Of a stretch of 64,000 nt of DNA, positions 1 through 64,000 are shown one piece after another (within the stretch, counting starts at the first letter, position 1; the number at the start of each line of letters is the position of its first letter). Below the pieces are notes generated by a model. That model was given only the letters and a program-made list of their open reading frames with translations, had not been told where the DNA came from and made no database searches. Where the stretch lies: contig OZ024743.1 in assembly GCA_964016885.1 (NCBI GenBank), forward strand, positions 90,706,001 to 90,770,000, written 5' to 3'. The position numbers were made by a program, and so were the translations under genes. Origin of the DNA: Eledone cirrhosa (lineage: Eukaryota).

Positions 1-602
1 AAATATTTATAACAATAAGTACTTCAAAAGCTTTACATACCTAATATGTTGGTATCTTTGTTAAAGTTTAAATTTAGGAAAATAATCAACTGTATAATAT
101 TTCCTCCTTGATGTGCCAGCTAAATCCTTTAAATGTTACCCTCATAAAACTCAGAAGCTTAGAAATGATAATACACTTATTGAATTTATAAAAATAATAT
201 ATAAATAACCAGCAAAAAATCCCGAAATCTTGAGTCTTCACCCTAATATTATAAATTAAATATTTTCAAATTTAACCGTTTAACTTTCGGAAAAAATCTC
301 CTTCTGCATATATCACCCCCACCCCCCTTATCTTTCCCTCTTTATAAATCCTTTTCCAGTGGCTATCACTGGCTGTTATGATTCATGAGATGTTTTCCTA
401 GATATATTGTAGTATCATACATTTAAAAATCTCTATAACAGTTACATTAAGCAACGTTTTTCTTACTCACACATTCTCTAATGAATTTATTACGTTTTCG
501 CATTTTCTCATAATTAGGGTATATATGTTAAATTTTCTCTTAGGTTAATCACTACCTTGATTAAATCTTAACCATTTAACATCTCTGGGTATGTCATGTA
601 TC

Positions 603-665
603 ATTATATTTTGTCTGATGAGGACGTACTGTTGTACATCCGAAATATGTATAATAAAATGTAAT
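603..665 (+). ncRNA. Minimal type I hammerhead ribozyme (Penelope pLTR type)
   Basis: CTGATGA 615-621; helix II GGACGTAC/GTACATCC; GAAA 642-645; short near-palindromic helix III (TATGTA) with AUA cleavage triplet; helix I ATTATATTTTGT (603-614) pairs with ATAAAATGTAAT (654-665). Confidence 0.8.
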
Positions 666-801
666 TGATCAAAAGAACATCTATTTTATTAATATTTATA
701 TTTTAATATTAATAACTCCGGAAAATTATTTTTTCCGTAGAGTGCTTCCAATCTACTGTAAAACTCATTCTTTGACATACTCATTGAATATTGTTTAACA
801 C

Positions 802-848
<47 letters not shown>

Positions 849-852
849 ACAA

Positions 853-1170
853 GTCGACGCTGAAGCATATAGACAATATGCCCCCATCCCCTCCCACTGT
901 AAAGTGGTCGCGGAGATGTCACGCACGACAAAAAAGCACCCAACCCACACTGTAAAATGGACGTGTAGGCGCCACACCAAAAAGCACCCAGCACTCACTG
1001 TAAATGGGTTGATGTTAGGAAGGGCATCCAGCTGTAGAAATCAAGCAAAATCAGTTCCTGTGTGAGCAAGACAAGGTCACTCGACCTGGCACTGCCCACA
1101 ACAGGATAACTCGTCTAACCCATGCTAGCGTGGAAGAATGGATGTAAAACGGTAATGATGATGATGATGA
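853..1170 (+). mobile_element. RTE-clade LINE 3' UTR fragment with (GAT)n tail
   Basis: Matches the 3' UTRs attached to RTE RT coding sequence at 31848-32830 and 48056-49003 (AAAAAGCACCCAGC, GGAAGGGCATCCAGCTGTAGAAA, CTAACCCATGCTAGC, GATGATGAT). Confidence 0.8.
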
Positions 1171-1254
<84 letters not shown>

Positions 1255-1289
1255 CAAATTACACAATTATCAAAGTTATGTTCAAATCA

Positions 1290-2800
1290 TTTAATTGCTG
1301 ACAATAGTTTCTTCCAAACTTTCGTTTGGAGTCATCGGAGCATTATCAATGTTTGTACATATAATTAACCTCCTATTCAACTGAACAATCATATAGATAC
1401 ATATATATTGATTTTGTGAGCAACAGTTTCGTATTTACAGGGTGTAATGGATGCGACATATATTATACGAGAATTGTCCAAAAATTAAAATTAAAATTAA
1501 AAGCACAGAGTGGATTACATGCGACAGATAATACAAGAGAATAGTCTAATAATTAAAGAGGCAGAATGAAGACATTAGCAGTACATATGCAAGTATGTAT
1601 CATGTTATGTTACCCAATAATAACACTAAATACAACCACTGCAATTTACCAAAATCCACAAATACAAATACTAACCATAGGAACTCTTCTAGAACACAGC
1701 ACATTAATATAAGTGAGAATAAGAATTTAACTAAAAACCGCAAAAGAAACATAACATGGTACAACGCATCCTTCAACCTGCAAACTATTGGACAAATCCC
1801 CCCAAAATTCTTCGAAATTCTACATAAACATTTTGCACCATACCACAGATACCACCAACTATTTAGCAGGTATACTGTTAAATTCTCATATTCTACATGA
1901 AACAATCTCCAACAGAAAATAAGCAACTACAACATTTATAAATTTAAAAATAATATGACCACACCACCACAACATAATTTAAATATGACTGCACCTTCTA
2001 AAAGGACAAATAATACAATTCTTCAACCTGGAAAACACAACCACCCAAATCACCAACACAAAAACAACATAACACAAAATCAACATAGCACAAAATCACA
2101 ATACAACCCCAGCACTAAATCATCCACAAAGCAGCACTCATTCTCTCTCTAACATTAATTACAATAAGAATAGCTCCAGGATTAATGAAAATTATGTAGG
2201 TACCTCCAGCAACCATCTTACGTATGGTTGTAATTGCAGAAATAGAAGCGTTTGCACCTTAAATGGCAACTGTTTGATTAATAATGTAATATATAAATGT
2301 ACTGTGTCTACTACTGCCGCCAACAAAGCGTAAAAAGGATCTACATCGAACACATTTAAGAAAAGATATTACGCACACTCTAGTAGCTTTAACAATACTA
2401 AACTAGTTAACACCACATCTTTAGCTGAAGCAGTAAATAACTATATAAAGAAAAAAATAGATTTCAGGCTATCGTGGGATACCATTCTACAAAGAACTCC
2501 ATATCTTGGGAACAGGAGAGAATGTTCCGGTGAGATCTTGGAAATTATTAAATCTAAGGACGATTTATTGAATAAAAGACAAGAACTGATTATAGCTTGT
2601 AATCACTGTATACGAAAAACATTTAAGTACTATAAACCTAATTAAACATTCTAAATAGCAGCTCACTAAAGCTCTATGTGATGTACCATTTTGCTAGTAT
2701 CCCCTTCTCCTAATTATACGCCTTCCTGTTAATTTTTTAACCTTTTAATTTTTTGGCTTCCATAGATTCTTGCGTTACTGACTAAGGGCATCAAAATACA
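1290..2800 (+). mobile_element. 5'-truncated Penelope-like element relic (Naiad-like linker, GIY-YIG), degenerate
   Basis: RKRNITWYN...FFEILHKHF...LFSRYTVKFSYST (1595-1900) and CNCRNRSVCTLNGNC (CxCx5Cx5C) followed by VIYKC at ~2228-2300; inverted hammerhead at the 5' end. Confidence 0.75.
1293..1345 (-). ncRNA. Hammerhead ribozyme, mutated core (CCGAUGA)
   Basis: Minus strand reads TGCT-CCGATGA-CTCCAAAC-GAAA-GTTTGGAA-GAAA-CTATTG-TC-AGCA; GUC triplet and helix I TGCT/AGCA present. Confidence 0.6.
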
Positions 2801-2874
2801 TAATCACCTGTAATTGCATGGGTATACATGTATCTATGTATGTATGATAAGAGAATATATATATATATATTAAC

Positions 2875-3011
2875 AAATGGAAACTATATTTATAAAACCA
2901 TATTTATTTCATTATATATATTTCAAGGGCCACCAAGGCAAAATATGGTGCGCTTTCATCATATAAAATATAATATAGGTTAGTTTTATAAATAAATATT
3001 GACATACCCTG
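2875..3011 (-). mobile_element. Solo Penelope pLTR fragment with inactivated hammerhead (AUGAUGA)
   Basis: Close reverse complement of ~62444-62580, which has an intact CTGATGA core. Confidence 0.7.
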
Positions 3012-4042
3012 AAATATAAATATAACCTCTACACACACACATATATATATATATCTGTGTGTATATATGTGTATGTGTGTATGTGTATGTACATGTATGT
3101 GTGTGTACATGTATATATGTATGTATATATATATATATATGTATGTGTGCGTGTATGTATATGTATATGTATATATCTATGTATGCGTATGTATGTTTTT
3201 AATGGAGTATCTATGTAATGGAGTATATATGTGAGTATATGTACTTTTGTAATCTAAGAAAATTATGCGTTTTGGCTATATGTCAACATGCATTTATCTG
3301 GGATTGATTACTTATACATAGACACACTTGAAAATATTTACTATTTTATATTTTATGATGCATCATACGCTATACTATACTATATACAATGTACCATACT
3401 GCACTATATTATATTACATTATATTATATTATATTATTGTATTTTATTATCTTATTATAATTTTCACATCTTTTAATATACTATCCTTCCTAGTTATGAC
3501 CATTGCTTTACCTATCTATATTTATCCTAGTTATTTCCGTATATTTTATATTTCTTTATTTATATTCACCTAAAACCCCCATACAACACAACTCAACATA
3601 TAATTTTTACATCCCTTCACCCCACCATCTACATTCAACTATCAATACAACAATCCTTTTGCTCGTAGGTTCTTCATAGTAGTTCTATTTCTAACACCAT
3701 TCAACCATTCCTTTCAAAAGGTCATGACCTTAAACTAAAGTGAGTTATATTTCGTCTTAACATCATATGGCAAAACACCATTTGATTGGTTTGTTCTTCA
3801 GCTACCTCCAAATAAGGTCATAGAACTCAATTTACTATTGATATTGAATAAAATTTTCATTGCTTTTGGCAACGGCTGACGATATACACGTAGGTAAATA
3901 TATTCCTTATTTGATATTTTGTAACTAACCTTACATAGATCGATAACGAAATATGCGTACGATGTATTATTATCACCTAAAAACGATCGTAAAGCAGTGA
4001 AGTATATTCCTAATGACTTGAATTTTTATTACATTATTTTAA

Positions 4043-4045
<3 letters not shown>

Positions 4046-4108
<63 letters not shown>

Positions 4109-4117
4109 TACATTTAA

Positions 4118-4198
<81 letters not shown>

Positions 4199-4207
4199 TA
4201 CATTTAA

Positions 4208-4248
<41 letters not shown>

Positions 4249-4257
4249 TACATTTAA

Positions 4258-4292
<35 letters not shown>
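4046..4292. repeat. Compound (TA)n microsatellite with three TGTACATACATTTAAG spacers
   Basis: Directly visible; explains the YIYIY pseudo-ORFs. Confidence 0.95.
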
Positions 4293-4296
<4 letters not shown>

Positions 4297-6326
4297 CAAA
4301 TGAATGAATGAAGGAGTTACAAGCCGTTAAAACAAGTTCTTTATATAAATCTTAGATACTGTTTTGTGAGGCACGCCAAAAACCACTGCAGCAAAGAGCT
4401 TGTTAATAAGAAATATGGAGTGGAACCAAAATTGCGATCGGCTTAGTGCAGTATCACAACACCAATGGTAATAGGCCAGGTAGATCCCTGAACCGGTTCC
4501 AATCTAATTCAGACAATGTAATTAAAAATAACTTGCTAGACAAATTCCCCGCATACAGGCATAACAATGGAGACGGCATTTCACCAACACCTACCAACAA
4601 ACATAGAGTAACTCAGGTTGGCCCCTCAGGGGGTAGGTTAACACATAGGACTAATAAGAACAGTGTGCGTAGCAGACAGCAGTTCAACTGCCGCAGTAGA
4701 AACACCCACCAGGGCAAAAACGACCACACCGGCCCAACAGCAACATGGAAACGCCGGCGGAAAGACATATAGTTCCTCCCCCCTACTCTAAGAGTATAGC
4801 CTCAAACTTACCTAGAATCTTCTTCGACGCCTTAGAGAAAAACTTCCCACCTAACCATAAGATCCTTAACAAGAATAATGTCAAAATCTCTTACTCTACT
4901 ACGCCTAACTTAGCCGATCTTATAGCACTTAGTAACCACTAGAATTAAACCATCTTGTAATGCCAACATTAGAACACCTGGCAACCTTAATAACCATAAC
5001 AATACCGATAGCTATAATAGCAATAATAGTAACCAGGGTAATAATGATAGTAATATCAATAACATCAACAATATCAACATTATAGAGACTAGCTGCAGCA
5101 TTAATAGTGGAACTAGTGACCAGGATAGGAACCATAGCAGCGATAACAACATAAGTAGAGGGAACCATAATAGGAACAACAGGAATAACATCGTGTCGCA
5201 AAACTATATCTGTAATAATGCCAACGGCAATAATGACGACAATGGTAATAGTGGTAATGATAGCAGCGGCCCTTACCACATTAGAAATAACAACAAAAAG
5301 CATTGCAATTGCCGAAACACTAACAACTGTCCGCTCCAGGGCCACTGCTTGATTAGAAATGTAATCTAGAAATGCACCATGACAAGTAAAAATAGTACTA
5401 GGTCTTATATAGGTTTCTAATGAGTTCAAGACTGGATTTAGATCGCATCTCCACTCCTTTAGAAATAAGAAACTCAGGTTCAGTCCCTCCCTTGCTAATT
5501 ATATTACACTATTAACTGAATCTAACATTAGCTACACCACACAATGGGGAATAGTAGATTAACCAACGCCTTACAACTTTAGGAAAACTTGCCAGCCATG
5601 CCTAATAGAAACATATTATATAGTAAGCTCACCCCATGAACTCATTAATAGTCGAGCTGAAACGGTCATAAATTGCAACACTCGTTATACAAGTGGTCTC
5701 TAGAACAGTAATAACATCCTATCCCCACAGCTATCTACATCACACCACCATTTAGTCCACCTACAATAAGTAGGCCTAGGTACAGTGTTTAATTACGCTA
5801 TCAACCAGCCACCTGATTTTTACCTAAGCACTGCCCATCACCTACTGAGTTAGGCTCACTCTGCTAAACCATCCCTTTAGCTGGGATATACTAAATATTT
5901 TAGGTACTTTCCTGCCTTACACCGTGCAGTTGCCTTCCTTAGTAGATTATGCCACTTTCACCGACGCCATTATTATTTCCCCCCTACCATGCAAGGAGAC
6001 GTTAATCTAATGGAAAGATTCTCAATAGTATTTATACTTATTGATGACATTATAGAAACAATTATTTCTCTGAGAAGCCCGTGTGGGCGAAACATTATGT
6101 AAGATTTATATAAAGAACTTGTTTTAACGGCTTGTAACTCCTGCATTCATTCATTTGCTTATTCCTGCTATGCTTGAAAATCTACTAAATATTAAATCTT
6201 CTCTAATATTTAACTCTGCTAACCCAAGCATTGAGCACACTCCGCTTCGGTTAATGGCATTTAGTAATCTGTATCGCACCTCTCTGTATCTCTCTATCTC
6301 CTCCTCTCCTACGATACTTATACCCT
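4293..6326 (+). mobile_element. Penelope-like element relic with inverted partial pLTR at the 5' end
   Basis: PPPYSKSIASNLPRIFFDALEKNFPPNHKILNKNNVKISYSTTPNL, then CNCRNTNNCPLQGHC motif at ~5300-5350; 4293-4352 is the reverse complement of ~6101-6160; hammerhead-like core at 6070-6101. Confidence 0.8.
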
Positions 6327-6339
6327 ATTATTATTATTA

Positions 6340-6543
6340 TGCGGTGGATTGGCAGTATCGGTAGAGGGTCGGACGCCATGCTTTGACGTATAGAGTTACG
6401 GTCCTTGCCATTCTGAGTTCAAATTCCGCTGAGGTTAACTTTGCCTTTCATCCTTACGGGGTCGATAAAATAAAGTACCAGTAATGCACTGGGTAATTGC
6501 TGGCCTTGTGCCAAACGTAGAAACAATTATTATTATTATTATT
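6340..6543 (+). mobile_element. tRNA-derived SINE with Nin/Deu-like central domain and (ATT)n tail
   Basis: B-box GAGTTCAAAT, then GAGGTTAACTTTGCCTTTCATCCTTACGGGGTCGATAAAATAAAGTACCAG. Other copies at ~7113-7320(+), 8950-9078(-), 13105-13357(+), 31505-31790(+), 49560-49905(-), 50255-50430(-), 55445-55580(-), 55965-56290(-), 56451-56735(+). Confidence 0.85.
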
Positions 6544-7285
6544 GCTGAATGCCATGGTCGACGGAGGCTCGGCTCTGTTAGGTATTGTAAATTGTTTAAA
6601 ACTTGCACCAAATTGTAGATAAACACACCCTCTTCCTCGTGAGAGGGGTCTTTCTGCTCGTTATTTGGCCCTTCCAGTTATTGGGGATTTGGGCCCAATA
6701 TTCATTTTAAAAAACAACATAACATGGCTACAAAAAAGAATTTTCACAAGTCACTTCCACACCTGTATTCTTCCCAAATCGTCATTACGTCAGAGAAAAG
6801 ATTGTCTCTCTCCCTCCTTTCTCTAAATGTGGTGTCGCCTCTGTCGCAAGCGACGCCATTGAAGAATGAGAAAAATGTAGTTTCTCGTAGCGTTCTTCAT
6901 CAAGAGAACGCGCGTACGTGGAACATTTCTCCACGACGACGACAACGACGAAAGATGTGTGCGGTAAATACGGAAAGCCATTTCATTCGTCTGACGTCAT
7001 GAAGAATAGCAGCAGCAGCCGTAATAACAGCAGCAGCAGCAACAGTGGCGAGAAAAACACTACTTTATGTAAACCCTTGTGGTTAATAAAGAAAACATTA
7101 TTATTATTATTTTGCAGTATCGGTCGAGGGTTGGACGTCATACTTTCTAGCATAGTTACGTCCCTTTATGGTCTGAGTTCAAATCCCGTCGAGGTTAACT
7201 TTGCCTTTCATCCTTACGGGGTCGATAAAATAAAGCACCAGTAATGTACTGGGTAATTGCTGGCCTTGTGCCTAAAGTAGAAACA

Positions 7286-7348
<63 letters not shown>

Positions 7349-7354
7349 TATAAT

Positions 7355-7890
7355 AATAATAATGCTTTCTTTATTAACCACAAGGGTTTACATAAAGTAG
7401 ACATTAAGGACAGTACAGGACAATACAGGACGGTACAAATGGGCATTTCTGCGTGTAAAAAAACAGAGGATGTAATAAAAATAACAATGAAAAATTCCCC
7501 AATAGGGGGGAAACTTCCGAGGGACATTTGTGGAGAAAGCCCATTAAAAGGCCACAGTAACCCTGACTACCAGGGCAAGTGCCCTCTCCCAGTTTTCCAC
7601 CTTTAATTCACAGACACATACTCAGAGAAGGCCCATTCACTCGGGCCATTCTTGCCTCTTTCACCCATCTTTCAACAAAATGCTGGCAAGAGAGGACTTC
7701 CCTCTCTACCCTGATTTTCCTTTTCAAATGAAATTTGAAAAAGTTAATCAGGGCATCACCGAAGAGGTAAGTGCTCGTCTTCAGCCCTTTCAAACGTGTC
7801 CACCATACTATCTCTTTCGCCATGGCCACCAGACAGATAAAAACTGCCTGCCCTTCCCGGCTAAAGGAAGAGGGCGGGGCAATCCTCACG
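7355..7890 (-). mobile_element. Tx1 LINE 3' fragment (ORF2 C-terminus and 3' UTR)
   Basis: IVRIAPPSSFSREGQAVF...NGPSLSMCL is nearly identical to the C-terminus of ORF2 at 18859-22275; (TTA)n tail. Confidence 0.9.
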
Positions 7891-8537
7891 ATAATAATGA
7901 TAATTGTTTCTACTTTTGACAAGGGTATAAGTATCGTAGGAAAGGAGGAAATAGAGAGATACAGAAAAGTGCGATACAGATTACTAGATGCCATTAACCG
8001 AAGCGGAGTGTGCTCAATGCTTGTGTTAGCAGAGTTAAATATTAGAGAAGATTTAATACAAGTTCTTTATATAAATAGATCTGAAGTTTTCGTCCACTCA
8101 CAAGGCATTGGTTAACTAAGTGGTTGCGAAGTGAACTCCTTAAACACACACCCTTCAATTTACACACATAAATAACTAAATAAATATAACAACTCGTATA
8201 TAGAATTCCAAAATGTACTAGATTAGAAATGTAAGCTTTATTAATATCAAAAGCAAAAATAAAAAACAGAAAAAACCTAACACAGATACAGTAGTATTGT
8301 AATAGACCAAGAGCTCTTTATTGCTGAAAATATCTTCGTACTAACTGTCAACATTTTGGATTTGTCAATGACGATTTCATTTGTAGCAAGTTTATTCCCT
8401 TAGTTCTTGCTCTTCACTATAGAAAGGGGCATTAGAAACAAGTGTTACATTTTAGTGAGGCTCTTTCTGTGATGTATCATGTCGGTTTCTAGGCGTATTC
8501 TTATATTTTCTTTGTCAGACGTGCTTCGCGAGTTGTG

Positions 8538-8545
8538 TATAAAAG
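8538..8545 (+). promoter_or_regulatory. Candidate TATA box for gene A
   Basis: TATAAAAG lies ~60-75 bp upstream of ATGs at 8596 and 8612; a candidate first-exon donor G|GTAAAG is at 8765/8766. Confidence 0.35.
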
Positions 8546-9242
8546 AGGCCAAGTGTTTCTATTATCTGCCCATAAATAGCTTTGCTATTAAGCTGATGTT
8601 TAAGATAATACATGGGGTTTTATTTCTGTCAGTGCTATCTCCTCTTTGATACACTTTGTTGGTATATTTTTGGAAGATTTTGCTGTTATGGCACAAAATC
8701 ATATTTCTCATCGATGGTTTTGATGTTGATACAAAAATTAGCAGAAAGAAAACGTAATATAATAGGTAAAGTATATGGCCCTTAACTCCAGATCGAGTTG
8801 TAGAGGAGGGGAAGTCTAACACACAGCATGTATTGGCATTTTAAACCTGGTGGGTCTGTCCCTCTCCAGTTCTGAACACCACCGATTTCTTCTTCTTCTT
8901 CTTCTTCTAGAAAGAGAGGGTGGGTGGGTGGAGGGGGGAGGGGACAGAATAGATCTTAAAAGGATGAAAAGCAAAGTTGACTTCAACGGGATTTGAACTT
9001 AGGTCGCAATGAGCCAGAACAAATACCGAGACATTTTTAATCTGACACCTAACGACTCGGCCAACTCACTGCTTTCGTAATATACTAAGTTCAATACAAC
9101 TCATTCATCTCAAACTTATAAATGTGTTGCGTTCACTTTAATCCCCCCCCCCCCCCCCCCAAGAAATTAATAGATTTTTTTCGTTTGTTTGTTTAAACTT
9201 GATGTGGCATGGGATCTAACATCTTTTTTTTTTTTTATTTAG

Positions 9243-9491
9243 GTGTTTCAGTCATTAAAAGAAATAGTACTGCATATTTGATCAAAAGGCTGGTTAAGAA
9301 TGAATCCAAGCCTATGTATGGTGTTGAAGTTGATGGATCAGTCATAACAATGAACCGGAAAGTCATAATGGAAAATAGTATACCAAAGGTTGATACGTTG
9401 AATAATTTAAAACTTATGCCGTGCTCTAAATATGGAGGAAACCATTTCCGTTGCTACGTAGTGACAAGTATTCTCGGTTCAGAAGTGTACA
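9243..9491 (+). CDS. Gene A internal exon (phase 1-1), uncharacterised Cys-patterned protein
   Basis: Poly-T tract and TTTAG acceptor; 249 nt open (GVSVIKRN...LMPCSKYGGNHFRCYVVTSILGSEVY); donor A|GTAAGT; similar to gene B exon 56995-56825. Confidence 0.7.
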
Positions 9492-10112
9492 GTAAGTTGT
9501 TGTTTAATATATACAGCCAGATTTTCTGGAGATTTTACACTTCCGTGTCACTTTTATGTCTCTTACTTGTGTTCCCTAGTTCTTAAGAATTTCAGTGAAA
9601 GCAATCTTTTTTTACAAAACCCTCAAATTTGTCTGGTATGAGAATCCCCGTGGCTTCATCAAGCTGGCAATTTTATGTGGTACTCTCAAGTTAAACTGTG
9701 TGAAACCGCAGTCAGTCTGAGAGCTGAAGAGGTTAAAAGATGTTTATGTGATCTTGTCTTGTTCATTTTCTTCATTTGTTTCTTTCTTCCAATCACTTCT
9801 GTGGACCCACACACTTCTAGATACTGATTTTTGTCCTTTGAGGTAAATTTTATCTGGCAGCATTTTGGTGTTTTAACAGCATTCTTGCATTGAGTTCTTC
9901 TCATTCTAATACACTTACGCTTCAACTCGATCTTCAAGAAAACTTTGTTTATATATATATGTATATATTTGAATCATTTTGAAAACCATACAATGAACTA
10001 GAAAGAAAATCAAGATTGGTAACATAAAATAATTTTGATTTTCTTTGTATAGTTTTTCAAAATTATTTAAATTTGTGTTTCCTATTCAACAATGCTTCAA
10101 ACAAACTACATC

Positions 10113-10184
<72 letters not shown>

Positions 10185-11615
10185 GTAATGTGGTTAATGG
10201 CTGAGAGAAAGAAGTACTCAATACCGAAGTAGAGTTTTAATATTCAATATTATTAATGCTAAAAAGTGAGTTTTCTTACTCTGGAGTTTCGCCTGTTTAT
10301 CACAGGGTCATCAGACATGTTCTTATCTGATGACCCTGTGATAAACAAGACTCACTTTTCAGCCTTAATAATATTGAATATATATATAGATGTCTGCAAC
10401 TCGATTTGGAGTAATGCCATCACTTGATACTTAAGCATGAGCTTCACAGATGTGACTTTTTAGTCCAGCAATACCATGTATCGCAAAAAAATGTCACATA
10501 TTAAGCGATGCCTGTGCTTGAAGCTTTTTTAAATGAGGAAAGGCTTTGAATAGGGCCAAACCCACTCTCTGAACATCGAATGCATTAGTCCCCCAAAAAG
10601 AACTAGCCTACATCATTGGATGCGAATGCAGTCGCAGGTTTTATACCAGAATGATCTTCTCCTAGAGAGATGTCTTAATGAAGATTATGTGTCTCTCGCT
10701 TAAAAAACACACACACAAAAAAAAAAACAGGAGTCTTTTAAAGTTTTATTGTTGTAACAAACACTATATATATTTCATTAGCCTGGTTACACAAGACCCT
10801 GGAAACATCGTCAGGTTTGGATTGTATACATAAACACAAACAGAGAATAGGGAAAATATTTGATTGGGAGATGGCCTGCAAAATCGGTGTTATTGTTGGA
10901 GCAGACCATCTCCGATTTCAGAAGCCATCTCCGATTTCACGGGCCATCTCCGGATTAAATATATTTTCTATTTTCTCTGTTCTCCAAACACTGGGCTGTC
11001 GGCCCAGAGCCCAACACCATCTCCCCTTCCCCATCCCTTTCATCTGTGGTCCAAGAGTCCTTGCCTTTTCCTCTCATTTATGATATTTATAGTCCTTTCC
11101 TCTACTTTCCAATACAACCAGATCTGCTCTTCTTTACTTCTTTACCCCTTTATCTTTTTCTCACTACTTAATTTTGTTTTTATCTTTCTTTTTCATATTT
11201 CCATCATTGTATATTGTTATATTTGGGGATGGTCATGTTGTTCTAATATTGCCAGAAAAAAAACAGTAAAACACACTCCATGTTTGGTTTGGTTTTTGAT
11301 TCAGTATATTTTTATATTTCTATAAATAATTTAGCTTGACCAACAGTTAAAAATATAAATATAAATATAATTTTTCAAAGTTCTTTCGTCACACTTATCT
11401 GTGACATCTTCAGTGATTAACGTGTTTCCTCATCTTGTGTTCCTATGACGTTTTTATTTATTTATTTATGTTTGTTGTTGTCTCTGTATGTTTCAACACA
11501 TGATTTCATATAAAAAACCTTGCAAAACAAATACATCACCGCTACATCTTTTTAGAACTTCTTCTTTGTTTGTAATATATCACTGTGAATAACAAAACAC
11601 ACTCTATATTTTCAG

Positions 11616-11696
11616 TTACCTTCAATATAATCTTCTCAATGGTCGATGTTATAATCAATATTAAATTGAATAATTATCGGGGTCATATAAATCTTA
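11616..11696 (+). CDS. Gene A small internal exon (81 nt, phase 1-1)
   Basis: TTTTCAG acceptor, open frame ITFNIIFSMVDVIINIKLNNYRGHINL, donor A|GTAAGT; positional counterpart of the 72-nt gene B exon. Confidence 0.6.
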
Positions 11697-11871
11697 GTAA
11701 GTGATATTTCTTTTTTGTTTAATAGTTTCTGATTGTCGTTTTCCTTTCGAACATGAAATATTTCTTGTAAACAGGATCTCCCACTGAATGTAATGTTTCA
11801 TTCCTCCTCCCTCCCTCCTCTCCCCTCCCACTTCCTCCTGCCTTCCGCCTCCCCCCCCCCCCCCACCTCCT

Positions 11872-13035
11872 CATCTAACTCCCAATTCACCCAAATCACA
11901 ATTTATCTAACTCACAAATTATCTAACTCACAATTCTTCTAACTCACAATTTATCTAACTCACAATTCATCTAACTCACAATTCATTTAACTCACAATTT
12001 ATCTAACTCACAATTTATCTAACTCACAATTTATACAACTCACAATTCTCCCTACTCACAATTCATCTAACTCACAATTCATCTAACTCACAATTTATAC
12101 AACTCACAATTCATCTAACTCACAATTTATCTAACTCACAATTCATCTAACTCACAATTTATACAACTCACAATTCATCTAACTCACAATTTATACAACT
12201 CACAATTCATCTAACTCACAATTCATCTAACTCACAATTTATCTAACTCACAATTCATCTAACTCACAATTCATCTAACTCACAATTCATCTAACTCACA
12301 ATTCATCTAACTCACAATTCACCTAACTCACAATTCATCTAACTCACAATTTATACAACTCACAATTCATCTAACTCACAATTCATCTAACTCACAATTC
12401 TTCTAACTCACAATTCTTCTAACTCACAATTCTTCTAACTCACAATTCACCTAACTCACAATTCATCTAACTCACAATTCACCTAACTCACAATTCATCT
12501 AACTCACAATTCATCTAACTCACAATTCATCTAACTCACAATTCACCTAACTCACAATTCACCTAACTCACAATTCATCTAACTCACAATTCATCTAATT
12601 CACAATTTATCTAACTCACAATTCACCTAACTCACAATTCATCTAATTCACAATTTATCTAACTCACAATTCACCTAACTCACAATTTATCTAACTTACA
12701 ATTTATACAACTCACAATTCATCTAACTCACAATTTATCTAACTTAGAATTTATACAACTCACAATTCATCTAACTCACAATTTATCTAACTTACAATTT
12801 ATACAACTCACAATTCATCTAACTCACAATTTATCTAACTTAGAATTTATACAACTCACAATTCATCTAACTCACAATTTATCTAACTTACAATTTATAC
12901 AACTCACAATTCATCTAACTCACAATTTATCTAACTTACAATTTATACAACTCACAAGTCATTTAACTCAAAATTTATCTAACTCCCAATTTATACAACT
13001 CACAATTCACTTAATTTACAATTCATCTAAATTCA
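11872..13035. repeat. 16-bp tandem minisatellite (CTAACTCACAATTCAT)n, about 70 copies
   Basis: Directly visible; variants TTTAT/TTCAC/TACAAC; preceded by a C-rich tract at 11802-11870. Confidence 0.95.
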
Positions 13036-13362
13036 TATTTAAAAAAAATATATTTTCACAAAAAATAATAAATATAGTTCTCTTATGCATCAAATTTATT
13101 ACTACTATGCTTTACGGTATAGAGTTACGGCCCTTTACGTCCCGAGTTCAAATCCCACTGAGGTTAGCTTTGCCTTTCATCCATACGGGGTCGATAAAAT
13201 AAAGTACCAGTCACGCACTTGAGTCGATTTAATCGACTTTGTCCCCCTCTCAAGTTACTGGCCTTGTGCCTAAATCAGAAACAATTATTATTATGCCTTA
13301 CGACACAGAGCTATGGCCCTTTACACTCTGAGTTCAAATCCCACCGAGGTTAGCTTTCTAAA

Positions 13363-16300
13363 GGCGACTGGAGACCTTCATAGGAACTTCCTGCTCTTTA
13401 ATTTTAGTGGGTGATTGGAATGGGATCTTGGATTCATGCTGGAATTGTGTGGGATTAGCGGATAGAGGACGAGGGTGTAAAAGCCTCGCAAACCTGCTCA
13501 GACGTTTCCCACTGTCTGACAGGTACTGACCGGATTTCCCAATGGATAAACGGCATCAGGTCATCCTGACTATATCTAGATAGAGTATTTTGTAAGGAAA
13601 TAGATAGTTCTAGCATAGGTTGTCTACTATTCAAAATATTTGACTACACAGACGACAAATTCGTGATCTGCGTGGTCGACTTAGATATGCTTCATAGACA
13701 GAGACCCAGCTACTGGAAGCTAAACGCGTCATTTACAGCACGCAAAGCAGATTAGTTAAGCGGGCATTGACGGGAGCAATCATCAACAACAAATGGTGGT
13801 TTGCCCTGAAAAGGGTGATTAGAATAGAGTCTATTAGGTTAAGTAAGGCGTTAGCAATAGAGAAAAATAGAGCAGGGGAAAACTAATTAGTAAATTAGAT
13901 GAGGCGCTTAGTAAAGGCATCGTGACCGACATGCTTGTGGCGAAATTGGCCCTCGACCAATTCTTCAACGCAAAGTACAAAGGCTGCGTTATCAGAACTA
14001 GGGCGCGTGCTCTCAGACACGAGGGGGCAAAAGCCGTTCAATGGGTCCGAGTGGCGGAGGCGCGTCATGGCAACAAAGCCACGATCCTGTCTTTCGCATG
14101 TTACTCGATCTCGGGCAAATGTTACTCGATCTCGGGCAAATGTGTGCAGCTTTTCAGTGACACTTCACTCAGCTGTTTGGGGGCAACAGTGGGTTAGATC
14201 ACAGGATGGACTTTAGCGCCTACTTCGACAGACTGCCGCGGTTCTCGGCAACTGAGGCGGAGCATTGCGAAAGGCCGATAACACCCGCTGAAATACGAGT
14301 AGCAATGTCTGACTGCACGATGGGTAAATCGCCTGGTTTGGATGATCTGCCTGACGAGTTTTACGTACACATGCCAGACTTGTTCGGAGACCTCTTGGCG
14401 GATGTCTACTGCAATTGGCAGCAGAATAGGAATACTCCCATCTCTGTGAGCCGAGGAGCGGTAGTGCTGCTGAGAAAGGACCTGAACAAAAGGGACAAGA
14501 TAGATAATTTCAGGCCCATAACTCTGCTAAATGCAGAGTTCAAGATTTTGGCCCAGGTGCTAGCAAAGAGGTTGGCGCTTGTCGTCAGTGGTCTGGTGGG
14601 AGAGGCGCAGACATGCGCCATTCCAGACAGATCCACCCACGACAACCTCCACCTCTTGCGATACATCATGGAAAGGGTAGCTAAGGAACCTGGCTCGGGA
14701 GGGGCCTTGATGAATTTAAATCAGTCGAAAGCTTTCAATAGGGGCGACCATCATTATCTGGCGGCAGCCCTGATGACAGCCGGCTTGGGGTCCGTCTTCA
14801 GAAGCTGGATCGCTGCCATGCACAGCGACATCTGCTCTGTGGTGAGAGTGAACGTTCACCTTTCGGAACCGTTCAACATCATGCACTCGGTTTGCCAAGG
14901 ATGTCCCCTCTCATCCCTGTTGTACGTAGTGACTCTCAAGCCATTACTGCACAAACTGGAGACGTTGAGGGCGTCCTGCACGAACTAGGATGCGGAAGAA
15001 CCATGTCAACATATGCCGACGACGTCACCGTAGTGGTGTCGAATGCCAAACACATCGAGCACCACACTAAGAGAATACGAGGTGGTGACAGGAGCAATGA
15101 TCAACCAGGAAAAATCAGTAGGCCTGCAACTCGGCACCTGTAGAGGCAAGTCTATGCCGTCCAACAGCGTCATCGGGCGCTAGACGGACAGACCGGTTAA
15201 ATTGCTAGGGGTCTGGTTCGGTCCGGACCTCCAGACGGACAAAAACAGGGAGGAGGTGACGAGCAAGGTGGCTTCTCTCACCCAGAAATGGGCCGAGAGG
15301 AAGCTATCCCTGAAAGGTCAAGCGGAGGTGGCGAACGCGTACATCGCATCCATCATCTACTACCGCCTGACCATCGTGCCTTGTCCTAAGCCTTGCCTGA
15401 CTGCACTGGAGCATTTGCTCTATTGCTTTTTGTGGAAGGGACGTGCTCCGATGGTCAGGCGGTCCATCTGCTGTCAACACCCGCTACACAGAGGGCTGGG
15501 CATGCTGTGGCTGATGATACGCAGACATACGCTCAGGCTACGACATCTCCACTTCTTCCTCGACGGTGATCAGGTGTGGTCACCCTTTGCTAGACACATG
15601 TTTTCCCAGCTCGTCTACTTGATGGAGCTGCAGTCCTGGGTCAAGCGAAGACCGAGAGGGAGCGCTTGGAGACTGGAATGTCTTCAGGCGCTCACAGCCT
15701 TCGACCAATCGGGCAGTGTGATCGGGGGAAACTCCACCTTGGCGTTCTATAGAGGATTAGTGGAGGGGAAGAGCGACGACTTACTTGGAGAAACTCTAGG
15801 CGTCGACGAAAATCAACTAGCCAATCCCTTCGGAAGAACTTTCGGGCCGGGGCCTATGGACAACTTCCAGAAATCCCTGGCCTGGCAGTGCTACCGAGGA
15901 GCTTTGCCAGTTCGGGATAAACTCTACAGGCATGGAGGTGCCGTCAGCAGGGCATGTCCGAGATGCGCACAGGGCGACGAAACCATCCTGCACGCACTCG
16001 TCCAGTGTCCGAGAATTGCTGACTTGTGGGTTTATGTCGAACACCTGCTGTCGCGTGTAGGACGGATCCGGCTATCAGCTGAGTCCATCGTGAGGATTGC
16101 CCCGCCCTCTTCCTTTAGCCGGGAAGGGCAGGCAGTTTTTATCTGTCTGGTGGCCATGGCGAAAGAGATAGTATGGTGGACACGTTTGAAAGGGCTGAAG
16201 ACGAGCACTTACCTCTTCGGTGATGCTCTGATTAACTTTTTCAAATTTCATTTGAAAAGGAAAATCAGGGTAGAGAGGGAAGTGCTCTCTTGCCAGCATT

Positions 16301-16616
16301 TTGTTGAAAATGGGTGAGAGAAGCAAGAATGGCCCGAGTGAATGGGCCTACTCTGAGTATGTGTCTGTAAATTAAAGGTGGAAAACTGGGAGAGGGCACT
16401 TGCCCTGGTGGTCAGGGTCACTGTGGCCTTTTAATGGGCTTTCTCCACAAATGTCCCTCGGAAGTCTCCCCCCTATTTGGGAATTTTTCATTGTTATTTT
16501 TATTACATCCTCTGTTTTTGTTTTTTTACACGCAGAAATGCCCATTTGTACCGTCCTGTATTGTCCTGTACTGTCCTTAAGGTCTACTTTATGTAAGCCC
16601 TTGTGGTTAATAAAGA

Positions 16617-16653
<37 letters not shown>
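13363..16653 (+). mobile_element. 5'-truncated, degenerate Tx1/L1 LINE copy
   Basis: Colinear with ~19227-22579, with stops and frameshifts (ORF pieces 14206-14988, 15202-16317); (TTA)n tail. Confidence 0.92.
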
Positions 16654-16860
16654 GGCGACCTACGTAGTAAATCGTATCATCGTGAGCTCCGCAAAGGTTT
16701 GTTATTTTCGTTTGTTAAAAATTGCCATTTATGGAAAATTTTATTGTTAACTGTTTATAAGCACACATACATTGTTTTCCGAAAAGGACACCCAAAAAGA
16801 TTGGGGCCTTGTGCCCAAAATTTTAACTTTTATTATTATCCAAAAATTTCTTTGAAAAAA

Positions 16861-18824
16861 ATGGCTAATTCCCCTCTGCACGAAGCAGCTGAAAGCCTTC
16901 CTCACAAAATAACACCTCACACCGACACCACCATTGTAAATGTTACTACGTTTGCCAACACAAAAAAAAATATAAGCAGTAGCAATATTTTAAATTTGTC
17001 TCAGGCAGACATTCATTTCCCGCCATTACCAATGACTGCAGGTGTTAAAGCCTCCACCACCACCACCACCGCGACAACCACCACCCCCACCACCACCGCG
17101 ACAACAGAAACAAAAGAAGAAAAAAATAAATTAACTCGTGATGTCGAAATGAAATCAAGCAAAATGGACTCTTCCGCACCAAAGACGACTGACGTCACCA
17201 CCACCACAACTGAAACTAAAATTAATATTAACACAAATAACGATAGCAACAACAACAACAATGACATTATAAAACCGACCCTCAGTTTCGCCATAGTAGC
17301 AAAACAATTTGAAGCATTCACGGTAACTCAAGACGATTTAGAAAATGCCAAACAAATGGTAAAGAAAAATGGGTACAGGGTCAGCCCCCCCCCCACCTAA
17401 TAAAATGGAGCATCGGCGCCTATGCACCGTGTCGTATAGAACAATAAATGTAAAATCGCGCCGAGTGGAACGGGCATCCGAGTCCCAAATCCAAAAAGCT
17501 TTGGGACATGTGTGGGCAAGAAAAACCCACATCAGACGTGGGCAAAAGTATGGAACCGTGGATGTGTTCTTTGAAACACCAGAGGAGGCTAGAGAACACT
17601 CCATGGCCCCATTAAAAAGTGACGACTTCACACTCGTCCCAAGCTATTGTGGCCAGAGACTCGTAAAGATCAGGGTGACCCACGTTCCACCGGCCATCGA
17701 AATTCCCTGGCTAATAGCGGCTGTCCTCGCCGGCATCGAAGCCAACACGAAAATAATAGCAATAGCAAAAGAAAAGCAGGAAAACTGGTCCGGATCTGGG
17801 ATGGAGCTCCTAATCCAAGCGGACCAAAAAAGCATTGAGGAGATCCCAGAGGTAATAGACCTCACTGACGGCAGCCACCTCACGGTAATTGTCGAGGGCA
17901 GAAGACCTAGGTGTGTCGTTTGTGGTGAAGGAACCCACCTAAGGGCTTTCTGCCCTCAGGCTAAAAGGTTGAGGCCACCTCTCCTACCCACCCCAGTGAC
18001 ACAACCATCAACACCACCAGTAGCAGAGATGGCAGCAACAACTGTAGCAGCAACAACAGAAGCAACTATAACAGCAACAACCCCAGCAACAGTAGCAGAA
18101 CCAACACCACCACCACCCAACGCTTCAGAACTAGCACCAGCGCCTACACCATCCACCACACCACAACCAAAACTAACGGCTGTGGAAGATTTTCCACTCC
18201 CCGGCCTATCACAACTGGAGACAGATTGTGACGACGAGGAGTGGGAAACGATATCCGGAAAAAAAAAGAAACCAAAAAAGAAAAAATTCTCTTCCTTCCC
18301 CCTCCAAAAACAAAATACAGAGGGAAACAAATAAACTAAGAAACAAAAAAGTTAGGACAGATATGCCACCATCCACACCAGCATCACCAACCCCATCAAC
18401 CCAAACACCAACACCATCACCATCATTAACTCCAACACCACCATCACCTACACCACAAAAGTCACCAAAATGCGAAACAGAAACAAACCCACAACAAACG
18501 CAAACAAAACAAAACAACCAAAACGATACACACTACACAGCATTAAATTTGAACAACAAGCAATTATTACACTACATCCAACACAACACCAGCATCACAG
18601 AAAAAGACTACACAACAACCCCAAAATTCACACCACCTCCACACATACAAATCACTCGCATCACACAGAAAACGTACATGACACTAAAACAAAAATTCCC
18701 CAAAGACATCGGAGACTTCCGACAAGCACTCTCCAGGAGGATTTATAAGGACATCCTTCCTGAGGAGGCCACAAGCAGTGAAAAGGATGGAAAAACCGTC
18801 CTTCCCCTACGAGAAGTAAGGTAA
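16861..18824 (+). CDS. Tx1 ORF1 (gag-like), broken by two +1 shifts at homopolymers
   Basis: MANSPLHE... stops after a C10 run (~17385-17394); next frame has CVVCGEGTHLRAFC (CX2CX4HX4C); a second shift near an A9 run (~18259-18267) leads to the frame ending at 18824. Confidence 0.7.
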
Positions 18825-18858
18825 GTGGTCTTTCCCATCTTTTCCACTCCTTTTCAAC

Positions 18859-21800
18859 ATGACCTCACTCAGAATAGGCAGCATAAATGCGCGTGGCTTG
18901 GGGTCGTCATGGAAGCAGGGCCACCTGCTCAACGACCTCAGGTCACTAAACATAGATGTAGTGGCCATCAGCGAGACCAGAATCTCCGAAGCACAGGCTT
19001 TCGCACCGATCTTCGGCGGCTACGATGTGTACGCATCTCCCAGCCGTCCGGGATCGGGGGGAGGAGTTGCTGTGCTTTTTCGGAGAGGTTTGGATCTTGC
19101 CATACGGGCCATCTTCCTGGACCCAGAAGGTAAGTTGGTGGTGCTGGACGTGACCAGCGGAGACGGGCAAGCTTTCAGGTTAGTGGCCGTCTATGCCCCG
19201 ACAGGAGCAGGGCGGCCTGATTTCTTCCGGCGTCTGGAGACCTTTCTTGGAACGTCCCGCTCTTTAGTGTTAGTGGGCGACTGGAACGGGATCTTAGATG
19301 CACGCTGGGATTGTGTGGGATTAGTGGATAGGGAAGGAGGGTGCAAGAGTCTCACCAACCTGCTCAGACGTTTTGAACTGTCTGACAGGTACCGAATGGA
19401 TTTCCCGAATGTACCAATGTGGACTTGGACAAATCGCATAGGGTCATCCAGATCATATCTAGATAGAGTATTTTGTAGGGAAATAGATAGGTCTAGCATA
19501 GGCTGTCCACAATTCAAGATAGTCAGCTACACGGACCACAAATTCGTGATCTGTGTGCTTGACTTAGATAGGCTTCATAGACGAGGACCCGGCTACTGGA
19601 AGCTAAACGCGTCCTTACCAGCGCGCAAGGCCTACAGAGACCGGATTAGCGAACTAGTTAAGCGGGCGTTGACGGGGGCCATCGTCAACAACAAGTGGTG
19701 GTTTGCTCTGAAAAGAGCAATTAGAATAGAGTCCATTAGGTTTAGTAAGACTTTAGCAATAGAGAAAAATAGAGCAGAGGGAGAATTAGTTAGAAAATTA
19801 GATGAGGCGCTTAGCAAAGGCATCGCGACCGACGTACTTGCGGCGAAATTGGCTCTTGACCAATTCTTCAATGCAAAGCACGAAGGCTGCGTTGTCAGAG
19901 CTAGGGTGCGTGCTCTCAGACACGAGGGGACGAAAGCCGTTCAATGGGCCCGAGTGGCGGAGGCGCGTCGTGGCAACAAAGCCACGATCCGGTCTTTGGT
20001 GGACCACGACGGGCGCATGCTACTCGATCCTGGGCAAATGTGTGAAGCTTTTCAGCGACACTTCGCTCAACTGTTCGGGGGCAGTGGCGGGCCGGATCGA
20101 GGGATGGACTTTAGTGTCTACCTCGACGGACTGCCGCGGCTTTCGGCCACTGAGGCGGAGTATTGCGAAAAGCCGATAACAACCGCTGAAGTACGGGATG
20201 CAATGACTAGTTGCACAAGGGGTAAATCGCCTGGTTTGGATGGTCTGCCCTATGAACTTTACGTACAAATGCCAAACTTGTTCGGAGGCCTCTTGGCGGA
20301 CGTCTACTGCAACTGGCAACAGAACGGGAGAATTCCCAGCTCTGTGAGCCGAGGAGCGGTGGCGCTGCTGAGAAAGGATCCGAACAAGGGGGATAACATA
20401 GATAATTTTAGGCCCATAACTCTGCTAAACACAGAGTTCAAGATTTTGGCCAAGGTGCTAGCAAAGAGGTTGGCGCTTGTCGTTGGTGGTCTGGTGGGAG
20501 AGGCACAGACATGCGCCATTCCCGACAGATCCATCCACGACAACCTCCACCTCATGCGATACAACGTAGAGAGGGTAGCTAGGGAACCTGGCACGGGTGG
20601 GTCTTTGATCAATTTAGATCAGTCGAAAGCCTTCGATAGGGTCGACCATCGTTACCTAGCGGCAGTCCTGAGGGCGGCTGGCTTTGGGCCCGTCTTCAGA
20701 GGCTGGATCGCTGCCATGCACAGCGACATCTGCTCTGTAGTGAGAGTGAACGGTCATCTTTCGGAACCGTTCAACATCATGCGCTCGGTCCGCCAAGGAT
20801 GTCCCCTCTCGTCCCTATTGTACGTATTGACTCTCGAGCCATTACTGCACAAACTGGAGACGTTGAGGGGGGTCCCGCGCGAACTAGGATGCGGAAGATC
20901 CGTGTCAGCATATGCCGACGATGTCACCGTAGTGGTGTCGAACGCCAAACACATCGAGGCGATCGGCACTACACTAAGAGAATACGAAGCGGTGACAGGA
21001 GCAATTATCAACCAGGAAAAGTCAGTGGGCCTGCAGCTCGGCACCTGGAGAGGCAGGTCCATGCCGTCCAACAGCGTCGTCGGGCGCTGGACTGACGGAC
21101 CGGTTAAATTGCTAGGGGTCTGGTTCGGTCCAGACCTCCAGACGGACAAAAACTGGGACGAGGTGACGAGCAGGGTGGCTTCTCTCACCCAGAAATGGGC
21201 CGAGAGGAAGCTATCCCTGAAAGGTCGAGCGGAGGTGGCGAACGCGTACATCGCATCCGTCATCTACTACCGCCTGACCGTCGTACCTTGTCCTAAGCCC
21301 CGCCTGACTGCGCTGGAGCGTTTGCTCTTTCGCTTCGTGTGGAAGGGACGCGCTCCGATGGTCAGGCGGTCCATCTGCTGTCAACACCCGCTACGTGGAG
21401 GGCTGGGCATGCCGTGGCTGATGATGCGCAGACACGCGCTCAGGCTACGACATCTCCACCTCTTCCTCGACGGTGATCAGGTGTGGTCGCCGTTTGCTAG
21501 ACACGTTTTTCCCCAGCTCGTCTCCTTGACGGAGCTGCAGTCCTGGGTCAAGCGAAGACCGAGAGGGAGCGCTTGGAGACTGGAATGTCTTCAGGCGCTC
21601 ACAGCCCTCGACCAATCGGGCAATGTGATCGGTGGAAACTCCACCTTGGCGTTCTATAGAGGATTAGTGGAGGGGAAGAGCGACGACGTACTTGGAGAAA
21701 ATCAAGGCGTCGACGAAAATCAACTAGCCAATCTCTTCGGAAGGACTTTCGGGCCGGGGCCTATGGACAACTTCCAGAAATTCCTGGCCTGGCAGTGCTA

Positions 21801-22275
21801 CCGAGGAGCTTTGCCAGTTCGGGATAAACTCTACAGGCATGGAGGTGCCGTCAGCAGGGCATGTCCGAGATGCGCGCAGGGCGACGAAACCGTCCTGCAC
21901 ACACTCGTCCAGTGTCCGAGCATTGCTGACTTGTGGGTTTATGTCGAACACCTGTCACGTGTAGGACGGATCCAGCTATCAGCTGAGTCCATCGTGAGGA
22001 TTGCCCCGCCCCCTTCCTTTAGCCGGGAAGGGCAGGCAGTTTTTATCTGTCTGGTGGCCATGGCGAAAGAGATAGTATGGTGGACACGTTTGAAAGGGCT
22101 GAAGACGAGCACTTACCTCTTCGGTGATGCCCTGATTAACTTTTTCAAATTTCATCTGAAAAGGAAAATCAGGGTAGAGAGGGAAGTGCTCTCTTCCCAG
22201 CATTTTGTTGAAAGATGGGTGAGAGAAGCAAGTATGGCCCGAATGAATGGGCCTTCTCTGAGTATGTGTCTGTAA
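18859..22275 (+). CDS. Tx1 ORF2: APE endonuclease, reverse transcriptase, C-terminal zinc finger (1138 aa)
   Basis: SINARGL, ISET, VGDWN, SYLDR, YTDH (APE); KSPGLDG, FRPITLLN, QGCPLS, YADD (RT); CPRC...HTLVQC. Confidence 0.95.
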   Translation: MTSLRIGSINARGLGSSWKQGHLLNDLRSLNIDVVAISETRISEAQAFAPIFGGYDVYASPSRPGSGGGVAVLFRRGLDLAIRAIFLDPEGKLVVLDVTSGDGQAFRLVAVYAPTGAGRPDFFRRLETFLGTSRSLVLVGDWNGILDARWDCVGLVDREGGCKSLTNLLRRFELSDRYRMDFPNVPMWTWTNRIGSSRSYLDRVFCREIDRSSIGCPQFKIVSYTDHKFVICVLDLDRLHRRGPGYWKLNASLPARKAYRDRISELVKRALTGAIVNNKWWFALKRAIRIESIRFSKTLAIEKNRAEGELVRKLDEALSKGIATDVLAAKLALDQFFNAKHEGCVVRARVRALRHEGTKAVQWARVAEARRGNKATIRSLVDHDGRMLLDPGQMCEAFQRHFAQLFGGSGGPDRGMDFSVYLDGLPRLSATEAEYCEKPITTAEVRDAMTSCTRGKSPGLDGLPYELYVQMPNLFGGLLADVYCNWQQNGRIPSSVSRGAVALLRKDPNKGDNIDNFRPITLLNTEFKILAKVLAKRLALVVGGLVGEAQTCAIPDRSIHDNLHLMRYNVERVAREPGTGGSLINLDQSKAFDRVDHRYLAAVLRAAGFGPVFRGWIAAMHSDICSVVRVNGHLSEPFNIMRSVRQGCPLSSLLYVLTLEPLLHKLETLRGVPRELGCGRSVSAYADDVTVVVSNAKHIEAIGTTLREYEAVTGAIINQEKSVGLQLGTWRGRSMPSNSVVGRWTDGPVKLLGVWFGPDLQTDKNWDEVTSRVASLTQKWAERKLSLKGRAEVANAYIASVIYYRLTVVPCPKPRLTALERLLFRFVWKGRAPMVRRSICCQHPLRGGLGMPWLMMRRHALRLRHLHLFLDGDQVWSPFARHVFPQLVSLTELQSWVKRRPRGSAWRLECLQALTALDQSGNVIGGNSTLAFYRGLVEGKSDDVLGENQGVDENQLANLFGRTFGPGPMDNFQKFLAWQCYRGALPVRDKLYRHGGAVSRACPRCAQGDETVLHTLVQCPSIADLWVYVEHLSRVGRIQLSAESIVRIAPPPSFSREGQAVFICLVAMAKEIVWWTRLKGLKTSTYLFGDALINFFKFHLKRKIRVEREVLSSQHFVERWVREASMARMNGPSLSMCL

Positions 22276-22518
22276 ATTAAAGGTGGAAAACTGGGAGAGG
22301 GCACTTGCCCTGGTGGTCAGGGCCACTGTGGTCTTTTAATGGGCTTTCTCCACAAATGTCCCTCGGAAGTCTCCCCCCTATTGGGGAATTTTTCTTTGTT
22401 ATTTTATTTCATCCTCTGTTTTTTTTACACGCAGAAATGCCCATTTGTACCGTCCTGTATTGTCCTGTACTGTCCTTAATGTCTACTTTATGTAAGCCCT
22501 TGTGGTTAATAAAGAAAA

Positions 22519-22579
<61 letters not shown>

Positions 22580-22581
<2 letters not shown>

Positions 22582-25500
22582 AGTTGCATTTAGCTTGCTT
22601 TATGTTCATACGAGTTATCACCAAGTCACAACCAGTGACCTCAAGAGACAACAAGATCCGCCATTTTTAAAGAAAGAACAAACATACACACACATGCATC
22701 TTTAGGTGTTTAGACTTGTGATGTACTTATATTGACAGAATCTTCCTTAGTATATGGGCAGTTCCCATTAGTACTATCTTTTGTATTTCTCCTATACGTG
22801 GGTTTCCTGGGATTTGTGATAAGTAATCATTAGACTCCTTAGGTATCATTCCTAGAGCGCCCACAACCACTGGTATTGTTTTAGTTCTCAATTTCCACAT
22901 TTTTCCAATTTCTATCTCCAGGTCCTTATACTTGCTCAATTTTTCAAATGTTTTTATAGATACATTCTTGTCTATAGGAATGGACATATAAATTAGCAGG
23001 CATACCCTCTTTTTAAAGTCCTTCAGTATTATATCAGGTCTATTTGCATCTATTTTTCGGTCTGTTTGGATGCTAAAGTTCCACAAGATTGAGATGTGAT
23101 CTTTTTCAAGTATGGGAGGTGGTTGATGCTCCCACCAATTCTTTTGATGGGGCAGGTCAAAATGCTTACACATTATCCAATGTATGTATTGTGCAGCTCT
23201 GTCACGCCTGTTTAGGTATTCGGTTGGAGCTATAGGACTGCACATTGAAATTATATGATCAATGGTCTCTGGTTGTTTTTTTACATACATGGCATAATGG
23301 ACTGCATCCATTTTTTATTATGTTGGCTTGATAATTTTTTGTTGGCAGACACTGATCTTGTGCTGATATAATCCGTCCTTCAGTCTCCGATTTCAGTCCA
23401 GAGGATGCCAACCACTGATAGGTTAAAGTTTTGTCAACATCAGGATTGTCAGCTCTTTCTGGGTATTTTCCATACAGAGGCTTTTCTTGCCATTTCTTAG
23501 CCAGTTTCTGTAGCAGTTCTTTCTTTGCAGTTACTTTTATCTGCTTTGCTTTTTCTGTGTTTTCCATTTCAGCAGTAAATGGGATTTCTGAAATTTGTAG
23601 TCCATTACTGTATCTTTGTGCATCTTTTGTAATGGAGTATGATCTTTTGATGCTTTCGTGTTTCAAAACGAGTTTGATCATCCAATCATGTGATTCCCTT
23701 AGATATGTAGATAATCCAATTGTTGCAGTTTTCAACGCAATATCTAACTGGATTAACCCACGTCCTCCTTATTTCCTAGGGAGATATATTCTATCTGTAT
23801 CTGCCTTAGGGTGATGCATTCTGTGCATGGTTAAGAATTTTCTAATTTTTGTATCGAGCCTACGGATCTCTGTGCTTGACCAGTTGATGACATTGTAACT
23901 GTAGGTTACTACTGGTATGGCAAGCGTATTTATGTCATTGATCCTATTCTTTGCATTCAATTCCGTTCTTAAGATTGCTCTTACTCTGCGGTAACATTCC
24001 TTCCTTATCCTTTCCCTCATTGTTGAGTGCTTTATTCCGTCTCCTTCACAAACACCTAGATATTTGAAAGTTTCCTCTTGATCAAGTTCTCTTATCACAT
24101 TCCCCCGATCAAGATTAATGTCTGAACTTTTCAGCAGCTTTCCTCTGGTGAATGTTGCTTTGGCGCATTTATCTAGTCCAAACTCCATTTTAATGTCATC
24201 ACTGAACTGCTCCACAGTGGATAATAGCCCTTGCAATTGTTCATCATTTTTTGCAAATAGTTTCAGGTCATCCATGTAGAACAAGTGATTAATGGTTTTG
24301 TCATAGACTTTATATCCATGTTTTGTTTCATTGAGCATTTTACTTAATGGTATAAGTGCGATGCAGAATAAAAGCGATGATAAAGAGTCACCCTGAAAAA
24401 TTCCACAATTAATATTAACTTCTCCAGCTTCCAATGATTTTGTTTCACTATTCAAAAGGAGTGTCGTTTTCCATGTCTTCATACTGAATGACAAAAACCT
24501 CCTGACAACGGGAGATATTTTGAAAATCTCTAAACATTTTTCAATCCAAATGTGTGGCAAACTATCGAATGCTTTTTTATAATCTATCCAAGCAATTGAT
24601 AGATTTTTGTGTCTATTATGACAATCTTCCAGTATCATTTTGTTAACCAAAAGCTGATCCTTACAGCCATATGAGCCTCGTTTACACCCTTTCTGCTCAA
24701 TGGGAAATAGGTCATTTGTTATCAGGTGGTCATATGTATATTCAGTGAGGACTGATGTTAAAATGTTATACATTGTGGTCAAGCAAGTTATCGGTCTGTA
24801 ATTTTTGGGATTGTTTGTCTCATCATTCTTCGGAAGCAGGAATGTAATGCCGTTAACTAGCCATGATGGTATCTTTTCTGGCTCCTTAACTATTTCATTG
24901 TAAAGTTGGGCTAACAGCTCATGTGACTCTGTGAAGGCATTTATCCAAAAATTTTGTATTTTGTCTTTTCCTGGGGATTTCCATTTGCTGGTTTTTCTAA
25001 GAGCCAAACGCAACTGTTCAACTGTTATATTTTCCCATATTTGTTCCTCAAGGTGAGCTGTATCTTTCATTTGTCTGTCTGTCCATGGGGCATGTATATT
25101 ATGAACTTTTTCTTCGGCCCAGATATTTTCCCAGAATTCTTGCACTTCCTCCTTGGGTGGTATTGATTTAGCAGTTATTGTTGACTTACCAATTTTTCTG
25201 TAGAAGTTTCTTTGGTTGTTTTTGAACATATTATTGTCCTTATAGAATCTAGATCGTTTTTCAAAGCGCCTTATACGAGCAGCTTTGGCCGACACTTTTT
25301 GCTTGATTATTTCTATCAGCATGTCTATGTCACTTGTTAATTTTATACTGTACTTTCTTTTCAATTTTCTAAGTTTAGTTTGTTTAACATGTTCACCTAC
25401 TTTATAGTTTGTTAAAATTTCTATGTCAGATCGGAGAAGGTTTATTTGGCGATTGATGTTCTCTTGCCAAGTAGATTTCTTGTGGGAATTCCTTTGTTTT

Positions 25501-26500
25501 TCCATTTTCACTCCACATAAGTGAGTGGTGACTTTAGCCGATGCATAATAGAGATGATTTAAATCAGTAATGTTTAGTTTGTTTGTGATGATAATGTTTT
25601 TGAGAATTATGTTAGTCTTGTGTATTATCTTTTGGTTCTGTTTGGAGTTCTGGATCTTAGGGAGGGTGTCTCGTTCCCCCATGTCAGATTCTTTCATTTT
25701 CATCCATTCGATCATAATTTCATCCTTCAAGTTGGCAAGTTCATTCTCATTCATTTCTTTATCATTTACGATCTCATTGTTTTCATTTTGAGTTTCATCT
25801 TGAGCATGCACTCCCTCCACTTTTTCGATCCTTTCTTTAATTTGTTCTGTTGTCAGTGATTCCGCCCCAACCCTGGGATTCGAAGTGTTACAATTTACCT
25901 CGTTTTCACTGACACATGTTTCATTTTCCCTTTGCTGACTTTGTGCTAATAGCTTGATCTGATCCATTTCTATATCAGTTAGTAACTGTTTTTAAACAAT
26001 ATATCTTCGTATATTGGCTAGTTTGTTACTGTCAATATAGTTTCTGTTTTCGGGATGTTTCTTTTTCCAGTTGATATATGTCTGTTCTGTATTCAATGTA
26101 TTTTATGTGTAGTACATGGCAGTGTAGAAAGCCTCAGAGACTTCTTTATTATCTTCCCTTGACCATTTTTCTCTCTTTTTCTTTGGATTTCTTGGTGGTG
26201 AGCATGGAGGGCCAACAGTAGGAGTATTCCGGTTAGCTGATTTTTCGACCCCAGTCTGGTTCCTCTCTGAGGGACGCAGCCCTTTTTGACACGGGTGACG
26301 GCCGATCCGGTATGAGATTTAATCATTTGACATTTACCTTATTTTGTCGCGTTTTATCCTTATCCGCCAAGGGGTAATCATTTCGTGTTACCACTTCAAG
26401 GACGAGTGTCAACCAAGACTAGAGGGGTCGTCCTCCCCTAGAGACACGGCTATTCCCCGCCGGCCGCCATCCCGGTATTTCTTGGTCACGGGGTTTTCTT
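22580..26500 (-). mobile_element. R4/Dong-clade RLE LINE, family 1, near full-length with a stop and frameshifts
   Basis: [27 protein letters not shown] (23769-25967); in-frame TAA at 23769-23771; CHVC...HIISMC zinc finger and RPD...EKLSKY restriction-like endonuclease; (TAA)n tail. Confidence 0.9.
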
Positions 26501-26519
26501 TTTTGTTGTTTTTTTAAAT

Positions 26520-27469
26520 TGTTATTATCATGAGTGGATCCTTAATGTGAGCATTGCGTGGCTTAAGAATGAAATTATTAATAATATAATATACTTTTTG
26601 CTGAAGTTGCCTGTTATTGTTGTTAGCTTTGTCGGTGGTGGTCCTGGGGCTTTTTCTATTGTTTGTGAGGAAGGGGGGAGCCAGCAGTGCCATAGTCGTT
26701 GACGTTTGGCCGGTGGCCGGGTCACTAAGTCAATCTATTTATATCTTTTGCTAGCCTCTCCCTTGTCTAGTGATACCGCCACCTTCCCCTTTCTTAAGTT
26801 AACAGAAGGTAATGGGGGAATAGTGGTGGTAGCAATGAAGGAGTGGTGGCGGCGGTGATGGGATAGTGGTAGCAATGATGGATGGAGTGGTGGCGGCGGT
26901 GACTATAGTGATGGCGTTGTCGTTACTGAGTTTTGTTGAATAGACTGTAGGTTGTTTGATCTGTGTATCTATGCGGTTTGTTGCGTATGTTTAATATATG
27001 TGTTGACATATTCTCTTAATATTGGAATTAAACATTTTGTGAAAACTTGAGACAATAATAATAGTAATTATTATTATTATGCTGGGATTGGTGGTGGTGG
27101 TGGTGAAATTGCCGTTATCTGGCTGTTGTATTTAGTGTACACAGAGGGGTGATGGGATAGGTGGTGTATCTAGTTTGTGGTGTTGGTGAAATTGCTGTTA
27201 TTTGGCTGTTCTATATAGTGTAGACAGAGGGGTTTTCTTCCATTTATAACCATTTTCTTTTTTGAATATAAAATGTATGATACAAAATTAAATATTTGAG
27301 CGATATAACAGGATATTATGGATCCGAATTTTCTGAGAGTTGAGTCTGGTGCTTTATGTATCATTTGTACTAAGAATTGTTATTTCACAATTGATTTAAA
27401 TATGTTAAAAATCAAAAACTTACGGGAGCGTTTCATGACCTTCTATCCACCATGTGCGTCTTCTTCCCT
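26520..27469 (-). mobile_element. Possible 5' stub of a Tx1-like LINE, or long 5' region of the R4 element
   Basis: Starts right after (TAA)n with GACG...GCTCC resembling the Tx1 5' end at 16654; Thr/Pro-rich degenerate frames. Confidence 0.3.
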
Positions 27470-27479
27470 ATTATTATTA

Positions 27480-27539
<60 letters not shown>

Positions 27540-27540
<1 letters not shown>

Positions 27541-27915
27541 AGTTATTATTACAGTTATTATTATCTTGCTTTATGTTCATACGAGTTATCACCAAGTCAC
27601 AACCAGTGACCTCAAGAGACAACAAGGTCCGCCATGTTCAAGAAAGAACATACATATTCACACATGCATCTTTAGTGTTTAGACTTGTGATGTACTTATA
27701 TTGACAGAATCCTCCTTAGTATATGGGCAGTTCCCATTAATACTATCTTTTGTATTTCTCCTATACGCGGGTTTCCTGGGATTTGCGATATGTAATCATT
27801 AGACCCCTTAGGTATCATTCCCAGAGCGCCTACAACCACTGGTATTGTTTTAGTTCTCAATTTCCACATTTTTCCAATTTCTATCTCTAGGTCCTTATAC
27901 TTGCTCAATTTTTCA
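27540..27915 (-). mobile_element. R4/Dong family 1 short 3' fragment
   Basis: Near-identical to 22580-22945 (EKLSKYKDLEIEIG...ILSI); (TAA)n on both sides. Confidence 0.9.
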
Positions 27916-28004
<89 letters not shown>

Positions 28005-28006
<2 letters not shown>

Positions 28007-29970
28007 CTTGAATCTCAGTCATTGATGTTGGTTAACTGGAAAGTCCGTTGGAATGAATATCAAGCCACTACCTGCAGCCTCAGATATTCAGGACGTATCG
28101 GAGGGTTCTTGCTGTTCCAAGCAAGCATGCCTTTTGAAGCGTTCCAAAAAGCGTGAAGGGGCCGATTTTCTTTAACCATCCCTGGAAACTTTTGGAGATA
28201 GTCCCCAGTGCGCCTATGACAATCGGGATCACTTTGACTTCATGGCAGTTCCAAATCCTTTTCACCTCCCACTTTAGGTCCTGGTATCGGTTAATTTTCT
28301 CCCTCTCCTTCTCTTGCACTCTCGTGTCGAAAGGGCAGGCCACATCCACAATCAGACACGATCTTTTTTCTTTGTCCACAACCACCAGGTCAGGTCTATT
28401 GTGTTCCAGTTTTTTGTCCGTCTGTATCCTAAAATCCCACAGCACCTTCACCTGATTGTTCTCCATCACCGCCTCTGGCCTATGCTCATACCATTTCTCA
28501 GAATGTGGTAAATTGTTTACTTTGCACAGGTGCCAGTGGATCACCCTGCCCATCACATCGTGTCTCCAGCCCTTATAGTGGGTCTGGGCTAGGTGTTTAC
28601 ACTCGGACACAATGTGAGCCACAGTCTCCTCTCTCTCTCCACAGATCCTGCACAGTGGGCTAGCCTCCTCCTTGTAAATATGGTGCTTCAACCACTTCGT
28701 TTTGAGGGCCTGCTCCTGCGCAGCCATTAGCATTCCTTCTGTAGCCTTTTTGAGGTCTCCTCTTCTCAACCAGTTCCATGTCTGTGGATCTCTAAATTCA
28801 GTTTTCTCAAAGAAGGTACTATGAAGGGATTTTCCCTTAAGGCTGCTCTTCCTCCTTGATGTTATTTCCTCCTTGGACATCCCCTGGCCTACTGTCCCCT
28901 CCTTCAGTACAGTTCTGAGCATTGGCTCCTTACTATAGGTCACGTATTTGTATAGGTTGTTTTTCTCCATCCGAACACAGTCCTCTATGCTGATAAGACC
29001 TCTTCCACCCTCAGATCTCCTTAGGCAGAGTCTATCGACATCACTCCTCTTGTGGAACATGTTGTAGATAGTCAATAGCTTCCTAGTCTTCCTATCCATT
29101 TCTTTTTGTTCAGCAGCATTCCATCTCAGAATTCCCGCACTGTACCTAATAATAGACACAGCTCGGGAATTTACTGCGCTTATGGCATTTCTGCTGTTCA
29201 GATGTGACTTCAATACGCTCCTTACTCTCCGAATGTATTCAGTTCTTAACAATTCCTTCATTTTTTTGTTCTTTATGCGATCAGCCTCCAGAACGCCCAA
29301 ATACTTGTATCCTTCCTCAGAGTCAATTTCCTTTATCATCTCACCTGTTGGTATCTGGATCCCGTTACTTCTGCTCAACCTACCCCTCCTCATCACAATG
29401 ACTCCACATTTACTAATACCAAACTGCATACATATATCACTGCTGAAAATACGGACAGTGTCAACAAGCACATCCAACTCCTTTTCACTTTTCCCGAAGA
29501 GCTTAAGATCGTCCATGAAGAGGAGGTGATTGATGGTAAGCTCTCCCTTTCCCAACTTGTATCCTGCTCTCACTTTTCGCAGCATAATGGTCAAGGGCAT
29601 CAGGGCAAGGACAAACAACAGAGGGGACAGGCTATCTCCCTGGAAGATACCTCTCTTTATCTTCACGCTTCCCAAGGATACTCCAGTTGATGTCAACTCT
29701 GTCTCCCAGGACCCCATACTCCTGCCCAGCAACTGTCTGATGTTATCTGCCACCCTGAAGATCTCCAGGCTTTTGGTGATCCAAGAATGAGGCACCATGT
29801 CAAATGCCTTTCTGTAGTCTATCCATCCCATGGCAAGATCAGTGTGTCTCCTCCTGCAATTCCCCATTACCATCTTATCAATAAGTAACTGGTCCTTTGT
29901 ACCACGTGACTTCTTTCGGCATCCTTTCTGTTCGTCCGGTAACAAGTTGTTTGTGTGGAGGTGATGGTAG
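28005..29970 (-). mobile_element. R4/Dong-clade LINE, family 2, 5'-truncated with an intact 621-aa RT-ZnF-RLE frame
   Basis: ORF 28080-29945: [23 protein letters not shown]...[14 protein letters not shown]...VDVACP...EKINRY; flanked by (TAA)n. Confidence 0.92.
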
Positions 29971-30060
<90 letters not shown>

Positions 30061-30062
<2 letters not shown>

Positions 30063-31375
30063 TACTACTTTTGCTCTGGCAGATGTTATACTGAGATTAT
30101 ACCAAACGAGAGAGTCATAGCCAATGGCCGAAGGTCCTTCGGGTCATTCCTTCTCTTTCAACTTTCTAACACTCACCTTCAAATCCTTGCTGCAACAATC
30201 ACGTTCTGATGGTAATTCCTAGCTTCTCAAGCCATGCATCTAAATTTTTACTAATGACTCCCAGAGCACCAGCCACAATCGGCACCACTTCTACACGTCT
30301 GATACTCCGCAAGTTTCCTGATTTCCCTCTTCAGCTCCTGGTATTTCTCAACTTTCTCACTTTCCTGCTCATTCACCCTATGGTTTCACGGTGAAACAAT
30401 ATCCACAATACATGCCTTGTTATTCTTCTTTCTTACGGCAACAATGTCAGGCTTTCTAGCCTCGATAAAATGGTTACACTGAATGGTCATGTCCCACAAG
30501 ATCTTATAATGTCCGTTTTCATTAACCCTTTCCATTTAATGCTCATACCATTTCCCACTTCTGCTCATGTCATACTTATGACAGAGCTTCCAATGAACCA
30601 ATCTGGCAATGTTGTCATGCCTTCTCTTGTACTCTTTCTGCGTCAGTATCTTACATTCACTAATAATGTGGTTTATTGTTTCACCTTTCTCACCAATATT
30701 GAACTTGATATAGTTCATTCTCAGCGCCTGTTCCTGGGCTGCGAAAATAAGGGCCTCAGTTTCAACTAATCAAAGTGGAACTATACATAATACAAACAGA
30801 AAAAGCGAAAGACTGTCTCCCTGAAATATTGCTCTCTTGATGTTCACAACTCCCAATGTCTGTTTACATGATGTCAGCTCAATCTTCCAACCATCCATAC
30901 CTCTCAACAGAAACTGTCTAACGTTAGCTGCAATACCAAACATTTCCAAGCATTCTACTAGCCATCTATGTAGCACTGTGTCATAAGCCTTGCAGTAATT
31001 GATCTAGGCCATAGCAAGGTTTATGTGTTCCATTTTGCAATCTTTAAGGATCACTTTATCCATCAACAATTGATTCTTAGTCCCCCTGCTTCTTCTCCTA
31101 TATTCCTTCTGCTCTGCAAGCAGTGTCTCCTCCAAGTACTCATACATTGCCTCAGCAATGACACCCGTCACAAGCTTTCACATAAAGGAGAGGCAAGAGA
31201 TAGGTCTAAAGTTGTTAACTTCATTTCCTTTGATGGGGTCCTTCATAAACAAGATCGTTCACCCAAAGGTTAGCCATTCAAGATCTTATTCAGTTGCTCA
31301 GCTATTCTCCCATAAAGGGCCCTCAGCTTTTTCAACCAGAAACCTTGCACACTGTCTCTTGGTGGGAGTTTTCTA
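30061..31375 (-). mobile_element. Degraded R4/Dong-clade LINE, family 3
   Basis: Fragments [12 protein letters not shown] and ETINHIISEC...RRHDNIARLVHW, with internal deletions. Confidence 0.75.
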
Positions 31376-31847
31376 AATGTTCTATGCTATAAGAGTGGGT
31401 GAAATTGATTTTTCTTTACAAAGTCAATATACTCGCATAGCCACAGTCTGTGATTGTATCAAGAAAAATAAATAAAGGAATATATCGCTTCTTGGACATT
31501 GGTTTAGACGGTGAATTCACATAGTCGTTAGAACATCGGATATACTGCTTGCGGTATTCATTCCAGCTCTCAACGCTCTGAACTCAAATTCTGCAGAGGT
31601 CAACTTTATTTTACATCCTTTTTATGTTGATGAAACAAGTACCAGTCAAGTATTGGGGTCGATTCTTCCTCTGTATCTCTGTCTCGCTTCATCTTTATCA
31701 CTCCTTCTCTGGAAGAAATCAGCTGTATTCAAACCAGGAGAAGGTCACACTTCGCTAGGTTGAAATTGCTCGAGAAACATTGTTTGTCACAACTGCACGC
31801 CTACAACACCACAAAAAGTTACAGGTTCATACATACAAACATGGGTT

Positions 31848-32835
31848 TATTATCATCATCATCATCATTATCACCATTTTACGTCCGTTCTTCCACGCTA
31901 GCATGGGTTAGATGGGTTGTCCTGTTGTGGGCAGTGTCCGGTCGGCTGACCTTGTCTTGCTCATACAGGAACTGATTCTGGCTTGATTTCTACAGCTGGA
32001 TGCCCTTCCTAACAACAACCTCATTTACAGTGAGAGCTGGGTGCTTTTTTTTCCGTGGTGGCTACACGTCAACTTTGCAGTAGGAGGGTGTGGGGGTATA
32101 TTATCTATGTGCTTCAGCTTCAGCTTGTTCCTGTGGGAAGTCGGGTCTTCTGTATTACTGCGTGACGCCAGAGGCCACGGTCGTGTGTCATCTTCCTTGA
32201 GAGGTGCAATTGGGTAAGGTGGGCTTTTATCTCCTCATCCCAGGTCTTCTTGGGTCTCCCCACTCCGCGGCTTCCATCGACTTCTAGTGCTCTGCACCTT
32301 TTTATGCAGCTGTCATCCTTCATACGCATCACGTGACCATACCAACATAACCTCCTCTCCTGCACACAGCATTTGATTCCTCTTATGCTCAGTCTCTCTC
32401 TCAATTAGTTTATGCTTTGCCGTTCGCGTATATTACTATTACACATCCATCGGAGCATGCAGGCTTCGTTTCTTTCTAATCTACGCAAGTCTTCCACAGA
32501 CAGCGCCCAGGTTTCACTACCATGCAACATCGCTGTTCGGATACACGCATCATACAGTCTGCCTTTCATTTTTAGGGAAAAGCCTTTTGCAGCTAGCAGA
32601 GGCAGTAGCTCCCTGAACTTCTTCTATCCTGTTCTTACCCTAGTTATTGTACTTTCCGAACACCCACCTCCTGTCTACTGTTTCTACAGAACCCTTCCAG
32701 AGTTTGGTGGTGCTTGTTTCCTGTGGTCGTTTGCTGCTTGCTGCCCCAGCGCAGCTGCTACATATGAAGCCTACAATCTTAGTTAAGCTTCCTGAGATCC
32801 CACTACATCTCTTGTGTACCCATTGTTTGCATTTG
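31848..32835 (-). mobile_element. RTE-clade LINE 3' portion
   Basis: VQERRLCWYGHVMR...GRPKKTW (32120-32404) followed by the shared 3' UTR and (GAT)n tail. Confidence 0.88.
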
Positions 32836-32929
32836 GGGCAGAGGATGGAATTACTACTTACCTTATCTATTTATAAATTTAGTCAAGAGAGGAAAGGGCA
32901 CCCAATGACTTTGGAAGGTCTGTTAAGCT

Positions 32930-33470
32930 CTCCTCCTCCTCCTCCTCCTCCTTCTTCTTCGCCTACATATTCTTGAGAGGGTCGTGGAGGCAGAGCCCTC
33001 AAACATCCCCTCCAGCGGTCCTATCAGAAGCAACCGTCTCGAACTGATTTGGCTGGAACCCCAAGCATGACCAGCAAAACTCATGGATGTTAGCCAACTA
33101 TCTTGCTCGGAGTCTACCCCTGGGTCTCCTGTCCGATCTACGTACTCTATTGAGTAACGTTACTCCAAAGACACGTCAGAAGAACCCTATTTCGGCTGCT
33201 TGTATTCGCGATCGTAATCTTTTAATCATTACCCAAGATTCATGACCATAGGTAAGGGTTGGCACGAATACCAAATTGAAAATAGCAAGTTTGGCTTTTA
33301 CACCTATCTCCCTCCTTCTGATTACTGAATGCAGAAACTGGCGCATTACTGCACCCACCAGATCCTGCAATTCTTGCACTTAATTCAGTCTCCTGCCTTT
33401 CATCACTCATGAATACAGCCCTGAGATACTTGAATTTCTCTACTTGTGGAACTTCAGTGGAACTCCATTA
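32930..33470 (-). mobile_element. RTE (Rex3/Expander-like) LINE 3' fragment
   Basis: KAKLAIFNLVFVPTLTYGHESWVM...IQAAEIGF; (GAA/GGA)n tail; related copy at 54690-55070. Confidence 0.8.
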
Positions 33471-33582
33471 ATAGGCCTATGAACGAAATTCTAAAACTAA
33501 TTTTCTTAACATGCCATTTTTTTTCATTTTGTTTTATATGCATTTTATTTAAGATGTCTGTTTTATTTAAATATTTTTTCAG

Positions 33583-33749
33583 TGAATGGAACTATTGGAG
33601 AGATACATTTTGAAATAAAACATTGTAAAATCTATCTGTACATCACTAAAGTATACACCTTATCTGAACATTTCAAAAATATATGTGCCACTATGATAGC
33701 AATAAATAAAAAGAGAACATTTAAAAGGGTTCTTGGTTGTTTGAGGTAG
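33583..33749 (+). CDS. Gene A last recognisable coding exon (possibly truncated)
   Basis: TTTTTTCAG acceptor; phase-1 frame MNGTIGEIHF...KNICATMIAINKKRTFKRVLGCLR*; TxGxI and NxC are spaced exactly as in gene B; VYDID follows in the +1 frame. Confidence 0.6.
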
Positions 33750-33904
33750 AGTTCACCTGGTATATGATATTGATGATGATGAGGATGATGATCAAGGTGA
33801 AGAAGGGGAAGGAGAGTGAATGGTGGTGACCATGGTGGTGGTTGTTATTGAGATGATGATAACGTTGACAATGGTGAGGTTAGTAACATCCCCACATCTG
33901 TCTC

Positions 33905-34002
<98 letters not shown>

Positions 34003-34016
34003 ATATATGTATATAT

Positions 34017-34087
<71 letters not shown>

Positions 34088-34091
<4 letters not shown>

Positions 34092-35181
34092 TAAACCCAT
34101 GCTAGTAGGCATTGATGAATTACGAAAACAGAAACAAATTCAAGGTACGTTCAATATTCTATCATATATCTCAACACAACCCAAGAAATGCGGAAGCTTA
34201 CAACACTATTCACAAGAACATCCCACTATTGAAACAAGACCCAAGAATGAAAAAAGCCCTTGAAACACACAAAATAATCAAAAGCAAAAGACAACCGAAA
34301 TCACTAAAAACATTACTCACCAATGCCAAATTACCTACCACAAACCCACAACCAAGTGTCAAAAAATGTGGTCGCTCTAATTGTGAAACCTGCACTCCCC
34401 TCATTGAAGGCAACACGTATATATTTAAATCAGGACAAAATTTTCCTGTAAAAAAATCACTTCACTTGCTCATCAAAAAATCCAATTTATGCCATTAAAT
34501 GTAAAGGATGCAATGAAGATTATATAGGACAAACTAACCTCACACTCAGAAACAGAATGACAATTCATCGCCAACAATTACGAGATCCAACCACGAGACA
34601 GATACCACTAAGTGCATATCTAGACATATGCGCAAGTAATAAGACACCAAAATTCCAAGTCTTCCCATTTTATCTTTGCGCTGACAATACAACAGAACAA
34701 ATACGAATAAATAAGGAAAATATGTTTATTCAAAAATATAGACCAGCATTAAATATAGTTTAATATACATTATGTCAACACCATAACATGCTAACCATCC
34801 AAACTCACACATACATATACACACACATAACACCTACTTTAGAAAATATAAACCAGAACTAAATAAACCTTAACATACGTTAATACTCTAACACCTCACA
34901 TGCTAACCACACCCTCACACACACATAACTTCCTCCCCCATTTCTACTAACGGAATCATTTTCCTACACACACACACAAAATATATATATATATATTCTC
35001 TCCATCTTAACATGCTAAACATTTTCCTACACACACACACACAAAATATATATATATATATTCTCTCCATCTTAACATGCTAAACATACTCCCACACACA
35101 CATACACACATACACACACACACATAACACCCATACACACACACTACTCCCTCCCCCATTTCTACTAATAGAATCATATTC

Positions 35182-35243
<62 letters not shown>

Positions 35244-35880
35244 GCACACAAATAAACATACTTTCTTTATTTCAATAGAAAGTCTGAATTCTGACACCCC
35301 AGCACACTAGCCATATTCACTGAACCAGAACAATTCTCCCCATCCCGTTTTTCTTGACCAATATCTTTTGTTTGGCACAAAATTCTCTAAAAGGCTACAA
35401 AATAAATTCCCAAATACGGGCGCGAAATTTAATGTACTTGTTCACGTGACAGTCATAATTTCATTTATAACCAATCAAATTACATTTATAAAAAAAAGCC
35501 TTCGCGAGCCACCTTTTTTAAAGTAAAAAGAAATTCAAACACAAACTAGCGCGAAAGCTGATGTGCTTATTCACGGGACTGCATCAACCAACCAAACTTC
35601 AGGCAAATATAATAAGAACATTGTAACGCGAACTGGCGCGAAATTTATTATACTTATTCACCAACCAACCAAATTACTTCTCTAAAAACCAGCATTTCAA
35701 GCCACTTTTTTCCATATAAAACAGAAGTAACATTCAAAGACCAACCAGATGTGAGAAAAACCACAAACCCTCCACCTCAATTCTACTTTTGAAAAGCAGA
35801 AGAACTGTGACACCAGTAAAGGAACCAAATAAATATATATTTAAAAAAAAAAAGACTCCAGTTGCATTTTCGATTTCATC
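34088..35880 (+). mobile_element. 5'-truncated Penelope-like element (Neptune-like GIY-YIG) with putative 3' UTR
   Basis: KRQPKSLKTLL...CGRSNCETC...IYAIKCKGCNEDYIGQT...RNRMTIHR...KENMFIQKYRPALN; bounded by (TA)n; 3' limit approximate. Confidence 0.8.
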
Positions 35881-35886
35881 TTTTTT

Positions 35887-35945
<59 letters not shown>

Positions 35946-35946
<1 letters not shown>

Positions 35947-38900
35947 TAGTTGACGTACTCAGCTTCGCCCGGGTAAACAGATGATAAGAGAAGACAGGTA
36001 AAAGAGAAAATTACTGTATTGGATGTTTGTCTGGTTACAGTATGAGGCGAGTCCGTGGTGTCTGTGTGATACAAAAACAGTAAAAAACATCTTCCAGATA
36101 TACCAGATTCTTTGTTGTACCGTGTATGCATAGTATATGAACAATTCTAGGTGCTCCCACCTAGAATAGTGACTTCTAGGAGATGGTTAATCTTCTGCCT
36201 GACTGTAAAACGTGTATCATTGCATAGACGTGGTTGTTCCACGTTTCTCAAAAGGATGATGGAAGTTCCAATCTTTTATATTATATGTAGATATAGATAT
36301 AGATAATTATTATACAAATGCCAAATTAATATGGATATGGATAACATGCTCATCTATAAGTGGTCAGCTATAATAATAAAACAACAAATTATATGACACA
36401 AAAATTTATTCTGTAATTTCCAGGCTCATAGCCACTGAGTAATAGCCAGTAAATATTGTCCAGAGTTCAACTCGGGGAGGTGGCCTGGTTTGAACTCCAA
36501 ACGGCGGATCCTTCTACTTCGAAAATAGAATCGTTTTTCAATATTACTCTAGCCCTGGCCGGCCATAGGATCCAACCTTTTTGCCAGACTCAGCATATGA
36601 TGAGGTTTTATTACCACCGCAATCAGAAGCGATAAATATTCTGCCAAAAAGCATTCAAATTAGGGAACACCCAGTCAATCAATGCTTGGCGGTCTAGTGG
36701 CATGACCAAATGGTCTGGGATTCTTACAGTCTGATTATCACCAACGTGTGGAAATTCATCGTTTCCCAACTGCATCAACCATCGGCCGTATGTCTCAGCC
36801 TCTTCGTTTTGCCCGAACATACGAAGTCGCATATTATCGTGTAATCGCAAAACTCTGAAATGGTGCCACAACGGGGACTTTTTCAGACATGCATCGACAA
36901 TTTGCGCTCTTTGAGCATTCCTAACAATTGGTAGCACCTGTCTGAAATCGCCACCAAGAACGATAGTCTTACCACCGAATGGCAGGTCACTACCGCAGAT
37001 ATCTCTCAAAGTTCTGTCCAATGCCTCCAGCAAATATCTGTGTGCCATTGGAGCCTGTCCCAAATAATCAGAGATGTATTGTGTATAAGGCCCGGGAATT
37101 CACTTTGTCCTGTAATGTTACAGACACTCAACTCATCCGGAGCCAATGGAGCCTTGAAGTATGAGTGGAACGTCCTTCCACCACTCAGCAAAGTGGCAGT
37201 GATCCCACTGGTGGCCACAGGGAGAGCAATCTTCCTCAGAGCTCTGACTGCCGGTAACATAGTGTTGAAACAGAATGTCTTTCCGGTGCCTCCTGGAGCA
37301 TCTATGAAAGCACAAAGTTGCTCATTAGTGGAAATCGAGTGGAGAACGCCATCGACCAATTCTCTCTGAGATTGGGTCAACATTGGCATACGTTCATCCA
37401 CAATACGTTGCTGTTCCAGTGGATCAAACTGGAATAGTTCCCTCCGATCTAGTTTCAACCGTCTAAGCTGCAATCTCATGTTCAATGCTAAGACACGTTG
37501 CCGCATTTCTTCATCAGGAATTGGCAAATTGAAATGTCTTAAACATTTGAAATGAACTTCAAGCATTTGCTCAATATTGAGCAAAACAATAGCTTTCATC
37601 AAATTTTCATCATCGACCTGAAGATGATGACTAAAATCATCAGCGATAATTCCCCCATGGCGTTCAAATAACTCTCTTGGATCGGCAGGATTGCAGAATC
37701 CTAGAATCGTGACAAACAACTGCCTTATTTGAGCTGGCATCTGTGTTGTTCCTGCAGCTTCCATGGCGTTATTCCATTCAGCATCATCCTGAAGGAGTCC
37801 CAGATGCTGACACATAGCCTGGTATGTTTCATATTCCACACCATTGATTGTTTTCAAATCAGCGAAGCTCTTTTACCTCTCGAAAAATCATTATGCAACA
37901 GAATTCGGAGATAAAACACATCACCAGATGCGGGATGGACATTACAAACCCGTCCAATAGTCATGAATCTCAACTTTTGTTTTCTATCATTCCATTTCTT
38001 TCCCTTCTTATCCTACGTATAGTGCGAAGGGAAATCGCAGTAGAGTTGCCTTTGATCCGGGTTCAAAGCATGTTCCCTATTATGCTTGAACCACTCAGTC
38101 AATTCCGTCTTAGGAGATGGTGCGTTAGCAATTCTTTCGACACCTCTTCTAGTGTCCTGAAAACAGATCATTTGCCTATACTCTAGGTGAACCGTCAGTT
38201 TCTGAACGCTGGGTTTGCGTTCATTGAGATCAAAATCGAACAATCTCCAGTAAGCTTCGCTAGATCCTGTCAACTTCTTCTCCTTGGTTCGCTTCCTCAT
38301 TCCTGACATTGATCATTGCCCCATCATGACCTTTGTAAACATATTTGAATAGATATTTGCAAGCTTTCACTGAGCTAAAAATTTCCATATTAATATGACA
38401 ACGATATTTCATAATCAAATATGGATTGTATGGCACAACCCATTGATTTGTAACCCGTCGACCGTTTACATTTTCGACCAAACCGCCATCTGCAGGCGAC
38501 CGGCTTCTGTATGAGGGATGAGCATCCCCATCGTTCCAGGAAGTGTTCGCGACTAAAGATTTGCATTGGCCATTTTTCATGCAAGGCGCTTTCCGATTTG
38601 CTACTCCGCATTGGTTGTGCACCATTGACTTTGTCACCAAGTTGCGTAGTGCCTCATTCTCCGGCAGTTCAGCACACACAACGCTGTCGACATCCTCAGC
38701 TCATCTCAATTTGCAATCGCTATGTAAAATGATCAGAAAATGTGCATGTGGCAATCCTCTTTTTGGGAATTCAATTACGTATGTAAAAGCAACTATACCT
38801 CCAAAGATTCCCTCTTTTTCCACATCATCCATTATCTTTTTCAGATATCCTTTGAATACTCTTGCCACAATATCAGGACGGTCTGTTGGCTGTTGTCCTG

Positions 38901-41077
38901 GCAAAAGTGCTTCCTTAATATCAGCCCATTCAGGATTGCATGTAACCGTTATAAACAAATCTGGCTTTCCAAACTTTCTGACAATAGCCATTGCATCCTG
39001 ATAGCGAACGTTCATATATCTCGGGCCGCTGATGAACGACGATGGCAAAATGATGCGTCGACCAATTTGCTTGTAATTGGCATTATCGGCTGTTATCGCA
39101 TCCTGTATATTATTATACAATTCAGCTCTGATATGTTGCTGATGTGTAGCTATATAATTTAGCCTTTGATTTTCGATCTTTGCGAATGCCATACAACAGT
39201 ATTCCTGGAACAATCTGCTGGCTTGAAATAGCGCATTCCTCTGTTGATTCCTCTCGTAAAAGTCGCGAATCGAATTATTGTCTATTGCCGCCTCCCTGTT
39301 GATGCTGATTCTCATGATCATCTAAATGAACAGACATGTTCCATCCATTTTCATCTTTTGAGAATAAAAGAACATTATACAATGGATCGTATGCCCTATT
39401 TGACTCATTGATAGTCTTGAGACCACCATCTCTGCGATTGAGGACGATATCTCTCGATCCAGGCTTATCGTCCATCAACACAGCAACTTCACGAAATCCT
39501 TCAGGGGCATTATATCGCCGTTCATGTTGATTCCTTGACACTGCGTCAGCCTTAATCACCAATGTCTGCTGCTGAACATTTTGCAGTTCAGCCACCAACA
39601 TGAAATCCATGACATAAGGATTACACTGTCTAAGCCATGATTGCAAATCACGGATCAAATCACTTAATCTTAGCTGTTCAAGTTCAGTTATATTTCCCGG
39701 CAACTTCATCCAACCGATCCTGATATCCTCCTCCGATTCACTATAATCTGGATCGTTAACGTAAATTTGAGCGAATCGAGGCCTCTCTCCTGGGGTAACT
39801 TCTAAATTACAGATACAATGATACAAACGACCTTGAATGACTACATTCGGTTGCCATGCTCCACTCTCAAACATCTCACTAACTCTTTGCGATGTTAAAG
39901 CTAATGAATTGTTAATTTGCCGCGAATATTTGCGCAGTAATCTACCTCGGTCTCCTTGATCACCCCACATACTTAGTATTTTAAACTCCGGTGACTCCTC
40001 ATCATCCGGCATTCGCAAGGGTTCTAGTTGAACTGCTCCATTATGACAGCACATTGTGGCCCACGTCTTTTCGTGCCTCCAAAGCAAAGCTCCACTATGT
40101 GGACACTCTGCTCGTCCACCAATCTGAAAATGACACGGTTGCCATGATCCATTTTTAATATCATCCGTTCGCCTTCTAGCCTCTTTACTGGAATGAGGAG
40201 CACTTTGGCGACACATTCTCTGCACTTCTGTATTGCGCTGGTGGTGTTCAGCCAGCTCCTCTTCATCCATCGCTGCACGCTGTTGCTGCTGAATTCCGGC
40301 CATCTGCTGATGATGCTCCGCCAGTTCGTCTTCAACCATCGCAGCACGCCGTCGCTGCTTGGCTCCAGTGTTTCGTTGGCGTTGTTCAGCCAGCTCCTCT
40401 TCATTCATGGCGGCACGTCTTCGCCTCTGAAGTTCGGCGTTCCGATGGCGCTGTTCGGCCCGTTTTTCTACATTTCTGGCTGCACGCCGTCGCCGCTGTA
40501 GTTCACTGTTTGATAAAGTCGAATTGCTTTTATTATCAGTATTCATTTCGAGCAATTGTCAAAAAATGACACAATAATAAATATAAAAGATGTCTGTCAA
40601 TGTAAAAAAAGGTCCCTATTTACTCCCTTCACAACTCTGTGTATGTTAGACTGACAGACAGGCACACAGACAGATAAACTGCGTGGCGATTGTGGAACGC
40701 ATGGAAACGCGAACACACACGCAAACTTACACACGCACACACTCACACATGTTGATAGTTTTTACTTTCTGTGGAACGCTTCACGCACGCACACACTCAT
40801 AAACATGCGCGCACGTACATACACACGCACACATGTTAATAGTTATTGCTTTCCTTCCCCTCTTATTTCCACACACATCACACACACACATGTCTCTACA
40901 CTGACACATTTACATAGTGTATCCAACACAGCATTCACACTTTCCCCTCTCACTCCCTCATTGGCATTATGCATATTAATTTCAGTTTGGCGTCGTTGAG
41001 GTGGGCGGAGTCGTTTGAAACCTATGAACCAATGATAATCAAGAATTATGACACACGGAATACTGACATTGTTCAAA

Positions 41078-41090
<13 letters not shown>
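35946..41090 (-). mobile_element. Helitron with frameshifted Rep-Pif1 helicase, internally deleted
   Basis: Rep motifs PDLFITVTCNPEW, VIEFPKRGLPHAH (HUH), YLFKYVYKG; helicase motifs DAPGGTGKT and PFGGKTIVLGGDFRQVLP; 3' hairpin TACCCGGGCGAAGCTGAGTA then CTAG|T at 35946; embedded in (TA)n. Confidence 0.93.
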
Positions 41091-41166
<76 letters not shown>

Positions 41167-41600
41167 ATATATACATACCTATATATATATATATACATAC
41201 ACACATATGTATTTGTTTTGCAATATTCTTAATGTGAAATCGTGTATTGAAACCGATATTGTTATATTTGAGGATGGTCATGTTGCCAATATTGCCTGTT
41301 TAAGGCTAGAAAAAAAAAGAGTCGCAAAACAGATAACCATTGAGGAGGTCACAGAATGCATAACAAAAGAACTTTGATAAATAAATGAATAATGAACAAT
41401 AAAGATAAAGAGAAAATTATATGGTGCATGTGTTTCTTTCTATTGCCAGTATTGGCAACATGACCATTCCCAAATATAACAATATATGTTTATATTTAGA
41501 GTATCTTTTTTTACTGTTGTCACTTCCCAAGATACATCGGAAATCCATACATATACATACATATATATATACATATATATACATATATATATATATATAC

Positions 41601-41665
<65 letters not shown>

Positions 41666-41678
41666 CATATATACATAC

Positions 41679-41710
<32 letters not shown>

Positions 41711-41720
41711 CTATATATAC

Positions 41721-41757
<37 letters not shown>

Positions 41758-41782
41758 CATATATATACATTATATATGTATG

Positions 41783-41833
<51 letters not shown>

Positions 41834-42044
41834 CTCCCCTCCCATGCTAATCTGATCTCCTAGGTACCGGAAGCTATTAACCCTTTCTATAGCACCCACC
41901 TGCATTTGAAAAATGTGTCTATCAATGTGACTTCAACTGTCTAATTTCCCTGTACATCAACTGTATACGTATTTATCACTACCTGTTAGTTTGTCTGCTA
42001 TCCCACTACATCTCTTGTGTAACCAAGATCTGCATTGTATGCAG

Positions 42045-43128
42045 AGGAAAGCTGCTGAGAAGTTCAGACATTAATCTTGATCAGGGGAATGTGATAAAAG
42101 AACTTGATCAAGAGGAAACTTACAAATATCTAGGTGTTTGTGAAGAAGACGGAATCAAGCACTCGATAATGAGGGAAAAGATAAGGAAGGAATGTTACCG
42201 CAGAGTAAGAGCAATCTTAAAAATGGAGTTGAATGCAAGGAATAGGATCGATGTCATAAACACGCTTGCCATACCAGTAGTAACCTACAGTTTCAATGTC
42301 ATCAAAATTCTTAACTATGCACAGAATGCATCACCCTAAGACAGATACAGATAGAATATATCTCCCTAGGAAAGGAAGACATGGATTAATCCAGTTAGAT
42401 ATTGCTTTGGAAACTGCAACAATTGGATTATCTACATATCTAAGGGAGGCATCTGATTGGATGATCAAACTCGTTTTGAAACATGAAAGCATCAAATGAT
42501 CATACTCCATTATAAAAGATGCACAAAGATACAGTAATGGACTACAAATTTCTGAAGTTCCATTTACTGCTGAAATGAAAAACACAGAAAAAGCAAAGCA
42601 GGTAAAAGTAACTGCAAAGAAAGAACTGCTACAGAAACTGGCTAAGAAATGGCAAGAAAAGCCTCTGTACAGAAAATACCCAGAAAGAGCTAACAATCCT
42701 GATGTTGACAAAACTTTAAGCTATCAGTGGTTGGCATCCTCTGACAAGGAGGAGGCTAGCTCACTGTGTAGGATCTGTGGAGAGAGAGAGGAGACTGTGA
42801 CTCACATTGTATCCGAGTGTAAACACCTAGCCCAGACTCACTATAAAGACTGGAAACATGATGTGATAGGCAGGGTGATCCACTGGCGTCTATGCAAAGT
42901 AAACAATTTACCACATTCTGAGAAGTGGTATGAGCATAAGCCAGAGTCGGTGATAGAAAACGATCAGGTGAAGGTGCTATGGGATTTTAGGATACAGACG
43001 GACAAGAAATTAGAACACAACAGGCCTGACCTGGTGGTTTTGGATAAGGAAAAATTTTGTTCCTGATTGTAGATGTAGCCTGCCCATTTGACACGAGAAT
43101 GCAAGAAAAGGAGAGGGAGAAAAGGAGA
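42045..43128 (+). mobile_element. Chimeric R4/Dong fragment (family 1 joined to family 2)
   Basis: 42045-42743 matches the reverse complement of ~23400-24140; 42744-43125 matches the reverse complement of ~28300-28672. Confidence 0.85.
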
Positions 43129-43153
43129 GTAAGAAACAAAATTATATATATAC

Positions 43154-43330
43154 ATAGAAATGGTTTCTACAGGACTAGAACTATTTCATTCAAAGGAAAT
43201 CATCAGCTTTCCTGATGAGTTCCTTTGAATGAAGCAGTTCTAGTCCTGTAGAAGCCTTTTCTATATTAAATTCTGTATATATTCTACTAATGTATTGAGT
43301 ACCTTACTTTCTGTGGTTACCCCTAATTGA
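43154..43330. mobile_element. Fold-back mini-element with hammerhead cores on both strands
   Basis: Arms 43154-43206 and 43212-43264; each strand reads CTGATGA-(G/T)TTC CTTT GAAT-GAA(A/G)-YAG TT CTAG-TC; a second copy is at 57374-57575. Confidence 0.7.
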
Positions 43331-43689
43331 ACCCGGGACTCATATATATATGCATGCACTCACATGCACACTTCCAATTGTTCACACATACACACTTTTA
43401 CATACATATAAACGATATACAATTATCCACCTACAATTTAATTTGAGAATTTTAAATACATAAGAAAATTAAACTTCCTCAAAATCGTCATAAAGATCCT
43501 ATATTCATCCCTTTATAGAGTTTTATCTTGTATATAACATTATCTACTTACTGTATATTATGAACTTTGGATAAGCTTGACGATCTTAGTATCCTATATC
43601 ATATATATCTCACTTACCTGCTTTATGAAAATAAAACATTTGTTTATTAACAAGATAATGGATTTTTCTTTATTGTTTCACCTTCCTCG

Positions 43690-46600
43690 TTTGTTGTTAA
43701 TTTTGTTTTCCGAAGTGCGTTCCAGATGGTTCTAGCTATCCCATCGTGTCTCATGGGGAGGTAGTAGCGAGATGACATTCTTTCGCAGCTGGCAACAATG
43801 TGGCTTACATCCTCGATCTTTGTTTTACATAACCTACATTTATTGTCAGCTGCTGGCCCTCCTCTTTTGTGCAGCAGATATTTGGTAGGGAGTTCTTGTT
43901 CCTGTATTGCATAGAGATATCCCTCAAGGTGTGATGTCATAAACTTGTCGGAACTCCATGCCAGACTTTTTGAGTGGTTTATCCCCTCTATGGTCTGTGT
44001 TTTACGTCTCAAGTATCCATGCACAACTTTTTCTGTAAATTGGTCAATTTTTTTATCTTGTTTGAACATTGAATAGGATCTTCCGATTTCTCTGGGTGAG
44101 AGATTTATATCAGGCTTTATTCCATATCTCTCCTCCAGATCAGTCGCTATTCTAATGATATTTTTTTTTTCATGCTCATAAACCTGGGCAAGATGGTTGC
44201 CAACCTTTTTCCTCTGTTGAAGGTGTTGCTTCAGTGTTACTATCCGGGTCTCATATGTTGTTAATAGTGAGAAGTATAGCCTATCCACATCACCATTGAT
44301 GTTAAAGTTCCCAGTAACACTGAGAAGTTTGCGAGTTCTAACATCCATCTCACTTAGTTCTTGCAATGACCAGTTCAGCAGGCCAAATGTTGGCGTTAGA
44401 ATTGGCACAGCATAAGTATTGTGGGCAATGTATTTGTTGTATGCTGACAGTTCTGATGACCATATTTTCTTTACTCTTCTGAGGTATTCAGTTCTGGTTC
44501 TCTCCTTATTTATGGGTCCATCATATCTGACATTCTCATCCTGTCCAAGATATCTGTAGTTGTCACCTGACTGCAGAGGTTGTATTGTCAGGCCGTTCAT
44601 CTCTAGATTTCTAGAGGAGGGCACAGCTCTTCCACGTTTTACTGCCAAATATGCACACTTGGACTCACCAAATTTCATTTTGATGTCGGTTGAAAATTGT
44701 GTAATGAGGTCCAATTCTTTCTTGATGTCATTGATATTTGGCCCATACAACTTCAGGTCATCAACAAAGAAAAGATGGGAGATACTTCTGGGCCCACTTC
44801 TTTGTCCACCTTGTTTCCTGAGTAGGTAAGATAGTGGATTCAGTGAGAGAAAGAAGAGTAGCACTGACAAGCTATCACCCTGAAAGATGCCCTTCTGGTA
44901 ATGTATCTTATCAGTCTTAACCTGCTCCTTCTCACCTCTAAGGATCAAATTGGTGTACCAGTTCTTGGTCAGGCGTTCAACAGCAGCTACCAATGGTTGT
45001 GGGACTTTAGCTAACTGTAAAGCCTTAATAATCCACCCATGAGGTACACTATCAAATGCTTTTTGATAGTCCAGCCACACGACAGTCATGTTTCTGCGAT
45101 TCTTTGTTGTTTTTTCCTGAATCATTTTGTTAGTTAGTAGGTGATCTATGCAACCCAACACCCCCCTCTTTCCACCAGCTTGCTCAGGTGTTATGATGTT
45201 GTTGGTAGCACAGTGATCCTGTAAGAACAGGTTAAGGCACCCAGTATATAATTTATATATGATGTTTTAGCAGGCAATTGGGCGGTAATTTTTAGCAAGG
45301 GTGGTTTGGCTATTTTGGGGAATGGGGAGAGTAGTGGCAGTTGATAACTATCTGGGCAGTTCTTGTGTGCCCTTAATGGTTTCTGTAAAAAGCCGTATGA
45401 GATCTTGCCGATAGAAAGTGAAATTCTTCAACCAGTATCCTGTAATGAGGTCTGGGCCTGGCGATTTCCTATTCGATATTTTCTGTAGAGCTGTTTCCAG
45501 TATTGACCCATCTATGTCATATTGTTTTGTCTGGACATGTTGGCAGTAGTCCTGTTCCAGTTCTTTTAGCCAATTAGTTTGTCTGTTGAATCCGTCATCC
45601 GTTTCCCATACAGATCTCCAGTAGCTCTCAACCTGTTCTTTCTGTTGTAGCTGTGAGTTGTTGTTTCAACTGGTGTAATTTGGAGTTCAAAGTTTTAAAT
45701 TTTGTATCTCCAAATCGTCTCTCTAACCTTTTTTTTTAGGTCTTCCTGGTGTCTTGTGAAGTTGCTCTCTATGTTGCATTTCATAACGACTGCGATGTGT
45801 GAGATACTTCGTCTCAGGGACAAAATTTTGCTTTTTAAATTTCGCATCCACGCTGGTTCAGGCTTTCTGTTTGTATCTTGATTGCGTGGTTTTAGATGTG
45901 TGTTATATGATAGCAATGTGACAGCTGAAACATATAACAAAATATTAAGCGTTTCAAATGTCGTTTCTACACCTTTAGATCGTATAGCCTTCAAATAATT
46001 GCCAGCTATTTCGTTCACCGCTTCCAATTCCAATTTAGTGGGTTCTTTACTGATTCTGGTGTTGTATGGTCTGTCACTCACATTAAGGCTGTGTATCTCT
46101 TGAAACATATCGTTCCATATCACTTGTAAGGAGTTCACAAGTTTTTGGTGTTCTGTTTGTTCAGTAGAGTCATGAATTTCAGCCTTGTTGTTGATGTGGT
46201 GACAATTACTACTAGAGTTAGCTGACCTTTCTAGCTGTTCTTCAGTGGAAGTGGGATGGATTTCAGCAAAATTGTTGGTGAGCTGTTCACTGTTAGATTT
46301 AGCTGGCCATTCTCTTTGTCTGTCAGTGGGGTGGGGTGGTTGTCTACAAGGGCTGTATTTGTAGTATCACTCAATTCCGTTAGCTGTATCAATTTACATC
46401 TAATGATACGTTTTGCCTGTTCATTTAAATGCTTTGGAGAAAAGTCTAATTCTGGGGTTTGGAGTTCCATAAAGTTTTTAGCCTTTGCATAAAACCGAAC
46501 TTTTGGGGTTCAGATTGTTTGTATGCTTCATATAATTCTTTGTTAAGCTCGTAGCTCCACTGTATACAACGGTTGTAGTTGCGATTTGGTCGAAGGAGAC

Positions 46601-47240
46601 TTGTACTTTTTGCCATGATGAGTTCGTCTATTCACTAATATTTCGTATTTATTTTTCAAAATAGTCTTCTTTAAAAGTTTCGACAAAGTTCTGTCAGAAT
46701 CAAATTTAAAGTTATTCACAGCTTGGGTAATATTTCTTTTCAGTTAGTTTTTAATTCTACAACTGTGTTTTAAACGTTGTTCTTGAATCGTTTGAATCGA
46801 GAACAAAAAGAACCGTTACTTAGTATATTTCTTTATGAATGTAATATAATATAACAACGCTGTATTTATATGTTAAAGTTTATGTATCATTCATATAAAT
46901 AGGTGTTCTACAACTTATTCACAACATATTCACAGTTCAAACACTTATGTTTTTGTTTCTGAATCGAAAACGTTACTTGTATATTTCTTTATAAATGTAA
47001 TATAACAACGTTGCATTTATATGTTAAAGTGTATGTATCGTTCATATATCATAAGTGTATGTATCGTTCATATAAATAGGTGTTTTACAACACACTTACA
47101 GTTCAAACACTTATGTAGAATTATTGTATGTAATCTTACCGCGTAATGTAGCTCAACTTTTTCCAATATATGGTATGTTGCCTTCATGTAAGCCGTAATT
47201 ACACACGTCCGATTATCGGACACTGACCACAACGGTCGCC
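43690..47240 (-). mobile_element. R4/Dong-clade LINE, family 4, degenerate and 3'-truncated
   Basis: ORF 43647-45161: [30 protein letters not shown]...HIVASC; upstream ORF fragments; ~160-bp tandem duplication in the 5' region (46795-47115). Confidence 0.85.
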
Positions 47241-47267
47241 ATTATAAATGTATATATATGTATGTAC

Positions 47268-47298
<31 letters not shown>

Positions 47299-47495
47299 TG
47301 TATGTATGTATGTATGTATGTATGTATATATGTATGTATGTATGAAAGCGGCTGTTTTCACACCTAGAAAGTAGATGGGCTCTGCCAGGTTTAAAATGCC
47401 CAAGATGTAACAACAGCACCTCTACAAGTCCACTATACATACAAGATATATGAATGCACTGTTTTCTATTTCGACAATAGTTTTATAGGAGATGA

Positions 47496-47826
47496 AGGCA
47501 CATGGCTTAGTGGTTAGAACATTGGCCTTGCAATCGAAAGGTTGTGAGTTCAATTCTCAGACCGAGTGATGTGTTGTTTCCTTGAGCAAGACACTTTATT
47601 TCACATTGCTCCAGTTTACTCAGCTGTAGAAATGAGATGATAGGGACTGAGGTCCCTATCATTCCACTGCAAAGTGGCCGTGGAGGTGCCACGGCAAAAA
47701 AGCACCCAGCACTCACTGTAAATGAGGTTGGTGTTAGGAAGGACATCCAGCTGTAGAAATCAAGCCAGAATCAGTTCCCGTCCCACCCTTGCAAGCAGGG
47801 AAAAGCGGATGTAAAATGATGATGAT
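47496..47826 (+). mobile_element. tRNA-headed SINE with conserved central domain and RTE-derived tail
   Basis: A-box TGGCTTAGTGG, B-box GAGTTCAATTC, CCTTGAGCAAGACACTT core, then the RTE 3' UTR motifs and (GAT)n. Confidence 0.8.
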
Positions 47827-48055
47827 GTATGCCGCCATCAGATGATATTTAGAGCATTTATGTATATCAGTAAATTTTATGGTCACTTTTGCTGGATGGA
47901 AAGAGTATTTTATATATATAAGTATAAAGAAAGTGCTCAAGTGCAGAAATACTATAAAGATAGCTTCAGCTGCTTTTAATGGCGTTCACCCTATTTTATA
48001 AGCTATCTTTATAGCATTTCTGCACTTGAGCACTTTCTTTATACTTATATATATA

Positions 48056-49003
48056 GTAGCAGTTGCACTGGAACAGTAAGCAGCAAACGACCACAGTAAA
48101 CAAGCACTACCCAATTCTCCGAGGGCTCTGTAGAAACAGTAGACAGATTCTGCTACTTAGGTGACTGATTTAGCAGCGATGGTGAGTGTTCTGAAAGTAC
48201 AGAAGCCAGAGTAAGAACAGGATGGAGGAAGTTCAGGGAGCTGGCTACAAAAGGCTTCTCCTTCAGAATGAAAGGCAGACTGTATGATGCGTACGTACAA
48301 CTATATTGCATGGTAGTGAGACCTGGGTGCTGTGTGCAGAAGACTTGCGTAGATTGGAAAGAAACGAAGCCTGCATGCTCCGATGGATGTGTAATAGTAA
48401 TATGCGAGAACGGCGAAGCATAAACGAATTGAGAGAGAGACTGAGCATAAGAGGAATCAAATGCTGAGTGCAGGAGAGGAGATTGCGTTGGTATGGACAT
48501 GTGTTGCGTATGAAGGATGACAGCTGCATAAAAACGTTGTTGGAAGCCTGGGAGTTGGGAGACTCAGGAAGACTTGGGATGAGGTGATAAAAGCCGACCT
48601 TGCCCTATTGCACCTCTCAAAAGTGATGACACATGACCAGGATCTTTGGCGATACGCAGTAATACAGAAGAGCCGACTTCCCACGAGCACAAGCTGATGC
48701 ATATATACAGTATGCCTCACCCCACAGCCCACACTGTAAAGTGGACGTGTAAAAGACACGCCAAAAAGCACCCAGCCCAAACTGTAAAGTGGATGTGTAA
48801 AAGATATGGCAAAAAGCACCCAGCATACACTTTAAATGTGGTTGCCATCAAGAAGGGCATCCAGCTGTTGAAAACCAGCCAGAAACACCCCTACATGAGA
48901 GAGACACGGTCATCCGACCCAACTTGCCTCTAAATGGGACCAGTCTAACCCATGCTAGTGTGGAAGATAGATGTTAATCGATGATGATGATGATGATGAT
49001 GAT
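48056..49003 (+). mobile_element. RTE-clade LINE 3' portion, same family as 31848-32835
   Basis: Reverse-complement similarity to 31848-32760; (GAT)n tail. A shorter copy is at 58831-59254. Confidence 0.88.
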
Positions 49004-49004
49004 A

Positions 49005-49530
49005 TTATTATTATTTCTTTATTGGCCACAGGGGCTGAAACACTAAGGACAACACAAATGAACAGGGACTGAGGTTTTACATTTATTGAGTAAACAGAAA
49101 AGAAACCGGTAACAAAGTAACAATAAATTTATAACAACAGAATCCCCCAATAGGAAGGAGCAACACTGAGGGGGTAATTTAGGACCCCTCTCCCCTGATC
49201 GTCAAAAGCATCATAGGTAAGTACTCCTCTCCTTTTTGAACTCTCCAGCCTACTGGGGCATGCTTAGAGCAGGCCCATTCATTTGAGCCACATTCGCTAC
49301 ATTTCCTCACATTTTATCAAATACATTGTGTGTGTGTGTGTGTGGGATGCGTACTTACCTCTCCACTATTACCGTCCTTTCCAAGTGGAATTTGAAAAAG
49401 TCAGTGAGGGCTTGGCAGAAGAGGACTGTGTCTTTCTTCAGTTCTTTCAGTCGTGTCCACCACACAACAATCTCTTTTGCTATGGCTGCCAGTACTGGAA
49501 CAAATACCACAAAGCATTTTCTTCGATGCT
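49005..49530 (-). mobile_element. Divergent Tx1 3' relic
   Basis: Minus strand resembles AKEIVWWTRLKGLK...FFKFHL...NGP.LSM and the 3' UTR; interrupted by a CA/TG microsatellite. Confidence 0.7.
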
Positions 49531-50724
49531 TTAACTATTCTGCCAAACCACCGCCCTTAATAATTGTTTCTACTTTTGGCACAAAGCCAGCAATTATTCC
49601 AGTATATTACTGGTACTTTATTTTATCGACTCCGTAAGGATGAAAGGCAAAGTTAACCTCAGCAGGATTTGAACTCAGATCATAAAGGGAGGTAACTCTA
49701 TGCTTCAAAGCATGGCATCCGACTCTCTACCGATACCGCCAAAATAATGGTTTCTGATTTATGCACAAAGCCAACAATTTATTGACCCCGTAAGGATGAA
49801 AGGCAAAGCTAATCCTGGTGGAATTTGAACTCAGAATGTAAAGGGACGCAACTCTATGCCACAAAGTATGTTATCTGACACTCTAGGATTCTGCCAATTC
49901 ACTGCCATTACAACAACAATGATAATGATGACAACAGAAATAATAGAATTAGTACTTATAATACTATCTTTATTTGACTAAAGGAATATCAAATTTACAA
50001 AATTATAAGCATTACAATGCGATTCAACAAGATTATGCCATATGATTATGCCATATGATTTAGAATAAAATAGTATATCGTAATTGTCATTAATCAAATA
50101 AACATACAAGTTACATGTGAATACAAAGCTTTTGTGTCCAGTTGAATATATAAATGTACATTATAAAGATATCTGACTAATGCAGTATAGTGAGATTGTA
50201 TGTATTCTTATTGTATCTCATGAATATTATCAGAGTATTAATAATGGCTTCTTAACTTAGGCACAAAGCCAATATATATCGATATCATTAAGTGACTGAT
50301 ACATTAGTATATGACCCCTGGAAGATTGACAGGAAAATTTGACCACGGACGGATTTGAAACCAGAACGTAAGGAGCCAAAAGGAAATTTTCTTCTGTTGC
50401 AATAGAGAGTCTGTCAATATTTCGCTCCAATAATAATGTTAATAAGAGTGAAGTTTTCTATTATAAACACAAAGCTATATATTTTAGAGAAGAACTGGGA
50501 ATATAGTGTGCCTATTTCAGAAATATATTATTGGCATTTACAATGTAACTAAATATTCTAAAGTTACAAATCATTAATATATGATTTTTACAGCCTCTCA
50601 CTGATTATTTTTGGCAATTTGTAAAAGAATATCGCATTCATGGAAACCACTCTCTGTAGTAACATTCATATGGTCGCCATATTCATGGTACATAGGCCGA
50701 TTCCTTTAAAGATGATGATGATGA

Positions 50725-53482
50725 ATCGTTATCACTATATTTATATTTACCCATCTTCATCTCACCATTATCATCATCATCATATTTATTACTATATTTA
50801 TATTTACCCACCTTCATCTCACCATTACCATCATTATATTTATCACTATATTTATATTTACCCACCTTCATCTCACCATTATCATCATTATATTTATTAC
50901 TATATTTATAATTATCCACCTACTCACAATTATCATCATTATATTTATCACTATATTTATATTTACCCACCTTCATCTCACCATTATCATCATTATATTT
51001 ATTACTATATTTATAATTACCCACCTTCATCTCACCATTATCATCATTATATTTACTACTATATTTATATTTACCCACCTTCATCTCACCATTACCATCA
51101 TTATATTTATCACTATATTTATATTTACCCACCTTCATCTCACCATTATCATCATTATATTTATCACTATATTTATATTTACCCACATTCATCTCACCAT
51201 TATCATCATTATATTTACTACTATATTTATATTTACCCACATTCATCTCACCATTACCATCATTATATTTATCACTATATTTATATTTACCCACCTTCAT
51301 CTCACCATCATTATATTTATCACTATATTTATATTTACCCAACTTCATCTCACCATTATCATCATTATATTTACTACTATATTTATAATTACCCACCTTC
51401 ATCTCACCATTATCATCATTATATTTATTACTATATTTATATTTACCCAACTTCATCTCACCATTACCATCATTATATTTATCACTATATTTATATTTAC
51501 CCACCTTCATCTCACCATTATCATCATTATATTTATCACTATATTTATATTTACCCAACTTCATCTCACCATTATCATCATTATATTTACTACTATATTT
51601 ATATTTACCCACCTTCATCTCACCATTATCATCATTATATTTATCGCTATATTTATATTTACCCACCTTCATCTCACCATTACCATCATTATATTTACTA
51701 CTATATTTATATTTACCCACCTTCATCTCACCATTATCATCATTATATTTACTACTATATTTATAATTACCCACCTTCATCTCACGATTACCATCATTAT
51801 ATTTATCACTATATTTATATTTACCCACCTTCATCTCACCATCATTATATTTATTACTATATTTATATTTACCCAACTTCATCTCACCATTATCATCATT
51901 ATATTTACTACTATATTTATATTTACCCACCTTCATCTCACCATCATTATATTTATTACTATATTTATATTTACCCACCTTCATCTCACCATTATCATCA
52001 TTATATTTACTACTATATTTATATTTACCCACCTTCATCTCACCATTATCATCATTATATTTACTACTATATTTATAATTACCCACCTTCATCTCACCAT
52101 TACCATCATTATATTTATCACTATATTTATAATTACCCACCTTCATCTCACGATTACCATCATTATATTTATCACTATATTTATATTTACCCGCCTTCAT
52201 CTCACCATTACCATCATTATATTTATTACTATATTTATATTTACCCGCCTTCATCTCACCATTATCATCATTATATTTATTACTATATTTATATTTACCC
52301 ACCTTCATCTCACCATTATCATCATTATATTTACTACTATATTTATATTTACCCACCTTCATCTCACCATCATTATATTTATTACTATATTTATATTTAC
52401 CCATCTTCATCTCACCATTATCATCATTATATTTACTATTATATTTATATTTACCCATCTTCATCTCACCATCATTATATTTACTACTATATTTATATTT
52501 ACCCACCTTCATCTCACCATCATTATATTTATCACTATATTTATATTTACCCACCTTCATCTCACCATTATCATCATTATATTTACTACTATATTTATAT
52601 TTACCCACCTTCATCTCACCATCATTATATTTATCACTATATTTATATTTACCCATCTTCATCTCACCATTATCATCATTATATTTACTATTATATTTAT
52701 ATTTACCCATCTTCATCTCACCATCATTATATTTACTACTATATTTATATTTACCCACCTTCATCTCACCATCATTATATTTATCACTATATTTATATTT
52801 ACCCACCTTCATCTCACCATTATCATCATTATATTTACTACTATATTTATATTTACCCACCTTCATCTCACCATCATTATATTTATCACTATATTTATAT
52901 TTACCCATCTTCATCTCACCATTATCATCATTATATTTACTATTATATTTATATTTACCCATCTTCATCTCACCATCATTATATTTACTACTATATTTAT
53001 ATTTACCCACCTTCATCTCACCATCATTATATTTATCACTATATTTATATTTACCCACCTTCATCTCACCATTATCATCATTATATTTACTACTATATTT
53101 ATATTTACCCACCTTCATCTCACCATCATTATATTTATCACTATATTTATATTTACCCATCTTCATCTCACCATTATCATCATTATATTTACTATTATAT
53201 TTATATTTACCCATCTTCATCTCACCATCATTATATTTACTACTATATTTATATTTACCCACCTTCATCTCACCATCATTATATTTATCACTATATTTAT
53301 ATTTACCCACCTTCATCTCACCATTACCATCATTATATTTACTACTATATTTATATTTACCCACCTTCTTCTCACCATCATTATATTTACTACTATATTT
53401 ATATTTACCCACCTTCATCTCACCATTACCATCATTATATTTATCACTATATTTATATTTACCCACCTTCATCTCACCATTG
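50725..53482. repeat. 54/48-bp minisatellite, roughly 50+ units, with a 252-bp higher-order period
   Basis: Unit CCACCTTCATCTCACCAT(TATCAT)CATTATATTTACTACTATATTTATATTTAC; the CCATCTTC variant in a 54-bp unit recurs at 52401, 52653, 52905 and 53157. Confidence 0.95.
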
Positions 53483-53756
53483 TCAATATCATATACACCT
53501 TCATATGGACCTGAATTAACAAGGTTCTGTTTAACTATACCATTGCTGGCAATCTCCATTCTTTCAGAATATGTACGCAAAGCATCATTGTTTAACGTCA
53601 GATCAAAGCAGCCAATATCCAATATGATTTGTTTCAGTTCTTTTGTCATTACCCTGAAGCAATGATTTGCTGTACTGGAGATATTTCTGGTTCTGGCTAT
53701 TTGGAAACGAAGTACATTTTGTTGTGGATCTTTATTCTTGATGTTTCCGAACGTTC
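50920..53756 (-). CDS. Gene B terminal exon: Cys-domain C-terminal half plus (GEMKVGKYKYSxKYND[DG]N)n repeat
   Basis: Pyrimidine tract and AAG acceptor at 53757; phase-1 frame RTFGNIK...NHCFRVMTKELKQIILDIGCFDL joins the 909-aa ORF in frame; TAG at 50920-50922, after which the same frame stays open to TGA at 50683. Confidence 0.7.
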
Positions 53757-54689
53757 CTTTAAAGAAATGTATAAAAGAAATTAAAAGAAAAACATTTTCT
53801 TGAACGGTTATGATGATGTTTTTGACTTGAAGTCATTGTGATTTGTTTGCATGTTTCTTTTTTTTGTGTGTGTTGTGAATCCTTTTAAATATTGAATAAT
53901 CTTTAAAGGCTCAGGCAGAGGCGACAGAGCGGTTTCCATGACCCCCTTTTAAATGTCTATATGATTTGCAAGAGGAAATGAAAAAATTATTTTTATAACG
54001 AAATGCATTCCGCCAAAAGCCTCTAAACACCAAGTGATGGAGTTAAACCGGGTTAAGGATTATGTTTAATAGTCCAGAACAGAAATAGCTTTCCACACAT
54101 TTTGCGTCAACCCTATTACGTTTCGCTAACTACAGTCGATCCGAGACTATGGTATAAAACACATGCACAAGGTATCGCCGCGCAGGCAAATAAAATCCAC
54201 AGTATGATTGTGCCTCATTCAATATTCTAATTATAAGATGCTAGATTTATTCCTTGTAAGCTTAGACATTTGTTTCTGGATGCTTGGAAACACTAATATC
54301 TTAGCATAATTTGAAACCCTGGCTATATCGAAGGAAGTTGTTTGGCGGACACTGTTAAAAAAGTTAAGTAGAGGGTTTTTCACATCACAAACTATTTCGC
54401 CATGACTATCAGATAGATAAAAGCTGACTGCAAATTCTGACCAAAGGAAGGTTGCGAGGCGATCTTTACAATGGACTCAGCTGAGAGCTGTATCCATACA
54501 CATCATACACATGATAGCAGCTTTTCGATGTAACTCCACTAGCAATGCTCTGGTAGGGTTGGTTCGATATAAACCTTCAGGCAGATAGGAGCTGAAACGA
54601 AGTTACGAGCAGGGTAGCCAATCTCACCCCAAAATAGACTGAGAGAAAGCTTTCTCTGAATGGTCGGCCAAGGGTGTAGGACGCATTTA

Positions 54690-55070
54690 TTGCCGCGTGA
54701 TCACTGTGAATTTCGTAGCTCGGTGATCAGAGAGTCACTCCATGTAGAGCCGCTATTTCTCCGAATTGAGAGATCACAGCTCCGATACTATTGGCATGTG
54801 GTTAGAAAGTCTCAAGAAAGAAACGCTGGACAGATTTTATGGGCAAAACTAACCGAGCAAGATGGTTGGATAACATCCATGAGCTTGGCTGGTCACGCTT
54901 GGGGTTCCAGTCGGATCAGTGGGAGACGGTTGCTTCTGACTGGGCCCGCAGGAGGGAGTGTTTCAAGACTGCCCCCACGACCACGACCCTCTCAGGAATA
55001 AGTGAAAAAAGAAGAAGAAGAAAAAGAAGAAGAAGAAGAAGAAGAAGAAGAAGAAGAAGAAGAAGAAGAA
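54690..55070 (+). mobile_element. RTE (Rex3/Expander-like) 3' fragment with (GAA)n tail
   Basis: IRESLHVEPLFLRIERSQLRYYWHVVR; similar to 32930-33470. Confidence 0.8.
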
Positions 55071-55265
55071 GACATCTTTTTACAGCTCGTCTCCTTGATG
55101 GAACTACAGGCAGGGACAAGTGAAGACCAAGTTATCTGGAATGTTGTTAGCGTCTAATGTATGTATGGGTCTATAACTTATGGTGGAGTTATAGTGGTGT
55201 TTCTTGGATATTTAAAATATGGCGGAGTCAATGACGTCTCCAAGTCTGAATAGAGCCGATTTCTT

Positions 55266-55330
<65 letters not shown>

Positions 55331-55611
55331 GAGTGAGAGAGAGAGAGAGAGAGAGTATGTGTGTGTGTGTGTGTGGAAGAGAGTGACAGAGAGAATGTGT
55401 GGAGAAAGTGATAAAGAGGAAGTGAGAAAGAGACATACAGGAAAAATTTATCCCAGTACTGAACCAATAATTTCTTTTAGGGACCTCGAAAGGATGAAAG
55501 ACGACAAAATTGACCTCGGCGAGATTTGAACTCAGAAAAGACAGAGAGCCGGAAGAAATAGCTCAAAGTATTGTATCCGACATAAACAGAGATAGTAGGA
55601 TTATAACTTAC

Positions 55612-55683
55612 TTGCCAATAATTTCCCGTTTACGTGGATGACATTTGAAAACTGACCATTCCGTAAGAATGCTAGAGTTCGAA
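55612..55683 (-). CDS. Gene B small internal exon (72 nt, phase 1-1)
   Basis: TTTCTATCAG acceptor; FRTLAFLRNGQFSNVIHVNGKLLA; donor A|GTAAGT; keeps frame between flanking exons. Confidence 0.7.
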
Positions 55684-56824
55684 CTGATAGAAATAAATAA
55701 ATACATATATAAATAACAACAACAATAACAACAACTCTATGCCACAAAGCATGTTATCCGACACTCAACTGATTCTGACACTCTACTGATTCTTACAACA
55801 ACAATGATAATGGTGACAACAGAAATTATAGCATTAGTACTTATAATACTATCTTTATTTGACTAAAGGAATACCAAATTTACAAAATTATAAGCATTAT
55901 AATGCGATTCAACAAGATTATGCCATATGATTTTGAATAAAATAGTATATCGTAATTGTCGACCCTGCAAAGCATGTTGTTAGACGCTCTATCAGTACTG
56001 CCACTCCACCGCCCTTGGTTTCTGATTTAGGCACAAGGCTAGCAAATTGAAGGGGAGGGGAAGTCAATTAAATCGACTCCAGTGCATTACTGGTACTTTA
56101 TTTTATCGACCCCGTAAAGATGAAAGGCGAAGCTAACCTCAGCGGGATTTGAACTCAGAACGTAAAGGGCCGTAATTCTATGCTGCAAAGCATGTTGTCC
56201 GGCGTTCTATCTATACTGCCACTCCACCGCCCCGGGTTTCTGATTTAGGCACAAGGTCAACAATTTTGGGGAAGGGGAAAGTCGATTAAATCTGAGGTAC
56301 TGGGGTGGATTTTTCTCACTCCCTTTTCTTCATTCTTTTTTCTTTAATCCCGTCTCTCACACTCCCTCTCTCCCGGAGAACGGGCTCCACCAGGTTTAAC
56401 ATGCCCAAAACGCCACTTCTATATCAGGATTTACGGGTCCATACATAATCAAGGCGGCGAGTCGTTAGAACGTCGGTTAGAATCCTTTGCGTTCTTCGTT
56501 TTGACGCTCTGCTCTCTGAGTTCAAATCCCGCCAAGGTCAACTTTACCTTTCATCCATTCATAGTCGATAAAAAAATGTACCACTCTAGTACTGGGGTCG
56601 ATTCTTCCTCTATATCTCTTTCTCACTTACATTCTCTCACTCACTGTACCCTACTCTAGGAGAAACCCGATTAATTCTGATATGGAGAGTGATTGGCTCC
56701 ACCAGGTTTAAAAATGCCCCAGAAACGCCGTATGTCAATATGGCGTCACTACGATACCCTTAGGAGTTATGGGACCATGCACATAGATAATTTTAAAAAT
56801 AATAGAAAAAACAATTTGGCTTAC

Positions 56825-56995
56825 ATTCACTGTTTCCGATATTGAGACTACATGAAATCAGGTTGCCAATAAATTTACAAGGAGCTTCTTGTACAATCAG
56901 AATATCATTAACATCGACATTGCTGATGTTTGCTTCAATTTTCTCCGAGTTGACCATTTTCTCTGGTAGAGTATTATCACCAACCATTCTCATTG
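56825..56995 (-). CDS. Gene B exon (171 nt, phase 1-1)
   Basis: Long pyrimidine tract and TTTCCAG acceptor; [12 protein letters not shown]...[23 protein letters not shown]; donor T|GTAAGC. Confidence 0.7.
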
Positions 56996-57078
56996 CTGGA
57001 AACGAGAGAAAGAAAACAAAAAACAAAACAATTCGTCATATTATTGTTCATCTGTGTCTTTTTCTTCATTGACTTTTT

Positions 57079-57290
57079 GCACACACACAGACTCACACAG
57101 ACACAGACACACACAAACACACACACACACAGACACACACCCACACACCCACACACCCACAGACACACACACACACACACACACACAGACAGACAGACAC
57201 ACAGACAAACACAGACACAGACACAGACACACACAGACACACGCAGACACACACAGAGACATAGACACACACAGACACACACAGACACAG

Positions 57291-57363
<73 letters not shown>
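57079..57363. repeat. Compound (CA)n/(CAGA)n microsatellite
   Basis: Directly visible. Confidence 0.95.
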
Positions 57364-57367
<4 letters not shown>

Positions 57368-58006
57368 TATATAAAGTTTAATATAGAAATGGCTTCTACA
57401 GGACTAGAACCTGTTTCATTGAGAAGAAATCATCATGAAAGCTTTCCTGGTGATGTCTCCTGAATGAAACAGCCCTAGACCTGTAGAAGCCATTTCTATA
57501 TTAAACTTGATGTTTACACTCTACTAATGTATTGAGTACTTTATTAACTGTGAGTACCCCCGATGAACCCGGGATTCACACGCACAAACACACACACACT
57601 CATTCACACACAAACATTCACACACAAACACACACACATTCACACACACACATACACACACACAAACACACATATATCAGTATTAAACTAGTTAGACCAT
57701 TACTCAACAGAGTACTCGATACTTGGGATAGTAGTAGTCTGGAACTAGCTGTTGAAGAGCTCAGACGTCGGACCCTGACCCTTTTTAATATGTGTGTATA
57801 TATAAACCTGTTTAGCTTGCTTCGTTTTTTTGTGTTAGGTGGCTGGTGGCTTCTTAACCGCCATTCTCAGTTTGTTTGACCTCTATAACCTATGTTTATT
57901 GCTCTGGTCTTTTTTTAGTTCATGGAGCGCTTGCCGCATAACTCGGAAATTGCGTTTCGCTTTGTTTTCGACTACTGCCGAAATTCGATCTCGCTGAAAT
58001 TATATT

Positions 58007-58080
<74 letters not shown>

Positions 58081-58274
58081 AACAAGTATGACCCCTACGG
58101 CAGAGCTCAAGCCGTTTCGACGGCTAATTCTGGAATTAGTCCAGAATTAGCCGTCGAAACGGCTTGAGCTCTGCCGTCGAGGTCATACTTGCTCCTATTA
58201 CCCACTCTATTACCCTAAGTATTGAGTACTTTGGTGCGTTATGGTTCGTCTGGTTCCTTACCACATTTCCTTCG

Positions 58275-58357
<83 letters not shown>

Positions 58358-59252
58358 ATCTAAGTAATAAACTACAAAATGAAATATATAGCTGCAAGTT
58401 TGTATAATTCTATCAGGATGTTGCAATATACTGCACGTTCATATACGTACCTGAAACTCAACAAATAAGACAACAACAAAAAAGAAAAGAAAAAGAAAAA
58501 ATTAATTCGGAAATCAGTACGGGTTCGAATCTTATCGAAGCTGTGCTGAGCTGTTTGAATCATGCCTCTGCGTACTACTGGTTCTTACCCCATCTTTGCT
58601 TAACTTGAGGGTCAGATTTTTGTAGAGAATATGCGTCGTTGCATTAAATTATATAAACTGCAAAACGAAATATGTTGGTGCGTACTCGTGTCATTTACGT
58701 GTTAAAACTTAACTCTTCCACTTTCAAACATTTGCAAACATTTATAGATGAAGCAGATGCATACACACACACCACCTGGATGAAGGCCGTATTTCTGCTA
58801 GTGTGTGCATGTATATATATATATATATATGGGATGAGGTGATAAAAGCCGACCTTACCCAATTACACCTCTCAAAGGCGATGACACACGACCGTGACCT
58901 CTGGCGTCATGCAGTAATACAGAGTACTCGACCTCCCATGGGTACAAGCTGAAGCATATAGACAATATGCCCCCACACCCTCCCACTGCAAAGTGGTTGT
59001 GGAGGTGCTACGGCAAAAAAGCACCCAGCCCACACTGTAAAGTGGACGTGTAGGCGCCACGGCAAAAAAGCACCCAGCACTCACTGTAAATGAGGTTGGT
59101 GTTAGGAAGGGCATCCAGCTGTAGAAATGAAGACAAAATCAGTTCCTGTATGAGCAAGGCATGGTCAGCCGACCAGACACTGCGCACTACAGGACAACCC
59201 GTCTAACCCATGCTAGCATGGAAGAACGGACGTAAAACGGTGATGATGATGA

Positions 59253-59295
<43 letters not shown>

Positions 59296-59564
59296 GTATA
59301 ATAAACAATACAATATAATTACCTCATTACCAGAGGTTTCCTGAATAAGACGAATACGAAAAACGTCCTCATTCGTTCGTCGGACAAGGCAACGAATGAG
59401 GCAACGAATGAGGACGTTTTTCGTATTCGTCTTATTCGGGAAACCTCTGGTAATGAGGTAATTATATTGTATTGTTTATTATACATTAAATTTTGCTCTG
59501 GTACTTACATAGAGCACTCTTCACTCCTATGACTTTTTCAATTTTCAACGGAAACTTCAATACT

Positions 59565-59646
<82 letters not shown>

Positions 59647-59958
59647 ATTATTTATTTCTTCCAACACTATGAACATTTGAGAATGACCAATTCTACCCAG
59701 AGGTAAACCACCAAATTTAGCCCGACCGGGCTAGAAGCTGCTAAATGTTCGGCCGCCCTCCTGTCTCTGCTTTTCAGCCCTATGGATCTTGTCTATTATA
59801 TTCCTTTGTTATATTTCGAATATCCGATGATGTCACCGGATTCATACTGAACCCGGTCACTGGAATGTTCCTAGTATAATAAACCTTTTAAGGAACTACA
59901 CCAGTCCAGCCTCCTGTTGTTTTATAATAATTAACTCCGTACTCGCACCATCAACAAC

Positions 59959-60120
59959 CAAGGCCGTCTTAACGCATGGGCACGCTGGGCAGTTGCCCGG
60001 GGGCCCCACGAGGATAGGGGGCCCATTTGTATTTTTATTCCTGTGGGTGGTTGTGTAGGTAGGGGCCCCAGTGCTCTGCTTTGCCGGGGGGGGGGCTATA
60101 ATGCTGTTAAGACGGGCCTG
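59959..60120. mobile_element. hAT-type MITE
   Basis: TIRs CAAGGCCGTCTTAAC / GTTAAGACGGGCCTG (13/15 match); 8-bp TSD TCAACAAC / CCAACAAC. Confidence 0.8.
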
Positions 60121-60413
60121 CCAACAACACAAACGAAGACGAGTGAGTTGCATTACGTCGAGTGCTCGCCCTAATATTACATCGAGGTTGACTATACGGA
60201 ATGACCACTTCTATCCAGTGGTGAACCAACAAACCTAAATGTATATCTATATATATATATATGAAAAATGGCGTGCTGCGTGGTTGCAAATGGGTTACAT
60301 ATGAATAAAATTAGTCCTTCATCAGTGATCTTCCAACCTTCATTGGTATTTCTTCTTTAAAGCGAAGAAATACCAACGAAGGATGGAAGATCACTGATGA
60401 AGGACTAATTTTA

Positions 60414-60491
<78 letters not shown>

Positions 60492-60496
<5 letters not shown>

Positions 60497-60917
60497 CGAA
60501 ATCTGTCCACACCTTGAACCCTGGGTGAAACAGAAAGGTCAAATTCCGGGTCACCTCCTTTTCGGCGTAAACAAATTCATGCGTGGGCGATACCTCGAGG
60601 CGGGAAACAGAAAACGACAGGTATCAGCCTGTATCAGACCAAGCAGAGGGAGATCGGACCAGTACACGAGAGAATATCTATGCAAAACATTCACCTCTAA
60701 CTACAGGCCCCTGGAGGTCTACAGACTTCTACAAACCTTTACTCTCTCTCTCTCCTGGTCTACGGACTTCTCACCTTCTCTGGCCACAAACTACACCGTT
60801 ATAACTCTTACTAACATATTCTTTGTTCATTTGTGAAGTGAAGTAAATCTTTTATATCAAAAGTAAACCAGCTATTCGTGTTATTTCTTCTAATGATAAC
60901 TACCAACTTTGCTTCGC

Positions 60918-60921
<4 letters not shown>
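60492..60921 (+). mobile_element. Probable solo LTR inserted in a microsatellite
   Basis: TG...CA ends with imperfect terminal inverted repeat TGTAGCGAA/TTCGCTTCA; 430 bp; AGTAAA polyA-like signals near the 3' end. Confidence 0.55.
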
Positions 60922-61006
<85 letters not shown>

Positions 61007-62202
61007 AATAGGGAGCGCACAAGGCAAAAACAATGGAAAAAACAACGGAAAGACGGACAGTCCTATCTCCTCAGTCAACCTCTGGAAATCCCTATGGTTT
61101 TGGTACATTATGATCGATATCATTCATTTCAGTGCACATTGGGACACAACAAAACAAGCAGAAACAAGTTATGCATTTAGGAAAATTACACAAATATAGA
61201 GTGTGCATGGGCTTAACCAAAGGGGGGAAATATAGAAAGGAGACAAATAGTAAAACAGAAGATAATACGGACTGTTGTCGTCGTGTGGACAAAGAAGAAC
61301 ACTGAGGCATAGAAAAGGTAAGAAGGGAGATGGGGAAAACAGGCCGGGCAGTGTGATGTCTATTATATGGTAGTTTTAAAAAAAGCCCGCAAGGCTAAGT
61401 CTTTAGAATATATCTATATACTACTAAAACTCTGTGATTGCTTGCTTGCTTGTCTGTAATGTAATACAGACAAAAGGGTGCATAATGGGAAAATACTTTG
61501 AAAGGAAGTTGACCCTGAAATGGGAATAGAAATGGAATAAAACAAGTTTGGCGTAAATCGAAGAACGGGTTCATGAGATATGGGTTTTTTCGGGGTACCT
61601 TCCAGGGGCGAAGGGTCCGTGCATGCAACGCATGCAGTGCATGTGTTATAGAACCTTGAGTTGATTAATTGCGTCGGTTGAAGCAAGCAGAATTTTGGCT
61701 GCTTACTAAAACGTATAGACACAAAAAAAGATAACCCCCCCACACACACACGACAGCTTTAGGGCAAGCAGAATTTTGACTGCTTACTAAATCGTAGACA
61801 CACAAAAAGATAACACACACACATACACACTAGATAACACTACATGCGGCTTTGACCGGGAGGGTCATTTAGAGGGTATTGGGGAGGGGGCTAAGCCCCA
61901 CTTTCCGCCATGGCGATTGGACTGCATGCCCTGCGTTCCAGGTTACCCTTCACCACTGGTACCTTCATAGACAGAGAGAGAAAGATGGAGAGAAAGAGAT
62001 AGTGGTTGTGAGAGAGTAGATTGAAAGAGAGACATAGATAGGGAGAGGGAGAGGAGGCAGAGAAGAAGAATGCAACAGAGAGAGGGAGAGAGAGGGAGCG
62101 AGCTGGTGGTGTTGTGTATATATATGTGAGTGTATATGTATGTGTCTGTGATCTATATACACTGGTCATAGACACACACATACATTCATATACACACATA
62201 CG

Positions 62203-62250
<48 letters not shown>

Positions 62251-62480
62251 ATATATGTCTGTTGGAAGCTCCCGAATAGTGGGGTTACTAATTTTATTAT
62301 TGGTCTATTATGCAAATTAGTGTCGGAGAGGTTTAAATCCCATACATTTAAATTAGCCGACACTAATTTGCATAATAGACCAATAATAAAATTAGTAACC
62401 CCACTATCCGGGAGCTTCCAACAGACATGGTCGCATTCTTTTAAGGGTATGTCAATATTTATTTTATAAAACTGATCTAT

Positions 62481-62550
62481 ATTATATTTTATCTGATGAA
62501 AGCGCACCATAATTTGCTTTGGTGTCCTTGAAATATGTATAATGAAATAA
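62481..62550 (+). ncRNA. Minimal type I hammerhead ribozyme in a solo pLTR
   Basis: CTGATGA 62493-62499; helix II AAGCGCACCA/TGGTGTCCTT; GAAA 62530-62533; TATGTATA as at 646-653; helix I TATTTTAT/ATGAAATA. Confidence 0.75.
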
Positions 62551-63154
62551 ATATGGTTTTATAAATATAGTTTCCATTTATAAATATATTGTATTTTTAT
62601 TCCAAAAATTTGTTGAGTGCTTTATATCAGTTATAAAAATATTTGCTTGTTGTATCCCAACAAATTAAATATAACTTCTACATATATATATATATATATA
62701 TATAGTGAAAGAGTGAAGAATAACAGGTCGGCTGTACAAAAAGGGTTTATTTACAGTACTAACAGTTGTTTCATTGATCAGGTGAGTTTAAAGGCCCCTA
62801 ATCACTAGAAATAGCGTCACTCGACCTTAATTACACACTGTAATTAAGGTCGAGTGACGCAATTTCCACTGATTAGGAGCCTTTAGACTCACCTGATAAA
62901 TGAAACAATTGTCAATACTGTAAATAGAACCCTTTTTGTACAGCCGACTATGTTATTCTTCACTCTTTCACTATTATTACTCCAAGAACCACCTGCATGG
63001 AAACTCGTAAACTAGCTACCTAACTAAGGAAACTTCTTGTAGAGTCAATCAACACCGAACATTAAAACTATCCATAGTACAGAGTAGTGACAACCTCTCA
63101 CTGGATTACCTTAAACGACACCTTGTTATCCCCCTCTCTCTCTATCTCTGTCTG

Positions 63155-63234
<80 letters not shown>

Positions 63235-63239
<5 letters not shown>

Positions 63240-64000
63240 CAACTATGGAATTTACAACTGCAATGCTGCGACGTCACCTTAAAAATAAACGCAACCATGC
63301 CTCTCCTGGTCTTGATGGTGTTACGTACCTGCTTCTCAAACGTGGTGGGTACTTCCTTCTGCACCAGCTATCACGCTTCTTCCAATTCTGTCTGAACAAC
63401 GGTGCTACTCCAGAACAGTGGAAATTCCTCTGTTCAAAAAGGGTGACCGCACATCACCTGTGAACTATTGTCCAGTCAGTCTTACTAGCTGCATTGCCAA
63501 ACTGATGGAATCCTGTGTCAGAGAAACACTTTGGAACTTCTGGAACTCTCACAGTCTTACCCGGCCCACGCAATTTGGATTTATCCCTAACTCCAGCTGT
63601 TGTGATCAACTTATCGAGTTTCTTGAACACATCACCCTGATCACTGATAGCGGCTCATGGGTGGATGTTGTTTACCTTGATTTTGCTAAAGCTTTCAATT
63701 CTGTGCCACACAAAAGGCTTATGGCAAAACTCTCGGCAATGGGTGTGAAGGATGATCTTTTTAACTGGTTGAAGTCCTTCATTCTCTGTCGAAGAGAGGT
63801 AGTCACAGTTCTAGGACAGCATTCCTCACTATATGAGATGTCATCTGGTGTACCGCAGGGATCTGTTCTTGGCCCCCTTTTGCTTGTGGCTTATATTAAT
63901 GACATAGATGCCAACTTAAAGAATGCCACAGTACTAAAATATGCAGATGACAACAAGCTGTACCTTGAGATAAAAAGGACAGATCCTGAACACTATAGAT
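63235..64000 (+). mobile_element. CR1-group LINE reverse transcriptase fragment, runs off the window
   Basis: SPGLDG, PVSLTSCIAKLME, QFGF, YLDFAKAFNSVPH, SGVPQGSVLGPLL, YADD. Confidence 0.9.

What the first reader, a model, noticed from the sequence alone, without database searches (positions are those of the whole stretch)
10213..62974. At least eight mostly unrelated fold-back insertions beside (TA)n, many sharing a TTGAGYRCT-like tail
Seen: hairpins at 10240-10381, 43154-43264, 47911-48055, 57374-57508, 58076-58198, 59292-59488, 60299-60420, 62255-62428 and 62702-62974, each abutting TA runs. Apart from the 43154/57374 pair the arms share no obvious sequence, yet a short motif recurs near the 3' end: TTGAGTACT (10213-10221 rc, 57532, 58222), TTGAGTACC (43295), TTGAGCACT (48026), TAGAGCACT (59510), TTGAGTGCT (62613). 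Inference: a conserved cis-signal for RT/endonuclease recognition across many TA-targeting Penelope families, and a dense source of dsRNA for ADAR editing, including inside an intron of gene A and just upstream of the first identified gene B exon.
Basis: partly seen in the sequence, partly recalled or inferred. Interest (0 to 1): 0.7.

Follow-up and report, generated by a model that had tools for sequence, protein, structure and literature searches.

The report
Twin RNA hairpins mark retroelement ends
The nine fold-back repeats are cut-down, mirror-image ends of Penelope-like jumping genes that land in TA microsatellites (a known pattern), and the shared motif is one strand of a small conserved hairpin that intact elements carry twice, a few bases past both places where copies end, so it likely tells the element's enzyme where to start copying.

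Summary
All nine hairpins and seven motif sites are real. They belong to eight high-copy families with a fixed 3' end at (TA)n, a variable fold point and a one-sided tail. This layout is published for Penelope-like elements (PLEs). Four families link to Hydra-clade ORFs, whose TA targeting and hammerheads are also published.

The motif is not a free linear signal and is not enriched by raw count outside the window. It is the 3' side of a bulged hairpin, RCTC-stem-loop-NN-GAGY-RCT. Its base pairs covary across 17 families here and across 64 Hydra sequence clusters from metagenomes. Intact elements carry it twice before the ORF, and copies end about 0-10 nt before one or the other. I infer that the two hairpins position two reverse-transcription starts, which would explain the PLE tail.

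Limits: 47911 and 60299 do not fit, and only 11 of 79 sampled fold-backs passed a strict motif test. ADAR editing and the gene context were not shown. I found no paper on the hairpin, but this scan noted it before on other DNA; the twin-hairpin lead came from those notes and was tested here.

The parts
10184..10381 (-). Family F10240 insertion: tailed direct copy 10322->10184 on minus, inverted arm to 10381 with an internal deletion; (TA)32 at 10119-10182
10277..10314 (-). canonical type I hammerhead core to cleavage triplet
   Evidence: pairing read
10213..10235 (-). tail hairpin ACTC-TAC-TTCG-GTA-TT-GAGT-ACT
43154..43341 (+). Family F43154 insertion: fold-back 43154-43264 plus tail to 43341; hammerhead decayed in this copy
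43281..43303 (+). tail hairpin (first stem base changed in this copy), motif TTGAGTACC at 43295
47911..48055 (.). Family F47911 fold-back, both arms ending at the same site; TTGAGCACT inside the arms (48026 and mirror 47932) without an RCTC partner; no ORF or hammerhead linked
57374..57574 (+). second F43154 insertion: fold-back 57374-57508 plus tail; decayed hammerhead 57447-57485
57518..57540 (+). tail hairpin
58076..58275 (+). Family F58076 (Hydra clade, intact 717-aa ORF elsewhere): fold-back 58076-58198, hammerhead 3' half 58156-58178, tail to 58275
58204..58230 (+). tail hairpin 1 of F58076
59292..59564 (+). Family F59292 (Hydra clade, 712-aa ORF elsewhere): fold-back 59292-59488, 12-bp junction duplication 59387-59413, tail to 59564
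59495..59518 (+). tail hairpin 1 of F59292 (G-C version: GCTC...TA-GAGC-ACT)
60262..60420 (-). Family F60299: fold-back 60299-60420 plus a tail of about 37 nt on minus; about 470-nt tandem unit; no motif, no ORF linked
62255..62682 (+). Family F62255: fold-back 62255-62428 (arm shorter than usual), canonical hammerhead 62493-62541, tail to 62682; Hydra-type RT+EN ORF in an inverted neighbour of one copy (L183)
62599..62621 (+). tail hairpin of F62255
62702..63132 (+). Family F62702 (Hydra-type EN upstream in L215, L216): fold-back 62702-62974, tail of about 160 nt
62979..63048 (+). long-loop hairpin variant ACTC-CAAGAA...TTCTTG-TA-GAGT just past the arm end
   Evidence: (in the MFE fold)
63067..63088 (+). 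second, imperfect motif inside the F62702 tail (family majority CAGAGTACT)
   Evidence: (z -3.5)

Best explanation
The fold-backs are short insertions of Penelope-like retroelement ends in (TA)n, at least four of the eight families being Hydra clade, and the motif is the 3' strand of a bulged hairpin present twice in front of the ORF, which likely positions the element's protein for two reverse-transcription starts.

Shown: layout ORF - 3'UTR - hammerhead - inner end - hairpin 1 - outer end - hairpin 2 - ATG; covariation of the hairpin; copy ends just before a hairpin; both arms from the same source subfamily.

Inferred: the hairpin acts as RNA; the protein, probably as a dimer, binds each hairpin and nicks both strands of a (TA)n target. 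Each 3' end pairs with a UA about 6-8 nt upstream of a hairpin and primes cDNA. The cDNA started at hairpin 2 contains the tail with hairpin 1; the cDNA started at hairpin 1 lacks it. Being primed from opposite strands they lie inverted, and their truncated ends are joined by end-joining repair, giving a variable loop. The result is (TA)n - short arm - loop - longer copy with one-sided tail - (TA)n.
For: Family structure: every hairpin is a high-copy family (790-3734 first-look candidates). 202 of 225 loci have TA/CA right after a fixed 3' end; 131 of 225 have an inverted arm; the fold centre varies while the arm's outer end clusters (F58076 18 of 23 at -79..-82; F62255 8 of 10 at -101/-103; F62702 10 of 12 at -160..-164; the window copies are among the 225).

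ORF links. L386 has 717-aa ORFs in 3531-bp tandem units.

Second hairpin: it starts 6 nt after the outer end in F58076 (by eye 26 of 29 printed loci) and F59292 (17 of 28, the rest truncated). Both hairpins are in the MFE fold of L386.

Covariation: in 17 families chosen on sequence anchors only, the outer pair is A-T in 10, G-C in 4, unpaired in 3; inner pairs 47 of 51 vs shuffle mean 29, max 40 of 5000.

Independent set: 64 metagenome clusters found by protein homology. 25 of 35 with upstream DNA carry a hairpin, 12 carry two; 37 in 8.4 kb vs 9 in 118 kb of ORF. Inner pairs 68/75, 50/71, 34/47, each above every shuffle; the 3' copy ends 0-4 nt before a hairpin in 12 of 18.

Arm ends: within -3..+10 nt of the hairpin base in 13 of 16 unselected and 93 of 117 other cases. 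Arms agree at a subfamily-diagnostic T/A column in 41 of 41 pairs (two loci counted on both strands).

Published Hydra consensus sequences, read by eye: 3 of 6 carry the exact hairpin, and Hydra-1_Ajap has two at its 5' start. Two RT starts bracketing the tail and cleavage of both strands were shown in vitro for a Poseidon PLE (PMC11167929).
Against: No binding or priming experiment exists for any Hydra element.

The hairpin is thermodynamically weak: z below -2 in only 2 of 12 folds, and not in the MFE for several window copies.

F47911 and F60299 make the same kind of fold-backs without the hairpin. Only 11 of 79 fold-backs in 1 Mb pass a strict test for it (control 1.2%; the same test passes only 3 of 8 in the window). 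F62702 has two motif-like sites inside one tail, which does not fit a simple two-site scheme. F43154 and F10240 were not linked to an ORF.

Of six published Hydra consensuses, two are near-variants (Crog, 1_Amil) and one (Obim) shows no clear hairpin. Families are related by descent, so shuffle controls overstate significance. PMC11167929 reports starts inside an AC-rich stem-loop and without homology to the target, unlike the UA pairing proposed here. 41/41 arm concordance fits snap-back copying equally well.
Confidence: 0.7

Rival explanations
1. One cDNA is made from the outer start, folds back and copies itself (snap-back). The inner end is where that copying stops or is cut, at hairpin 1 read as single-stranded DNA, or where the endonuclease recognises the element's own tail DNA.
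For: Arms are from the same subfamily in 41 of 41 pairs. Loops hold duplications and A-runs. PMC11167929 states that the D. virilis endonuclease needed the tail to recognise plasmid DNA (the original paper was not read). AGYRCT is a degenerate palindrome.
Against: Hairpin 2 lies beyond the outer end and is not copied, yet the spacing to both ends is alike. Solo direct copies also end at the inner site: short reads of a related subfamily run into (TA)n there (table 7), as do metagenome 3' copies. G-U pairs occur in the stems. The palindrome is often broken (GAGC-ACT).
Confidence: 0.15
2. The hairpins serve translation, RNA stability or transcription in the 5' leader, and copy ends fall near them only because A/U-rich linkers there pair with the TA target.
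For: Hairpin 2 sits 40-70 nt before the start codon. The sequence before each hairpin is A/T-rich. End positions spread over about 10 nt.
Against: Other A/T-rich stretches in these ends are rarely used. Only 4 of 117 arms ran through the hairpin. Spacing to the ends is far tighter than to the hammerhead.
Confidence: 0.1
3. The hairpins are MITEs or fold-back DNA transposons with TA target duplications.
For: 47911 is a full palindrome between TA runs; 13 of 19 arms in that family end at the same site.
Against: The fold centre varies per copy, 94 of 225 copies have no inverted arm, and tails are one-sided. Four families continue into RT/GIY-YIG ORFs.
Confidence: 0.03
4. Long-read fold-back artefacts of the assembly.
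For: The junctions of the window copies were not bridged in short-read data (no listed piece spans the stretch).
Against: Arms differ by 1-17%. The outer arm end falls on the same base in many unlinked loci. Illumina reads show opposite-strand joints in the F62255 family (77 and 8 reads, one RAD-seq run).
Confidence: 0.01

Closest known systems
Hydra clade of C-terminal EN+ Penelope-like elements (Craig et al. 2021, PMC8557442; Hydra-1_Obim, Hydra-2_Amil, Hydra-1/2_Ajap, Penelope-13_HM)
   Same: ORF of about 710 aa with RW(K), DKT, CxCX5C linker, no CCHH, CxxC/CxH; (TA)n insertion; hammerhead near the 3' end; inverted 5'-truncated copy; one-sided tail.
   Different: The paper does not describe the tail hairpin ('hairpin' 0 hits in the main text; 'stem' 2 hits), although 3 of its 6 Hydra consensus sequences contain it. 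Tails here are about 57-160 nt, longer than the 30-40 bp stated. Several hammerhead cores are non-canonical.
PAc (Poseidon of Anolis) internal initiation (Frangieh et al. 2024, PMC11167929)
   Same: Two RT starts that bracket the tail, both target strands cut and extended, AT-rich target, uncleaved hammerhead RNA as template.
   Different: Different clade. There the start is inside an AC-rich stem-loop within the ORF and no conserved cross-family signal was named; here ends lie just upstream of a covarying hairpin in the 5' leader.
Non-LTR retrozymes as non-autonomous PLE derivatives (bioRxiv 10.64898/2026.07.22.740005)
   Same: Short hammerhead-bearing PLE ends in high copy; tandem non-coding units (F60299, F47911 are tandem units).
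   Different: Retrozymes are head-to-tail arrays with a hammerhead in each unit; these are head-to-head fold-backs, and F60299/F47911 show no canonical hammerhead.
LINE-1 twin priming (recalled, no call)
   Same: An inversion produced by priming from both target strands.
   Different: In L1 the two pieces cover different parts of the RNA and the internal start is not fixed; here both arms copy the same stretch from two fixed sites.

Membership tests
EN+ Penelope-like element | single ORF with PLE-type RT and C-terminal GIY-YIG endonuclease | tested here: met
   F58076 717 aa and F59292 712 aa, with YRDD and YIG/YVG read by eye; 2049 homologues at E<=1e-20. Pfam and PDB scans gave nothing. F62255 and F62702: partial ORFs only.
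EN+ Penelope-like element | tandem/inverted pLTR structure, 5' truncation, one-sided tail | tested here: met
   all eight families; 3531-bp tandem units
Hydra clade | CxCX5C linker, no CCHH, CxxC and CxH flanking conserved E and N | tested here: met
   read by eye in L386, L387 and L183, L215/L216 (first Cys changed in the last two) against the definition
Hydra clade | RWK and DKT motifs | tested here: met
   L387 RWK and DKT; L386 RWR and DKT
Hydra clade | insertion into (TA)n | tested here: met
   202 of 225 loci have TA/CA after the 3' end
Hydra clade | canonical hammerhead near the 3' end | tested here: inconclusive
   canonical core in F10240, F43154, F62255; variant cores in F58076 (U3/A8-like), F59292, F62702; cleavage not testable
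Hydra clade | monophyly with named Hydra RTs in a tree | not tested
   no tree built; the published sequences were only read in the supplement
Hydra clade (F43154, F10240) | linked ORF | tested here: inconclusive
   none within 1.5 kb of 30 copies each; assignment rests on hammerhead plus hairpin
Hydra clade (F47911, F60299) | ORF, hammerhead, tail hairpin | tested here: not met
   filed only as PLE-like in architecture
MITE / fold-back DNA transposon | fixed terminal inverted repeats in every copy | tested here: not met
   variable fold centre; arm absent in 94 of 225
ADAR substrate | transcribed and A-to-I edited | not testable with these tools
   no run on record as RNA

The most novel reading that the evidence does not exclude
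Hydra-clade PLEs, sister lineage to telomerase, use a duplicated protein-binding RNA hairpin as a ruler that fixes both reverse-transcription starts on one template and drives two-strand priming in (TA)n. This would be the first clade-wide initiation signal for any PLE and a direct cause of the one-sided tail and the inverted pLTR.
Probability: 0.55. Interest if true: 0.75.

Novelty: new variant of a known kind. Interest (0 to 1): 0.58.

Why it matters
How PLEs start reverse transcription, and why insertions carry a tail on one side only, is an open question (PMC8557442 section 15; PMC11167929). A defined hairpin of about 25 nt with covariation, a fixed spacing to both ends and an intact young source element (L386) turns it into a simple mutate-and-move experiment. 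It also gives a diagnostic for annotating Hydra-clade ends, which automated pipelines can misfile as MITEs or SINEs. Fold-backs are common in this genome (79 in 1 Mb sampled), so they are a plausible but untested source of double-stranded RNA.

Tried and rejected
Rfam scan: only sub-threshold miRNA-like hits to the hairpins, no hammerhead family reported.

Raw enrichment of the 9-mer outside the window: not enriched.

Fixed distance to the hammerhead cleavage site: rejected, 25-57 nt.

A directional A/G difference between arms in F58076 (7:0) first looked like editing or two templates. In the larger set it became 7:2, with all 7 in loci selected by a query bearing that A, so it was rejected as ascertainment. 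Overall arm differences are symmetric (C>T 57, T>C 46, G>A 46, A>G 44).

Read evidence: no RNA holder listed. Run X4 of unknown kind has high depth over hammerhead and tail, but this cannot be read as expression. Locus-specific short-read bridging of a junction remains undone.

Other blanks: Pfam on window ORF fragments and candidate host exons, and on full Hydra ORFs; PDB; ARAGORN on the tRNA-like part of F47911, 0 genes in 4 loci. A strict regex for two hairpins within 170 nt found none relevant in the loci then held; twins appeared only after fetching ORF 5' ends. Read-through copies of F10240 were not examined (one search returned 114 places, no DNA).

Literature searches without a description of the hairpin. 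The library lacks most subscription journals; Cervera and de la Pena 2014, Arkhipova 2006 and Pyatkov 2004 were not read, Repbase entries were not seen, and bioRxiv supplements are closed.
Full report
Observation. The nine fold-backs are at the stated places with arms 83-99% complementary, and only 43154/57374 resemble each other. The seven motif sites are correct. TTGAGYRCT occurs 7 times in the window against 1.88 expected, but one match is in a LINE ORF and one is a mirror copy. In 600 kb of unselected genome the count equals the shuffled expectation (24 vs 16-25). What is enriched is context: 45 of 175 GAGYRCT sites have a TA run 25-95 nt downstream (ten control heptamers 2-12%, background 6.5%), and 25 of those 45 have an upstream RCTC partner against 6 of the other 130.

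What the fold-backs are. The window lies in G000, a 3.0-Gb genome; that it is a cephalopod is my untested guess. Each hairpin belongs to a dispersed family with 790-3734 first-look candidates. Over 225 best-matching loci, which include the window copies, 202 have TA or CA directly after a fixed 3' end and 131 carry an inverted arm. The fold centre differs between copies, but the arm's outer end clusters at an inner site about 57-163 nt before the 3' end in six families, about 40 nt in F60299 and at the end itself in F47911. Loops contain duplications and A-runs. This is the published layout of PLE insertions: an inverted 5'-truncated copy and a tail on one side (PMC8557442, passages). It is not a MITE pattern and not a plausible assembly artefact.

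Clade. Longer copies of F58076, F59292, F62702 and F62255 adjoin GIY-YIG ORFs with a CxCX5C linker and no CCHH. Read-through copies lead into ORF starts. F58076 has many long open frames, including 717-aa ORFs in 3531-bp tandem units, and F59292 a 712-aa ORF. Their motifs match the definition of the Hydra clade, for which (TA)n insertion and hammerheads are already reported (PMC8557442 section 11; supplement part 2). No tree was built. F43154 and F10240 have canonical hammerhead cores and the hairpin but no ORF link. F47911 (about 390-nt unit with tRNA-like boxes, ARAGORN negative) and F60299 (about 470-nt tandem unit) have neither. A strict hammerhead descriptor finds 36 in 600 kb against 0-1 in shuffles; 8 of 28 clusters carry the motif downstream and 20 do not, some of them perhaps because they end at the inner site.

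The motif is a hairpin. Among 385 motif sites selected without any pairing requirement, the outer pair is A-T in 184, G-C in 55, G-T in 3, mismatched in 12, and 131 have no partner. In 17 families the inner three pairs form in 47 of 51 cells (shuffle mean 29, maximum 40). Related families inflate this contrast. Folding energy gives little support: only 2 of 12 stretches have z below -2.

It occurs twice. Earlier notes of this scan proposed twin hairpins; I tested that. In F58076 and F59292 a second hairpin begins 6 nt after the outer end and precedes the ATG (by eye 26 of 29 and 17 of 28 printed loci). Read, a TA dinucleotide shared with the target starts 8 nt before hairpin 1 and 6 nt before hairpin 2 in both families. 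Inverted arms stop within -3 to +10 nt of the hairpin base in 13 of 16 unselected and 93 of 117 other cases, and 4 run through. The distance to the hammerhead cleavage site is 25, 30, 34, 41, 56 and 57 nt in six families, so the anchor is the insertion end, not the ribozyme.

Outside this genome. 78 metagenome loci found by protein homology fall into 64 clusters. Of 35 with upstream DNA, 25 have a hairpin and 12 have two, at about -105 to -135 and -40 to -70 from the ORF; 17 of 50 have one downstream; ORFs hold 9 in 118 kb. The bulge starts with T in 54 of 54 and ACT follows in 45 of 54, neither being required by the filter. With anchor-only selection the inner pairs exceed all shuffles at three positions, and the 3' copy ends 0-4 nt before a hairpin in 12 of 18 cases. 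In the six published Hydra consensus sequences (supplement parts 52-53 of 59, read by eye) three have the exact hairpin, Hydra-1_Ajap twice; two have near-variants; one shows none clearly.

Mechanism. For a Poseidon PLE it was shown in vitro that both target strands are cut and extended, that two internal RT starts bracket the tail, and that uncleaved RNA is the template (PMC11167929, parts 1-2 of 4 read). Applied here, by inference: each hairpin places the protein so that a nicked (TA)n end primes just upstream; two cDNAs from opposite strands are joined at their truncated ends. The arms share subfamily marks in 41 of 41 F58076 pairs, so they come from one source; this does not separate twin priming on one transcript from snap-back copying. 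Cases against a universal rule: F47911 and F60299, the extra motif within the F62702 tail, and the low strict rate of 11 in 79 fold-backs per Mb (control 1.2%; the test also misses 5 of 8 in the window).

ADAR and gene context. No run on record as RNA was listed. The four runs laid show the same variant types in DNA and unknown libraries and no A>G excess. Candidate host exons could not be named. Both claims stay open.

Novelty. Architecture, target and ribozyme are known. The twin hairpin was not found in seven searches, nor in PMC8557442 (passages, sections 11 and 15, parts of the supplement), PMC11167929, the retrozyme preprint (parts 1-2 of 5 and a term search) or PMC13282606 (passages). 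Subscription papers and Repbase notes were not available. This scan has reported the same element from other windows, so this is a further independent-sequence test, not its first sighting. Verdict: a new cis-element in a known clade, function inferred; interest 0.58.

Noticed in passing
   Followed up: partly
L386 (3531-bp units); one search list: F58076 has dozens of long open frames and head-to-tail arrays, so it is probably active; its hammerhead core reads like a U3/A8 covariant with a palindromic stem III loop.
   Followed up: partly
L128, L145 (family of window 47911-48055): About 390-nt unit with tRNA-like A- and B-box sequences, PLE-style fold-backs and an optional tail of about 45 nt: possibly a tRNA-derived passenger of a PLE. 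ARAGORN negative.
   Followed up: partly
window 60262-60420; L161, L167, L170, L172, L173: About 470-nt non-coding tandem unit with a 37-nt tail and half a hammerhead core; mobiliser unknown, possibly Naiad-like.
   Followed up: partly
F43154 and F10240 loci (L001-L060): Most copies stop at the hammerhead's 5' edge (fold centres about -130 to -140), which may mark a transcription start or an RT stop; partly shaped by my query length.
   Followed up: no
window 50729-53485: 54-bp tandem array (about 53 copies) inside a 970-codon open frame on the minus strand (50920-53832); no Pfam match.
   Followed up: partly
window 1700-2645, 4400-5700, 34090-34765: Decayed PLE coding fragments: two Hydra-type and one with a CxxxCxxC linker (Neptune/Naiad-like).
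   Followed up: no
window 13363-22552, 23259-30059, 43647-46366, 36623-40558: L1/Tx1-like, R4/Dong-like and RTE-like LINE ORFs and a Helitron-like Rep/helicase region (names recalled from motifs, not tested).
   Followed up: no
window 11871-13030: 16-bp-based satellite of about 1.16 kb.
   Followed up: no
L288, L322, L079, L256: Other Hydra families whose hairpins end GAGC-TT or GAGC-TG instead of GAGY-RCT, so the trailing triplet is not universal.
   Followed up: no

Follow-up and report, generated by a model that had tools for sequence, protein, structure and literature searches.

A putative gene on the minus strand of the Eledone cirrhosa genome, gene B, runs in frame from its last known exon into a giant minisatellite, which if left unspliced would give its protein a predicted tail of 852 residues. 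The gene lies for the most part in a window of 64,000 nucleotides (contig OZ024743.1, positions 90,706,001 to 90,770,000). From the acceptor at 53756 onward, the minus-strand frame stays open across a cysteine-containing stretch that ends in GCF and then across 49 repeat units, and it is closed by a TAG that precedes the array's end by four units. Judging by the sequence, we tentatively read the tail as translated but accidental, a neutrally drifting extension that would have arisen when a frameshift bypassed the stop of an old acidic tail and the sequence was then amplified. An accidental expansion of this kind is more likely than a new glue. If translated, it would be a very large example of protein made out of formerly non-coding DNA, as about 850 residues would derive from 54 bp on either side of an old stop codon, and it would mean that an adhesive-like Tyr/Lys composition can come from AT-rich DNA without selection. 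The weights given to this and to the other readings are our judgement and were not computed.

Table 1. Features of gene B, its array, the possible intron and paralog A (window positions unless a contig is named)
Feature	Position	Strand	Remark
Gene B, likely exon 1 (signal peptide)	outside window, G000:C4:90773791-90773884		94 nt, donor A/GTAAGT; the most plausible-looking among many hydrophobic stretches found in unmasked DNA
Gene B, exon 2	56825..56995	-	171 nt, phase 1-1, two Cys
Gene B, exon 3	55612..55683	-	72 nt, phase 1-1; one of three candidates left after filtering, ranked joint first
Gene B, exon 4, unique head	53479..53756	-	C-x16-C(F) motif, about 40 more residues, end VYDIDN
Segment common to B and A	53473..53496	-	24 nt, 21/24 identical to A (33760-33783), VYDIDNGE in B; straddles first donor motif
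Minisatellite, 53 units	50729..53481	-	TRF: period 54, 52.8 copies
In-frame TAG	50920..50922	-	in a degenerate 51-bp unit; end of the 1,057-aa read-through product (DDNCE, then stop)
78 codons downstream of the TAG	50683..50919	-	include the proposed unique C-terminus; untranslated in this assembly
First canonical AATAAA past the array	49969..49974	-	
Possible intron, GT-AG, phase 1	50704..53477	-	predicted; 2,774 nt, donor 53478/53477, acceptor 50704/50703
Possible short terminal exon	50666..50703	-	predicted; preceded by a pyrimidine-rich AAG acceptor, TGA after 11 codons
Paralog A, exon 1 (signal peptide)	outside window, G000:C4:90695189-90695279		
Paralog A, exon 2	9243..9491	+	
Paralog A, exon 3	11616..11696	+	81 nt, phase 1-1
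Paralog A, exon 4 to stop	33583..33749	+	LGCLR, then TAG ending 33749
Paralog A, acidic stretch	33760..33820	+	VYDIDDDEDDDQGEEGEGE, then stop; frame differs from exon 4

Gene B is likely an intact, lineage-restricted gene of four exons whose product would be secreted. Both the gene and its paralogy with a neighbour, A, had been proposed in an earlier sequence-only reading, and both hold. The four cysteines of the two align and all introns are in phase 1. The four putative B exons have canonical phase-1 sites, are intact and free of stops, and carry four cysteines that also align with those of the Octopus relatives described below. We infer how these exons join and that the product is secreted; the candidate first exon is a hydrophobic stretch 10.8 kb upstream of exon 2. 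A third exon is required because joining exon 2 straight to exon 4 yields a TGA. Another candidate for the signal exon, at 93538, was rejected as it sits in a retroelement with an 89% copy elsewhere in the genome (L085). Short-read contigs cross a B intron unspliced, as DNA does, and 53482-54742 is spanned unspliced by one DNA contig per run with 0 differences.

Paralog A has four plus-strand exons separated by phase-1 introns and codes for 195 residues plus stop, with gene B facing it from the minus strand. Against the Octopus vulgaris relative (P0018) it scores 263, which none of 1000 shuffles equals. The same comparison for B, with its exon 2 shifted one codon, gives a score of 50, reached by 8 of 1000 shuffles. 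With the same one-codon shift, B against A is not significant (658 of 1000 shuffles score at least as well), and a three-sequence profile searched against 999 shuffles does not place B in its seven best rows. From the sequences, then, the kinship of B to the family is of moderate strength. Other close paralogs of A and B were not found in a genome search.

The relatives came from a HMMER search with exon 2 of paralog A, which returned 17 rows with one single-stretch match, an uncharacterized protein of Octopus bimaculoides (P0010). The other rows were set aside; they are long proteins matched mostly through short repeated stretches, and 8 of the 11 scanned with Pfam are PAS-repeat proteins. 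Three relatives are recognised, LOC106876296 of O. bimaculoides (XP_014780278.1), LOC115218674 of O. sinensis and CAI9731737.1 of O. vulgaris, all uncharacterized. They have a signal peptide, as predicted for A and B, and like A and B they have four cysteines and a GC[FL] ending; they are clear kin of A and remote kin of B. Unlike B they end 9-10 residues past the GCF motif, with neither an acidic nor a repeat tail. A single-sequence fold of P0018 had a pLDDT of 37 and was set aside.

We call A and B DUF4773-like, B distantly so, rather than members of that family because the likeness is that of a relative in the ESM Atlas and is not seen in Pfam. The O. vulgaris relative resembles a DUF4773 cluster of the Atlas (0.90, with 197 of 256 features shared), and 9 of its 10 best family matches agree. 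With the same language-model features, the head of B exon 4 by itself finds unnamed clusters only, with a recognition of 1874, below the bar. Pfam searches for DUF4773, a family of secreted arthropod and mollusc proteins (PF15998, curated cut-off 27 bits), at E<=10 gave no match for P0018, P0010 or four A and B exons, A and B having been scanned exon by exon, and the genome-wide search gave four matches below the cut-off, none of them at A or B. These weak matches resemble A/B in that their last exon is in phase 1 and carries the C...GC[FL] end. The spacing C-x(14-17)-GC[FL] occurs in A, B, L053 and L055, and is a motif read from these rows rather than a curated one. The N-terminal cysteines differ, with two in A and B against a cluster of five in L054. 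The exons at L053 and L054 (both on C2) and L055 (C4) are more typically DUF4773-like, and taken one exon at a time they score under the Pfam cut-off. DUF4773 proteins are recorded in oyster haemocytes and in locust glands in the available texts of PMC12064177 and PMC6966819, and the literature searched, as far as its available text goes, holds no mention of a repeat tail on them.

The array is real, spans 2.75 kb and continues the frame of gene B's last known exon. When divided at its anchor, it consists of 34 units of 54 bp, 16 of 48 bp, one of 51 bp, one of 57 bp and a last partial one, in a single phase throughout, and a higher-order repeat of 252 bp, equal to five units, lies at its 5' end. 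The sequence-only reading had counted about 50 units of 54 or 48 bp in a tail of about 860 residues. Most of the 53 units do have those two lengths, units of 51 and 57 bp are also present, and the predicted tail is ended by the TAG. The unique in-frame C-terminus which that reading placed behind the array (KYSDNDSSSSSLKESAYVP, then a stop) is not reached, since the TAG at 50922-50920 stops the frame first. The bins holding this TAG are covered by short-read contigs with no difference listed, although no listed piece bridges the TAG and the three short-read runs are one sample, possibly the assembly's own source.

If unspliced, the predicted tail would be made up of Lys (22.3%), Tyr (17.3%), Gly (12%), Asn (12%) and Asp (11%) among others. 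It would be net basic, with 192 basic against 141 acidic residues, an acidic share of 17% and a pI of 9.2. The pattern of Tyr next to Lys, already remarked on in the sequence-only reading, is real and holds for 147 of 147 tyrosines. Shifting the frame by one base gives GGG-TAA in 52 of the array units, and on the plus strand two further frames are free of stops over the whole array.

No second array of B's repeat unit was found in a search of the 3.0-Gb genome. A suspected second copy of the unit at C3:351236156-351236821 turned out to be merely low-complexity matches of 18-25 nt without a family exon, and matches on C2 and C7 were likewise low-complexity DNA. Also on C3, an Asp/Asn-rich open frame of 87 codons (L108 2126-2389, plus strand) has a Tyr-Asp word among acidic residues and no family exon nearby. 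In the window, a direct duplication of 240 bp (87%; 49849-50088 and 55732-55960) flanks B's exon 4 and the array.

A short segment at the junction of exon 4 and the array is shared with paralog A. None of 3000 background windows reaches 20 in comparison with it, one of 3000 reaches its gapped score, and genome-wide the pattern is found at these two places alone. In this VYDID segment the two genes are 88% identical, even though their proteins can hardly be aligned; it may be either a constrained motif or the product of recent conversion between the inverted genes. Tyrosine among acidic residues resembles sulfation sites. The sequence-only reading had given A a short acidic tail at this position. 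A in fact stops at LGCLR, and the acidic stretch is in another frame. A one-base offset (window 33745-33820, plus strand) separates LGCL from an acidic tail that stays open for about 24 codons, and is either a true truncation or an assembly indel.

In gene B, one base out of frame, D-N-G-E is followed by D-E-G-G and a stop, and then by AT-rich, UTR-like DNA. On the reading we prefer, B would once have ended in a short acidic tail, as in A, and a frameshift would have taken its translation beyond the old stop. A 54-bp piece, made up of the end of that tail, the old stop and the start of the 3' UTR, would then have been amplified by slippage and by unequal exchange (the 252-bp higher-order repeat), being by luck a multiple of three in length and free of stops in the new frame. 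Translation and this order of events are what we infer. Against such a history, A's own acidic stretch is out of frame, and the ancestral state is read from the paralog. Extension of a C-terminus by loss of a stop is a process described in yeast and fly, for short segments, in the available text of PMC4494051. Those extensions are like B in that former non-coding DNA is read into the C-terminus of an older gene. They are unlike it in being short segments, whereas in B tandem amplification would give 852 residues.

Unit lengths that are multiples of three had been taken as a sign that a coding unit was amplified. The arguments for a selected coding repeat fail, as the frame stops early, such lengths are ordinary in this genome and the unit variants are neutral-like. 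Our background was 623 kb of this genome (40 scattered stretches of 10 kb each, plus 204 kb surrounding the window and two loci), in which 18 long arrays passed the filter. Among the 17 other than B's, which may include coding arrays and of which three rows at L101 may be one array, eight have a period that is a multiple of three (five of those eight fully open) and seven have a frame without any stop, in one case over 8 kb long. Fully open arrays with units of 27, 30 and 84 bp (L070 6957-9999, L102 1530-10000 and L074 7258-8269) can mimic giant coding repeats.

The variants among B's units point the same way. They comprise 15 distinct letters in 52 complete units, counted without the partial unit at the end and without the two codons that are altered in the TAG unit. 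In B's frame 14 are non-synonymous and one is synonymous, where neutrality predicts 21% synonymous (P=0.14). Purifying selection at an omega of 0.5 (P=0.012) or 0.3 (P=0.0007) is rejected by these few variants, and 15 changes without any stop are expected by chance with P=0.54. Young arrays have an omega near 1 even if they are useful. GC3 is 0.23 in the array, compared with 0.33-0.34 in the other coding parts of B, and low-complexity DNA elsewhere (L057) translates into similar peptides rich in Tyr, Lys, Asn and Asp.

Splicing at the first G/GTGAGA, a donor motif pointed out in the sequence-only reading and indeed present at 53478/53477, is a serious alternative, since the array is closely followed by an acceptor-like site. 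It is possible, if somewhat doubtful, that the whole array would be removed as a phase-1 GT-AG intron. Splicing would then yield an ordinary protein of about 217 residues instead of one of 1,057, and the array would be an ordinary intronic minisatellite, the amplified 5' end, together with four exon bases, of an intron that would measure 62 nt if the last unit alone were present. The first base of the array has a phase-1 donor motif, in keeping with the six other A and B introns, all phase 1, and G/GTRAG has a background frequency of 0.28 per kb (P about 0.015 in 54 nt). At the acceptor, 14 of 20 bases are pyrimidines (12-18 in the six other acceptors), there is no competing AG and a branch-like TAAC lies upstream, although such an acceptor is expected by chance in 60 nt with P about 0.14. 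An intron would explain the poly-Ser 'C-terminus', as a translated pyrimidine tract, as well as the neutral variants and the tolerated TAG, and open arrays with periods in multiples of three are common in this genome. However, A's matching segment is without the donor, and Gly-Glu codons by themselves give GGTGAG. In A, L053 and L055 the GC[FL] exon runs to its stop with no further exon. The segment shared by A and B extends beyond the donor motif, and the array is open for 49 units in exactly B's frame. As 47 of the array's 50 G/GTGAG motifs precede the TAG, B might make both products, or a ladder of them. According to the available text of PMC2367729, polyadenylation can be blocked by terminal-exon U1 sites that pair over 8 nt or more. 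The array's 50 donor-like sites could likewise hinder it, which would count against a translated tail, though as we read them these sites pair over less than 8 nt.

The remaining explanations concern whether the array is expressed as protein at all and, if so, to what end. We think it unlikely that gene B is a silent or decaying gene, with the array carried as a passenger in a last exon that is dead or non-productive. An ortholog or other relative of B was not found in protein databases, its frame contains the TAG and varies neutrally, and nine AATAAA motifs within the array could yield transcripts without a stop; yet the splice sites in four B exons are intact and no stops have entered them, although the similarity of A and B is near-random. 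Coding by the plus strand, from an ATG at 50640 to a TAA ending at 53519 (959 residues rich in His, Tyr, Pro and Ser), seems very improbable. That frame is fully open, the degenerate unit included, and 6 of the 15 variants are synonymous in it, but the synonymous excess is not significant (P=0.13), such openness is expected by chance (P=0.4), and the frame is antisense to B with no signal-like start. The sequence-only reading likened the tail of B to the DOPA/Lys adhesives and cross-linked structural proteins of molluscs. On that view it might be a secreted polymer under selection, serving as a Tyr(DOPA)/Lys adhesive or as cross-linked structural material in mucus, egg cement or sucker cuticle, and if translated and DOPA-modified it would be a new cephalopod biomaterial. 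We consider this quite unlikely. Its basic excess, the Lys beside every Tyr and the likely signal peptide of B would suit such a role. In the available texts, the mussel protein Mcfp5 has 20.8% Tyr and contains the word GKYKY, also present in B's repeat (PMC7018726), a DUF4773 protein is listed among octopus skin mucus proteins (PMC11431876) and octopus egg cement is produced by the oviducal gland (PMC8976471). As far as these sources go, Mcfp5 and the tubeworm cements Sa-1/Pc-1 are, like the predicted tail, rich in Tyr, Lys and Gly; the tail differs from them in being 17% acidic, fused to a Cys domain, showing no sign of selection and giving no sequence match to them. The early TAG and the rejection of purifying selection argue against an adhesive, as do the Tyr/Lys-type peptides that ordinary low-complexity DNA gives here, and the major octopus egg-tether protein named in the available text of PMC12817120 is octovafibrin, which is of EGF type. 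None of 7,996 candidates scored with the repeat reaches E<=0.001, which is weak evidence and covers proteins of 297-2000 aa. In a bolder form, as improbable as the last, B would be a secreted DUF4773-like protein whose newborn Tyr-Lys polymer came from a former stop and 3' UTR, forming a length-tunable, mussel-like DOPA/Lys adhesive. An isoform ladder of 0 to 46 repeats could follow because nearly every unit has an in-phase donor and one acceptor lies behind the array. The available text of the literature searched gave no prior description of this locus.

The DNA around the two genes contains several other repeats. The third intron of paralog A holds a minisatellite based on 16 bp (window 11871-13030, TRF periods 32/48) which begins about 175 nt past exon 3. 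Further along the same intron are two intact-looking frames on the plus strand (window 17338-22275), an ORF1 of 323 residues and an ORF2 of 1,151, with a decayed 89% copy at 13355-16653. We take these to be an apparently intact LINE, as ORF2 has endonuclease-like and reverse-transcriptase-like motifs. The minus strand between A and B carries fragmented frames at 36623-40558 that are presumably of a Helitron-like Rep/helicase, again by their motifs, and include a 69-bp repeat at 40245-40504.
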